Assembly: GCA_051294905.1 (NCBI GenBank)
Contig: CM119371.1
Span: 10,852,001 to 10,916,000 of the forward strand
Direction: 5' to 3'
Length of the DNA: 64,000 bases
Origin: Botryllus schlosseri
Lineage: Eukaryota
Part shown: piece after piece, positions 1-64,000 of the stretch
Numbering within the stretch: the first letter of the stretch is position 1
How the letters are laid out: the number at the start of each line of letters is the position of its first letter
Notes under the pieces: generated by a model
The model's input: only the letters and a program-made list of their open reading frames with translations
Database searches by the model: none
What the model was told of the DNA's origin: nothing
Position numbers and translations under genes: made by a program

Positions 1-872
1 TTTTACTAAGGAATATGTTATAGGAAATATCCAAATATCGGCTTAACTAAATTGTTGTTGCATCGTGTAATAGTTGAGCGTTCTGACCCCGAGGAAACGC
101 CGGTTAATAAAAACCTCGTTAATACTATTTGCGTTTATTGAAAATAGTTCCAGATTTTCTGTGTTGTCAATGATATTGAAAAAAAAATACTGAACACCGT
201 CCTGAAAATATATGAATCTATCACGACAAGTTTATAGGTGCAAGATATGCGTGGTTGGGTGGTCATGGTCAGTATGACTCGAAAATAGCCCGCGATCGCT
301 TGCATCACTCAGTCCAGGTACTTTGAAGACGGTGCATGTTTAGGAAGTTGCCCGATTCGACTGATATTAGAATCATAGATATATGTGAACAGTCCACAGA
401 AAGTTTTTAAATTATGGGTGCGCGCATCGCCGATTTCACGATAGGACGTTTCGCCACTAATACTAGTATTACAGTTATCATTATAGTAGGGTTACGATAT
501 TTTGAGATACGGATAGAAGCGAGTTTTTGACAGGCTGCGAAAGGTACTACAGCGAACCAGAGAATAGGAGAATTTAATATTTATAAAGCAACTATCTTTT
601 TGTCGACTTGAAAATATTATTTTCCGATTCGACTCCCGAAATACCCTTCGTACGTCGTTAAGGCCAACATTTCCGTCTTTCTCGTGGCCTTTTTGACTAT
701 TTTATTCTAAAAAAGAGGACGAATTGCCAAAGAGGAGTAGATTTGGAAGAAAAGGACGACATTTCTTAAAAATGGGGAACGGACGTATGGTTACTCTACA
801 TTCAATAGTCTAGTACTCTAGTTCATAAGATCTCATGAACTGATAACAACAGCATGATATTCCACCACATAC

Positions 873-947
873 CATCATAGCTCGATACACCTTCGTGTAT
901 ATCGGGTGGAAATGTTGCTGTTGTTGCTGCTGATTCGTTTGTTGAAC
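873..947 (-). CDS. Gene A exon 3: Ser/Thr-rich stalk exon (G)STNESAATTATFPPDIHEGVSSYD
   Basis: Acceptor TATTTCAG, donor GTATGT, 75 nt, phase 1-1, in frame with the upstream lectin exon. Its start (TTTCAG|GT TCA ACA) resembles gene C exon 3 (TTTCAG|CT TCA ACA). Its end (SYD) resembles the TYN/QYN ends of the B/C stalk exons. Downstream exons not found in the window. Confidence 0.6.
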
Positions 948-1679
948 CTGAAATACAATTATGTGCTGTTAGTTCGAGTCATGGCGACGCTATTTTTGTG
1001 ATAAAACGATTATGTAGTTAACAATTGTGCTGACTTGATATTTCAGCAGTGACATAAAAGCACGACGCGACGCTGTCAAAGTAATACGTCTGAAACTCGC
1101 AATAGCCGTTACCTAGGCTTACCATATGTCCTCTTTTAGTAGGCTTTTTGCTCTTTTTACAAGAGCAGTTAATGGCCCTCCGATGACGTTAAAAATACCA
1201 TAATATCCCATTATTTGCATTTCGAGGTTGCTGGTTGTATTCGCAACCGGAATTTTGGGCGAGACGTTGTATACTTCGGGAAAAACTAGCGTATCCATGG
1301 CAAATCCAAAATTTGTGATTTTTAAAAGGTTTTCCAGCAAATTGTGAGGACCTGACGCAATTCTTTCTTCAATGCAGTCGCAATGGCGCAGAGAAATGAA
1401 GTTTTGAGCACGAGGCTGTATACAATTTCAATGATATTTTGCGTAAACAATTTCACTGTCTCATTAAAAATACCCATGCCTAATGGGCAAAATTTAAAGG
1501 ATTCGCAACGTATTTTTGGGCGGACACGACAAAATATGATTAGTCGTTTTTGTTCCTAATTACTTTGCTTTGTTTTGCTTACATATACCGAGGAAATGTG
1601 GAACATCATCAAACTGAAATGTAACAAGTAATCAATCGGTTGAGTTTGTTAAAAGATGCGTTTTATTATTCCAATATAC

Positions 1680-1858
1680 CTCTATCTACACAATTGTACT
1701 CGATTTCCACATATCCCTTAACTTGTTCACAGAGTGAGGCGAAATCGTTATCATCCTTCTTCGGTAGCAGGCACGATTCGTGATTCTCGCAAGAATTCTT
1801 CAATATGTTTAGACCATCCGGTCGGTTGCATGTTTTCTTATTCCACCACCAGCCGCAT
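1680..1858 (-). CDS. Gene A exon 2: C-terminal half of SUEL/Gal_Lectin domain (CGWWWNKKTCNRPDGLNILKNSCENHESCLLPKKDDNDFASLCEQVKGYVEIEYNCVDR)
   Basis: Acceptor CACAG, donor G|GTATAT, 179 nt, phase 2-1. The six-Cys spacing and Y-x-x-x-x-Y-x-C end match SUEL domains and exon 2 of paralogues B and C. Confidence 0.8.
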
Positions 1859-2166
1859 CTGTGTGAATACATGCGTGTAATCATCAGGAACGATGGGCGA
1901 TTGTTTAAAAAGTGAGTATCAATATCAAAATATTGGAACCATCATGAAAACCAATGAAGAGTTCAAACGTTTACGTAGAAACATAGTTTCATAATAGCGA
2001 GAGATTGGAAATAACGGGTGTATAAGCGATGGTGGCATATTAGCGAGGCGAGTCAATAGTGACACAATAACAAAAGCTAGAATTCCAAGATTGTCCTTAA
2101 TAAAGCTACATCGAGTTACGCTCTGTAGAAAGTGATATGGGATGTGACAATCACAAATGCACTTAC

Positions 2167-2281
2167 TTTTTCTCCTTCGATGGTTTCGCAGAGGTGACGG
2201 TAATAACTTTACCGTGGCGACACGACATCGTATTTGGTAGATCAGCATCACACGCCTTGACGGTACCCATTTCTGATAGGT
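2167..2281 (-). CDS. Gene A exon 1: N-terminal half of SUEL/Gal_Lectin domain (LSEMGTVKACDADLPNTMSCRHGKVITVTSAKPSKEK)
   Basis: Acceptor CCTTCAG, donor GTAAGT, ends in phase 2 and joins exon 2 in frame (AA|A TGC = K-C). Same two-Cys spacing as B/C exon 1. Met lies 6 residues before the first Cys, as in B and C. Confidence 0.75.
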
Positions 2282-3141
2282 CTGAAGGTTATTGTATTGG
2301 TACAAGATATCTGTCAGTTTATTACAATTATCGCCTTGTTCGAAAGGAACTGAAGTGCGTGGACCGCCCCGAAAAAAAATATAATTTTTCAAGTATCCAT
2401 TGGTATGCGTTATATTTATAAATTAAATTCGAAGTAAACGAATCTAGAAGATCGGTGTCAACAAAGTTGGTAAATCTCTATCCCTAAGCACAATCTTGAC
2501 ATAGACACAATAGTACGTAGCGCTGATATAAAGTCGAATCCATTCACGTATTCTCCGTTAATTAGTAGGTTCAGAGTAAACTACGGTCAGAGATGGTAAG
2601 TGAATAATTAAAAAAAAATTCATAATAAAATAATTTTTGCCTACTTTTTCAATTCGTCATGCTTTTGATTGCTTCTACTTATGCTGCCTAACATCTTTAG
2701 GAAAAATTACTTACCATTTTAAGGTGAATTTTGTCAAGTATAGCAATCTTTTATGGGAAAAGTTGATACAAACTTGACAAAATAACCCCTGTATGTACCA
2801 AATAATCAAATAGATGTTCGAAAACTGCGCCAATTTGAAGCGCCATTTATCATCACCATAGCCTCCATCGCGAAGATGCATCCAGCGATATCGATACTAT
2901 TCAATTCACCTTTGATTGACTGCTGAATTATTTGACACCTTTCGATTGAGCCTATTCATTGATAATACTTGTTACTTTAGTACAGTGGTTCCCAACCTTT
3001 TTCCACCCACGTACCATTTCGAGGTTTTATGCAGTGCTCGCGTACCACCTATGTAAGTTACGTGCGTTTCCACCATTTATGACGTCATACTCACGTATTG
3101 GACCTATGCGAGGTGTATGAACAAATTCTACTAAACTAGGC

Positions 3142-4441
3142 CAGGGATGCCAAACATACGGCCTGTGGACCGGATCCGGCCCGCTAGACGACTTTATCCA
3201 GCCCGCATAGCAATTCTGAGTACATTGAAAAATATTATATTTTCCATCACATCTACAGTAATAAACCAAATTACAACGTCCGCGTTGACAGTTAAATATC
3301 TTGTATTCATCACAACGCTTACGCAGGTCCAACGCCAGATCATGACTAACGCAGGGGTGGCCAACCTTTTTGCCATTCACGACCGCAGTTCGACTACTCG
3401 TGTAGCCTGCGGCCGCATTCCAGGGCATAGTCGTAATGAACGAGCTGGACGCCGAATACCCTGGTTAATGTGTCTATGTCCATTTCTGGTGAACTCCGGA
3501 CTAATCTATTTAATGATAGGCTTATTATGCGCACCAAAATCGCGAGTGGTCACTGGTAATGTTAAGGAAGGAAGCGCCCATAGTCGCGCGAAGCTCGAAA
3601 AAATTCAGATTCACCAATGAATTTCGTCATTGATATTAGTAGTTTTGCATATTACCATCAAACATTTATCCGTCCTCACCCCGTGTGATCAGATTCACTG
3701 GTATAGAGTTGATGTAAGGGTGTTTTCGAAAATTTAAATCAAGTTATAAATTATGATGCATCTTCGGGTGGGCCAAATGGTATTAATCACTTCGTAGCAT
3801 GCTAATATTTCTTGACCTCCCATCAGCATTAGTTTAGTTAGTGAGGAGCACACGATTCCGAGCTTACATTTCCATGTGAGGCGCATAATTTTCACTGATG
3901 TTCGCATCTGTATTGTGGGGCTTTGATTGCAAAGGGTGCTACTATATTAAAATCGAAAAATGTAGTTGCATTGAATCGCACCCGGCGCGAAGAAAATTTC
4001 AAGATTTATTAAAATCTTTCAAGAAATCGGGAGTAAGCTCGTAAATTCGTATTGCATGACGACGGCCGCCAACACGTACTAATTGAATTGCGTGTCTACG
4101 CCCGCACAAATTCCCTCTTACGGCCGCAGGTTGACTACCCCTGGACTAAATCAAAGGGAACACTGAAATATGTCTACTTGTATCGTCGGTAATGCCGACT
4201 GTATTCCACCGGACAAACATCGTATTTTCGCCAATTTCATTGCTCGCAAATAATGGTGTTGCGACTCGCTAGAATGAAACCTCTACGATCCGTGTATTAT
4301 CTATATATGCTTGATAATAAAGTATTCAAGCGAGAAGCAATCGCACGAGGCAACATTTTGAATACCGTTGACTGAATCGGCCTGCAAGTGATTTCATGAC
4401 TTCGATCCGGCCCGCGATGCAATTTGAGTTTGACACCCCTG
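3142..4441. mobile_element. hAT MITE nested in 2983-4898
   Basis: TIRs CAGGGATGCCAAAC / GTTTGACACCCCTG, GGCCCGC subterminal motifs, TSD AACTAGGC/CACTAGGC. Confidence 0.85.
3352..4143. mobile_element. hAT MITE nested in 3142-4441 (same family as 41138-41674)
   Basis: TIRs CAGGGGTGGCCAACC / GGTTGACTACCCCTG, TSD GACTAACG/GACTAAAT. Homologous in reverse orientation to 41138-41674. Confidence 0.8.
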
Positions 4442-4554
4442 CACTAGGCATCATCAGCCAGGGTTGATGGGATGTATGGAAATGTTTTTTTAACCACCAG
4501 TGACAAGAAGAACAACATAATGAAATAAAAACACACAGCAAAGGTCAATTTATT

Positions 4555-4770
4555 ACTTGCGATGACTGCATTTGTTTATTTTCCGCTAGCTTGTCGATGC
4601 ATGGCATATACGTTTGCTTACAGCGCATCGAAAGTCATGTATGGGTGCAACAAGTCGGTTTCGTTTCTTCGACGTGATTGTCATCAGGGATGAAAATCCT
4701 TGCTCGCATCCCCACGTATATGGGAAAATTAGCAGCTGGGGAATAGCGTGAGACGACGGCTTCAAAAAAC
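4555..4770 (-). pseudogene. Remnant of a hAT (Buster/Charlie/ZBED5-like) transposase C-terminal dimerisation domain
   Basis: Translation AIPQLLIFPYTWGCEQGFSSLMTITSKKRNRL...DFRCAVS, then frameshifted DKLAENKQMQSS. Fits the hAT CExxFS...KxRNRL motif and lies inside 2983-4898. Confidence 0.85.
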
Positions 4771-6011
4771 TCAAAATCAACCTCATCAGAACTAATAACT
4801 CCCTTCAATCGAAAAAAAAAACAGAATCTACTCGCGTACCACCTGGAAGACTTTCGCGTACCACTAGTGGTACGCGTACCACAGGTTGGTAACCCCTGCT
4901 TTAGTACTTTCAAACCTCCATTTTCCATTTCGAGTTGAAGTAGCTTCCTTTTCCTCCAATCGTCTGCTATTAGAAACATTCAAACTTTCTACTTTAGTAC
5001 CAACGGCAAATAATTTGATCATATATGAATATTTTATTCAAGTATCCATCAAGTATCGCCAGTATCTAAGCGTTACAATCTAACTATCTGAGAGGTGATT
5101 GCTTCAAATGTTCCGTGACAGAAAGCAGCACCAATTCTGGTATCAATATCCCTGACTCCCACTTGTAGACATAATCTGCTTACTGCTTACTCTGCTACTG
5201 CAAGATCGTACATTTCTGTTATAAATCACAGCGAGGGAATATGGAACCTTTTAGCCCCCTTCGATATAAGATGCTTATTCAGACGTATCACCCACTAATA
5301 GAGACATATACATGCATTCATAAGACATAAGACATGAGACATCCATTCATAAGTTTATCGAAACTTTTAAACCAATATACTATGTTTGCAAATGACACCT
5401 TAAGACGGATCATCGCTCTCGGTTGAGTCGCACATTCCCGAAAAGCATAAGAGTGCAATTTCATGACTCAAACGATCACGTCAAATTTACAATGTAAGAG
5501 CGAATAGCCTATATGTAGCATATGTATAGTCGGTATTTGATCCTAAATGGAATAAAATGACCTATCGCTTCCTCAAGTCAACTCTGACAATAACACAAAG
5601 ACGTGCTAAAATATTGCAGAGCAACCCGACCCGTCATAACATGCGAAAGTAGAAGCCGCGTCCTGTGTTGATGTCAATGGTGATTCTGCACGTAAATATT
5701 TGACGATGCATGGCTATGAGTAGCAGTTTCCATCAATCACCATCACGGTGCTGCGATAATGTTAGTAGTATTAAACTATTGTAATCGAGCAACATAAAAT
5801 ATATATATTACGAAAGGTTAGTTAAGAATGACTGGAAGGAGGTTACTTTTGAATGGACTGCCTAACCATTACCTAACATTTTCCATGGTATTAGGGTCAA
5901 TTATGAAGACCACAATCACATCAACATCGACAACTACCGAATTTGTCATGCTCGACAGAGATATATGCTTTATTTCAATATCGGATATATCAAGCACATG
6001 CTTATATAGTA

Positions 6012-6973
6012 GGGGAGATGTGGTACCGATGGATCACTGGGACCGAAAATACTTGAAAAATTCTCCATGATAATTCCATGATTACACTCCGTGAATTTGT
6101 CTAGAATTACATGCTGGCAGAATCTTTCCCCACATGCAAAAAAAATCGACCTGCGTGAGTTATGGGGTCTGTGACGAATGATTTATGTTTTAGGGGGTGT
6201 AAAGTAAATTTGGATCGACACTTGCATTTTTCTATATCACCTTTCACACTAACAAACCCCCCATAATTTTTGATGTGGCGTGTAGGGCTTGTATCAGGGT
6301 ACATATTGGCACATATTTTTTAAATCAATACCATCATTGAGTGGACTATTTTCAAGTCAATTACAATATTTATGGGGTGGGGGACCTATGGTACCATAGC
6401 CAAATCAAGTAAAATAGATGGACCAACTAATCACTTATCAACATAAACTCGCCTACATATATATAGGCGGTAAATCATAGTTACCTGTGGTGTTTTATCA
6501 CTATTACGAGGTATTTGAAAGCCAAAATGTCGATTTGCGGGCAATATGTATGTGGCATTAATTTTTTACGTTTGGGCGTAAATAAAAACATGATTTTATG
6601 CCAACATTTGAGTTGATAAAATTTATTTTATTCTTGAAGGTCACGTCGAAACATTCTTCATTGACCTGCTCTAGCTTAGATTATAGTACACAACAAAATA
6701 AGTTGACAATTTTGAGTTTTTTAGCGTATGTCTCATAGGTCCCATGGTCGTGTGCCTTTGGACCCACCGTGTGGGGACCTATGACACGTTCGAGCAACAA
6801 ATTTTAAACGTTTATAAATATTTTTTGAAAAGGCGGATATTCATGTACATGTCTGCGATAGGTAGAGCTTGTATCGAAGTGTTGAGACAGCAACAGATCT
6901 GCTATTCTCGGCTGACGATTTGGGGGCCAGAGATCATTTTGCAATTTTTGATCCATCGGTACCACATCTCCCC
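6012..6973. mobile_element. ~960-bp TIR element flanked by TA (Tc1/mariner-pogo-like MITE), copy 1
   Basis: 25-bp TIR GGGGAGATGTGGTACCGATGGATCA and its reverse complement, TA on both sides. A close second copy lies at 9819-10784. Superfamily is inferred from the TA flanks only. Confidence 0.8.
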
Positions 6974-8503
6974 TATAAAGACAAAACGATGAAAACATCA
7001 AAATGCAGAGATGAAATGCCAGTTCATAAATGTGAGAGGCCACTTTCTTTCCACATACAATTTGCATTACATCAACAATATCATTACATCATACATTTCG
7101 CGATGGATGGTGATATATTGTCACGGTCGAATCAAAAACATTTGGTACAGAAGTTGAAAAATGGAAGGGATATTCAGACTAATGTTCATCCCAATATCTG
7201 AACTTCTCATAATCATCAAATCTATACTAAGGTTCGTACCTTGATTGATGATGACATCCTCGACATGCAATTGTACGAGATGTTGATGTACATTGTTAAT
7301 TTATGAATGGAGCGGATATCCTGCAATAGGGGTGCCAGACATACGAACAGCGAAGCAATTTTGAGTATAGATTGAATAAATGGGTGTATTATCGAGCATA
7401 TTTCTAACAGCAAATGTTGGCATTTTTGGTAAGAAATACTTCCGTTATATAATCCCTCAATACCGTATTTTCATGTTCATATGCCATAACTAACAGCGGT
7501 GTTGTTGGAACAGTCATTTACGTCGACACCCAAATTCGAGAAAACAAAAAAGTGCATGCTGATTACTGAGTTCCGAGTTTTATGGGGAAATAGACGCAAA
7601 ACTAGATATTCACAAAAGAAAAAACGCTGATGCAAAACCTTTATATGCACTATGCAGGTAACATGGATAATATAATAGTTACGTGGATGGCAGGGCTGAC
7701 GCCACGATACGACCAAATCAATGGGTGCATAGAAATATGACAACTCGTATCATCGTAAGAGCCTCTGTTTTAGCGGTTTATAACTGTATTCAGCCCTCAG
7801 TCATCCTAATATTGCTTTAATTCCATAGTGGATGAATAAGTGTGTAGCTGGAATAGAAACCCTGTGATACGTAATATGATGTGCTATAGACATACTATCG
7901 TTTGTATAGGCTTGATAATAAAGTTTGTTTTGGGGTATTCATGGTGTTTGTCGACTACTATGGTCATTTACACCAGGCCAATATTCTTATTATTTTCCGT
8001 AACTGCCGACTTATAGCACGGCCCACCTCTAGGCTTTCGTTAGACACCGCTGACGCGGATAATAAAGTATTCAAATTAAAAACAATGGTATGTGAGCGTA
8101 CTGGAGGTTTGAATGCGGTTTGGCAACCCTGTTTTACAACGTCGCAGACTGTTCCGATGTATTACTTTACCTGACTATAGATGCCACAATCCTTTAGCGA
8201 CCAATGCGTAATCGTAGTATATTGAATCTGATTCGGTGATGGTCTATCTTTTCATCATACCAGTCAAATAGATATGATCGCAATGCGATACAACTATGGT
8301 GACGACGGTTTTGCGGCAGCCAGCATTTTTTCATAAATCCACCGTATTAGGAATGCAGCTAATAAATTAAACGATATGTAGCATTGGACCCTCGCTGCAG
8401 CTACATAGGCTATATGTGTGGCATCGAGATCGATAGTCAAATGCATGCTCCACAATGCTGCTAGAATTTTAAAATATGAAAAGATCGTGCTCCAATGGAC
8501 ACT

Positions 8504-8729
8504 TCACAGATTCCCGTAAATAATGTTTTCTTTCATAACTTTATCGGCTGGATCTCTGTCGTGCAACTGAAGCGTGAACGTATCCGTACCGTCCATGGAG
8601 TATGGATTGTCGTCGCTTGCAGAATCGTCAGCTGTTGGGTTTGACTCGTAGCTTCTGTTTGTGCTTCCTTTCATTCCATAAATCTCGTTTTGCTGTTCTT
8701 CTGCAAAAACTTGTTGTTTGATGCATCGC
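8504..8729 (-). CDS. Gene B terminal exon: cytoplasmic tail (RCIKQQVFAEEQQNEIYGMKGSTNRSYESNPTADDSASDDNPYSMDGTDTFTLQLHDRDPADKVMKENIIYGNL*)
   Basis: Acceptor TTTACTTTTTAG, phase 2 matching the TM exon at 21377. Clear homology to gene C terminal exon (RC.K..V..EE.QNEIY.M.G and KxMxENIxYG). Confidence 0.85.
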
Positions 8730-9818
8730 CTAAAAAGTAAAGCGTAATGTCTTCATACTGGCAATGAGGCTACTATTAGAGTTGCATTTAAAACAAAAAT
8801 CAATTTACAACAAACATGTTTAAAACGAGGCCCCTAATTTAAATTATGTTTTTCATTGTTTTTTAAATTATTTTTAAAAGCCATGACGTCTCGAATATTC
8901 AATTTTGACGCCATAGTGGATTGACGTTGACAATTGAAAAAAATAGGGTAAAAATAGCTCCTTTGACGAAATATGTGTACTATTGTTGTTGAACCGAATA
9001 TTTTTAGGGTTTCAACCATCCTATATCGATAAACGTCCGCTAAATCGGGTGGTAATTGTCCTTAGGATCACACAACTTGTTTTTTGTAAAGTATTTACAC
9101 AATTATGGCATAATTTTACAATTACCAAAAAAATGTTATTTTTAAAAACGCCTTTTTTTAAACATTGTTTATAACATGTTTTAAACAAAGTGTTTTAAAA
9201 CACCGCTTGTTCTGAATGGAACCATAGTTACTATACGTCCTCTATTATCACGATTCGTCCTCTTTTTTTGCCTTTTACAAAAGTGTCCCCGGAGGACGAT
9301 CAAATGTCTTATATTTTAAAAAATTTTGCTCTTTTTTGAGAATTTGGTGCAATATAGGGTAAAATTCGACTGAGATACAGTACATCATCACTGAAATAAC
9401 GCTCCGGTGGCTATTTTGGGAGCTGAGTCGGAAAGTTGACTTTTTTTTGTCAACCAACCACAAATTCGGGAAAAATTTACCATTTTTCCGGATTTTACTC
9501 CAGCAATGTAAGTATGAAAATTTTGGAAAGGAGTCCTTTTTCAGATTTCCAAAATATGGTAACCCTACGTCACAGGTCTCAAACTCAAATGTACTCGCAG
9601 ATCAATTTCCTACTTTTTGATTGCGCCGCGGGCCGCAGCACCAATAATAGGGGAGTTTAATGCATTTCCGAGTATAGGCCTTATTTGACGGGGCCTTCTA
9701 GACTGACATTCTAAACGTATCGGGGAAATATGATTCACTATTGTGAATTCACGCCTTGCACGAGAAAAATTAAATTTTAAAATATTTGAATAAAATTCTT
9801 ACTGCACTTGGCATAGTA

Positions 9819-10784
9819 GAAGAGATGTGGTACCGATGGATCACTGGGACCGAAAATACTTGAAAAATTCACCATGATAATTCCATAATTACACTCCGTG
9901 AATTTGTCTACAATGACATGCTGACAGAATCTTTCCTCACATGCAAAAAAATTCGACCTGCGTGAGTTATTTGGTCCGTGACAAATGATTTACGTTTTAT
10001 GGGGTGTAAAGTAAATTTGGATCGACATTTGCATTTCTCTATATCATCTTTCAGGCTGACAAACCCGCCATGATTTTTGATGTGAAGTATAGGGTTTGTA
10101 TCAAGGTATATAATGGCACATATTTTTTTAATCAATACCATCCTCGAGTGGACTATTTTCAAGTCAATTACAATAGTTATGGGATGGGGGACCTATGCTA
10201 CCATAGCCAAATCAAGCAAAATAGATGGACCAACTAATCACTCAACATCAGAAACTCGCCCACACATATATAGGCTGTAAATCAAAGTTACCTGTGGTGT
10301 TTCATCGCTATTACGAGGTATTTGAAAGTCAAAATGTCGATTTGCGGGTAATATATATGTGGCATTAATTTTGTAAATTGAAGCGTAAATCAAAACATGA
10401 TTTTATGCCAACATTTGAGTTGATATAATCTATTTTATTCTTGAAGGTAGCAACGAAACATTCTTCATTGGCTTGCTGTAGCTTAGCTTAAAGTACACAA
10501 CAACAAAAAGTGACAAATTTGAGTTTTTGAGAGTATGAATCATAGGTCCCATGGTCGTGTGCCATAGGACCCACCGGGTGGGGACCGATGACACGTTCGA
10601 GCAACAAATTTTAAACGTTTATAAATATTTTTTTTAAACGCGGATATTCATATATGTAAATGTCTGCGATAGGTAGAGCTTGTATGGAAGTGTTGAGACA
10701 GCAAAAGATATGCTATTCTCGGTTGAAGATTTGAGGGCCAGAGATCATTTTGCAATTTTTGATCCATCGGTACCACATCTCCCC
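9819..10784. mobile_element. ~960-bp TIR element, copy 2
   Basis: Colinear with 6012-6973 along its whole length, same TIR with two substitutions at the left end, TA flanks. Confidence 0.8.
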
Positions 10785-11039
10785 TAGTTGTATGTTTAGT
10801 TTTGGACACCATGCGAGAGTACAAATGCATCAGGACATCCTAACAGCTATCGCGTTACAATTTAGCAGCTATAGCGTACGATTGACGTGTCAGAAATGTA
10901 GGTATAATCTTTCAGAATTTCAAAGGGATTGATCTGGTATCAGAGCATTGGAGCAGTACAGCCTAATCCGGGTTTCGGGCATACTCCTTATAACTCGGAT
11001 ATTGATCAAGTCAAATTAAATCGGCGTTAGATTTACCCT

Positions 11040-11874
11040 TGTAGCGTACCGCTCCATGACTAACCCATAATTACCCTCGCTGATGACTGATTACGTTACT
11101 GCTACGTCTTGTTGTGTTGTACTCTTTTATGCAGTCGCTTTTAGTCACCGTCCGAGCCAGTCGTCTTTTAGTATCCGTTGGATGAGCATCGTCATGTTTT
11201 AGTCGTTTTATTAAAAGAGCAATGCTGACTTGTCTACTTTGACTTATCGAGCCGCGGACCAAGAAGAACGCGCGCCAACGACAGAGCACGCTATATTTTG
11301 GTGACCCCATAACTGACAAATCCGGCTTCCACCGAAACAAACCACGACTCCGGCGAATGGGACCAGAAATTGACCACCGGTGGCGGCATCCTCGGGGTAC
11401 CATTGAAATTCGCTGAGTTCGCAATATCGTCTATCGATAGTTGTCGTCGTTGTCGTCGAGAAGACATTTCAAATACAGCAGAGAGTGAGCAAGGGATTCG
11501 AGTCGGCGAGTGCACGTTGGGTTCGAGTCGGCTGGCGAATCACGTCAGCTAGGATGGCCAGCGAAATTACGTCGGCTTCTGATCACGTCGGCTTCTGATC
11601 ACGTCGGGGTCACCAAAATATAGCGTGCTCTGTCGTTGGCGCGCGTTCTTCTTGGTCCGCGGCTCGATAAGTCAAAGTAGACAAGTCAGCATTGCTCTTT
11701 TAATAAAACGACTAAAACATGACGATGCTCATCCGACGGATACTAAAAGACGACTGGCTCGGACGGTGACTAAAAGCGACTGCATAAAAGAGTACAACAC
11801 AACAAGACGTAGCAGTAACGTAATCAGTCGTCAGCGAGGGTAATTATGGGTTAGTCATGGAGCGGTACGCTACA
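11040..11874. mobile_element. Non-autonomous long-TIR element, Ginger-like
   Basis: 269-bp TIRs (11040-11308 and 11606-11874; two mismatches seen), TGTAG...CTACA termini, 4-bp flanks CCCT/CCTT, ~300-bp GC-richer core. Confidence 0.7.
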
Positions 11875-12502
11875 CCTTCAAATATAGTAACAGATATAAA
11901 ACAACTTGAATGTATATATTTTGATTACTGTGCCATAACAATAGAGATGTCCAATCGTCGAAGAATCCACTGGTGTTCCAGCTGTCAAGCGTCTATATGC
12001 TACGACTACGTTATACTCACCACAGTTAATTGGAGAAAATGACAAGGATAAAGATACCCAAGTGATGACACTATGATGATGACACTATACATCAAGAGGA
12101 CAGCACTATGCCAATGGTTTAGATATTCAAATAAGCTACGCAACACAAGCTGAGACCTTTTGATGTATTATAGGGTTGCCCTACGTCCTGAATTTCCCGG
12201 ACATTTCCGGAATTTCTCTGTTGAAACTGCGTCCGGGTGGAATTTCTAAATTATGCCCAAATGTCCGGGATTTTGAAGTCTTGAAGTAAGCTCATAATTT
12301 TTCGTAAATCAACATAAACAATATTGTTTTGGGGCAGATCTATCCTACATGAAATTTCTCTTATGTTGGTTTTAATATGGGGAAGGGAACCCTCGCAAAA
12401 ACGACAATCAAAAACACATGAAAATAACATTTACTTACAAAAATAGGGAGAATTGTAATCGCAATTACAAGATAGCGGTATATTCATAGAGTCGGTTTAA
12501 GC

Positions 12503-13734
12503 CAGGGGTTCTCAGCCCTTTCTTGGCCGTGGCCCATTTTCTGGTTTAAAAATGTGCTGTGGCCCATCTGATATCTTGAAGTCATAATCCTGTTTAATTC
12601 GTGGTCATGGACAGCACCGTAATGCCTATTTCTCTAAAATATGCGCATTTTTTCTGACTGATGATATTGAAATCTCGATCTCGCGGGATATGAAATCGCG
12701 CGAAGCGCGAAAAAAATTTCAAGTTGAATAAATATCCTTCAACAAACGACCAACGTAATAATCTTGGGCCCCTCCGAGATCCCCCAATTGGGGATGTGGG
12801 TGCGGCAGTTACGGCCCTGGTAGATCATAAGCTGAAACTCCTAAGTAGATTATTTTCGTCCGCTGCTCCATTCGCGTCGCGAAACACAATGATCAGATCC
12901 CCGCACTGTGTAATTGGGACTTTAGTGATACTATTGTGGGGAATATTATAATCATTCTGGGCCTGTATCGAACAATTCATGGTGAATGGGGTACTACAGT
13001 GAAGTGGAGAAAGATTTTTCAATATGCATGATGTATACTTCGTATATGTGTTGTACCAAAACAACTGAAGTTATGATGTCAGAACATTCAATCCAATGAT
13101 ACAATCAATTCCCGTGACTCTTTCAGTATTTACAATGATTTCTAGACCGGATAAATTAAACCCACTTCAAAGATTAATGCGCTCCGATAAATCCTCAATC
13201 CATTAAGATTCGTTGTTGCCGTGGTGCAGTATACCTCCGCCAGAAGTTGCTAATAATTTGCAATTATGGCTATGTTTAGGTTGCAATAATACGGCCTGCC
13301 GAAGTGCGGTAAATCTGTACATCAATTGCACTTCATTGCAAGTTCATTGCATACCCCGGCATACGACATATGACTTTGCCGGAATACTTGGTTACTTCAG
13401 CATTCTCTTCCGGTTATTATACGCTTGAAATTATTTTAGTTGCTGTTAGCCGTAGGTTTGTCACAGCCAGTAGAAAAAGCCACCGTTTCTTCCGAACGTT
13501 TTCGATTTGTACATGCTGACTTCATGCTTGCCAATACGTCTAGTCAGAGTCGGATGAAAAGCTTTATGTAGCATACGTATAATTAGATAATACGAATATA
13601 TATTTTTAGCGGAAAACATAAGAAATATTACTAAACTTACATTAATACTGAAATTTTCAGAATGGCTCTGTGGCCCACCTCAAAATGCTCTGTGGCCCAC
13701 CAGTGGGCCATGGCCCACCCTTTGAGAACCCCTG
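12503..13734. mobile_element. hAT MITE ~1.23 kb, copy 1
   Basis: TIR CAGGGGTTCTCA / TGAGAACCCCTG, perfect TSD GTTTAAGC, GTGGCCCA subterminal repeats. Second copy at 45908-47133. Confidence 0.9.
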
Positions 13735-14061
13735 GTTTAAGCCATTCGGATGCTTTATTCAAAGATAGTGGTTCTAAACTTGGTGGTAGCTTGCCCTTTT
13801 TGGGGGGTTCGCGAAGATGTGAACATAATCAACTTCCAAAATAGGCGGCCGTGCAAATGTGCCCGCCGACGTTTGATTAGTATTCACCTCAACATATGTT
13901 GGGCTGGGCTACGGAACATTTCCAAATTGGAAATGGATTTGCAACCATGAAAGGTTGGTAACCACCGGATATGCGTTGTTTATATAGCTCAGTGGTGCAG
14001 TACGCGCCGGCATTAGCGTGATAAATATTCTTATCGGTGTGACATGAACATGTTTGTACAA

Positions 14062-14681
14062 TAGGGCTTTTCAAAAATACCCTTTTTTCCTGAATCTTGC
14101 TGATTACTTGATTAAATCGTTAGGTTGCCTTAAAAAACGACGCACACCATATTAGAATTCATTCCAACCAATATTCGCGGATTTCATAGAGTTTGAAAAT
14201 TTTGAATTTGCCTAAAAATGCAACAAAAAAAATTGTTTCAAATTTTTTCTGCCAACCCCATGAAATTGTTGCGCTGTCTTCAAAAACGATTGAAAACAAA
14301 TTTGACTTAATTCCAAGCTGCAGAAGTGGAGTTATTCAAGCTTTTTGATGATAATTCTGGGATGATCCACCAATCAAGGATAATCTCAGAATTATCAAAG
14401 AAAAACTGAAATAACTCCACTTCTACGGCTTCGAATTGAGTCAAATTTGTTTTGCATCGTTTTTGAAGACAGCGCAACAATTTCATGGGGTTGGCAGAAA
14501 AATTTGAAAAACATTTTTTTTGCATTTCTAGGCAAATTCAAAATTTTCGAACTCTACGAAATCCGCGAATATTGGTTGGAATGAATTCTAATTTGTTGTG
14601 CGTCTTTTTTTAAGGCAACCTAACGATTTAATCAAGTAATCAGCAAGATTCAGGAAAAAAGGTTATTTTCGAACAGCCCTA
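14062..14681. mobile_element. 620-bp foldback (near-palindromic) hAT-type MITE
   Basis: TAGGGC...GCCCTA ends, arms complementary over roughly 270 bp, perfect TSD TTGTACAA. One arm recurs at 33053-33300. Confidence 0.9.
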
Positions 14682-14970
14682 TTGTACAATTACGTTCCTT
14701 GTATTTTCGCAGTCATTTTCTTCATCACCTCTACCGCTAACTTTGATCATTTGGGCGGAGAGAGGATCAAAGTTATATAGTAATATATGGCAGAACCAAT
14801 ATTATTGACATAATTCATTCAAATCATTTAAATACAAGATACATATGGTAAAGCCCAGGGCCAGAAGTTGCATCGATCACCCTACTGTGGGCTCAAGATC
14901 AGTGTTTATTTGGCGGGAGGGAGCTGAAAAAACGAGGTTTAGGCCCTTGCTACAACTTAACACACACAAC

Positions 14971-16407
14971 CAATGTTCCCTCTAATTCTTCACGAGTCTG
15001 CGCAAATACGCCAACTCATTGCGCAGGCCCTTGGACAACAGTGCGCAACCAGGCCCGCCCCCATAGGGTGATAAACCGAACTTCTGGGGGCCGAAGCTCC
15101 CCATACCCCTCTCAGGCTACACGCTTTTCACCGCTACTAATCATCTATACCTGGTCTTCGTTTAGTGGGCGTTTCGCCTAAACGCGCGAGGCGCGAAAAA
15201 TTTCTATCATTCATGATCAAATGGGTCAATATCATCGGGAATTGTATGTATTGCTATCAATTTTAATCCTGTCTCTGCTCACGTAATCACTTTTACAGGT
15301 AAAGCTGATCAAGTGAGATGTGTTGGAAAAAGTAGGACCCCTAAATATAATTAAACATCTTCGGGCGTACCCGTTGGTATAATTACTTCCTTAATACTTC
15401 ATGCTATTTCGTGAGCTCCTATCTGCTATATGCCAAAAGATATTGAAATCTGGACATAAGTCACTTTGATTCCACTGCGACGATATAGTGACATACTATG
15501 GATTACTAGAAGACAGACATACACGCACGAGAACGCACTTGAAATCAATACATGCGATCGATGTAGGCCTATCGCGTTAAAACACTGATGTGACGTCTTA
15601 ATACCAGCAATGCACTCATTACTATCAAGACATACAGTCAGATATAATGATACGAATATTCAAGTCTGATTGAAGCAAGAACAAGATCAGCGTATGACCT
15701 TATCGACAGAAGATACGCGTTCAAACGAATCGAATAAAATCACAAATTTGTGATGCTGAGAAGCTGATCTACTGCAACGCCCTACAGTGCATATAGTTGC
15801 TGCATTTCCCGATCAACGTTTGCAAAGGGATGGATTTTTTAACAATATTGGTGCTTGTACTTGCATATTCTGCATATTATCCTATATCACCATAAGTGAT
15901 TAGATTCGCCTGATGGAAATTCGCGACATGTAATTGTACAGTAAATCTTACACGATATTCATGACACGCGGAGAAGACTATTCGTTAGTTTCTCGCAGTT
16001 AACTTCTAGCTAGCCCATTGTTATTTATAATTTTATTAAACCACGTTATTTCGCCATTCCCACAAAGGATTGCGCTATTGATATGGTATCAGTATCGCTA
16101 ACGCGTACGATACCATAGTAAAAGAAAAATATCTTTCGTGAGTCGCACACGATTCTCATTGCTTCGCGGAGCGCAATATTTGCCTTTTCGGAGGCCTACC
16201 TCGGTTTCAGACTTCAGCGATAGCACTATTTACCCCTCTCATTTTTCTCGAGTCAGAGCGCCTGCGCGATGCCTTGGACAAGAGTGCGCAACGATTAAAA
16301 AAAAAGTCAACACTCCGGATTTTTTGTGCGCAGCCTCGATTTTCTGTGCGCAGAGACCGTTTCAGCACTGCGCATTTGCGCACGTGCGCAGCTTAGAGGG
16401 AACATTT
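14971..16407. mobile_element. hAT-type MITE, CA(A/G)TGTTCCCTCTAA family, long form
   Basis: TIR CAATGTTCCCTCTAA / TTAGAGGGAACATTT, perfect TSD CACACAAC, TGCGCA repeats. Relatives at 38422-38606 and 55900-57122. Confidence 0.85.
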
Positions 16408-19322
16408 CACACAACCACATACCCGTTGAACCGGATCGTGACCACCTCTAATCTTTAGACAAAGCTTTACTGTTGAGACGTCATATTGATCGACCATGCG
16501 CTCATACCTCATTTTCAAATCCGCTAGTGGGTGCTAAAGAGCGTCCGGATTTTTTTTTTTGAAACAAAAATATGGTCACCCTAATATATTACCATTCCCC
16601 GAACCAGTTTGATAATTTGTTGAATCCTTGGTTGTGCCAATTCACGGCGTTCCGAGTTGCAAAAGTCCTTTGATTGTATCTTTTGACGCGCCTCGACACG
16701 CGGCATTTTTATTTTATCACACGTTTAGTCCGAGTTCGGGTAATTCTACAGAAGTTCGCGCCCAAGAACAAATCACATTTTCTGTTACGAATTATCAACG
16801 GGTCATGTTTTACCATCAAACACAAATAATGTGACGTAATAGTTGATCTTTCACTGCGTGGTGTGATGTAATAATGAAGTTTGATGAGTAGTTTCAAGCT
16901 TCTGGAGTAGTTTTAGAGCGTATATCCCGTTCTCAAATTAAAATAAAAGATACTTGGCAGTTGAATATTGTCGAATATTCGAAATTCAAATTGCCATCGC
17001 AGGCCACACGAAATGATCTCGCGTGTCTGGGACATGCCCTATGCCCTATGTCTGCCCTATGTAATAGTTGAATGAAATATTTCACGAGAAATGTCATTTT
17101 AGGTAATTCGACAGTCGGATTTCAATTAATTACACAATTTGCCTTCATGAATGGCTATTTATAGTTTGCGCCATATGCCGATGGTTGGCAACATGGCGCT
17201 CTCGGCCCCATGTAGCCTGATGGCGCCTTAACACTTCCTAAGGTCGCCATAACTCACCATATTCCATTTTTCCATTAGGATTTAATACTGAGGGCAAACA
17301 ATTGTTCCTTTAGTTCGCAACCTTCACCAGTGTTTTGAAGTAACGCTTGTTACCTTGTTTCTCTACATTGACATTATATGTAATATAGCCGATTTATTAA
17401 TATTCCCCGGCGCAGTTGAAGGGAAATGGTGCACTGAATTATTAATATTTAAATTTTCGCAATCTTCGGGAAAATGTCATACTCTTGATAAACGTTATGT
17501 ATTATTCTGAGATGGGATAACCACACGCTACCGAACGTCGCAATACAGCGTCGGCGATTGAGCTGGGTAACCCGCAATCAAAAAGGAATGTTTCTAAGTT
17601 TAACGCGTGTTGCATAATCAGTTGCGGTACCAGGGATGAAACACGTCCTTTCCTTTCGACGGTGCTGTTGCGATAGTTCCTGATTGTTTGACTTCCGAAT
17701 ATAACATTTTCTAGTTTTAGATGCGGAATTTAACATGGGTGAGGGTGGATAATGTTCAGATTTGAAGTTTTATGGCAGTATGCGCGGTATCGTATCCTAC
17801 ACTAACAGCCGTCTATTCAAAAGTAACGAAGGAATACTTAGAAATCGCAGTTGACATCCAAAGGTTGGAAGCAGAAGAGAGGATTGGGATGTAGAATACA
17901 TGATAATGGACTTTGCCCACATTATAAGACGAGTATCAGAAAACGCCCAGAAGGATCACAGATATACCGAGAAGACATTGATTGACTTATATCTGATTGA
18001 TGGACTTTGCCTAGCTTTTTCGACTAAGTAGGCTATTTCCGAATTTTGTATTGAGTGTGGTACGCAGTGGCGTTGCAGGCTTTGCGCCATGAGCAGCATG
18101 CTGCTAGGGAGCGGCAAAATGAGACGTTATTTCTGGGGCAAGTTTTTTACAGCTTCCGACAGCTTCCTAAATACTCGTAAGATATGTAGTATGCTGTTTT
18201 AAGCTGTTGGAAGGAATCTCATAGTGCAACTATTTGCAAATTTTTTCCATGTAACTTTTTGCAACTTTCTCAATTTTTCATTCAAGTATTTTCGATTTTG
18301 GTGAAATACACGGCGAAATTCGACTGAAACATCGTAAATAAGCACCGAAGTAACGCCTTTACGACTATTTCGGGAGCTGAGCCGGCAAATTGGCCTTTTT
18401 TCTTAGTCAACCGAGCAAAATGTGGTCAAAGTGCAACTTCTACCACTTTTCAACTTTTTTTTCAAAAATAAATGCAACTTTTCACGGATTTGACTACAAC
18501 AAATACTTGCTCTAGTAACTACGTTTTATTTTGGTCAACACAACAATATTTTCATTAAATGTAATTGAAAAGATTGAAACTATTTCAAAATATGGGCGGC
18601 ATTTTCAACGAGAGTCATGGACAGCATATGCTCCTACGCCGTTGGTCGTACGTACAGCATTTGCGACTAGAGTTACTACTAAATTTGTGAATTAGGAGGA
18701 GCATAGAGGTGGTCGGCTAAAATGACAAAAAATTCGAGCGTCAGCAAAAAAACTATCGCTACACCAACAAACGCAGGTACTATCTTAACGTGTTTTTCAA
18801 TGATGATCATCAAGAACTTATAGAGCTGCGGCATCATCAAGCTGATACAGAAGTAAGCCACATCCGTGTTTTATTTACTGGCATTTTACCCCAATTACAG
18901 TATTTGAATTAACATGTGCAACTGAGTATCGCTCCGAAATCAATAACAAAAGATACATTTTATTCCTAGATGTAAATAAATACACCCTCGAAACATTGCA
19001 CAATCCATTAGAGAAAAAGTAGCGAGCTTTGTTGCAGAACACTGAAGAGGCGAAACATAAAAATGTTCTTACAGGCCGCTCTGATATCGAGTTGCGAAAA
19101 AATGAATTTGATATAATAATACTTTGGATGATGGTTATTTCCATGTATTAGAGTCGCAACTACTTTAATCCACTACGGGAGCAAGTTTTTCATCAATTTA
19201 TGGTCCGCTAGCGTCAGAAGGTCAGCTTCTAGCTCTTAAAAGTGGTAATTGGTTGTACGGAATATTTTGCATAATTTCTCATGTGCAGCGTGCAGAGTTA
19301 AATGTGTCATATGTATCGAGAT

Positions 19323-21262
19323 CAGACATGGGGTAATCGCGATTAGTAATCGTAATCGATTACGACGATTACAACATTTTCAAGTAATCGTAATCGCAAT
19401 CGATTACATTTGAAAAAATCCCGAAGTAATCGTAATCGTAATCGACTACTTCCCATATCTACTCGATTTCTTTGTGAAAGAACGATTACTTTTTATTTAT
19501 GCAAGGACTATGACATAAAACTGAACATTCGCGAACAACGAACAAAGATTATATAATTAGTGATAGCAAAAACGTATGATTTTCAATGGCCACTGCTCAT
19601 CATTATTACGTCAGAAGTATCAGCTTTGCTCTCCATTGCGTAAGAAGTATCCACACATAGGAAATAGATATTCGATGTACAATTTACAATTGCACATTGT
19701 AGTGTGACTGTCAGATCCCCCGCCGTGCTGTATATCAGGTTATCAATACACTCCAGACGCCACTACCTCGCAGCAGCATAATAATCACCACTGTGCCTAT
19801 AGTTTTAAATATAGTAACTTATGTATTGATGTATCGTTATGCTTATAGTTAAACGCGGTGTGACCGTTGGTGCGAGCAGTAGTAGGCCTTTTGTAGCACG
19901 TACGAACACCGGACAAAGATTTTGTACTCTTCAAATAAAACATTTCGATTTCCACAACAAAGCATTAAAAATCAACAGCTGCAGTCTAAAGATAGGCTCT
20001 AGGGCTGGGCAAAATCGAGTATCTGAGTGGTTCGATTCTGAATCACGTAATATGCTTCGAGTCGAGTCGAGTAATCGAGTATCACTCATTATGTTAAAGT
20101 TCAAATATTTATCATTAATGCCACCACAAAGAATATAATGCCTGTTATCCGTCATATTAAAGATACTTCTGTATTTTTCCGACCATACCGATTTTATTGG
20201 ACTTGGTGACAATGTTGTGGGACGATCATGACTTCGAAAATGTGCTAGTTCCAGTAACGTTCGCAGCTTTGTACTAAATGTTTTGTATGCTACGATACGG
20301 CCAATCAAGGTTTCAAGGCTTCAACAGTGAAATTACAGTCGAAACTATTATTCTCGTGGAAAAATGAACTTTCAGTGCCGAGGAGCGTAATATTTCAATA
20401 CTCGAAAAAATCGTGTTTTACTACTCGACTCGAATCATTACAATTAATACTCGATTCAGATTCGAGTACTCGAATCATTGTGCCCAGCCCTAATCATGAC
20501 CAAGTCGTTCTTTGCCGTTTCTCGTAACGGCAACTTGCAGTATCTTATTAAGTGGAAGGCAGAATTTTATGTTCACTTAATCTTATCCTCATATGACTCT
20601 GCTTGAAACGGGTACCACTCATCATCTCGCAATTCTTTACTCAACATGTGAAACTGCCGCTATAGCCATCAGCTTTTACGCCATGTTAGCGAGGGTTGAG
20701 GCTAGAATCAGAACCAAAACAGCAATTCGTCCCCCACTGCAAACGATTGGGCCCCCCTAGAACGGTACATTTTCAAGTTGAAGACAGAATTTAGTCTATA
20801 ATATTAGTAATTGCATTACATCACTATTGATTTTTAATCCTATCACACACCCCGTTGGTCAGATTGACCTGTAGGCTAGAGCTGGGGGCACGTAATTCAT
20901 AAATATATCATATGGTATGTTGTTATGATTACTTCATTGTATGTTGTTAATTCGTGACCTCCGGTCTGTTATATAATCAAAAGATATTGTAGTCGCCCAA
21001 ACGTAGCAGATTAACAGAAGTACTTTCGTGAGATGCACACACAAATTGTACTTTTGAGTCCCCTTCGAGTTCCCTCGCCAGCCTATTGGGGATGTTGAGG
21101 TGCGGTAGTTACGGACCTGGCAAGAATGCAAATCGTTGGGTGCGATAAATCGTCCCCTATAAAGTTGGGCAGCTGGTACATTCTGACGTAACAAGCAAAT
21201 GACATTCAGAAGTAATCGTAATCGCAATTGATTACATTCATGAAGTAATCACCCTATGTCTG
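19323..21262. mobile_element. hAT-type element with (GTAATC)n subterminal arrays; contains a TAGGGCTGGGCA-ended insert at 20000-20492
   Basis: Ends CAGACATGGGGT / ACCCTATGTCTG, TSD ATCGAGAT/ATAGAGAT. The inner element has TIR TAGGGCTGGGCA / TGCCCAGCCCTA but no clear TSD. Confidence 0.8.
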
Positions 21263-21376
21263 ATAGAGATGTATGTGTGATATACACGGGAAATGCAAAG
21301 TCAATGGCAACGATAAAGCCACAAGAAAACATCGATATTGAGATATATTCTATAATGTACTTTGACCTTAACTCAC

Positions 21377-21476
21377 CTATGGTACAACATGATGATAGTA
21401 GCTAAAATCAGTATTGCCACTAATACACATACGACTATCCCACCGATGACTTCCGAACGAAGATTTGCCGTGACAT
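21377..21476 (-). CDS. Gene B exon 5: transmembrane helix (DVTANLRSEVIGGIVVCVLVAILILATIIMLYHR)
   Basis: Acceptor TTTGCAG, donor GTGAGT, 100 nt, phase 1-2, a run of more than 20 hydrophobic residues. Same length as and homologous to gene C exon 36738-36837. Confidence 0.9.
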
Positions 21477-22625
21477 CTGCAAAGGGATAGGTAGGTTATG
21501 TTTTTCAATATAGTATTATTGATCATATTCAGTATGCATACCCTTGCATCTGATGCCGTAAATTAATATATTCAATTACAAATAGAGTTGACAAAGACAT
21601 ATCCTTGGGATAAACTTTGAAATCGAAAGATTGGAAAAATACCCCGGTAGCAGTTTGAAGAGTTAGCTGAGGACCAGGTCTTGTAGACTTTCGTTAGTCT
21701 ATCGCCGGTGGCAGTTTGCACATTTCTAGCACGACATAAAAGGTTCACTATCAATGCTATAGGCTACTATGTGTACGTGACGCAGGGGCACCATCGCCAG
21801 GTTGATATGACAATATCACCATATCAGTCACGAAATCAACCAAAAATTATTGAATTCCGTTGATAATTTCACTCTTCGGAAACAGGAGCCATCTTTGCTC
21901 TGCTGACAATTTTTTTTTTAAATGACCAGTTATAATCAGGATTGTACCCCAAAAGGCCTCCTAAGACTAGCCCAGTGTCAGGCTTCCCGAATAATCATAT
22001 AAGTCCGAAATCTGAACACTGGGTATATGCATCCTTCTCCGTCGTATCGTGAATGAATAGTTAACTCTACCAATGCAAGGAATATAGGTTACCGGCATCG
22101 CTCGACACGCAACGGCATCGATAGTGATCCAATTTGTTATTATATTTATAACATAGTTATTTTCATAATTAGCATTATTTCAGCTACACAAACTTGAATT
22201 TAGTTGTCTTTTGGGTTCCCCTCGTATTGCCTTTGCGATGAAAGTATCGTGTTTGGAAATTTGAATTTGGGGTACTATGTTCAAACATCTTGGAAATTGC
22301 TGCAATGTTCTACTGTTTATCAAAAACATTCCAGGCGCACGGGCTCAATAAGGTTGTTCAGCTCAGTTAGCGCGAACTTCTGAATTATCAAGTTTCTCAC
22401 ACCGTGGATGAGCGACACCAGAACCCTCTACCTCAGTCCTAAAGATGGTACATTCGGAGTGGAAACAACTCTTTCGTTATCTTTTGTGGGTGGGCAGAAT
22501 CCACCTAGTATTATTTGAGAGTTGATATAAAAACACGTTACTTGGTGTTGTAACGATACGGTCGGGAAAACCATGACTGCCAATGCAGTATTCACAATTT
22601 TTAAACCTTGTACAGTATTACTAAC

Positions 22626-22772
22626 CGTTGTACGTAGTTGTTAAAGCAGAAGTTCCTGTTACGCTCTGGAACAAAGTTTGCCCGTCCTCGCTTGTCTTTG
22701 TGAAATCCAAAGTGTCTTTGGCGTCAAGATATGTAGCCGAGATATATTCGTCTGTATTGAACGACTCTGTCG
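22626..22772 (-). CDS. Gene B exon 4: Thr/Ser-rich stalk (TTESFNTDEYISATYLDAKDTLDFTKTSEDGQTLFQSVTGTSALTTTYN)
   Basis: Acceptor TTGACAG, donor GTTAGT, 147 nt, phase 1-1. Homologous to 42954-43055 (TE.F.T.EY..ATYL...DT...TS.DG). Confidence 0.85.
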
Positions 22773-23029
22773 CTGTCAATTTAAATGAAATCACACAACA
22801 TGTGGTAATATTATTATATTATCCATTCACAAAGTCAAAGTGACTATTTCTACCCTGTATTTTCAATTGTCAATGCCAATCCACTATGATGACACAATTG
22901 AATATTCGTGACGTCATGGCTTGAAAAAATACATAAGAAACAGTAAAAAACTTGTTTTAAATTAGGGCCTTGTTTTAAACATGTTTGTCTTAAATTGATT
23001 TTTGTTTTAAATGCAAACCTACTCGCATG

Positions 23030-23235
23030 AATCCAATGGGTCTCAGGTGCCGACTTCTAACAGCGTGACTCACAGTGTTTCTGGGCTTTCAAGGTACTAT
23101 TAGTACAGTGGGATCAGCGATGAGGTACCCGATTAACCTCCGACAAATATTGAAACTAGAACGAACTGGGGTTCGAACCAGCCACCATCGGTGTCTTAGC
23201 GCAGACGTTACACGCACTGCGCTGCGGCCCTCTCC
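23030..23235 (-). mobile_element. Probable tRNA-derived SINE
   Basis: Minus strand has an A-box-like CAGCGCAGTGCG and a consensus B box GGTTCGAACCC at tRNA-like spacing, with no complete cloverleaf. The 3' boundary is approximate and only one copy is seen. Confidence 0.5.
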
Positions 23236-23969
23236 TCCTAACTCAACACGTGTTAAAGGTGCTGGCGATGAAGCTCGCTGTACCGCAGCAATTCGACAGT
23301 CGACGTAAGTGAGCCTTCAGGAATTTCTGTATATTGACATTAAAGTTTAAATGAAGAGTGCTCGCAGTTATATATTTATTCATCTTAGTAATCTACAAGT
23401 CTGACGAATGTTTTTTCAGAATCGATTTCTGAAATGAATTGGGTTATTCTCTCTATGGATTAGGTAGGTAGGTATTTTGCAGTGCTGCAGCATGTCAGCG
23501 TTGCTTTCCCAGAGAACATTTCATTTTACTTCGTAAACGCATGACGGTACGAAAAACGAAGTGCAATTGAATCAAATGTACAGAAGCGCATGTTCCAGAC
23601 TAGTCGGCAGTTGTATGATTCGAAAATAAATTTTCCTAGTATATATAGACTTACCTCATAAAGGCTCAAACTATTGACCAAGCCAGAATCGATTTAACAT
23701 ACCACACATTTATAATATATTGCTTATATATGGTCCTTAAAATGCGTGTTGATACGACGATGCATAAGACGCAATGTTTTACCATACCCAAGGATGGCGT
23801 GTGTCCGAAGTTCCAGAACCGCAGTCCTAATTCTATATCATTATGAAATATGAAGGAGAGACTAGCGACACCTATGCGGTGGGGGAGACTTCGAGTAAAT
23901 TAAAAATGCGGATTAGTTAAATATCAGAGAGCTTCTTGGAGGTGCAGAACTACAGTATACAATTGAATG

Positions 23970-24169
23970 GTGTATTCATATTACAATGAACCCGAATAAT
24001 TTCGGCTGACACTCGTCAGCGGTAGTCGTCATAAACTAGTAGAGATTGGAAAGAACATTGCGTATCTACAATCGTATCCGATGTTCTTTTTAATTCTCTG
24101 CTAATTGCTGACGATTACCCCTGACGAGTGTCAGCCGAAAATATTCGGGTTCATTTCAATATGAATATA
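23970..24169. repeat. ~200-bp imperfect palindrome; each arm carries a minimal hammerhead-like motif; third, partial copy at ~59750-59830
   Basis: Arm AATGAACCCGAATAATTTCGGCTGACACTCGTCAG is nearly the reverse complement of CTGACGAGTGTCAGCCGAAAATATTCGGGTTCATT. Confidence 0.8.
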
Positions 24170-24290
24170 TTAATTAATTATTCAATAGTTAGCCTACTTA
24201 TTGATAAATGATTTTCTAAACCGATGCATAGCCTACTGGGCATTTATGGTGTAGGCAAAATGAAGCATTATAAGATTCACTGTATCGTAC

Positions 24291-24401
24291 TTTCGATATG
24301 ATTGTGGTTCCGTACGAAAGAAGTTTCAAAAGCTCGCGGTAGTAACGGCGAAGCTGCTGTCCCTGTTGTAAATGTGTACGAGGTTGATGTACTTGCTGAC
24401 G
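24291..24401 (-). CDS. Gene B exon 3: Ser/Thr-rich stalk (ASASTSTSYTFTTGTAASPLLPRAFETSFVRNHNHIE)
   Basis: Acceptor TGTTTTAG, donor GTACGA, 111 nt, phase 1-1. Same length and HxxIE end as gene C exon 47665-47775. Confidence 0.85.
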
Positions 24402-24708
24402 CTAAAACAAGTATCTGTATGTTATTATTAGATTTTACACGAGGCATTGTGAGATGTAATAGTAAACATGCAGGGGATGATGTGAATAGACCTCACTATG
24501 GTCTTTCATGGCAATAATTGCACATGAAAAACGAGAATGATTAGTTGTTGTCTCATACTTAATATATATCGAGAGTTGTGACATAAGATCATTGAGCTTT
24601 CATAACATTATTGGCTCTAGCGATGTTGACGTGGGCGCCTGACACTTATATTCATACATTGTGTATATCAACATATACCTTTCAATAGATACTTACAAGT
24701 TTTTATCA

Positions 24709-24892
24709 CAGTGGTTACCAACGTTTTTACGCTTGTGGCACACTGGGATCATTATAAAACGCTCGTGGCACACTCATAAAACAGATCCTTGTTAATACCA
24801 AAATATACTACTGAAATGAGGTTATATTGCACTGTTCAGAAACAAACCGATTTCTTCGCGAATTCTGAGCAGTCTCTCTCGCTCTCCCTCTT

Positions 24893-24927
<35 letters not shown>

Positions 24928-25162
24928 TAGGCCTACAGCTTTATCGTGATTGGTTTTAATATAATGATTACATGGGCCCATTTATCAACTCATATATGTA
25001 ACTGAGTTAAAGCGCTTCCTAGACGTATATGATTGCCTGAATGCATGTATATATAGGTATATATATATAGAGTTATTTCCCAAAATTTAAAAATGTCCAG
25101 ACACTACAGAGAATCTATGGCGGCACACTAATGTGCCTAGGCAGATAGTTTAAGAATCGTTG
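24709..25162. mobile_element. Degenerate hAT MITE containing a (CT)n microsatellite (~24872-24924)
   Basis: Left TIR CAGTGGTTACCAAC, GGCACAC subterminal motifs at both ends, decayed right TIR GTTTAAGAATCGTTG. No TSD recognisable. Confidence 0.55.
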
Positions 25163-25178
25163 CAAGATATGAACGTAT

Positions 25179-25351
25179 CTTGGGACACACACCGGTATTC
25201 AACTTTGAGATATCTGTTAGCATGATTGCACTGTCCACCAAATACAAAATCTGACGCTTCCAGTAGACAGGATGTACGACCCTGGCAAGCCTTTATCACT
25301 ATGCTCAAGCTTTCCGGAATCTTACATTCCCTCGTCCAAGAGTGACCGCAT
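25179..25351 (-). CDS. Gene B exon 2: C-terminal half of SUEL/Gal_Lectin domain (CGHSWTRECKIPESLSIVIKACQGRTSCLLEASDFVFGGQCNHANRYLKVEYRCVSQ)
   Basis: Acceptor TCTTCCTAAAG and the typical C-x-G-R-x-S-C...FG-x-x-C...YL-x-V-x-Y-x-C pattern. 173 nt like the gene C exon. The donor position reads AT, not GT. Confidence 0.9.
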
Positions 25352-25879
25352 CTTTAGGAAGATAAAATTATTTGCGTAAGCTACTGCATTGACAATGTGC
25401 TACGTGTAACAATACGACAAAGTTTCGGCAAAAATTATGTTTCAACAACTGATCTCACCAAAATGTTATTGCTGGGCCATACTTCATCAGATCGGCGCAA
25501 GCTGCTAACGGTTTCTTTTCAGCAAAAAACGAGTTCGAGATATTGAGATATTTGTTTATTGGGATGAATTATTATCTACCTGATTTTGGTCTGTGAGTAT
25601 ACGTCTGAAACTAATTCGTAAAATACATACCCCGAACAATTATTGGATTTATGGAAATTCAAGTGAAATCAAACTGGAGGCAGTTTATATTGAGTATCGA
25701 ACATTGGTATTAACAAAATTACAAAGATTTTTATTGTTTCGTCAAGAACTACGGTTTCCATATATACTGTGACCATAAACACATAATTAGAAAGACATCT
25801 GGTGTTCATTAGCATGCAATCCGGCATACAGAATAAATAGCAAAATCGCAGACGAAGTTCGTCATTTGAATATGCTCAC

Positions 25880-25989
25880 CTGGCAAACATGGATACTCTT
25901 CCGTAAATTGCATATATAATATCCAAAAAGTAATTATCTGAACACTGTATAGTTTTCGAGTTTCCTTCGCAAATACTTGCGGTCATCAT
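25880..25989 (-). CDS. Gene B exon 1: N-terminal half of SUEL/Gal_Lectin domain (MMTASICEGNSKTIQCSDNYFLDIIYAIYGRVSMFA)
   Basis: CE...C...I..A.YGR motif, donor AG|GTGAGC in phase 2, acceptor TTTAG 26 nt upstream of the ATG. Six-exon model totals 867 nt (288 aa). Confidence 0.9.
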
Positions 25990-26969
25990 TTTCGTATGAT
26001 AGTAGGGTTTTTATACTAAACTATCGAAAGCAATTTGACGCGGTGAGACTAGTCTACGATGTACCTTCTACAGCTGGATATCGTGAATATTATCGCAAAG
26101 CAATAGAATACTCAAGGGCACGGGTGGGCAATTATTTTTCTTCGCAGGCAAAATGAGAAGTAGAAAATACGTTGGCTGAAATTTTTTAGCTATATTCAGC
26201 AGCGTATTTTAATTTCGTTTCTAAATTATATTGTTATTAAATGCTGTGCAGTGAATGTGTTGATGTTAGGTAATGAGAAAGTGAAGGCCAATTAAAAAAG
26301 GATTTATTTTCCGTCACGATTCATAACTATGTTAAACATGATACCTTTTCAACTCTCTTTAAACCCGTATTCACGTTCTACTATTAAAACACTAAAGCAG
26401 TGTAACTCAAACTTTTTAGGCACGCCACCCTTTATGATAGTGAAAGACTTCACGCCCCCTTATCATGATATCACAAAATACTAACAAGAACAATCAGAAT
26501 GATAGCAATCCCAACTGATAGTTTGATGGCATGGAAGGTGATGGCTGTTGATGAGAGAATTCCTAAATATCGAAGTCGGACAATACACAGAGCAATAACT
26601 ATGAGCTAGGGGGCAAATCGCGTTGAGCACGAAAAAAATTTCCATTTGATCTCGGTTTAGCGCCCTCTTCAGGTGCTTTCACGCCCTCGGTTCCAGAACC
26701 ACTGCACTGCTGGGATAATAAGCCTACTACTACTACCATTGTCTTGGTCGCTGCCTTTCGAGCAGTGTGCACTGTGCAGCTTAAATAGCCATGATGTTGA
26801 GTGAAGCTTGCTGTTTTTCTGAAATTCGCCTTCCCTTGACCGAGTGTCTGTCTTCGTGTGTTTTTCATAAGACCTACTTTAATGAAAATCCTAAATCTCG
26901 GTGACATGCTCGGCACAAACTAGAAAGTTTACCTCTGACTCCAGTATACCAATATTTAGTGCCCTAAAC

Positions 26970-29578
26970 CAGTGGTTCTCAGTCTCTTTGACCCCGCGGA
27001 CCGAGAAAACTACAAAACAAATGTTGCGTACCGGAGAACCTTCAAAAACCAAATCACTCTAAATTTAATTGAGACATTATGCGTGCAACATAAGGTAATA
27101 TTGGAAATTTCACTTAATGATGCTTTTTAATTAATATATATTGTCATATCGCTGTCTACTATAAAAAATCTTACAGGCGTATGTGATCGATCATTATTTG
27201 ATATGTTTATTGTATCATAAAAATCAAATTCATGCGATCGGGGTTTGGGCTACTGTATAACGTGGTAATGGAGTACTATCGGAAGCAAGTATACAATCCC
27301 GTTTTACACTTAGCTCAATATCAATATAATAATAGTCAGACGTGTCAGACATTGTCCGGTCTTGCATATATCGTTAAGGCGTAAGCTTGTATTCCCTTGC
27401 AAGACCTCGTCGAAATTGTTGGCAAAGCCACGGAAGATATTGATTTTATGGAATTTATGTCAGTTGATTGCTCCGGATGATACATTTGGTGACTTTTAAA
27501 AAAGGCAGCATGTACTTCAGCATTGTAGCATAATGTAACCTCAGTCGTCGCTGTACCTTAATATATCACTTCACTGAAATATGCAAGGTCCGAATTTGCA
27601 ATTCGGCGTCACGTTACGTCATATGTACACGATCACGTTCACACAGAACTTTTCAAAAAGATTCGCGTTCACACGAACCTGAATCAATCTGAGGTTCATA
27701 AAATCCCTACTATGAATACATTGTACCGCACGAAAACACCTGACTACAGCTATACCTGGCCATCCACAAATCAGGTCCGATTATCAGCCTAATTGCCGAA
27801 ACGGTAGTCATGGGCCTCACAAAGCGATTAACCAAACTTCTAGCTAGGAGGCATCACCCCAAGAACCCACAGTTGGTTGGTTGTTTTCGCCAGGACTTGC
27901 GAACACATTCAATCTACTGAGTATATGCAGATAGTTTTCTATAGGCAATAAATGACTGAATCGGTCAATAAAATTGTTGATTGCATATATATTGCTGTCA
28001 ATTTGTGTACTATAAGAACTATTAGATTAGAGTTGATTGAGGTGTAGTGTTGGAAAATTTAGGGCAAGTAATATATAATAATTTAACATATTCGGGTGGG
28101 CCTGTTGGAATAATTACTTCATTGCATGTCAACATTTCGTCACCTACTGTCTATGACTAGATATTGAAATCACCCAAGCGTCAGCTCGTATGAGTCCTTG
28201 CCGCTCATAATTCGTCAAATGACACGGGCTGAACTTCAAGTCAAATCGGACATGCTTCCAGACCTAATATGTTACTTCACGACGTTCTAGATGAGTTTAA
28301 AATTTGATATTTGACATTTATTTTATTTTATCAATGGACAAGCCTTCAACATATTGCATCTTGAAATTTTGTAATAAAATTGCAAAATACCTCGCGGACC
28401 GGCGGTTGAGACCCACTGATGTACACTACATGTAGCGTATTTCCATCTTGATGTTGTGTGACTGCGGGTCATGCTCAAAGTAGACAGTCACTAAATATTC
28501 ACAAACGGAAGGCAGGATACTTCGAGCAAACTAGTGTATCAAAGCAAGTAAAATATTTGAGATTGGCGAGGTGCATGCTCGATTAGTGTTGATTTTTATG
28601 TATTGCTAGCGTCATGCATGGTGGCTCGAAGTTGAAAAGCAAAGAATTTCAGCCAATGATGTTATGATGTGAAAATTTGTAATATATGAAAAATGTTCAC
28701 AGCCCAGAACCTACGGAGGTTCGTTTGTGAACGTGACCCTCTAAATTTCCGAGGTTCACACACAGAACGAGAACGTGAACGTCACGTTCTCACCATCCCT
28801 AATTCATAGTATAGCCACAGTAACCTACGACTTGTGGCAATGAGCAATGAGCAAGGTAGCACGACAAGGTGCTTGGTTCGAGTCCGAAACGCTTGTTCTC
28901 TCGATATTGTCCAAGAGATATTAATTTTCGACTCTCGACGCTAGCACGTTTGTTTTAGCAGGGAAATTTTACCTCGAGTCAGCAGAACCACTACAAAATA
29001 ATCAGATGGATGCCATCCTGAACTGAACATCTTTATTTACGATCAAACCCCTCAAAATGTCTCTCTCTATCATCATATACTTGCATAAAACAGCTGCATA
29101 CTTCACGTTTTAAGTTGATTTTAATTTTCGAAAGTTCACCGGTCCGCCGAATATTTTTTGAAATTTTACCGGTCCGCGAGGTGAAAAAGGTTGAGAACCA
29201 CTGGCTTAATCGCACCGTCGTAATCATAATAAATTCGGTAAAAGTCTCCGTATCTTTCGCATATAACTTCTCCGAAACGAATAGTTGGCTATTTTTATGG
29301 AGTTTCTTAAACAGTGGCTTCAAAAACTGCCATTTAAAGGTTGTATAATTATGTCATATTTGTGTAACTATACTCCGAAAAAACATCTAGTATGAGTCTA
29401 CGAGCGATTTGCACTCAATATAGGCGTTCCGCACTTCTGAATAAATTTTAAATGTGATGTTTTATTCGTTGATTAATGGATAAGGGATGAATGTCTTGCA
29501 TTTTGGAATTGAGGTAATAAATTTGCCTAAATCTGGCGGACCCGCACCGGTACGCAGACAGGCGGTTGGAAACCACTT
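26970..29578. mobile_element. Nested hAT cluster with an internal inversion (27120-28418)
   Basis: Outer ends CAGTGGTTCTCA / GGAAACCACTT with flanks CCCTAAAC/CTCGAAAC. Inner CAGTG-type ends at 28418 and 29203, TAGGGAT-type ends at 27709 and 28801. Confidence 0.65.
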
Positions 29579-31499
29579 CTCGAAACCTTCTTTGAATTTC
29601 AGCTCACGGTTTCCTCCTTTTTTGACATGTGTTTTCATCTATCATGGGGGATAGATATGATAAGTAGGCCTAATATAGTAATCGCGAGCACTGATTGACT
29701 TGTTTCCCGAATTACGGATTGGGAAACGTATCACGTAACAATTTAAAACAAAGACCGTATAAGGCGTATTGTGACAACGGAAACAAACAAGGTTTGAACT
29801 AAACTATATGGAAAGAGTGATTTCTTTTGACAATAATTGCTACTCATACTTTGCTACATTTAATTTATTTTGAATCTGGATTATGCATGCGAGTACGTAG
29901 GCTAGGCAGCGTAATCGTGGCGTATTAATGAACAGGCTTCACAGTAAACGAATTTCCTGTCCAGTTGATACGTCCTAATGTTTCAGTCCAGGCATTAACA
30001 TTCAAAAAACAGGTTTTATGTTTTGAATTCCAAGCATCCTCTTGCGGGCCGCACAGAGAGCGCCGCGGGACGCCCTTTTCCCTGGTCTGGCCAAGGGTCA
30101 CCCCTAATTTTGATATACAGCATGTTATGGCTATAAAAGTTTAAATAAGGACCTCGGTTTCAACATCTGCGTTCTAAATGCATCATCATGTTAAACACAA
30201 TACCTAGATTTTTATAGTGACAATGCGCTCGTAAAATTAGGTGGCCTCAAATTAAAGTTTACAGTATAAAAACCGTTTTATCGTACTCCCCACCCACAGG
30301 CAAGCAAGGTTATATTATTTATATGAACTGCGAGTCTATATATAACTTTTCCTGAAATAAAATTTTGTTTCCGATCAAAACCTTTGGAGTAAGTAGAGTA
30401 ATGAATAGCATACTGACTATAACTGTAATTATATATCGAGAAACCGTATTATTGCCTTATCCTTAAAGTCGTGGATAGGTGTAAAACCAGTTCAATGTCT
30501 TCTTCTCGCCTCAAATCGGCATTCTTATTCAAAGCCATGAAAAGACATTATTCCAATAGGATATGTCATAGTGTGGCAGCTATAGTATCAATATATAATT
30601 GCAGTGACAAGCAATCCCACAATATTTATTGAGACACGCATTGATACTCCTACATTCCGACAGGATAGAATGGAATTGCACTAAAAGTGATAGTCCTTTT
30701 TTCATATATGATGATGGCACTGCACAGCATTTAAGTATTATTTCCGTTACTCATTTATTCGTACGACCATACGAAATGACAGGTGAAACATGATCAACTA
30801 AATAAAAACGCATGCATATCAATTTAAAGCAGATTAGCGTAGCACGAAGTAACGAGAACGATATGTTTCTTTCTAAATCGCCTGTCATAGTAAAGATATG
30901 TCATACTCGGCTACTTATTGGGCTTCATTGTCTCGTTGCTAAACCTTCATTCTAAATGTCGACCTGTTATTTCAAATAAAACTCAACCTAACCTTAGAAG
31001 ACTTCCGCAAACAGCTAATCCAGAAGAGGGATAACTCAGCACCAATTCCCTTGGTTCAGTCACAATTACTAAGAGGAATCTTCACTGCGCTATGCGTAGC
31101 TTATGGATTTTTCGTTGGATATTAATCCAATATTATAAATGACTCGCACTTCCGGACGTAGTCACCGCACAAAAATACAATCTAATGACAGAGCAACTTA
31201 TCAGACTATATAAGATGATATTTTTATCATTTAACCCTAATTGAATTTGACGTTTGGTCCGACCCAGGAAAACGATAATGTTTTTGTGAGCATAGACTAC
31301 AACAAGAATTAGCCTATGAACATTGTGTTACTCGCTACATCGCCCATGATCAATTTATATTATTGGCATTTGATTTTTAACGTCTGTTTCTCAACTGTGG
31401 CGCATCTATATGGCATTTACCCGTCGTCTATGTAGGGGCCTCTATCCTAATAACTAAATAGCTAAACTCTATCGGGCATTGTACAAAGTAAAAGCTAGC

Positions 31500-33052
31500 A
31501 TGGTATTTTCCGAATTTGAAGTATTACTGGCTCAACTTGCGCATCACAATGCGAATAGCCGAGAGAAGTGTTCAAGTTGGAAAGCTAGGTTGAGTGACTT
31601 AGCCCACGCATACTGTGGAACTCCTGTTGACGTTGGTGATTTTTAATGACCAAGAAATGTTGGCAAGCTAATAAATCACTTCGCTCCAACAAGAATATTT
31701 ATATAACAAAACCGGACAAAGGTAACGGCGTAGTCATTCTCAACAAATCAGACTATTGCCAAAAGATGAAGGGCATTCTTCAAGATTCCTCCAAGTTCAT
31801 TTCTCTCGGACCATCGAGTTCGAATGATAATACGAAAAAGAATGAGGGTAAACTACAGCGTCGTCTACAAAGTCTAAAGAATCAGAAGGTTATCCCTAAA
31901 GAAGTCTATGAATTCATCAGACCGTGTGGATCACAAAGACCGCGTACGTATGGCCTGCCGAAAATACACAAAGCTAATACGCCACTCCGTCCAATTCTTT
32001 CTATGACTGGTTCGGCACAACATAGTTTAGCAAAATGGTTCAACGCAATAATCGAACCTGTCCGGTCTGTATATTCAAATAATTGCTTAAGTGACTCATT
32101 CACATTTGTAGAGAAAATTCGAAATTTCGACCTTGATCCCAATGATGTATATATGAGCTCATACGATATTGTTAGTTTATTTAAAAATGTGCCATTGACT
32201 GAAACTTTCAATATTTGCACTGACACTCTTTACAATGGTGAGCTTGAACCTCCTCCAATTCCGCGGGAAATTTTCTTGGAGTTGCTTGAAATATCAACGT
32301 CGTCGGTTGAATTCAGTTTCAACGACATGATGTATAAGAAACTGACGGCATTGCCATGGGTTCACCATTGGGACCCACCCTCGCGAATATTTTTGTTGGG
32401 TTCCATGAGAATAAGTTATTTTCGGACTCTGATAAACCTCTTATGTATTATCGATACGTTTGTGGTTTTTCAAAGTGAGCGACAGTGTGATGCCTTTTTC
32501 GATACGTTAAATTCAATGCATCAATCCCTTGAATTCACAGTAGATAAAGAACAAAATAGTTCCCTACCATTTCTTGACGTATTTGTAGAAAAAACGGGTC
32601 ATCAATTCACCACATCAGTTTATCGGAAGCCAACATTCACCGGTCATTATGATAGGTGGAACTCCTTTTGTCCGAAAAAGCGTAAATTGAATTTGATCTT
32701 CACCCTTGTGCATCGAGCACTTATGATTTGCTCCAAAGACAAATTGCCCGCAGAATTAAATTGGATTAGATCCATTCTGTCCAAAATGGATATCTCGATA
32801 GCATCACTGACTCTGCCTTTGCGGAGAAAATGCGCAAATTCAGACAACCTACAGTTTTCGGCCCTAACAAATGCCCGGTGTACATACACCTTCCTTGGCT
32901 TGGCTCTGTCTCCAATAGATTCACCAAATCAATCAGAACATGCGTCGAATCATGTTACAACACTGTTAATGCGAGGGTTGTATTTACAAGAAACACATTT
33001 TGCCCAACACGCGAAGTGATGTGCTGCCTGATTTTTATCGAAGTATGGTCAT
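31500..33052 (+). mobile_element. Penelope-like retroelement reverse transcriptase, degenerate and truncated
   Basis: PLE-type motifs KPDKGNGVVILNKSDY, YGLPKIHK..PLRPI, DIVSLF.NVP, (shifted frame) GIAMGSPLGPTLANIF, LPFLDV, SVYRKPT. Several frameshifts, catalytic DD missing, cut off by a MITE arm at 33053 before any GIY-YIG domain. Confidence 0.9.
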
Positions 33053-33300
33053 TAGGGCGGTTCAAAAATAACCTTTTTTCTTGAATCTTGCTGGTTACTT
33101 GATTAAATCGTTAGGTTGCCTTAAAAAATGACGCACACCAAATTTGAATTCATTCCAACCAATATTCGCGGATTTCGTAGAGTTTGAAAATTTTGAATTT
33201 GCCTAAAAATGCAAAAAAAAAAAATTTTCAAATTTTTCTGCCAACCCCATGAAATTGTTGCGCTGTCTTCAAAGACGTTGCAAAACAAATTTGACTCAAT
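33053..33300. mobile_element. Single arm of the 14062-14681 foldback MITE family
   Basis: Starts TAGGGCGGTTCAAAAATAACC and is colinear with 14062-14310. Confidence 0.85.
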
Positions 33301-34701
33301 AAAAATGTGAAAATGCAATTGTGCAAAATGTGAAAATAAGCAATTTTTGGCATATGCCAAAAATAACACGGCCTGCCAAATAGTGTATTTCGTTCATGGT
33401 GTTGTGTTAACAGGACTGCGTTACAAGCGTTATATTCTACGCATGGAGCTGGAACCCCCAAAATCAACCACGATTTTTGGATTGTGATCGAGTTGAACAT
33501 TGTGACGCAACAAACTGTCTGGCTATTTCTGAGCTGTATAGTCTCGTTTTGTGACTAATTCGAGACTGAAACTATCTACATAGAGGACGATGCCAAAACT
33601 GCCAAAAATAAAAATCGATAAATGCCAAAAATAAGTTATTTTTGGCAGTTTTAGCATATGCCAAAAATAACACGGCCTGGTGATTGTGTGTTTCGACTCC
33701 ACTTTGTTTCCTCATGTTGCGCCCCAGACACTGTGTCGCACATACTGATGAGATACCGGAAATTCTGGTACCATCTTCGTTTTTTGTTGGAACATGGTAC
33801 AAATTAAAACGTTGTCTTTCCATCCTTCACTTATCCCTGTGCCTATTCCCTTATTTGCATTGAGACTATCTTGCGCGTGGTGCAAAACAACATCATCGGT
33901 CGAAAGCGACATGTTTTTCATGATAATAATAAAGACAAACTGCCATCGTCACTTCATCGAACGTCACCAAATACCAGCAAAAGTCATGTTTTTGTGGAAG
34001 GCGGGAAACTTTTGAGCCAGAAGTTATACAGTGGAGAGATCACAGACAATTTATTATCCTCGTAAATAAATATGCGTACATATTATATCCTGCATGTAAC
34101 CTATACATGCAATAGTGACGCGCTTCTCATTAGCTCTATCTGTCCATAAACTGAGTATGCGAAAATCGTTTGCCTGTACGGAATCTTAAGATGATATTCA
34201 CGTGAAGCATTACATATTAAAATCTGAACTATAGTTCAAAACGTGCTTGATAATTCAATCAGTACACAATATTCCCAGAATGGATTCGCGGGGGATGTAA
34301 TCGCTTAGCGGGCCGGATGTTTGACATCCCTGCCTACACGGTTCAATCACTGATAAAATTTGCTACGTTGTTCAAAAGATGCAGAAGGACTCAGCTGCCA
34401 TGAAGCACCTCATCTCTTATAGGCTTACATGCATGTAAGCATTACAAATTAGGGATTTTGTGAGATATATTCATAAAAAGAAGCTGGAAGATTGGAAATC
34501 ATTGGCATTTCATATAAAAGACGAAACCTTCTTCATAATGCATTCGATATCCAAATCCGGTAAAAATAATCAACTCGTTTTTGAGTTTTTTAAATTAGAA
34601 TCCATGTTCGTGTCTGCTGCACAGACTATATGTGATGACGGCATACAAAGACGTGTGGAAAAAAATTCGCACTATGAAAATATCGAGTTCATGCGACAAG
34701 T

Positions 34702-34861
34702 TCAACGAGTTCCGTAAAGAATGTTTTCCGTCATCATTTTTTCAGCTGCACCACTGTCGTCCCCCGGTGGAGTTGTCTCGATACATCTGTCTACTGCTCC
34801 TTCCATTTCGTAAATCTCGTTTTGCCTTTCTTCCCTGATAACTTTTTTCTTGACGCACCGT
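34702..34861 (-). CDS. Gene C terminal exon: cytoplasmic tail (RCVKKKVIREERQNEIYEMEGAVDRCIETTPPGDDSGAAEKMMTENILYGTR*)
   Basis: Acceptor TATTTATAG, phase 2 matching the TM exon. Homologous to 8504-8729. Confidence 0.85.
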
Positions 34862-36015
34862 CTATAAATAATAGTATATGATTATTCGTACACAACAACT
34901 ATAGACACACGTGAGGACGAAACATGGATCATGTTTGGACGATACATCACTACATGGTGCTTATGATCAGTGAGATTTCCAAAACCTGACAATAGCAGCC
35001 TTGAGAAATAATGTAATGTATCATTAATATTATATAAAGGGTAAGAATAACGAACAAAATGTATGAAATAATATTGAAGCGTCACATCAGTGAAGAACGT
35101 GTTTGCAAAATTGACGGCTCATGTTTGCATAATTTCGGAGAAGCCAAAATCGCACAGCACACTGAGAGTCTAAATGTTCGAATCAAACATTACTCGTTCT
35201 ATAGAATTAATATTATCGTTGTTAATATGATTACAATTGTATTCGATATCTAGGCCTATTAGTCTCGATATTTACAGGGCCTGACGTATATTACTTCGTT
35301 TTTCCTTGATATTGAATTACTATTTACGTGCTGGCACGAAAAATCATCACTCAGTTATAACACAGTTGTAGCGTGCAGGTTTACCCTCATTTTATGATCT
35401 ACTAGCATCCACAGTTCAGTCTGTGAATAGGCGATAGTAGTGTGAATTTGTCAAATAGACTGAGATGTATGTTTTTCTCAAAGTTTCGAAACCTGAATGG
35501 AGATCCATTACCCCAGAATTTTTCGCTGCGTCACACAAACATAAATGTAAAACATTTTCTTCCCACATTCCACACATCTAATCAATTAATCTATTCTAGA
35601 ACGCTAGTCAACAAGATGCACTGCGCATCAGCAGAGTGTTAAATGAACATAGTAATCCAGTATTATTTGAAAACAAACCGAAAACAATGATGAATTCATA
35701 TTGCAACTGCTCCCGTGCATTTCAGAGACCAGTTTAGAAATGAATGGTGCGCTGTGGAAAGTGTCATCGCATTCCTCGATCGTATCGCAAAAGCGTAATA
35801 ACTATCGCCTATTTGCAACGGACTCATAACCATTCCAGATAGGATCGACATTTCAGAAGGACGGGGTTCCTATATCGAAGCCCAACTTCCCCTGCGTGCG
35901 ATACTGCACACGACGTAGTACCAGTGTAGTTACAATTTGACTATTGATCCCACCTAATAAATAGCCTGCTGCCAATGATGGCCAAGAAGGGCGTTTCAAG
36001 GTTTACGAGTTAAAG

Positions 36016-36446
36016 CAGAGGCGGGCAACTTCTCCATGCGGCGGACCGGATATGGTAAAATGAAGTACTTGGCGGACCGGATTACTGAATTGAAACATTA
36101 CGCGCGCATTCAACCACCTCTACAAGGATTAATCGTAATTAATGTAAACATTAACTTTGACGCATAGAGAATTAAACAGTGTTCGTAGAATTTATTACCG
36201 TAATGTACTTTCAATAGCTGTTGAAGTCAAAGGGAAATCCGTGGTCGATCAAAGTTGCGATTAGCAAGTTTTTTGAACTCTGGATGCGTGCCGGCCACAA
36301 AGAAAACAAATAACTATGAAGAATAACCTACAGTCATCATAATTTGACATAATGATGCAGTGGAGAATTGCGACACTGTGACCACGGGTCACATATTATT
36401 ATGTAAGACCGGAAACTGTCCGCGTGCCGTATGTTGCCCGCCCCTG
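36016..36446. mobile_element. hAT MITE
   Basis: TIR CAGAGGCGGGCAAC / GTTGCCCGCCCCTG, TSD AGTTAAAG/AGTTGAAG. Confidence 0.85.
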
Positions 36447-36737
36447 AGTTGAAGGTATGTCTTGAACTTCAGCGGAATTCCTGTTAGCTTTTAGCGGACT
36501 CCCTGCTTTGACTCAACGACTGAACGACTGAACTCAACTCTGTTATTTACATTCAGGTCGCATCGACTCCTTCCTATGTTTCACCTATATCGCAACATTG
36601 TGTTATTATGAAATGATGATGAAGTTATAAATAAATTGAACCTAACTGATATGATTAGTGTGTCATGCACAGTGATGCAAAAATACACATTTACATCGAC
36701 AAGACATCATATTTTAATTTGCATGACGTTTACTTAC

Positions 36738-36837
36738 TTGCGGTACAACATGATGATTGCAACCACCAGAAGACTAACTACTAAGGCACAGACCACGATT
36801 CCAACTATTACTTCCAGGCTCAGACTCGATAAAGCAT
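36738..36837 (-). CDS. Gene C exon 5: transmembrane helix (DALSSLSLEVIVGIVVCALVVSLLVVAIIMLYRK)
   Basis: Acceptor ATTTTGCAG, donor GTAAGT, 100 nt, phase 1-2, hydrophobic run followed by basic residues. Confidence 0.9.
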
Positions 36838-37857
36838 CTGCAAAATAATATTTATATTGGTTGATCACTCAATAGCCATTCTCTATATACGTCAAAACTA
36901 CTTCAGGTATACATCGAATTCGAATAATTTGGAAATAACACATGTAATTTGGAGAAGTATTGAAACGAGTTGTCACTGCATACTCTTTAATTGATCAATC
37001 GCCTATGACTGCGAAAAACAACTTGGCGAAAGACGCGGAATCAATTACCGCGACATATCACGACTAGACTTACTGCATATATGTCAAATTCTGAATTTGT
37101 GTGGCATATTGCGAATTATTAAGAGTTTGACATCAAACATAGCAGTCACAATCGATGAAGGTATGTCACTAGTAGTACCCGATTTATATCCCGTTATGTG
37201 ACGAGTAATCATCCATGGCTTTGAAGCTGGTACGGTGGTCTCGAGAATTCTCTTCCTATTTTCAAATGCAACCCTGAGCGGAGTAGACATAACTAGTATT
37301 GATATTTTAGCAAGAAAAATAGAATCTGACCATCGCTATTCATTGAAACAAATTACAACTGTCTACAACGAAGAAAACAAAATGTACGACAGTGTATATG
37401 ACAGGTAGCGGGAACGCGCGTGTCCGCGAAATGTGTAGTCGCGAATATTTTTGTCACGCGGCTTATCACATAGCTTATGAACACCTTATATGTAGCTAAT
37501 ATCAGATATAAAGTCATGTGTGGACTTTTATGGACACTACCTATTTACAGATAGAAACAAATATATGGCTTAGGACGGCTAGAACAAAACATATAGTACA
37601 TTTTGTGAGAGTGGTCATTGGTCAATGACTCGCACGGTGCAACATATTTATTAGGGATAGTGTGGACCTCTGAAAGGTCCAGGTTCCTGCGAGCGCAAAC
37701 CTTTCTGAAAGATTCTGTGTGAACGCGAACGCGAACCTAACGACGTTACTTGACGTCATAATGCAAATTCCAACCCTACATTTCAGTGAAGTGATACCTA
37801 GCGACGACTCGGGCCACATAATGTCGCAATGCTGAAGTACATATTGATGCTTTAAAC

Positions 37858-39709
37858 CAGTGGTTCTTAACCTTGCCTCCAGCGCCCCCCAAGGGGCGCT
37901 GGCGATTTTGAAGGGGGCGATATGGGGGGCTCTGGGCTCAGGGGGGCGATATGGGGGGCGCTGGAGAAAAATGGCTTCGCAGTAGATGATGAGGTAGTAG
38001 GACATATCCTTAATGAGTTTTCAGAGCGAATTAACACCGAAAACTTCGTTATATATAGCCTACAAAAGACATATAGGTTTAATTGTCCATGGGCACCTAA
38101 ATGCCTGGCACCGAATGCTCTTGTCTTGGCAATCGGAACCTCAGAAGACGAATTCCATCTGGCTGGGAAAATTATATGCCAGTGAAGAAATACCAATTTG
38201 AAAACGTGTGCGTCTTTTAGTTTCGTACGATTGGGCGACAGGGATATGTAGAACTAGATATCCCTGTTGGGCGATATCCCTGTTGCGCGATTCTATATTT
38301 TTTGATATAGCAGACAGGAGGTCACGAAATAATATCATGCAACGAAGTCATACCAACGGGTCCGCCCGCCCGAATATGTTTAATTATTAGTTACGGGCCC
38401 TACAGTTGCCAAGACACCTCACAATGTTCCCTCTACGTTTTGACGAGTCTGCGCACACTCACCAACTCACTGCGCAGACCCTTGAACAACAGTGCATAAC
38501 GACTAAAAAAAGGTCATACCTTAGGATTTTTTAAGCGCAACGTAGATTTTCTGTGCGCAGAGACCGTGTCAGCACTGCGCACGTGCGCAGCTTAGAGGTA
38601 ACATTGCACCTCACTCAGCTCTACCGGTAAATCTGGTAACGTGAGGTGAGAGGACAAGAAATTGATAGCAATATATATGCTATTCCCGATCTTATTGACC
38701 GAATTTATCATGAATTATCGAAAATTTTCGCGCTTCACACTGGCTCGCTAAACAGTACAGCTGATTTCGGGGCAAAAGCGAACAACGTGATGGGGGGCGG
38801 TCGGTTTATAACCCTATGAGAGCCCAAGACCCAAGTTTTTTCGGGGGGCCTGACGAAGTGTCGTTTCGTTCCTGCCAACGGGAATGCGCCCGAAGATGCA
38901 TAATCATTATTGAGGGGTCCTACCTTTTCAATCACACATCACTCAGCTCTACCGGTAAATCTGTTTAAGTGAGCAGAGAGAGGATAAAAATTGATATCAA
39001 TATATATGGAATTCCCTATCATATTGACCAATTCAATCAATAATTAGTGAAATTTTTCGCGCGTCGCGCGTCTAGGCGAGATTAGCTGGCTCAGTAAATG
39101 GACACCCAATGTAGATGACCAGTATCAGCAAATAGCTGATAGCCAAATGGGGGTCTTGGGGCGAAGCCACCCGGAAGCATGGTTTATCACCCTTTGGGGG
39201 CCCAAGACCAACGTTTTGTTGGGGGGGCTAACGAAGTGCTGTTACGGCCCTGGTAACGAATTAATTGTACCTACGGGCACGCCCGAATATGTTTAATTAT
39301 CAATTACGTGCCCTTTATTATCCAATAAAACAGCTCACTCAGCGCTACTGGTGAATCAGATTACGTGGGCTGAGAGGATAAAAAGTTTATAGCGACAAAT
39401 ATATGTAATTACCACCTATTCATTCATGCAATATAGAAAAATTTGGCACCTAGGGCGACCAGGCGCACAAACTTTGCTGACCATCGAAATCACGCTACGG
39501 GGTTCTTGGGGGCGAAGCCCTCAGACGTTTGGTTTATCACGCTATGGGTGCGCAAGGCGATCGTTTTTAGGGGAGTTGATGAAGTGCTGTTACGGCCCTC
39601 CCTCTTACTCATTGTCTTTATTACATTCCTTACAATATGAGGTTGGGGGGCGCTGGAGCACGATAATCTTTGAAAGGGGGGGCTGGAGGAAAAAAGGTTA
39701 GAACCACTG
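37858..39709. mobile_element. hAT MITE with GGGGGCG subterminal repeats and an internal triplicated module
   Basis: TIR CAGTGGTTCTTAACC / GGTTAGAACCACTG, perfect TSD CTTTAAAC. Contains the short MITE 38422-38606. A further left end of this family starts at 58526. Confidence 0.9.
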
Positions 39710-40416
39710 CTTTAAACGTTGCCAAATGTACCAACTGGGGCAATCAAATGATATAATAACCCCATAAAATCAATATCTTCCGTCGCTTTGCCAACATTTT
39801 CGACGGGGACTTGCAAGGGAAAAGGTTACGCCTTAACGGTGTAGGCCAGACCGGACAATGTAGTAGGCGTCTGAGTAGTGCTACGTTGAAAATGCGCCGA
39901 GTGTAAAACGGGTTTCTATACTTGCTACCGATATTAACCCATTATCAAGTTATACAGTAGTAGACAACACCGCAACGGCACGATTCGGTTTTTATGATAC
40001 AATAAACACATGAAATCAAGATTGACCCGTACACGTACGCCTGCTATTTTTTTTTTATCAGAAAACGATACCATTTCATGAATTGACTGATGGAGAATCA
40101 TTCGCTGACCACCTACATTTGGTGTATTTCGCTCTTGATGTTGTGTGATTGCTGGTTAAGATCACAGCAGAGAGTCACTAGATATTAGGGCAAACTTTTG
40201 TAACATAACAAGTAATTTTTTAGAGATTGTCAAGGTGCATGCTCGTGTGGTGTTAATTTTTTTATGCTGCCAGCGCCATGCATATATGGTGACCCGCAGT
40301 TAAAATGCAATACATTTCAACCAAAGATATTATTATGAAGTGAAAATTGAAATATATGAAAAAGGTTCTCACTTCAGAACCTACCAAGGTTTGTTTGTAA
40401 ACGTGAACCTCTAAAC

Positions 40417-41792
40417 CAGGGGTTCTCAACCTGGGGGGCGCGCCCCCCTTGGGGGGCGCGGAAGGCTCACAGGGGGGGGCGCGAAAAATTGACGAAGTCA
40501 CTATGGGGGGGCGCGAGAAATTGACAAAGTCAGTATAAATTGTACGTGTCCGAACATGTGTTTCACATCCATTATGAGAAGACGATTAATGAAGATGAAA
40601 TTTATTACATATTCAAGAAAGCTTGCAAAATACAAACTCTAGTAACCGCGCTCAACGGAGTATAGTCTGATTTCAACTTGATTTGAGCAAATTTTTAAAA
40701 TTCTTTGGAGATATAGAGAGCAATTCCCACGTGTAAGTCATTCATTGCTTGATAGCTTTGACAGTAGCCTAAAGCTTGGCGCGCTGGGCAGCTCTTGTTA
40801 GTAGCTTGCGAACTGCACTGCCTAAGACAGAATTAGATGCAACATAGGTTGCCCGGTTTCGCCCTCAATTAGGCTATAAATCAACACAATTTAATTAATT
40901 TCCAAAACTGATCAAATTTAGCCTGGCAGGACAGAACGACGCCTTGCGCTTTGTACTCACGACCAGCATCAGGATTAGTCTCAGGGTGACCTACCTTGAA
41001 ATTAATTAATGGATGTCTTGTTCAATGTTTTTTGTTATTTTCAAACAAGTTTGGAGAAATTTGTCATGTAAAAGGCTCAACAACTGGAATGCCGATACAA
41101 AATTGGCGTAAGATATACCTTATGTATACTATTAGATCAGGGGTGGGCAGCCTGCGGCCGTAGAAGGGAATTTGAGCGGCGTTCGACGCCTAATTCAATT
41201 AGTAGGCTATATGTTGGCGGCCGTAGACATGCAAATTGCAATTGCGAATTCACTCCCGCATTTTCGAGAGATTTTAATTAATCTTGAAATTTTCTTCGCC
41301 CTCCGCGCAATTCAACAAGACTTCATTTTTTGATTTTAATGCAGTAGCGCCCGTCTCAATCTGAGCCGGAATGAGAATTGGCAAGAAATAACAATTCGTT
41401 CGCAGCCCTTAAAAATTTTCGCGCTCCGCGCGACAATATGCACCTCCCGGCAACTATTCATAACATTGCCACTCGCGATTTCGTTGCGTACAATAGGCCA
41501 TTGTGAAAAGTAGAATAGTCCGGAGTTCACCGGGAATGGATATGGACAGTTTACCATAGGAATTTTGTGTCCAGATCGTTCATTGCGGCTATGCCCTGGA
41601 ATGCGGCCTTACGCTACGCCGCACATAAGTAATCGAAATGCGGCCATGATTATCAAAAACGTTGCCCACCTCTGTATTAGATGATGTGCTCTTTTTGACA
41701 TGACGATAAATGCAAGGGGGGTCAGGGGGGGGGCGCGATTTTTTTGACCATCTCTAAGGGGGGCGCGAGTCAAAAAAGGTTGAGAACCACTG
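40417..41792. mobile_element. hAT MITE containing 41138-41674
   Basis: TIR CAGGGGTTCTCAACC / GGTTGAGAACCACTG, perfect TSD CTCTAAAC. Confidence 0.9.
41138..41674. mobile_element. hAT MITE (family of 3352-4143)
   Basis: TIR CAGGGGTGGGCA / TGCCCACCTCTG, perfect TSD TATTAGAT. Confidence 0.9.
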
Positions 41793-42406
41793 CTCTAAAC
41801 ACTCGAGGTTCACATACAGAAATCGAACTTTGACCTCACGCTCACAGGATCGCTAATATTTATATACGGTGCTTGATGCTCGATTCAGGTTCTTAATATA
41901 TATCAAATAATATGGTGTCAATGAACTTCGACAAACAATATCTATTCGCATAAATGAACAGCAACGACCTAACACGATTAGAACGGGATCTATCGTGGTT
42001 TCTATTACAGTTCGCTTCCCTCTTACCGGCGTGGGCAGAAGTATACCCACGCCGGCGGCAGACGGTTTATGGGTGGTTTTGTTTGGAATGCAGTCATGGT
42101 AAAGTCAATAATTGGATGAAATACTAAATTCAATGTTGGCAAAGATCTCTCTACCAATATCTCAGTTGATTTACTAGTCATAGAAAGCAATAAACATAAC
42201 AAAACCCAATACAACTAACGTCCTTGTATTGCCAGTGGCAGAAGTGAATTCAGGATGTGTACACCGTGCTCGAACCTGATGATATGAGCCCGTACCCGAT
42301 GGTTGATATAACAACTTGGATTTGATCCTGAATAGCACGTAGCCTACATTTATTATAGTGGCAATTGGTCGAGTGGTCCTCGGGCGCGATTCAAGCTATC
42401 TCTTAT

Positions 42407-42637
42407 TAGAGATGGTCAGTAGCGAAGTACTTCTACTTTTTGAAGTACTTCAAGTAGATTTTGCATACTCAGACTACTTTTTAAGTAATTATGATTTTAG
42501 AGTACTTCTAATTCTACTTGACAGTTTTCAGTTTTGTAGGCAAAAATAAGCGTAGAATACCTACTTACTTACTTACTTGTGAATCACCACTTCTACTTCT
42601 ACTTGAGTAGCGACGGTGACTACTTTGACCACCTCTG
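42407..42637. mobile_element. Short form of the (TACTT)n-rich MITE seen at 62512-63793
   Basis: Ends TAGAGATGGTCA / TGACCACCTCTG, TACTT repeats, flanks TCTCTTAT/CCTCTAAT. Confidence 0.75.
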
Positions 42638-42953
42638 CCTCTAATAGTGATGTTCAACCAGAAAATACCGACCGAACTTCGAACTCTTACCCTTTGTTTT
42701 ACTAACGTCCTTTAAATCTGAGTGGGCGTCAGACCCGGGCGATTTTCGAAAAGGGAAAGGAAAAAAGATTAAGAACCTCTGAAATAGACATATATTGCTA
42801 AGTCGAATGAAAACAGTCCATGCGTATTGTTTGTCAACTGATATGAGGATAATACTTTTAGGAGTCATGCAAATCTGTATCTTAGACTTATAAAAACGGA
42901 TTGAAAGTCATAATTATACGACTGCGATATTTTCAGTTTACTGGGTCACTAAC

Positions 42954-43055
42954 CATTGTATTGAGATACAGGTCGTCCGTCCTTGCTTGTTGTTGTGTCA
43001 CGGACGGCTAAATATGTTGCGGTATCATATTCGATCGTCTTAAATGGCTCTGTCG
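42954..43055 (-). CDS. Gene C exon 4: Thr-rich stalk (TTEPFKTIEYDTATYLAVRDTTTSKDGRPVSQYN)
   Basis: Acceptor TTTACTTTGCCAG, donor GTTAGT, 102 nt, phase 1-1. Homologous to 22626-22772. Confidence 0.85.
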
Positions 43056-43576
43056 CTGGCAAAGTAAATAAGCACAATACACATATGTCCAATGGCACTA
43101 GGGCAGAATGATGGGCTACTTGCCACCATTCAACAGAATCGTTTACTGATGTCGAAGTCGCCACCACAACGATAACGGTTGGAAATGCAGTCATAAATTT
43201 ATACGAATATTGAGAAGGTAACGTTTACTTCCGTAAAATGAACGAGTCATTCAAGTATAAATCAACAGCTGATAAAGTTTAGTACAGTGGCTTGGGCAAT
43301 GTATTTCCATCTGAAACTCGGATTTATGCAGTCTGTCTGCGTCACAAAGAGCTGTACCAGGTTTCGACTCAACTTGATACAGGGAACTTCGATATAGGCT
43401 TTACCGGCTTCATCGAATCATTGTCACCTAGCAATGGATTAAATCAAATATTTATCCTAGCAACGTCTTATATATCGGTCAATGCAATATATGTAGAACT
43501 TTGCGATTTTCAGGATTTACTGAAAGGAGAAATTGAATATAATTAGTCGAGTAATCTAATGCCTCTTACTGTATAT

Positions 43577-45489
43577 CAGTGTTGGGATGACTCGAGTCAA
43601 CTTTTTCTTATGACTTGACTTGACTCGAGTCACTTTGCAAAAATGACTTGACTTGACTCGGCCTTTCAGAATTGTGGATTGACTCGTGACTCGGAGCTAA
43701 ATTTACGAGTCAATTTCAAGTTATTAGTAAAAGATGTCGATTAAATCACCCTCCTATGTACGTTCGGTCTGTTCGCGATACGCCGGTGTCACTTGTGAGT
43801 GCAGCCAGTTGTTGTTGTTTGTGGTATTCATGGTGTTTCTCGACTCATTTACACCAGGCCGATATTTTCAATTTTATTCCGTAACTGCCGACTTATAGCA
43901 CGGCCCACTTCTAGGCATTTTATTAGTCACCGCGCGCACGGATGAGGGGGCGAGGAGTAGCCTACATAAACCTACAACACTTAAGTATGGGAATTCGGAA
44001 GTCGACCTCGGTCGTAGAGCAACCAGTCGTTCACTGATTGAGTGATTCTACGATTCACTGATTCTCGATTGTTACAGCACAAATAAATTGACCGAAACGA
44101 AACGATCACAGCTTACGTTGACGTGGCAGCCGTAGATTAATCTAATTAATAGCAACGTTTTTTGTTTTCGTTTTTTATACGGCTCAGTGCTTACATTGCG
44201 CAGTACTTACTATCAACACTTTCGTGTGATTTAAATCGGACGAATATAGTTTATGCGTTTATATTCTCACGGATGTGTTGATGGGATGTTAGTGTATTGT
44301 AGCCTATACCGCATAAATTTGTTCAACTTCTCGAGGATTCGTATTCCATCCTCTATATTGGCTGATCCTGATAATGCCAGACCGTAGCATGTAGCTATAC
44401 AGTCACTCGCCTATTTTATTAGCAGTTCTACGTGTGCGTGAGCGATACAACACCGTTTTGCATGTATATTCCACTTTATATTCGTCATTTGATTCAAGAT
44501 AAACGCCAATTCGTCTGTCCTTCACCTAGTTAGCAAATTGTAACAACTTTCCATCATCCCTCATACTTCATACCAGCTCTACCGAAGAACGCGACACCGA
44601 TTCAACTGGTAGAAATCGATCTCAAGTATGTAACGAGTTTTATGTACCTCGGTATTGACGTCGCTGACTCTGGAAAAGCGCTCATGGCGAGGCGAGCAAA
44701 GGCCTGTGGCTCGGCAAGACGGCTACATATAGCCTCTTCCATTCAAGTGCCTCAACCCAGCTCAAGACCCGTATCTTCCGTGCCACTGTCGAGCAGGTTC
44801 TTCTCTACGGAATAGAGGCACTCACGCTGACAGAGAAGCTGACTAAGACGCTCAACGCCAACTACGACGCACTCCTCCGCTAAGCACTCGGCATTCACCA
44901 TCCGGAGCATATATCCACGAATGCATTGCGAGAACTCACAGGAACGGCCCCATGCCGTCTACAGGCAGCTGAACGACGCTTCCGCCTAATCGGCCATCTA
45001 GTGCGGCATCAAGACGAGCAACCAGCCGCCGCCATCATCAATCACATTCCCACGGAGCCATGGCGCAGAGGTGGCTGGAATCGAAAAACATGGCGCTCGA
45101 CAATGGAGACTGACCTAGCGCAACGCGGGCTGTCGCTTGAAGACGCCCACGACCGCCTACGTTGGAGACGCTTAATACGAGCCTAAAACTGGTTATCACA
45201 ATGTTTTTTTTGTTTCCTGTTTTCTTTTGCCCCTTTCATTTTATTTTATCTAATTGAAAAGCCGATATATATATCATACTTCGAAAAATCGATTAGACTT
45301 GAATCGTTACTTGACTCGTGACTTGACTTGACTTGACTCGACTTGACTCGAGTCACCTCCGAAAAACGAGCAACTTGACTTGACTCGAGTAACCTTTGAA
45401 AATCGATTGACTTGACTTGACTCGAGTCAAAATGTGCAATGACTCGAGATGACTCGTGACTCGAAGGCAGTGACTTGATCTCAACACTG
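43577..45489. mobile_element. hAT-type element with GACTT/GACTCGAGT subterminal arrays, hosting an RTE fragment
   Basis: TIR CAGTGTTGGGAT / ATCTCAACACTG, TSD CTGTATAT/CTGTATGT. Confidence 0.85.
44570..45273 (+). mobile_element. 5'-truncated RTE-clade LINE (RT C-terminus, 3' UTR, (AT)n tail)
   Basis: Translation FMYLG...KTRIFRATVEQVLLYGIEALTLT...RRFRLIGHLVRH...RRGG..RKTW...DRLRWRRLI, with a frameshift and a stop. 9-bp TSD TCATACTTC at 44561-44569 and 45274-45282. Confidence 0.85.
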
Positions 45490-45907
45490 CTGTATGTATA
45501 ACGTTTAGCTTTCTATTGTTAGTCCTACTCGGAGGTGGTCAGTACTACAGTGACTAGTACTAGTACTTTGTGCTACTTACTTGGTTATGTTTATCAATAC
45601 TTACACTTACACTTGAATTGTTTTCTAGATTCTCACTTTGTATTTCCGAATGTGGAAATAATTTTGTGAGAAGCTTGCATCACTGTACGAGTGAAATTGT
45701 GGCAAAAATAAAACGTATTAATTAATCCTGAGGGGCTAGTTTGACTTGAGCTCGAAGGTGAATGATTTTTCGGGCTTGAATCGGGCCAATATGCAAATCG
45801 GCAATTAATATCACACCTGTAATATCTGCAATATGTAAGAATTGATTAATTCATGATCAATCGTTAATGTAATTTTTACTTGTCTGATTTGCTCAGATAT
45901 CCTAGGT

Positions 45908-47133
45908 CAGGGGTTCTCAGCTCTTTCTTGGCCGTGGCCCATTTTCCGGTTTAAAAATATGCTGTGGCCCACCTGATATCTTAGAGTCATAATCTTGTTT
46001 AATGCGTGGTCATTGGTCATGGAGAGCGCCGATATGCCTATTTCTCAAATATATGCGCATTTTCTTCTAACTGATTATATTTAAATGTCGATCTTCATGG
46101 ATATGAAATCGCACGAAGCGCGAAAATTTTTTTCAAGTTGAATAAATATCATCCAACAAACGACCCTGGGCCCTTCGAGCGCCCCCAATTGGGGATGTGG
46201 GTGCGGCAGTTACGGCCCTGGTAGATCATAAGCTAAAACTCCTAAGTAGATTATTTTCGTCCGCTGCTCCATTCGCGTCGCGAAACACAATGATGAGATC
46301 CCCCGCACTGTGTGATTGGGACTTTGGTGATACTATTGCGGGGAATACTATAATCATTCTGGGCCAGCATCGAACATTCATTGGTGAATTGGGTACAACA
46401 GAGAAGTGGAGAAAGATTTTTCAATATGCATGATGTAGGCTACGTTGTATGTCTCGTACCAAAACAACTGAAGTTGCGATGTCAGAATATTCAATCCAAT
46501 GACACAATCAATTCCTGTACTCGTTCATATGTACAATGATTTCCAGGCCGGACATTTTAAACCGATTTCAAAGATTAATGCGCTCCGATAAATCCTCAAT
46601 CCATTAAGGTTCGTTGCGGTAGTGCAGTATACCTCCGCCAGAAGTTGCTAATAATTTGCAATTATGGCTATTTTTAGCTTGCAATAATGCGGCCGCCGAA
46701 GTACAGTAAATCTGTACATCAATTGCACTTCATTGCGAGGTCATTGCATACCCCTTTCAGCGGCATACGACATATGACCCTGCCGGAATAATTGAATGCT
46801 TCAGCATTATCTTCTATTTATTATACGCTTGAAATTATTTTAGTTGCTCTACGCCGTAGGTTGTCATAGCCAGTAGAAAAAGCCACCGTTTCTCCCTAAC
46901 GTGTTCGATTTGAACATGCTGACTTCATACGTGCCACTACGTCTAATCAGAGTCGGATGAAAAGCTTTATGTAGCCAACGTAAAATCAGATAATACGAAT
47001 CTATTTTAGCGAATAACATAAGAAATATACTGAACTGACATTAATTCTGAAATTTTCTAAATAGCTCCGTGGCCCAACTCAAAATGATCTGTGGCCCACC
47101 AGTGGGCCATGACCCACCCTTTGAGAACCCTTG
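45908..47133. mobile_element. hAT MITE ~1.23 kb, copy 2
   Basis: Colinear with 12503-13734, TSD TCCTAGGT/TCCTAGCT. Confidence 0.9.
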
Positions 47134-47664
47134 TCCTAGCTTGTCAGCCAACTTAGGTGAAAACTACCCTTTCATGGACCTTTAAGCTACTTTAATTGCG
47201 GGTAACGGTTACTATTCTACATTTACATTAAATTGCACATTGCACGTAACAATTGGATTGAGCAACGGACCAAAATGAACTAGGTTATCTCTGTTAAAGG
47301 CATTGAGATAATTCACCATTTCGACAGACTTTGAGTAATTCTCTGCACTGCATTTTAATTACGTGTTTATTTGTTTAAATTTTAATCAATGGCGCATATA
47401 AACAATGAGGGCGAAACATAGGGTTTTAATTTATTATCCGTTTCCATTGACGATCATTATTTATGTGTATGCCTCGTATCTATGACTATCGTTTACGATG
47501 AAAACCGCGATAAAATGTTTCTCCGTTATCATCGTTTTGACCCAAAAATGACACATCTTGGATACCAGCCTTTATTCCAGCTCTGAAATCATCACATATT
47601 ACGCTTTCTTTGTCAGCAAAACATAGCGATAATAGGTTATTCTATTCTCTGCATACCCACTTAC

Positions 47665-47775
47665 TTTCGATGTAACCGTGGTGTCCTATAGATGTAATCT
47701 TCGACGCCTTTGATGGTAAGATTGATGCTGTTATCGGTGTTTTATGGCTTGACGACGGAAATATGGCTGTTGAAG
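47665..47775 (-). CDS. Gene C exon 3: Ser/Thr/Pro-rich stalk (ASTAIFPSSSHKTPITASILPSKASKITSIGHHGYIE)
   Basis: Acceptor GTGTTTCAG, donor GTAAGT, 111 nt, phase 1-1. Confidence 0.85.
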
Positions 47776-48086
47776 CTGAAACACATATCCATTTATCACT
47801 AACTAATGAATACTGTTCATCAGCTGTTCATAAAGTATGCGAATGATGTAAATTTCGGTTGCGGTCGCAAGGAGAGCCATCGATTAATATACGTAACGTG
47901 TGACGAATGTTGATTAAAAACATATCAAATTTTTTTTTGCTGACTTCATCCGTTTCTCAGTCCACTGTGTTGGTTGCTATACGCGGACAATTTATTACGA
48001 CGGTGTGACCGGATATAATAAGCATCCAACTTTTTTTACACTGTGGTCCCCTCGGCATATTTAAAAAAATCAATGTCCCCCTACTA

Positions 48087-50214
48087 CCCAGCAAACACCC
48101 GATATCCCGTGGAGTTACTGGTATGTCCACAATTGTTCCCACTCGTCCCACCTCCCACCCTCAGTTACGGAGGACTTGCTCAGTATGCCCAACATTGGAC
48201 GTCAATGTATGTAACTCCAGGTGACTACCAGAGGGAGTGAATTTTAGAATGTTCCAGTGCCAGTCACCAATGACCATTCCAGTGGATGTCATAATGGTGT
48301 AATGCCTGGATGCCACCTACACAGGAGTTCGTCAGAATGTCCCTACTTGGAAATCGTTTCTATGAATTCAAGTGTGCATTGTGCAATCAATGCAAAATAG
48401 TTTTCTGAATACAATCATGATTGTCATGATACATTTCACCATTTGTAATCTATCGGAGTGAATACGAGAATGTTGATTGATGATATGGCGATGACTTTCT
48501 ATCGCGCGGAACTTCAGAAGCCCGGCTATCGATGATCGCGGTCGCACATTGTTAGAGATATAATGTACGTTATAGGGATATACAGCTATTTTATTGTGAC
48601 ATTACTGGATCGAAATGTCCACATCAAGGCAAAATATATTATTTCAAATATACCGTATACCCAATGCATGTGAAATCTTCCGACATGAAAACTTGACAAC
48701 CGTAATAATGGTATGGTGATGACTATTCCAATCACGGAACTACTCAGTCTGCCCGGCTATTATCGATAATTAAGGCCGCACTGCGCAAGAGGCCAGCGAT
48801 AATGCATATGAGGTATTCCGATACCTGTCGAGTCTCGAGTGTCGAGCCGAGCACGCCTGTTGCTTGAAATTCATTCAACCATAAAACCAAAAGACTCCGT
48901 TCTTCTGTCTGGCGAGCTTTCGCGCGTGATTCAATTTGAATTTGACAGAACAGGTTTTGTAGTAATGGTGGAGTGACGGATTTATCACAGGAATGGTTTA
49001 GTTTAGAATAGGATACTAAACGGCGTGGATGGATTGTGCCTGCTATTGATTATTATTGATATTGTCGCTGTCATGAGTACTGGAAAGGCAGAGAGCACGG
49101 AAGCTTGGTATTTGCGTGCTATATTTATTGAACAGCAATAGCCTCGGTCATCATTAACTGCGATAACCGTAATGAATTTCACTATGATTCTAGTGGCACG
49201 TCTGCGCCGCGGTTTATCATGTACGAACGAAACTAATCGACCCGCTGCTAATCGTAAACTTATGCAGTATACTTGTAATCAATACTATAGTATAACGATG
49301 AGCATGATCATGATAATATTTAATTATATGCAATCATTGAAGTTCGATTTGCAGCACAGTGGGTTTCATGTTGTTGTTAATCCAACTTACTGTTTGATGT
49401 GTAGTGTGTACGGTATATACTATGAAAAGTTTGACACGAATTTCCAAAGACTGCAAGATCCATGCAGCAAACCAGATGCAGCATCGATGAATGTAATATA
49501 GCCTATAGCCAGTGGTTAGGTTTATATAGCTACATAATTTGAAAGTGTATTATAGGATGTTACTTTACGGAATGCGAGATTGCTGAATTTTTGGCTGAAA
49601 ACTATTATTGCACCTATGCTAATTAATATTAGTATCCCATTGACTGGCATGCATATTAATAATATATATTACGATAATATGATATTATCGTATTTGTTGT
49701 AATTTTGTGTTGTGTCCACAACAACATAATAACCATTGATACTAGTCGAGGCTTTCGGTGAACATGTCAAAATGTATGACTTTATTATTAGTTTAATATT
49801 AGGGTATTCGAGGAACAATCATTAAAGTTAACCCAACTTTAACATGAGCCTAATTTAATGATACCCCAACGCTAAACCAATTATAAACTACATGGATTTT
49901 AACATGTTCATGGGGAAGACGGGTTGTCGCAATGTCGCCGTGCAACATACTTAGAATGCTTACTTAGAACTTGCAATATAACGATAACTTATAATTTATA
50001 TACATATAGCTTATCTATACGATATCTTGAAATCCCTGGTAATAAATAGTTCACTTCATGTCCACAGCACGTCATTGCGGGTGTACTCAGAGGGCAGACA
50101 GGACGTCCCTATAGTTGTCGACAAACTCACTCGAGGGAGGTGACAGCCGTAAGTTACCGGACGTCCTGCCGGCAATTCCACCGGAAGTCAACTGGACATC
50201 GAGTGTTTGCTGGG
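48087..50214. mobile_element. TIR element, possibly CMC/EnSpm-type, non-autonomous
   Basis: TIR CCCAGCAAACAC / GTGTTTGCTGGG with 2-bp TA flanks. Superfamily inferred from the termini only. Confidence 0.55.
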
Positions 50215-51158
50215 TACTTTCAAAACTCCGAAAATATTGAAAAAACATCAATTTAATTAAAAAACTGGTGTATACGCAGTTATCGGCGAGTGGATGTGGA
50301 GATGATAGATGTTTGAAAATATTGATTTTATAAAGTGTTTTATGGTCCACAGATAGGGAAGCCCAGTCTAATCTCAAGCCACAGCAATCTGTCCCATTTT
50401 AAGGCGCATATTGTTTTCTAAGTTGTGGTCTTGTAAGATTGGTGAGCGCCAATTTGACTAAAGGGGTGGGAGCTCTTTACAATTTAGTAGTTTGTGACTT
50501 AAAAAGGTTGGAAACTATTGATGCAGTAGAGGCCTATGCATAGCGCATAATGCAATAAATAGATTCACTAGAATTACATTGCAGCAATGACTATATTGTG
50601 ATATAATTCATGTTTCATGGAATTATTGGGTAGCACACTGCTTCGCTGTTTTGTTCATGTTCATATAAACGTAATGTGATATCACGAAAACTATTGTATG
50701 CGATGTGTAAGGCTTGAGTAGCAAGACAGTGATGAAACTTAGATTTGGAAGCACTAAAAGGCTTAGGAACCACTGCTATACATAATACCCCCAATGTCGG
50801 ACTCACGTGTCGGTATAGGGACGTTGTTGAACATGATTAAAATAAAACGCACAGCAATCCCTGCATTTTGGCAAAATACTGCGGTCACGGTACGTATTAG
50901 AAATTACGAGATGCTGGGTGGATCGCGCCGTATTCGAAATAAAATCCGTTACTCTACATAACATATGATCCTTCTATCCTTGTTGATTTTACGGTCTGAT
51001 ACAAATTCGTGATTCATATATATAGATATCATCGGATATCGATATCTACAAGTACTCGGCTAACATGATGTGTTTCAAAGCACGTTTTAGGCAACGTGAA
51101 AATATGTTATTTACATACTAATAATAGGTATATTATAGCATCTATCATTATAACCCAC

Positions 51159-51331
51159 CTCGGGAAAGACAGTTGAATTCAACTTTGAGATATCTTTTCG
51201 AATCATTGCAATAACTACCAAATTCGATATCCGTCGCATTTAGAAGGCATGAAGAACGATCTTGACAGGCCTTTTTCACTGTCTCAAGGCTATTCGGCGT
51301 TTCACATGTACTCGTGAAAGAAAAACCGCAC
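51159..51331 (-). CDS. Gene C exon 2: C-terminal half of SUEL/Gal_Lectin domain (CGFSFTSTCETPNSLETVKKACQDRSSCLLNATDIEFGSYCNDSKRYLKVEFNCLSR)
   Basis: Acceptor TCTTCTGAAG, donor G|GTGGGT, 173 nt, phase 2-1, six conserved Cys. Confidence 0.9.
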
Positions 51332-51743
51332 CTTCAGAAGATCATACATCATTCACGTATTCCCGCTTTTTGTAATTAGCATGTTCGACAAAGAAAGAGT
51401 CAGACAAAATTATTCGTCGTTGAATTTTTAAGACAGATGTGTTGCCGTAAATATTCAATTACAGTAGATCCGATTATGTGCAACCTATTCCGAGTTTAGA
51501 TCAGACACAGAGATGTAAATTCATCAGAGACAACTGTTCTCCGGGAGCAGGTCACATATAGTTTACGTCCTTATTGTATGAGAGCATGAGTTTGAAACTA
51601 TACAGCGGTATAATCTCACGAAACGAGTCGCAAATATTGAAGATGTTTGGGAAAATCCCAGTTTATATTGAGTAAGTTATCAAACGATGATAACACAAAT
51701 ATTGTAGAATTTCGAGTTGACGAGTCAAGAGCATCAATTCAGC

Positions 51744-53703
51744 CAGGGTATGGTATGGTATGGAAGTATGGTATGGTATGGGACGAAATTTCGGTATGGA
51801 ATATGGAAGAGTGCAAGTATATGGTATGGTATGGAAATTTCCCAAGTATGGTATGGAATGTGTTTTCCATACTTCCATACTTTTCCATACTTTGACAGTT
51901 TTGCCAGAACCATGACAATAATCCTACTTTACATTTGTCAAATTGATTGCATACCACAGAAAATCGCTCATTGTCTATGTTCATATCTCAAATTGTGATT
52001 CATGACTCCCCCATCCCGGTCGACATCTATGTGAAGACAACAAAGTTTTGCGCCGCGCTTATGAATGGAAATAATATTGACAAAATTATTCCGATTTAAA
52101 TATCATGAAAATGAATGATATTCGACCGCTGTCGCGTTACAATTGCATTTCGCTTATCGTAACTTCCACTACGTAAATAACCAATGTAGTTTTAAAATCG
52201 TAGACTCTGAGAATGTAGAAGTAACATGAATATTTTTATCAATTTGTTAATTTTCTGCGCTTTGGGAGGATGATCGTCAAGCAATATCTATTTGACAGAA
52301 CCATCATTGTAATTCTAAAATATGTAGCTTGTCTTGAAGCGACTTTACGATATGTAGGCCTACAACACGCATTGTAACTTCATGAAATATGGATATTTCT
52401 GATATAGGCCTAATGGACAGCGGACACCTTCATGTCTGGCTAATGAAGCTAACGAGTGTGACCCACAGATTGGTGGAAAAAATAGACATTTGATTAGCTG
52501 TCGCAAAATGATTGTAGTGATATAAAATTTATTTAAAGATCTATCCCAATGCAGGTGTTTCCAACCGATGGGGATGCGACAGTGCGGGTTATGGTGGCTT
52601 TATATCTACCATTCGCATTAGCTCGTCAACACCAGGAAGTTCATCTGACTCATGCAATATATTCGGCATTGGCACATTTAAATTGATGCTACCTTGGTAC
52701 ATTTGGAAAAATTACAAACCCTTCCTAGTTTTTGCGGGCTTACCTCACATATCTATTTTAAGGAGGCGCAACATTGCGCGTACGGTTATCAGTTCACTGC
52801 GCATTAATTTTATTGCGTGCTGTTTCATTCTGGGGGTCTTAACTTTCACCAACAGCAAGTCTTTACAAAAGAAAGTCTTATGAAATGTTATTGGAGGATC
52901 AATTTAAAAGTGTATAAAGCAGTGGTTCTCAACCTGGGGGCGCCCTCCCCCCTTGGGTGACGTGAAAGCAGCTGAAGGGGGGCGCGAAGAAGCGGTTAAC
53001 TGAAAAAAAATTCGCGCACTGCGCGATTTACCACCAATTCACGCACGTTTCTCTCTATATAGACCGAATTTCATATTTATGAATTCTCTCATCAACAGTC
53101 ATAACCTTCCATGCCATCAAACAATCTGTTGGGGTTGCTAGCATCCCGGTTAGATTTTGTGATATGACGATAAGGGGGGCGCGAAATTTTTCACTATCAT
53201 GAAGGAGGGCGTGTCTAAAAAAGGTTGAGAACCACTGGTATAAAGGTTGGGAACCTACCTTATAATTTGACAATACCTTTGTTTTATGTAATTCTGTAGA
53301 TGAGGTTATGCTAGCAGTGCGTTACCACATTAGATTTACATGTCGTGAGATTCTGTTGTGATTTCCAAATAATCCTGTAGGATACATAGACCTACATCAT
53401 ACATTCCTACATCGCTGACGACATATGATATAAAGAAACTGGGGATATCGTTGGTGCATCAGGACTGTTTAAATGAATAATTTCATCCAAAATAATTAGA
53501 ATATACACGCCGGACCACTTCCACACGCAAAAATAGAATATCAGTTGAGAGGTGGTCAAGTTTCGAAAGTATGGAAAAAGTATCAAATATGGTATGGAAG
53601 AATGTTGGTATGGTATGGAAAATCGTCACGTATGGTATGGAACGATTGGGCGGGTATGGAGTATGGAAGATTCTAATTCCATTCCATACCATACCATGCC
53701 CTG
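51744..53703. mobile_element. hAT-type element with (GTATG)n subterminal arrays
   Basis: TIR CAGGGTATGGTATGG / CCATACCATGCCCTG, perfect TSD AATTCAGC. Confidence 0.9.
52920..53237. mobile_element. 318-bp hAT MITE (reverse-orientation relative at 26398-26704, fragment near 61150-61305)
   Basis: TIR CAGTGGTTCTCAACC, perfect TSD GTATAAAG. Confidence 0.9.
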
Positions 53704-53975
53704 AATTCAGCTAAAAGAAGCTGAACACGGATTACTTGCGGGCATTGCGATTCGATGTGTTACCAATATCGTGGTTTTAATAAATTTACTTCGAGGTGGT
53801 CTAAAGCACACCTTCCATATGAATTACATTGGTGAAGTAATTTATCGGCAAACATGGGTACCCTCTTATACGAGCAAATCAGTTCAGCTATATTTCACTA
53901 TGTTCGATCACATTCTGATCTCACGTTGTGGGTACAACATGACTTTTATATAGCGCGTGAGACGGATATACTTAC

Positions 53976-54085
53976 CAAGAAAACGAGGATAATCTTCCAT
54001 AATTCGCATAAGAGATATTCAAAAATGTATCATCTTCACAACGAATAGTTTGCGATTCACCTTCACAAATCTTGACATCAGACAT
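53976..54085 (-). CDS. Gene C exon 1: N-terminal half of SUEL/Gal_Lectin domain (MSDVKICEGESQTIRCEDDTFLNISYANYGRLSSFS)
   Basis: Canonical ANYGR motif, donor GTAAGT in phase 2, acceptor TTTTTTAG 26 nt upstream of the ATG. Six-exon model totals 756 nt (251 aa). Confidence 0.9.
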
Positions 54086-55803
54086 ATTTGTTTGGTATCG
54101 TTGCTTTTAAACTAAAAAATTGCGAACAAAATTGACACGGGCGTAAGACGATGAACCCAGGTTGCGATCAAATATGTTATATTGGTCGACTCCCTGCATT
54201 CGGCCAGTTTGGTTCTGCTTCCTTTTTGGCCGAATTAAGCGGGGAAACGTTTTTCCGATTTCAGCGGAAAATCAATTCTTCACATCACGACCGTGTGTAA
54301 ATGCAAATAACGCATTCAAAATACGGTACGTTCAGTTATACCTTTAGGTTATTTGTATTATGCATTATTTTGGATACTAATCCGTTCAACAAACATTATA
54401 TATTGCATATAGGCAGGGTTGTCATCGACATGGACCAAAAAATAAGGACAGTCGAAAAATTAGATTAGCATGAAAAAGCGTTTTTGTACATATATTGTAT
54501 TTATACTAGCCATGGCATATCACGTTCCATACTTTTCGCCAGAAACAATCTGCTCCAGCAACTCCTTGTTATTACAAAGTTCTTTATAGATGTCACTACA
54601 ACTCACGTCTAGATTTACCTACACTCAGGGCCGAAACAGCACTTCGTCAGCCCCCCCCCCAAAAAAAAAAATATATACGTTGGCCTTGCCCGTACGGTGA
54701 TAAACCAACTTGTTCACCTCGTTGTGATTAGAGGCGTCAACCAAGATGGTAAAAGACCGTGCACCAGGTCTGGACAAAATCACTTTTTGAGCGTATGGAG
54801 CAAGAACTCCAATAACAATGGTTGTAGTCTTGGTCCTGGCCGAAGAAAACTTATTTGCGATGCTGGAATCTCATAATCGTCGCAAAAATTTTTATTACGC
54901 CTGCTCATTTTAACTAATCAGATTAAGCCTTAGTAGTAGCTAAAACTGTATGCGCAAGTGCAATATATTTTATATAAATTTATCAATGATTTCTAGTTTT
55001 ACTACTTTTTAACCTACCGTATGTGTCGACCGCACTGCGCCTTTTTTCACTACACAATAAATGCTGCCTTCCCCACGGCTTGAGCTTATTCTGCCGTAGA
55101 CCAAAAACAGCAGGAACCTGGCACTGCTGTTTACTGCTAAAATGACGTCCGGTGTGGTAGCTTAGTACAGACTAAATTGCTATACCACCACTCACTGCCC
55201 TAGTTATCTCACCACTTAAAAGTTCAATCTTGTGATGTGTATGTCACGAGAGTTCCTTTCAGTTATAATGTCATAAAATCTCGAAGCGAAAGCATAATTT
55301 TAGAATAATATGCAACACAGATACCAGAGAAAAACGATCGAAGTTCAGTAGTAGTTGAAAATAACACAAAATAAGGACGCAAGTCGAAAATAAGGACGTT
55401 TGTTAGAAATAAGGACAGTTAAGTTTTCTAAGACGTGACCCTTCAAAATAACGACAAATCTTAGAAATAAGGACGGTATATAGGGTTGCATTTGAAATAA
55501 AAATCCATTTAAAACAAACATGTTCAATAAATGTTTTTAATTTTTTTAGCCATGACGTCCCAAATCTTTTATTGTGACGTCACAGTGTATTGCCGTTCAC
55601 AATCGAAAATATAGGGTGAATATGGTTCCTTCGAAGAAAAGGGCTTCCGACCATTGTCATAAACAGACTAAATATATATTTATCCAGGAATACATTGTTA
55701 TGAAACATTTTTACAGTCGTCGGTTATCATCATCAGAATACACATTTCATGTCAATTACCTATATCTATTTGCTATAACTGTCGAACCAACGACGATTTA
55801 GAG

Positions 55804-58227
55804 CAGAGGTCTCAAACGCGCGGCCCGCCAGAGTAGTTTGTGCGGCCCGCGACGAGATTTTAGATTTTTAATAATCTGAAAGTATTTTAGTGTCACATAC
55901 AGTGTTCCCTCTAAGCTGCGCACGTGCGCAAATGCGCAGTGCTGAAACGGTCTCTGCGCACAGAAAATCCCAGCTGCGCTCAAAAAATCCGAAGTGATGT
56001 TTTTTTTTAATCGTTGCGCACTGTTGTCCAAGGGGCCGCGCAGACTCGTAAAAAAATAGAGGGATCATTGCCAGGGGCAAATAGTGTTATCGCTGAAGTC
56101 TGAAACGAAGGTACAAGTGCGGCCCGCAAGGGTAAATATTGCACTCGGTGAATAAATGAGAATTTGCGATCACGGGCACCTCACGAAATAGATTTTTTCT
56201 TTTAGTATGGTCTCGTACGCGTGAGCGATACTGATATCATTTCAATAGCGCATTATTTTCTGGGAATGGCAAAATAACATTGTTTACCAAAGTTGGGCTA
56301 GCTTGAAGTAACTCTGCGAGAAACCAACGAATAGTCTTCTCCGCGTGGCATAAACCTTGCGTAAGATTCACTCAGGACCGGAACCTCCCAATTGGAGGGA
56401 CCGCGCTCGAAGGGGACCCAAAATTAATTCGTGAATTAACATCAATCATGGTGTATTTTTTTTTAACTTTTAAAAAAAAATTTTGGCGCCATGCGCCATT
56501 TATTTTTGTCAAATATCTTGATTATTGCGTACCTTTTCCCCAATAAAAAATACATCATTTATAGAAATGGGAATTTGGGCGTCTGCCATTACCGCGCCAC
56601 GACGCACCAAGACATGTGAAGTTATAGACTATGTAACATACGACTCCGAGATATGCGCCAGAACGATCCGATCGCGAGCCGAGTCCCACAACAAAACAAA
56701 TGCCATATCGAGGGAACATTATTTGCCAGTAAAGAAATACCAATTTGAAATCGTGTACGTCATTATAGTTTAGTAGGTTTGGGCGATTTCAATATCTTTT
56801 GACATAGCAGATAGGAGGTCACGAAATAGCATCATGTAACGAAGTCATTATACCCAAATTGATAGCAATATTTATGCAATTCCCGAACATATTGCCCGAT
56901 TAAATCTTGAATGATATAAATTTTTCGCGCTTCGCGCGTTTAGACGAAGTAACCATATGAACGGGCACCCAATGTCAATGTTAAGTACCGGCAAAAGGCG
57001 CATGGGGCGAGGGGAGTTCGTTTTATCACCCTATGGGGGCCTGGTTGCGCACTGTTGTCCAAGGGCCTGCGCAGTAAGTTGCCGTGTTTGCGCAGAGTCG
57101 TGAAAAATTAGAGGGAACATTGGTCACATATATCTTTTCAGGTTATAAAGTCCAAATCCCTGCCCAAATTGCCCGGAAAGCCTGAAACTATTCATCAAAC
57201 TTCACTATCACATCAATTGCAAACGCTACCATGCAGTGGAAGATTCACTATTTCGCCACATTTCCAATTCATGATGACGAAACCTGACCCTTAGACGATT
57301 CGTAACAGAAATTCTTGAGTTGGACTTGGACGCGAGCTTTCTTAGAATTACTCAGACTCGGGCTAACTCGATGGCAAAATGAAAATGACTCGAGTGGACT
57401 CGGAGTGACTCGGAATGCCGTGAATATGTTAGAAACATGGATGCAACAAACTAATCGCGTATCAGGGGAATAGTAATAGACCAGAAGGTCGCAGCTTGGT
57501 ATTTCGCTAACTAAGCAAGTAGTTATGGCAACCATTGGCAATCTGTCAGTTACATCTTTGGTCACTAAACCATGTTATTAAGGCCACTTACAGGTACCGA
57601 GTACCGTAGTGGTACGCTCCAACGTTGTAACAACAATGGGCCGTTCGGCGTTCCGACACTTCAATCATTAGGACACATTCATTATTATATTTATATTATT
57701 TTATATTTGTTTCTGCTCCTATATTTGAAGATATTTTGGCCATGAGATTAATAGCCTACTCATCAGAAGTATACCCGAAAAATGGATTGGAATTACAACG
57801 CTCAACCTAAAAATGTTTTGATATCAGATCAGTCTCTATTTTCAATCTATTAAATTCAAAATATTCATAGTAGCTGAGAAATTATAACCCGATAGCTTTT
57901 ATGATGGCATCAAACATTTGTCCGCCCTTATGGTGTCTATATGTCATAATTACAATATATCAAGTACAACAACAATTCTATTCAAATTGTTATGAATGTG
58001 ATGATTCTTTTCTTGCCAGGTCTAAATTTATACAAGAGTAAATCACATTTTGACAATGTGTGTTTACTGATAGTCTGCTTGATCGGCTCACTTTCAATAG
58101 GACAATTCATTCCCGCCAAATAAGGCCTACTTGGAAAGACATGGAATACCCATATATATGCTGCGGCCCGCGGCGTCGTCAAAGCGGGAAAACTGGCCCG
58201 TGAGCACATTTGAGTTTGAGACCTCTG
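55804..58227. mobile_element. hAT MITE hosting 55900-57122
   Basis: TIR CAGAGGTCTCAAAC / GTTTGAGACCTCTG, TSD ATTTAGAG/ATTTCGAG. Confidence 0.85.
55900..57122. mobile_element. hAT-type MITE, CA(A/G)TGTTCCCTCTAA family, long form in reverse orientation
   Basis: TIR CAGTGTTCCCTCTAA / TTAGAGGGAACATTG, perfect TSD GTCACATA. Confidence 0.9.
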
Positions 58228-61200
58228 ATTTCGAGGGTTCCAGCCCCACCATATCAAATCGTCCGTAGACTCAAACTACATGTTTTTCGAAAGAATTTAC
58301 ACAATTATTGATTATTTATACTGAAGACTGACTGACCGACTGAAGAAGATTGCTTTTTTTCAAAAAGGTATTTCCTTGAAACACAGTTAGTTTTGCATGC
58401 AACACTAACTGTATTACTGTGTAACACACGCATATAGAGTTCAAATAGTACTTTTTTATACACCCACCAACGCTACTAATTTCCGAAATGTTTGGGGAGC
58501 GTCTATACTTCTACTTTTTTTACATCAGTGGTTCTTAACCTTGCTTCCAGCGCCCCCAAAGGGGCGCTGACGATTTGGAAGGGGGCGGAAACACTCAGGG
58601 GGCGAAATGGGGGGCGCTGAGATCAGGGGGGCGATACGGGGGGCGCTGGAGAAATATGGCTTCGCAGTAGATGATGTAGAAGTAGGACATTTCCCCAATG
58701 AGTATTCAGAGCAAATAAACATCCCACAAAATACGTCAAATCCCGGAATTGTCGGTCGCGCTACGTGTCGACGTTTGATACATATGTTTTCACAAAATTA
58801 GTGGGTTATTATAATTCATGTAAAATGAATTGCGAGTACTTTAAGACCGCCAATTTCCTTTAAAAACACTGCCATCACGCTTGCTATAGGGTTATTTTCA
58901 AATACATGTTTCGAACTAGGTATTCTATCCTACAGCGCACAGCGTGTGGAAATCGTAGAAGGAGGCACTGTATATCACTTTTGAGAGTGTGAGCTCCTCG
59001 TACATAAATATGTTTTAAGCTTTGTGCACGAAATGAATAACTAAATATACTTGTATTTGAGAGCTAAACAATCAAATCGTCAGAATATTTCTTCATAGTA
59101 CCATGAAGGATGATATTATCGAGTGTAGTGGTCCACAACCTCACATGAACGTTAAATATTATGAGTTGCTTTGTTCGGAATTGTGGGAGCTCTAGCCCCC
59201 TCTCTCCTATCTGTAGGAAGAAATACTACATCACGTGACTTATCGCATATTTATAACCGAGCGCATATCGCATATCAGCCCTTTTGATATGAGACTCACG
59301 TACGCCGTATAACCTACTGCTTGAAGTAACCATCCGTCCAATACATATGGAAAAGGCAATTGTCGTCTATTGAACTACCAGTCAAGAGCTACACGCAGGA
59401 CGCTCGTATCCGCTACTGCCAGCTAAGGATATTGTAAGCCGCTATCCGCAACATACGGACTTGCGGCATATGCCATCGCAGAATATCGGACAGACAGCTC
59501 CTTTCACCGCAAAATACATTCATGATTAAATTAATAACTGGGTACAGTACTAAATTCACGGAACAGGCAAAGGCCATGAATTCTGAAATTGGCAAAGATT
59601 TGTTGGGTAATCCTGTATGTACGAAAAATTAACGAGACGATAGATTTCTCATCGATGGGAGAGGCCGTTTACACATTCATAAGGGTGTTTCGGAGGCGAG
59701 TTTTATTAAAATACGCCAACCAAGTCAGAGCCATCTAAAAATAGTACACTGACCCCGGACGAGTGTCAGTCGAAAATATTCGGGTCCATTTCAATGGGAA
59801 TATACCATTCAATTATATATTAAAGTTCTTCACCCAATATGCTATTTTAAATGCTGAACGAATGCCGCTGTGTCGTCTTGTTGTCCGGTAGCCCAACATG
59901 ATCAATTATTTAATATTGGGTACATTATAACATTCGAAAAACATCGCCCATATCGTAATTTTAAACTGGTAATACCGAGCTGGAGAGGGAGACATAGGAT
60001 ACCATCTTAAGCCGATTTACAAAGCAGCAAGACAACCAAACGACGCACTAGCCTAAGCTAAACAGAGTATACTAAATATGTATATTTCCCATCATATTCT
60101 CCTGACACAGAACTCAAGCAACCTTTATATTGGTACTGCTCGCCTCCCGGGCGAATTAATTACATATATAGTGTAGCCTACTGCTCGCTACCGGGGCTAA
60201 ATAGTGATTAACCATAACCATGCACCTGCTACCGCGAATAATATACATCACGCAGACTTTGCCAGGATTCGCCAATTTTCAAGAATTCAAGCCCGTTAAT
60301 GAGGTTGACTAAGGTTGACGCAGGGTCGGGCCTCATATTACTTAATTTTTTTTCGAATCGGACAAGCAATCTTCAATAACAGATTGTACATGGTACATCA
60401 ATCAGCAGACACATAAAACTAGGTGAATCGAGTGATCACAATTACATCTTAGCAAAATTACCGAGATGAAATTGTACGGCGACAAATGCCACTACACTTT
60501 TTTGTGTGTTATTTCTAGTGTCGTCTGTTACTTTTCATTCATTGGGCATGCCTCTAATTATAATGTCCGTTTATTAATATCTGTAGCCCAAGGTGGGCGC
60601 TTGATTGAAATACTATGCCAAGTCGTTTTCACTCCTTACTGTATCGTTTCATGAAATCGCAACTTTACGTTGCTGGGAATGGCACGAATGAAGATCAGGC
60701 CGAAATCTCAACTTCATGTCTGGAATCCGATTGCGCTACTATGTCAGTCACTTGTCAGAGATCAGTGCCTGCCAAAATCGAGGACATGAGTCATTCGATC
60801 CGGAATCGAGTGTGCATCGAGTCGAGAGAGAGCTTTCCACGGCAAGAAGTACATATAGAAGCTGTATTTATCTCTGATAAAAATGACTCGTAGTGGCCAG
60901 AAGCAAATAATTTATGTCTTCGAACAAGTCGTCTTCAATACTAGACTACAATCGTAACAATTATTCCCAAGTTCGGATGCCAGTACTCGAATAATTGTGT
61001 CTAGACTTTCTATTGCAATATTGACTGATAAAATCCATATTTTACCACCACTTTTCTTCAAAACATCCCCCTTTGGTGATATAACAACGTTAGCTCGCCA
61101 GGAGTCTCCAGCACCCTTTACAGACCCTGAACCAGTGTCTCTCGAACTTGTTAGACACAGAAAAAATTCGCCCTTCCCCTCATCGTCATATCACAAAATG

Positions 61201-61990
61201 CAACCAGAATGCCAGATGTTCCAACGGATGGTTTGCTGGCATGGAAGGTTATGGCTGTTGATGGGATAATTCGACAATATAAAATTCAAACTATTCACAG
61301 AGCAATAATTACACTAATCAACAAAATGAAAAAACAGTTTTTAGACAGAACATCTGAGAGCCGTTTCTGGGGTTTTTGAGGTTGCTGATTACGAATATCA
61401 CATTAGTTTTGTCGGATGGGCTCTCTGTCAGAAGTTATTTATGCTCCTAAAAAAGCCCAAAATTACTGTATTTACCCTTAAATATTTCACTTGGTTGGAA
61501 GAAAATCGTAGTTTTTTCTAATTTTATACTGCGCATAAATGGCTAATTGGCTATGGAGAACCCTCATGTCATTTTGAGTCATTCTATCAATAATAACATG
61601 GCATGATGCGAAATATTTGTTTGTTAAAAAAGCAGTTTGTCAAACCTAAAAATTGTACTTTTCCAAAACGAAAATTCATCTTCTCCTGTATCAATTGGTC
61701 ATTCTACCAAGATTAAAGAGGAGTATAAAACTATAAAATTTGTCCTTGAAAGGCTTAACTACAATACTTATATGTGTCTCATTTCTTTTGACTGGTAAAT
61801 GGATAATTTCCATTGAGTCAACGAAGTGGGTATACCCAGTAACCCTATCAAACGAGAAGCTTAAATCTGGTATCTGGTATATTCGAATACCGATGAAAGA
61901 TTCCAATTTTACATTAGGAGTTCACAGCATGTAATTTCTCCTAAGATGCAGTAAATAAAACTTTTAACTGATCACAAAGCACCCAACAAT

Positions 61991-62405
61991 AGCAACCTAA
62001 CTAAGAGATCTGTCGAGTACTTGGGACCTATCCTCTGGAATGCATTACCACCACATATCCGTGAATTGCCTTATAATAGATTCGAAAAAGACCTACTTGA
62101 TCACCTCCTGTCGTTATACTATTAACACTGCCCTACCTCGCCCAGACATTGCTTCATTGATCATTTGCTACCATCGTTTAATTTTTATTCTATTTTCCTT
62201 CATTAACTAAACATTTTTTATGGTCATACTGTTCAGAGTCAAGTGTACCTGTTTGATGCTGGTGTGATCTGACTAGATGACCTTCACGGTGTTATCGATC
62301 ATTCCTATCTAATACCGAATACTGTGCATGCATATTTTCTGTACCACCATCACTGCCGTTTGTTATGTATTTTGGTTGGATGAAAATAAAGACTCTCTCT
62401 CTCTC
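61991..62405 (+). mobile_element. 3' end of a CR1/L2-group LINE
   Basis: Translation SNLTKRSVEYLGPILWNALPPHIRELPYNRFEKDLLDHLL (S-x-x-Y-x-G-P-x-L-W-N-x-L-P motif), then a 3' UTR ending AATAAA and (CT)n. Confidence 0.7.
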
Positions 62406-62511
62406 CCCAACTACAAACAGTTGGTCCGAAAATTCGTATCTGCATATCGAAAACTTGGAACAATCATGAGCATATAAGTTCACTTCCTGTTCAGTCATGT
62501 TTATATATTGT

Positions 62512-63793
62512 CAGAGGTGGTCAGTAACGAAGTACTTCTACTTTTTAGAAGTACTCAAGTAGTTTTCCTCTACTTCTGGTACTTACTCAAGTAGATCTAA
62601 TTTTCTTTACTTCTACTTCTACTTCGTAAAATTTTGTGATCTACTTACTTACTTTTTGCTATTTTCAGTTTGTCAAGTAGAAGTAGTTTAATCCCCCAAT
62701 ACGAAAGATAGCCTGTGGAATTTCGGGGCTGTGTTGCACGGAGTACCTACAATATTCATAAAAGTCAAGTAAAGCTCAGAAATTTTGTTGCGCTTCGCGC
62801 GCAGTAGTTATGGAGTGACAAATATGTTTTCACAAAAGTATCAGTGAATATAATGTAGGTACCGGATTGCTTGGTTCCGCTCATACCGCATTGTCGCCCA
62901 TATCAAATATTTCATCACAGTAAATATGGCCCACCATAACGTTTGAAACTACCGTTTCGCAATCTAGCAATTACCAATCATATCGTAATCTAACAGCCCA
63001 TATTACGTGTCTTGCTGATCCGGAAAATCCTGTTTTTTTGAACGTTACACCTGTTCAAGCAGATCACCTTTGAAGCTTTCAGGACAAATAACATCAAGTA
63101 TAGTTGCCGCTTTTTAAAAAGTGGTATATGCATTTCACTTTCAATTGCGAGTATCATACTTTGAGTTCTCATGAATTTCAGTTCTTTTGTCTGCAGAACA
63201 TACATGTTGAAGCATAAAAGCGAGTGCAGTAACGCCTCATTTTCCGGAAATAAAGCTACACTAAATATAATTTTTACCATCCACAATATTTGTTATTAAC
63301 GTATACTAATTGCGCAAAGTGATGAACCCGTATCCGATACAACTTATACGTATTGCTCTTCGCCTAAACTTGGGGCCTTATAATATGGGATAGGGCGCCA
63401 TGTCATGATATATTCTAAAACGAGGTCTTCTAGTAAACAAAGGGTTAGGATCGCATTTTCATATCAATACTATAATTTGCATCCCATGATGCGAAAAAAT
63501 GCTTATTCTGTCGAAAATTGATACCTCCTGGGATGCATCAATACGAATCAAGCACTCTGCACTTTCCGCATGGCTCAATTCGCAGCGTTTGACAGTCCTT
63601 GCAGATGAATTAAGACTGTTTTCAAAACTACCTACTTACTTGAGTAGATTTAAAGTCAGTCAATTCTACTTCTACTTTAAGTAGTTTTATGTGGCTTATT
63701 GAAAAAGTACTTCTACTCGTACTTGAGTAGATTTGTTCGTGGTTACTTCTACTTCTACTTGAGTAGCTTTGTTTACTACTTTGACCACCTCTG
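62512..63793. mobile_element. hAT-type element with (TACTT)n subterminal arrays
   Basis: TIR CAGAGGTGGTCA / TGACCACCTCTG, flanks TATATTGT/TATATTTC. Confidence 0.85.
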
Positions 63794-64000
63794 TATATTT
63801 CCCGATCATCATGTTGATTAGCAAGGGGAGAGGTTCTAACAAGACATCAGAACAACCATTGAAAGATACCAGGGCAGATGAGATGACCATTGATCATATT
63901 ATGTCAGACTGTTGCCGGAACCTTTCGAGAAACTGCACTAAATAGCTTACAGGCAAAAATCATACAAAAAACAATTTCGATTTAAAATATAACAATAATA

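Follow-up and report, generated by a model that had tools for sequence, protein, structure and literature searches.

Introduction

EVA-1/C21orf63 (EVA1C), a co-receptor for SLT-1/Slit, is a single-pass membrane protein with an ectodomain of the SUEL/rhamnose-binding lectin (RBL) type, whose sugar-contacting residues are substituted according to PMC2430599. Latrophilin (ADGRL) likewise carries an RBL domain, at its N-terminus, on a membrane receptor, which is a seven-pass adhesion GPCR with olfactomedin and GAIN domains. The soluble RBLs (SUL-I, 5h4s; CSL3, 2zx0; SUEL) are secreted and contain two or three tandem domains, and rhamnose-binding lectins are tabulated as secretory only in a review (PMC13027682). 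The same review describes transmembrane C-type lectin receptors, such as oyster CgCLec-TM1 and CgCLec-HTM and those of the Dectin-1 type, which have a lectin-type domain outside and one transmembrane (TM) helix, and in which a tail tyrosine motif recruits a kinase.

The transmembrane adaptors PAG, LIME and SIT are small proteins that cross the membrane once, bear several tyrosine motifs on the tail and have ectodomains of only a few residues (16 in PAG). Several transmembrane adaptor proteins have no signal peptide, and in palmitoylated adaptors the TM helix is closely followed by a Cys.

In the present study, a window of 64,000 nucleotides of the Botryllus schlosseri contig CM119371.1 was analyzed, in which three SUEL/RBL receptor paralogues, A, B and C, were found. 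These previously unlisted cluster genes are predicted to code for one rhamnose-lectin-type domain outside the membrane and a tyrosine-motif tail inside. RBL domains number two in EVA-1 and one in each protein of the present family, which moreover has a Ser/Thr-rich stalk, lacks a signal peptide and bears two NxxY motifs on its tail; the family also forms a multi-copy, fast-diverging cluster instead of a conserved one-to-one gene. The tail profile matched no full-length protein, and therefore the EVA-1 tails are unrelated at that level. A single TM helix and a short tail set the family apart from latrophilin, and one domain on a membrane anchor sets it apart from the soluble RBLs. The family resembles the C-type lectin receptors in outline but has the RBL fold and NxxY motifs instead of the C-type fold and the Syk-binding hemITAM of those receptors. 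Compared to the adaptors, it has a far larger ectodomain (129–192 residues) containing a folded domain.

Gene Models

All three genes lie on the minus strand and have common exon phases, as the sequence-only reading had described. Gene C (34702–54085) consists of six exons, which give an open frame of 251 aa with AG/GT at all junctions. Gene B (8504–25989) codes for 288 aa, and the donor of its exon 2 is AT. Gene A starts at 2270 and lies only partly inside the window; its TM and tail exons are located 5.3–7.4 kb to the left of it, at the window-equivalent positions −5309 to −5408 and −7169 to −7418, respectively. When these outside exons are included, the five exons of gene A give an uninterrupted frame of 235 aa with AG/GT at every splice joint. 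The exons inside the window are as follows.

53976–54085, minus strand: gene C exon 1, ATG and N-terminal half of the SUEL/RBL domain (110 nt, ends in phase 2, donor GTAAGT)
51159–51331, minus strand: gene C exon 2, C-terminal half of the SUEL/RBL domain (173 nt, AG/GTGGGT, Pfam match)
47665–47775, minus strand: gene C exon 3, Ser/Thr-rich stalk (111 nt, phase 1-1, AG/GTAAGT, required frame open)
42954–43055, minus strand: gene C exon 4, stalk (102 nt, phase 1-1, AG/GTTAGT)
36738–36837, minus strand: gene C exon 5, TM helix (100 nt, AG/GTAAGT, best 19-mer hydropathy 3.35)
34702–34861, minus strand: gene C exon 6, basic stop-transfer stretch, tail (NEIY, ENILYG) and stop codon
25880–25989, minus strand: gene B exon 1, ATG and N-terminal half of the SUEL/RBL domain (110 nt, donor GTGAGC)
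25179–25351, minus strand: gene B exon 2, C-terminal half of the SUEL/RBL domain (173 nt, donor position ATACGT)
24291–24401, minus strand: gene B exon 3, Ser/Thr-rich stalk (111 nt, AG/GTACGA)
22626–22772, minus strand: gene B exon 4, stalk (147 nt, AG/GTTAGT)
21377–21476, minus strand: gene B exon 5, TM helix (100 nt, AG/GTGAGT, hydropathy 3.23)
8504–8729, minus strand: gene B exon 6, tail (NEIY, ENIIYG; five Tyr) and stop codon
2167–2270, minus strand: gene A exon 1, ATG and diverged N-terminal half of the SUEL domain (104 nt, YGR motif lost)
1680–1858, minus strand: gene A exon 2, C-terminal half of the SUEL domain (179 nt, AG/GTATAT)
873–947, minus strand: gene A exon 3, short Ser/Thr stalk (75 nt)

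The equal lengths reported earlier for four exons of B and C (110 nt from the ATG, 173, 111 and 100 nt) were reproduced by the models with the same phases, and the fourth (stalk) exon is unequal, with 147 nt in B and 102 nt in C. Both outer limits of the earlier reading are true exon ends: base 873 is the final base of gene A exon 3, and base 54111 directly follows a TTTAG acceptor and precedes the gene C ATG by 26 nt.

When 2223 open frames were compared all against all, paralogous exon pairs scored 1e-13 to 3e-21, which indicates that the likeness is not due to chance. Exon 4 of gene C shows 47% identity with its gene B counterpart (4e-07), and the TM exon of gene C shows 59–60% identity with those of B and A. 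The protein identities of 38% (A-B), 40% (A-C) and 51% (B-C) support the view of a tandemly duplicated and strongly diverged group.

Architecture of the Predicted Proteins

Each of the three genes codes for a single 8-Cys SUEL/RBL domain divided over two exons, the soluble RBLs having the same 8-Cys pattern. The Cys residues are at positions 7, 16, 38, 46, 59, 65, 78 and 91 in B and C, and at 7, 17, 36, 45, 58, 64, 78 and 91 in A, which is a displacement of at most two residues. Against the Pfam SUEL_Lectin profile (cut-off of 31.4 bits), exon 2 gave 2.1e-12 (47.6 bits) for gene B and 2.4e-10 (41 bits, profile positions 24–80 of 80) for gene C. The value for gene A exon 2 was 5.8e-07 (30.2 bits), so that the lectin assignment of the earlier reading passes the Pfam cut-off in B and C and falls below it in A.

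The best sequence matches for both domain halves were soluble RBLs. Exon 1 of gene C matches residues 4–32 of the solved L-rhamnose-binding lectin 5h4s (1.4e-09), which also matches exon 2 of gene B (2.5e-25) and of gene C (3e-20); CSL3 matches gene C exon 2 at 6.8e-06, and the latrophilin RBL matches gene B exon 2 at 2.6e-07 to 1.7e-06.

The stalk, coded by one or two phase-1 exons, has a Ser+Thr fraction of 0.29–0.34 and is followed by the 100-nt TM exon. Each protein contains one hydrophobic 19-mer, with a mean Kyte-Doolittle value of 3.2–3.45. The number of Lys and Arg residues is 3–7 in the 14 residues after the TM window (seven in gene C) and 0–1 in the 14 residues before it. As in the palmitoylated adaptors, a Cys directly follows the TM helix in B and C.

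The tail consists of a Lys/Arg-rich stop-transfer stretch and then an acidic part, and (K/Q)(E/Q)-N-x-(I/L/V)-Y occurs in it twice, close to the membrane and at the extreme C-terminus (ENI-x-YG). Among eight aligned paralogue tails, the proximal N and Y and the distal E-N-I are invariant, and the C-terminal motif is present in seven of the eight genomic tails and in six of seven fragments from other assemblies. No ITAM spacing is present in the tails of A, B and C. The gene models thus bear out the earlier architecture of an 8-Cys lectin domain, a Ser/Thr stalk, one TM helix and a tyrosine-motif tail. The conserved ENIxYG motif stood, as ENI(I/L)YG, and NEIY applies to B and C but not to A, where the proximal motif is NVIY.

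Proposed Mechanism and the Sugar Site

We somewhat favor the reading that the three genes belong to a lineage-restricted family with rapid turnover, which codes for single-pass membrane proteins of 235–288 aa. These proteins would act as follows. The TM helix, in a protein that has no signal peptide, would serve as a reverse signal-anchor, giving a type III topology in which the lectin-fold domain at the N-terminus faces outward together with the stalk, while the tail lies in the cytosol. The outer domain would bind a ligand, either glycan or protein, through a site unlike the canonical rhamnose/galactose site. The two NxxY tyrosines may be docking or sorting signals, which could bind PTB-type adaptors, or SH2 proteins once phosphorylated, and in this way bring about uptake or signaling. 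The family would evolve by birth and death, and its TM and tail cassette may also be joined to other, unrecognized 5' parts. The family may plausibly serve to recognize patterns or cells.

The sugar site bears on the nature of the ligand. The sugar-contacting Lys of RBLs is replaced by Arg in B and C and by Gly in A, and the loop-2 Lys is also replaced in the paralogues D and F, as judged by eye from exon translations. The sugar-site Glu is retained in B and C but not in A. The loop reads D-P-C...G-T-Y-K-Y-L in the soluble RBLs and C-N-x-x-x-R-Y-L in B and C. In Table 1 of PMC2430599, the K120R and K120A forms of the latrophilin-1 RBL showed no detectable binding, and the same paper states that receptor-type RBL domains often show such substitutions. 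Considering the replaced Lys together with the effect of K120R, "lectin" may be the name of a fold only, and perhaps not of a function, in A, B and C. It is therefore conceivable, if rather unlikely, that the outer domain is not a lectin in function and binds a protein partner as EVA-1 and the latrophilin RBL domain do, so that the duty of the family would be cell-cell recognition, adhesion or co-reception rather than glycan pattern recognition. However, B and C retain the CEG after Cys1 and the YGR motif, both shared with the soluble RBLs (the latter as ANYGR), and the Arg in the changed loop could still hydrogen-bond a sugar.

Family Extent, Selection and Transcripts

The tail exon was found in at least 14 genomic copies, 13 of which lie within 10.84–13.11 Mb of one contig. 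Some copies have no SUEL exon nearby, and beside some TM and tail cassettes no SUEL domain is detectable. In a tree with 30 other SUEL exons, the six SUEL exons of the family form one branch with 95/95 support. A tail profile search over 1.84 billion representatives gave only seven short Logan fragments and no full-length protein, which supports the suggestion of a lineage-specific family; the fragments, from other assemblies, are about 61% identical to the nearest copy here. Word-index searches for longer proteins with the tail or the gene C lectin exon gave no match, and no annotated full-length protein carrying either was found. The family thus looks lineage-restricted and absent from the listed proteins.

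The dN/dS values were 0.18 for A vs A' (TM and tail), 0.31 for B vs C and 0.47 for C vs D, which argues for past constraint, whereas B vs its paralogue B' gave 0.62. Between A and A', the aligned DNA holding the TM and tail exons with introns differs by 8–14%, and the non-synonymous sites by only 1.5–3%. Between B and B', the exon identity of 84–95% is near that of the flanking DNA (68–90%). The exon 2 donor of gene B is ATACGT, and an alternative GT 12 nt upstream would cost the eighth Cys. B' carries a TAA in the lectin exon and a TAG in the tail, one further tail copy carries a TGA, and gene D has no TM or tail exon within 33 kb downstream. Genes A and C look intact, B and B' look disabled, and the defect in B looks recent and confined to one splice donor. 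As far as the genomic data go, the tandem cluster of lectin-domain receptors is real and belongs to a fast-turnover family.

Transcripts were sought for gene C in four bulk RNA runs, of which 33,470,714 records, or about 6–13% of each run, were read. In this shallow sample, no run gave any depth in the bins that hold the tail, TM and third exons, none of the 14 read joints listed corresponds to an exon junction, and 1,927 of the 1,972 reads placed on the gene C stretch overlap it only partly, in the manner of repeat copies. Junction support for the earlier reading was therefore absent in this sample of one gene. That reading had itself set the absence of junction reads beforehand as a ground for refutation.

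The missing reads and exon joints, the lack of an annotated protein, the AT donor, the stop codons in B' and the further tail copy, the truncated D and the B vs B' comparison would also be expected if the cluster were a set of unexpressed relics of a once-functional lectin-receptor family, the frames of A and C being just not yet broken. We consider this improbable, since A and C keep their frames over five and six exons, their splice signals and all eight Cys at 40% identity, the dN/dS values of the other pairs are 0.18–0.47, the tail motifs are invariant in eight paralogues and recur in the diverged fragments from other assemblies, and only gene C was examined in a small part of four runs.

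Translation Start and Topology

No signal peptide was found in A, B and C, where the best hydrophobic 10-mer of the first 40 residues reached 0.2–1.5. In all six paralogues compared, a Met lies exactly six residues before Cys1, a purine is at −3, and an in-frame stop lies 15–63 nt upstream of the ATG; this stop is a TAA at 24 nt in gene C. In B and B', a TAA 24 nt upstream likewise closes the lectin frame, with no AG in between. A TTTAG acceptor about 26 nt upstream of the ATG is conserved in B, B' and C, which points to a trans-spliced leader or to one or more exons upstream, and a phase-0 AG 18 nt before the ATG in C and D makes an upstream coding exon possible for both.

Secreted and receptor RBL domains normally require the secretory pathway for their four disulfides. 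This requirement and the acceptors in B, B', C and D would suit ordinary type I receptors with an unrecognized upstream signal-peptide exon and an internal conserved Met, but we regard this as the least probable reading, since the frame is shut in B and B', the Met and the purine are kept throughout, and the candidate acceptors are in phase 2 in A and F and in phase 0 in C and D, so that no common intron phase fits.

In keeping with an outside position, the ectodomain contains one N-x-S/T sequon in A and three in C, though none in B. Against the type III arrangement, it is unusual for an N-terminal domain of 129–192 residues to be carried through the membrane when no signal peptide is present.

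Tandem Genes and Their Exon Structure

A six-frame listing and an all-against-all comparison were applied to the 2223 open frames of the window, where the GC content is 0.38–0.43, the exons are short, the introns are long, and interspersed repeats are many (the assembly comprises 495.5 Mb in 219 contigs). These traits are those of an animal-type genome, and a search for exons of the GFP family returned none. Four minus-strand frame pairs were found to be common to two regions, and a third frame, at 1669-1941, matched the second of these pairs (6e-13).

Frame pairs common to two regions of the window
Pair 1: 53975-54106 and 25879-26010, minus strand, 53% over 43 aa, 1.3e-13
Pair 2: 51151-51333 and 25153-25353, minus strand, 57% over 58 aa, 2.8e-21
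Pair 3: 42952-43224 and 22624-22818, minus strand, 47% over 45 aa, 4e-07
Pair 4: 34705-34881 and 8507-8752, minus strand, 37% over 79 aa, 1.1e-16

The exons were then delimited by scanning for open stretches flanked by AG and GT that have the exon lengths given in the sequence-only reading. The scan returned the 173-nt exon of gene C, and the 111-nt and 100-nt exons in both the B and C regions, where the 100-nt exon encodes a hydrophobic helix. The 173-nt exon of gene B was absent from the scan because its donor is not GT, and it was positioned by hand. The models of the three paralogues, A, B, and C, are as follows, where negative positions are window-equivalent positions to the left of the window.

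Gene models of the three paralogues
Gene C: 54085-53976, 51331-51159, 47775-47665, 43055-42954, 36837-36738, 34861-34702, minus strand, six exons, 251 aa
Gene B: 25989-25880, 25351-25179, 24401-24291, 22772-22626, 21476-21377, 8729-8504, minus strand, six exons, 288 aa
Gene A: 2270-2167, 1858-1680, 947-873, then -5309..-5408 and -7169..-7418 outside the window, minus strand, 235 aa

Gene C has zero internal stops, and its junctions are all AG/GT, as are those of gene A, the last two exons of which come from the left flank. The frame of gene B is open, but the donor of its exon 2 is ATACGT. The intron phases are identical across the three genes, and B and C share the exon lengths of 110, 173, 111, and 100 nt, so that the spliced models agree with the equal lengths and matching phases reported in the sequence-only reading; the ends at 873 and 54111, between which it had placed the cluster, are genuine exon ends. 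The pairwise identity is 38% for A-B, 40% for A-C, and 51% for B-C. The tandem lectin-fold single-pass genes with tyrosine-word tails that had been described were all found, which confirms the observation, and it is extended in the following sections.

Copies within and beyond the Window

In the tail searches, the tail exon was found at no fewer than, that is at least, 14 places in the genome, consisting of 13 on the contig of the window (C1, CM119371.1) at 10.84-13.11 Mb and one on contig C18; a stop is present in 2 of the 14 copies. Two related loci, D and E, lie to the right of the window (window-equivalent positions above 64000), and three more, B′, A′, and F, form a second cluster.

Related loci outside the window
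Gene D: 87630-88644, minus strand, two SUEL exons, fourth tandem paralogue with the same Met start
Gene E: 100491-102830, minus strand, TM exon and tail, the tail lacking the membrane-proximal Tyr
Second cluster: C1:13070001-13130000, plus strand (opposite to the first cluster), containing B′, A′, and F

The 33 kb downstream of gene D, which separate it from C, yielded neither a TM exon nor a tail exon, and gene D may be a partial copy. For gene E, no SUEL exon or fitting Pfam domain was found in the 21 kb upstream, where only transposon-type matches (hAT, zinc finger) appeared. This indicates that the cassette of TM exon and tail is not bound to the lectin domain. In the Pfam search of 143 frames to the right of the window, which short exons would escape, only the SUEL exon of D and transposon domains were obtained. 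A local SUEL-exon profile, which short exons would likewise escape, gave no match near E, near A′, or in two extra 10-kb stretches.

In the second cluster, all six exons of B′ are present, with TAA in exon 2 and TAG in the tail. The exon-2 donor of B′ is GT, which indicates that the AT in B is the derived state. The resemblance of A′ to A (86-92% DNA identity) is confined to the stretch that starts 1.7 kb before the TM exon and finishes with the tail, and the 137 frames upstream of A′ contain no Pfam domain above the cut-off, at a frame length that short exons would escape. F is a further SUEL gene start.

Across the genome, at least 63 SUEL exon matches were obtained from 79 scored candidates. 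Most of them begin at profile position 20-24, which indicates that the SUEL genes of the genome have the domain divided by one and the same intron, and contig C2 has dense groups of these exons at 35.58-35.85 Mb. Compared with 30 other SUEL exons, the six SUEL exons of the family form one branch with 95/95 support. Orthology to EVA-1/EVA1C was considered and rejected: EVA-1/EVA1C carries two RBL domains outside the cell and is conserved one-to-one among animals, whereas the present family has neither trait, with one RBL domain in each protein, at least 14 tail copies, and 38-51% identity between neighbours.

Lectin Domain and Sugar Site

The RBL/SUEL domain is found in secreted lectins and as a part of latrophilins, PKD1-like proteins, and EVA-1. 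Against the Pfam SUEL/RBL lectin domain (PF02140, curated cut-off 31.4 bits), the second lectin exon alone reached 47.6 bits (B) and 41.0 bits (C), and that of A, at 30.2 bits, fell slightly under the cut-off, where the SUEL_Lectin alignment spans profile positions 22/24-80 of 80; the predicted Gal_Lectin/SUEL membership is borne out to this extent. The first lectin exon alone gave zero Pfam matches in all four paralogues. Exon 1 of C matches the solved rhamnose-binding lectin SUL-I (5h4s, 1.4e-09) over residues 4-32 of the latter, and also another solved lectin, CSL3 (2zx0, 0.0012), and exon 2 matches 5h4s at 2.5e-25 (B) and 3e-20 (C), as well as CSL3 and latrophilin RBL domains. The two halves of the domain each match solved rhamnose-binding lectins independently. 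Eight Cys are present in each ectodomain, a number that would fit the four disulfides of the SUEL/RBL domain; B and C have them at 7, 16, 38, 46, 59, 65, 78, and 91, and those of A are displaced from these positions by no more than 2 residues. The predicted SUEL/RBL fold is a safe assignment.

At the sugar site, B and C retain the CEG motif (Glu after Cys1) and YGR. In A, CDA stands in place of CEG and YGR is lacking, and the Glu after Cys1 is missing, as judged by eye, in D, B′, and F. The loop-2 Lys of K-Y-L in 5h4s, CSL3, and ADGRL2/3, on which the binding of rhamnose or galactose depends, is replaced in the alignments by Arg in B and C, and by Gly in A. In the RBL domain of latrophilin-1, rhamnose is held by Glu42, Tyr63, Gly117, and Lys120; E42D binds about 80-fold more weakly, and K120R and K120A bring the binding to an undetectable level (PMC2430599, Table 1). 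Canonical sugar binding by A, B, and C is doubtful.

Start Codon and Membrane Topology

The N-terminal 40 residues of A, B, and C contain no hydrophobic stretch, with the best 10-mer reaching only 0.2-1.5, and Cys1 is residue 7. A Met stands exactly 6 residues before Cys1 in each of A, B, C, D, B′, and F, the six paralogues that have the first of the SUEL exons, and in the same six an in-frame stop lies 15-63 nt 5′ of the ATG and a purine occupies position -3. In B and B′ there is no AG between the upstream stop and the ATG, so that no upstream coding exon can be joined in frame. Elsewhere, the possible acceptors differ in phase, which is 0 in C and D and 2 in A and F. A comparable Met before the first-half exon is absent from the other SUEL genes of the genome. 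Because of the Met, stop, and acceptor evidence at these first exons, the conserved ATG is read as the probable translation start. B, B′, and C have in common a TTTAG some 26 nt 5′ of the ATG, which would point to an upstream exon that is non-coding or to a trans-spliced leader.

A type I receptor with a cleavable signal peptide is unlikely on the basis of the absence of a hydrophobic N-terminus, the position of Cys1 at residue 7, and the upstream in-frame stops. Each protein has one 19-residue hydrophobic window with a hydropathy of 3.2-3.45, and the number of Lys/Arg within 14 residues is 3-7 after this window, whereas it is 0-1 before it. The sequences show the features of a type III protein, namely no signal peptide, one TM helix, and a positive C-terminal side. 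From the charge bias, the TM helix would act as a reverse signal-anchor that places the N-terminus outside. The stalk between the lectin domain and the helix contains 29-34% Ser+Thr, with one N-x-S/T sequon in A, none in B, and three in C.

Tyrosine Tail

The tails of A, B, and C have 57-87 residues and 3-5 Tyr. In eight aligned genomic tail exons, which all have the same acceptor and the same phase (8/8), the N and Y near the membrane and the E-N-I near the end are invariant. The word (K/Q)(E/Q)-N-x-(I/L/V)-Y occurs twice per tail, where the second copy is followed by G, two residues, and the stop. In its shorter form, N-x-(I/L/V)-Y, it is found twice in each of A, B, and C; among the genomic tails, the proximal copy is present in 8/8 and the distal copy in 7/8, the eighth having a TAG at the Tyr codon that cuts the distal word. 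The C-terminal word also occurs in 6 of 7 fragments from outside this genome. Tails of the E type lack the proximal Tyr.

An ITAM consists of YxxL/I pairs 6-12 residues apart, and an ITIM is (I/V/L/S)xYxx(I/L/V). An ITAM, hemITAM, or ITIM tail was rejected, as the Tyr contexts are Y-(E/G)-(M/V)-x and Y-G-(T/N)-x, these lie near opposite ends of the tail, and the ITAM spacing is absent; the ITIM pattern fits only the last six residues of B, and A and C do not fit. The N-x-(I/L/V)-Y words can be read as candidate PTB-docking or sorting signals, which is a role of NPxY/NxxY-type motifs in cytosolic tails.

Coding Constraint and Decay

The dN/dS is 0.18 for A vs A′ (TM and tail exons, dS 0.15), 0.31 for B vs C (dS of about 1, near saturation), 0.47 for C vs D, and 0.62 for B vs B′. 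In the last pair, the TM exon alone is clearly constrained (pN 0.015, pS 0.137), and in the older pairs the differences concentrate at third codon positions. These values indicate that the family has evolved under coding constraint, and the B lineage looks relaxed. To judge from their sequences, some copies are disabled or partial.

Occurrence in Protein Collections and in RNA

A HMMER profile of the tail was compared with 1,835,955,588 representatives. It matched seven proteins of 55-119 aa, all of which are frames of single Logan contigs of 1.1-2.5 kb with intron-coded residues included, and no full-length protein with the family tail was found among these representatives. The best Logan fragment is about 61% identical to the nearest copy in this genome, which indicates that relatives exist in other assemblies. 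A word-index search for longer proteins with the B tail, the eight-tail alignment, and the lectin exon of C returned none, which is weak evidence, and the ESM Atlas gave no usable match for the tail of A. Pfam has no family for the tails, the stalk exons, or the first lectin exons; the TM exon gave only sub-threshold TM segments (e.g., DAP10, which reached 13 bits where the cut-off is 22.9 bits), and none of the 83 open frames of at least 80 aa in the window matched beyond the SUEL exons. The family appears to be absent from every protein collection searched.

A literature search that covered sources outside the subscription journals found no account of membrane receptors that combine a single RBL domain with a tyrosine tail. 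A 2026 review classes rhamnose-binding lectins as secretory, and the only transmembrane receptors with tyrosine motifs that it names are C-type lectins (PMC13027682).

A search of sequencing runs with the tail exon and 3′ region of C listed no RNA run. Four bulk RNA runs with the same species label were compared with 34500-54499, with 6-13% of each run read. Of the 33,470,714 RNA records read, 1,972 were placed on this region, 1,927 of them only partly. The depth is zero in the bins of the tail, TM, and third exons of C in all four runs, and the 14 joints listed include no exon junction. Gene C is therefore silent or very rare in the four bulk samples. The depth in the bins of exons 1, 2, and 4 accompanies differences, joints, and loose ends that lie elsewhere in these bins, at 54422 and 54472, 51761-51794, and 42589-42637.

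In the portion of the four runs read, junction reads linking the lectin, TM, and tail exons of gene C, which would have supported the proposed transcript, did not appear. The interpretation in the sequence-only reading is retained in so far as the family is real and diverged; a signal peptide and the canonical sugar Lys are absent, and no transcript support was found.

Within the introns of C, the RNA reads heap on short repeats at 43877-43920, 45318-45350, 42589-42637, and 38200-39700, with many loose ends and joints that go back; a 37-nt tandem repeat at 45336-45429 is one such transcribed piece. These pile-ups stem from repeat copies that are transcribed at other places, and not from gene C.

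Possible Role of the Family

A multi-copy family of minimal receptors consisting of one RBL domain, a mucin stalk, a TM helix, and a tyrosine tail would give this fold a membrane-bound form capable of signalling. A disulfide-rich domain that lacks a signal peptide would also be a test case for long N-terminal export behind a signal-anchor. The family appears to have been missed by gene catalogues, which shows that a small gene split into short exons by long introns can escape notice if it is rarely expressed.

Tentatively, and with rather low confidence in the statement as a whole, we propose that this is an unlisted family in which a reverse signal-anchor located downstream exports a folded, disulfide-rich domain of the lectin fold (130-190 residues) that has no signal peptide, that a portable TM and tail cassette with two NxxY words is shuffled between different 5′ parts over 2.3 Mb of one chromosome, and that the turnover (pseudogenes, partial copies, and 38-51% identity between neighbours) marks self/non-self or microbe recognition of this lineage. 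The logic of such a system would be like that of clustered immune or allorecognition receptor families. The cluster would become a candidate recognition locus if its expression proves to be restricted by cell type, stage, or challenge, and the interest would be greater if the expression and the unusual topology are real.

Other Elements in the Window

Several repeated elements lie in and between the genes.

Other elements in the window
31640-33016, plus strand, 459-aa open frame between B and C
11040-11308 and 11606-11874, inverted repeat with 269-nt arms, 99% complementary, 297 nt apart
12470-13830 (B intron) and 45860-47160 (C intron), the same interspersed repeat, 70-96% alike frame by frame
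5820-7200 and 9770-10840, copies of another repeat

Even with E allowed up to 10, Pfam had no match for the 459-aa frame, which is a truncated version of an element that is very common in the genome (1909 first-look candidates, 93 genome matches), many copies of which have open frames of about 860 aa, often in close head-to-head or tandem pairs. The inverted repeat is located in the last intron of gene B, which is 12.6 kb long, and looks like a foldback-type insertion.
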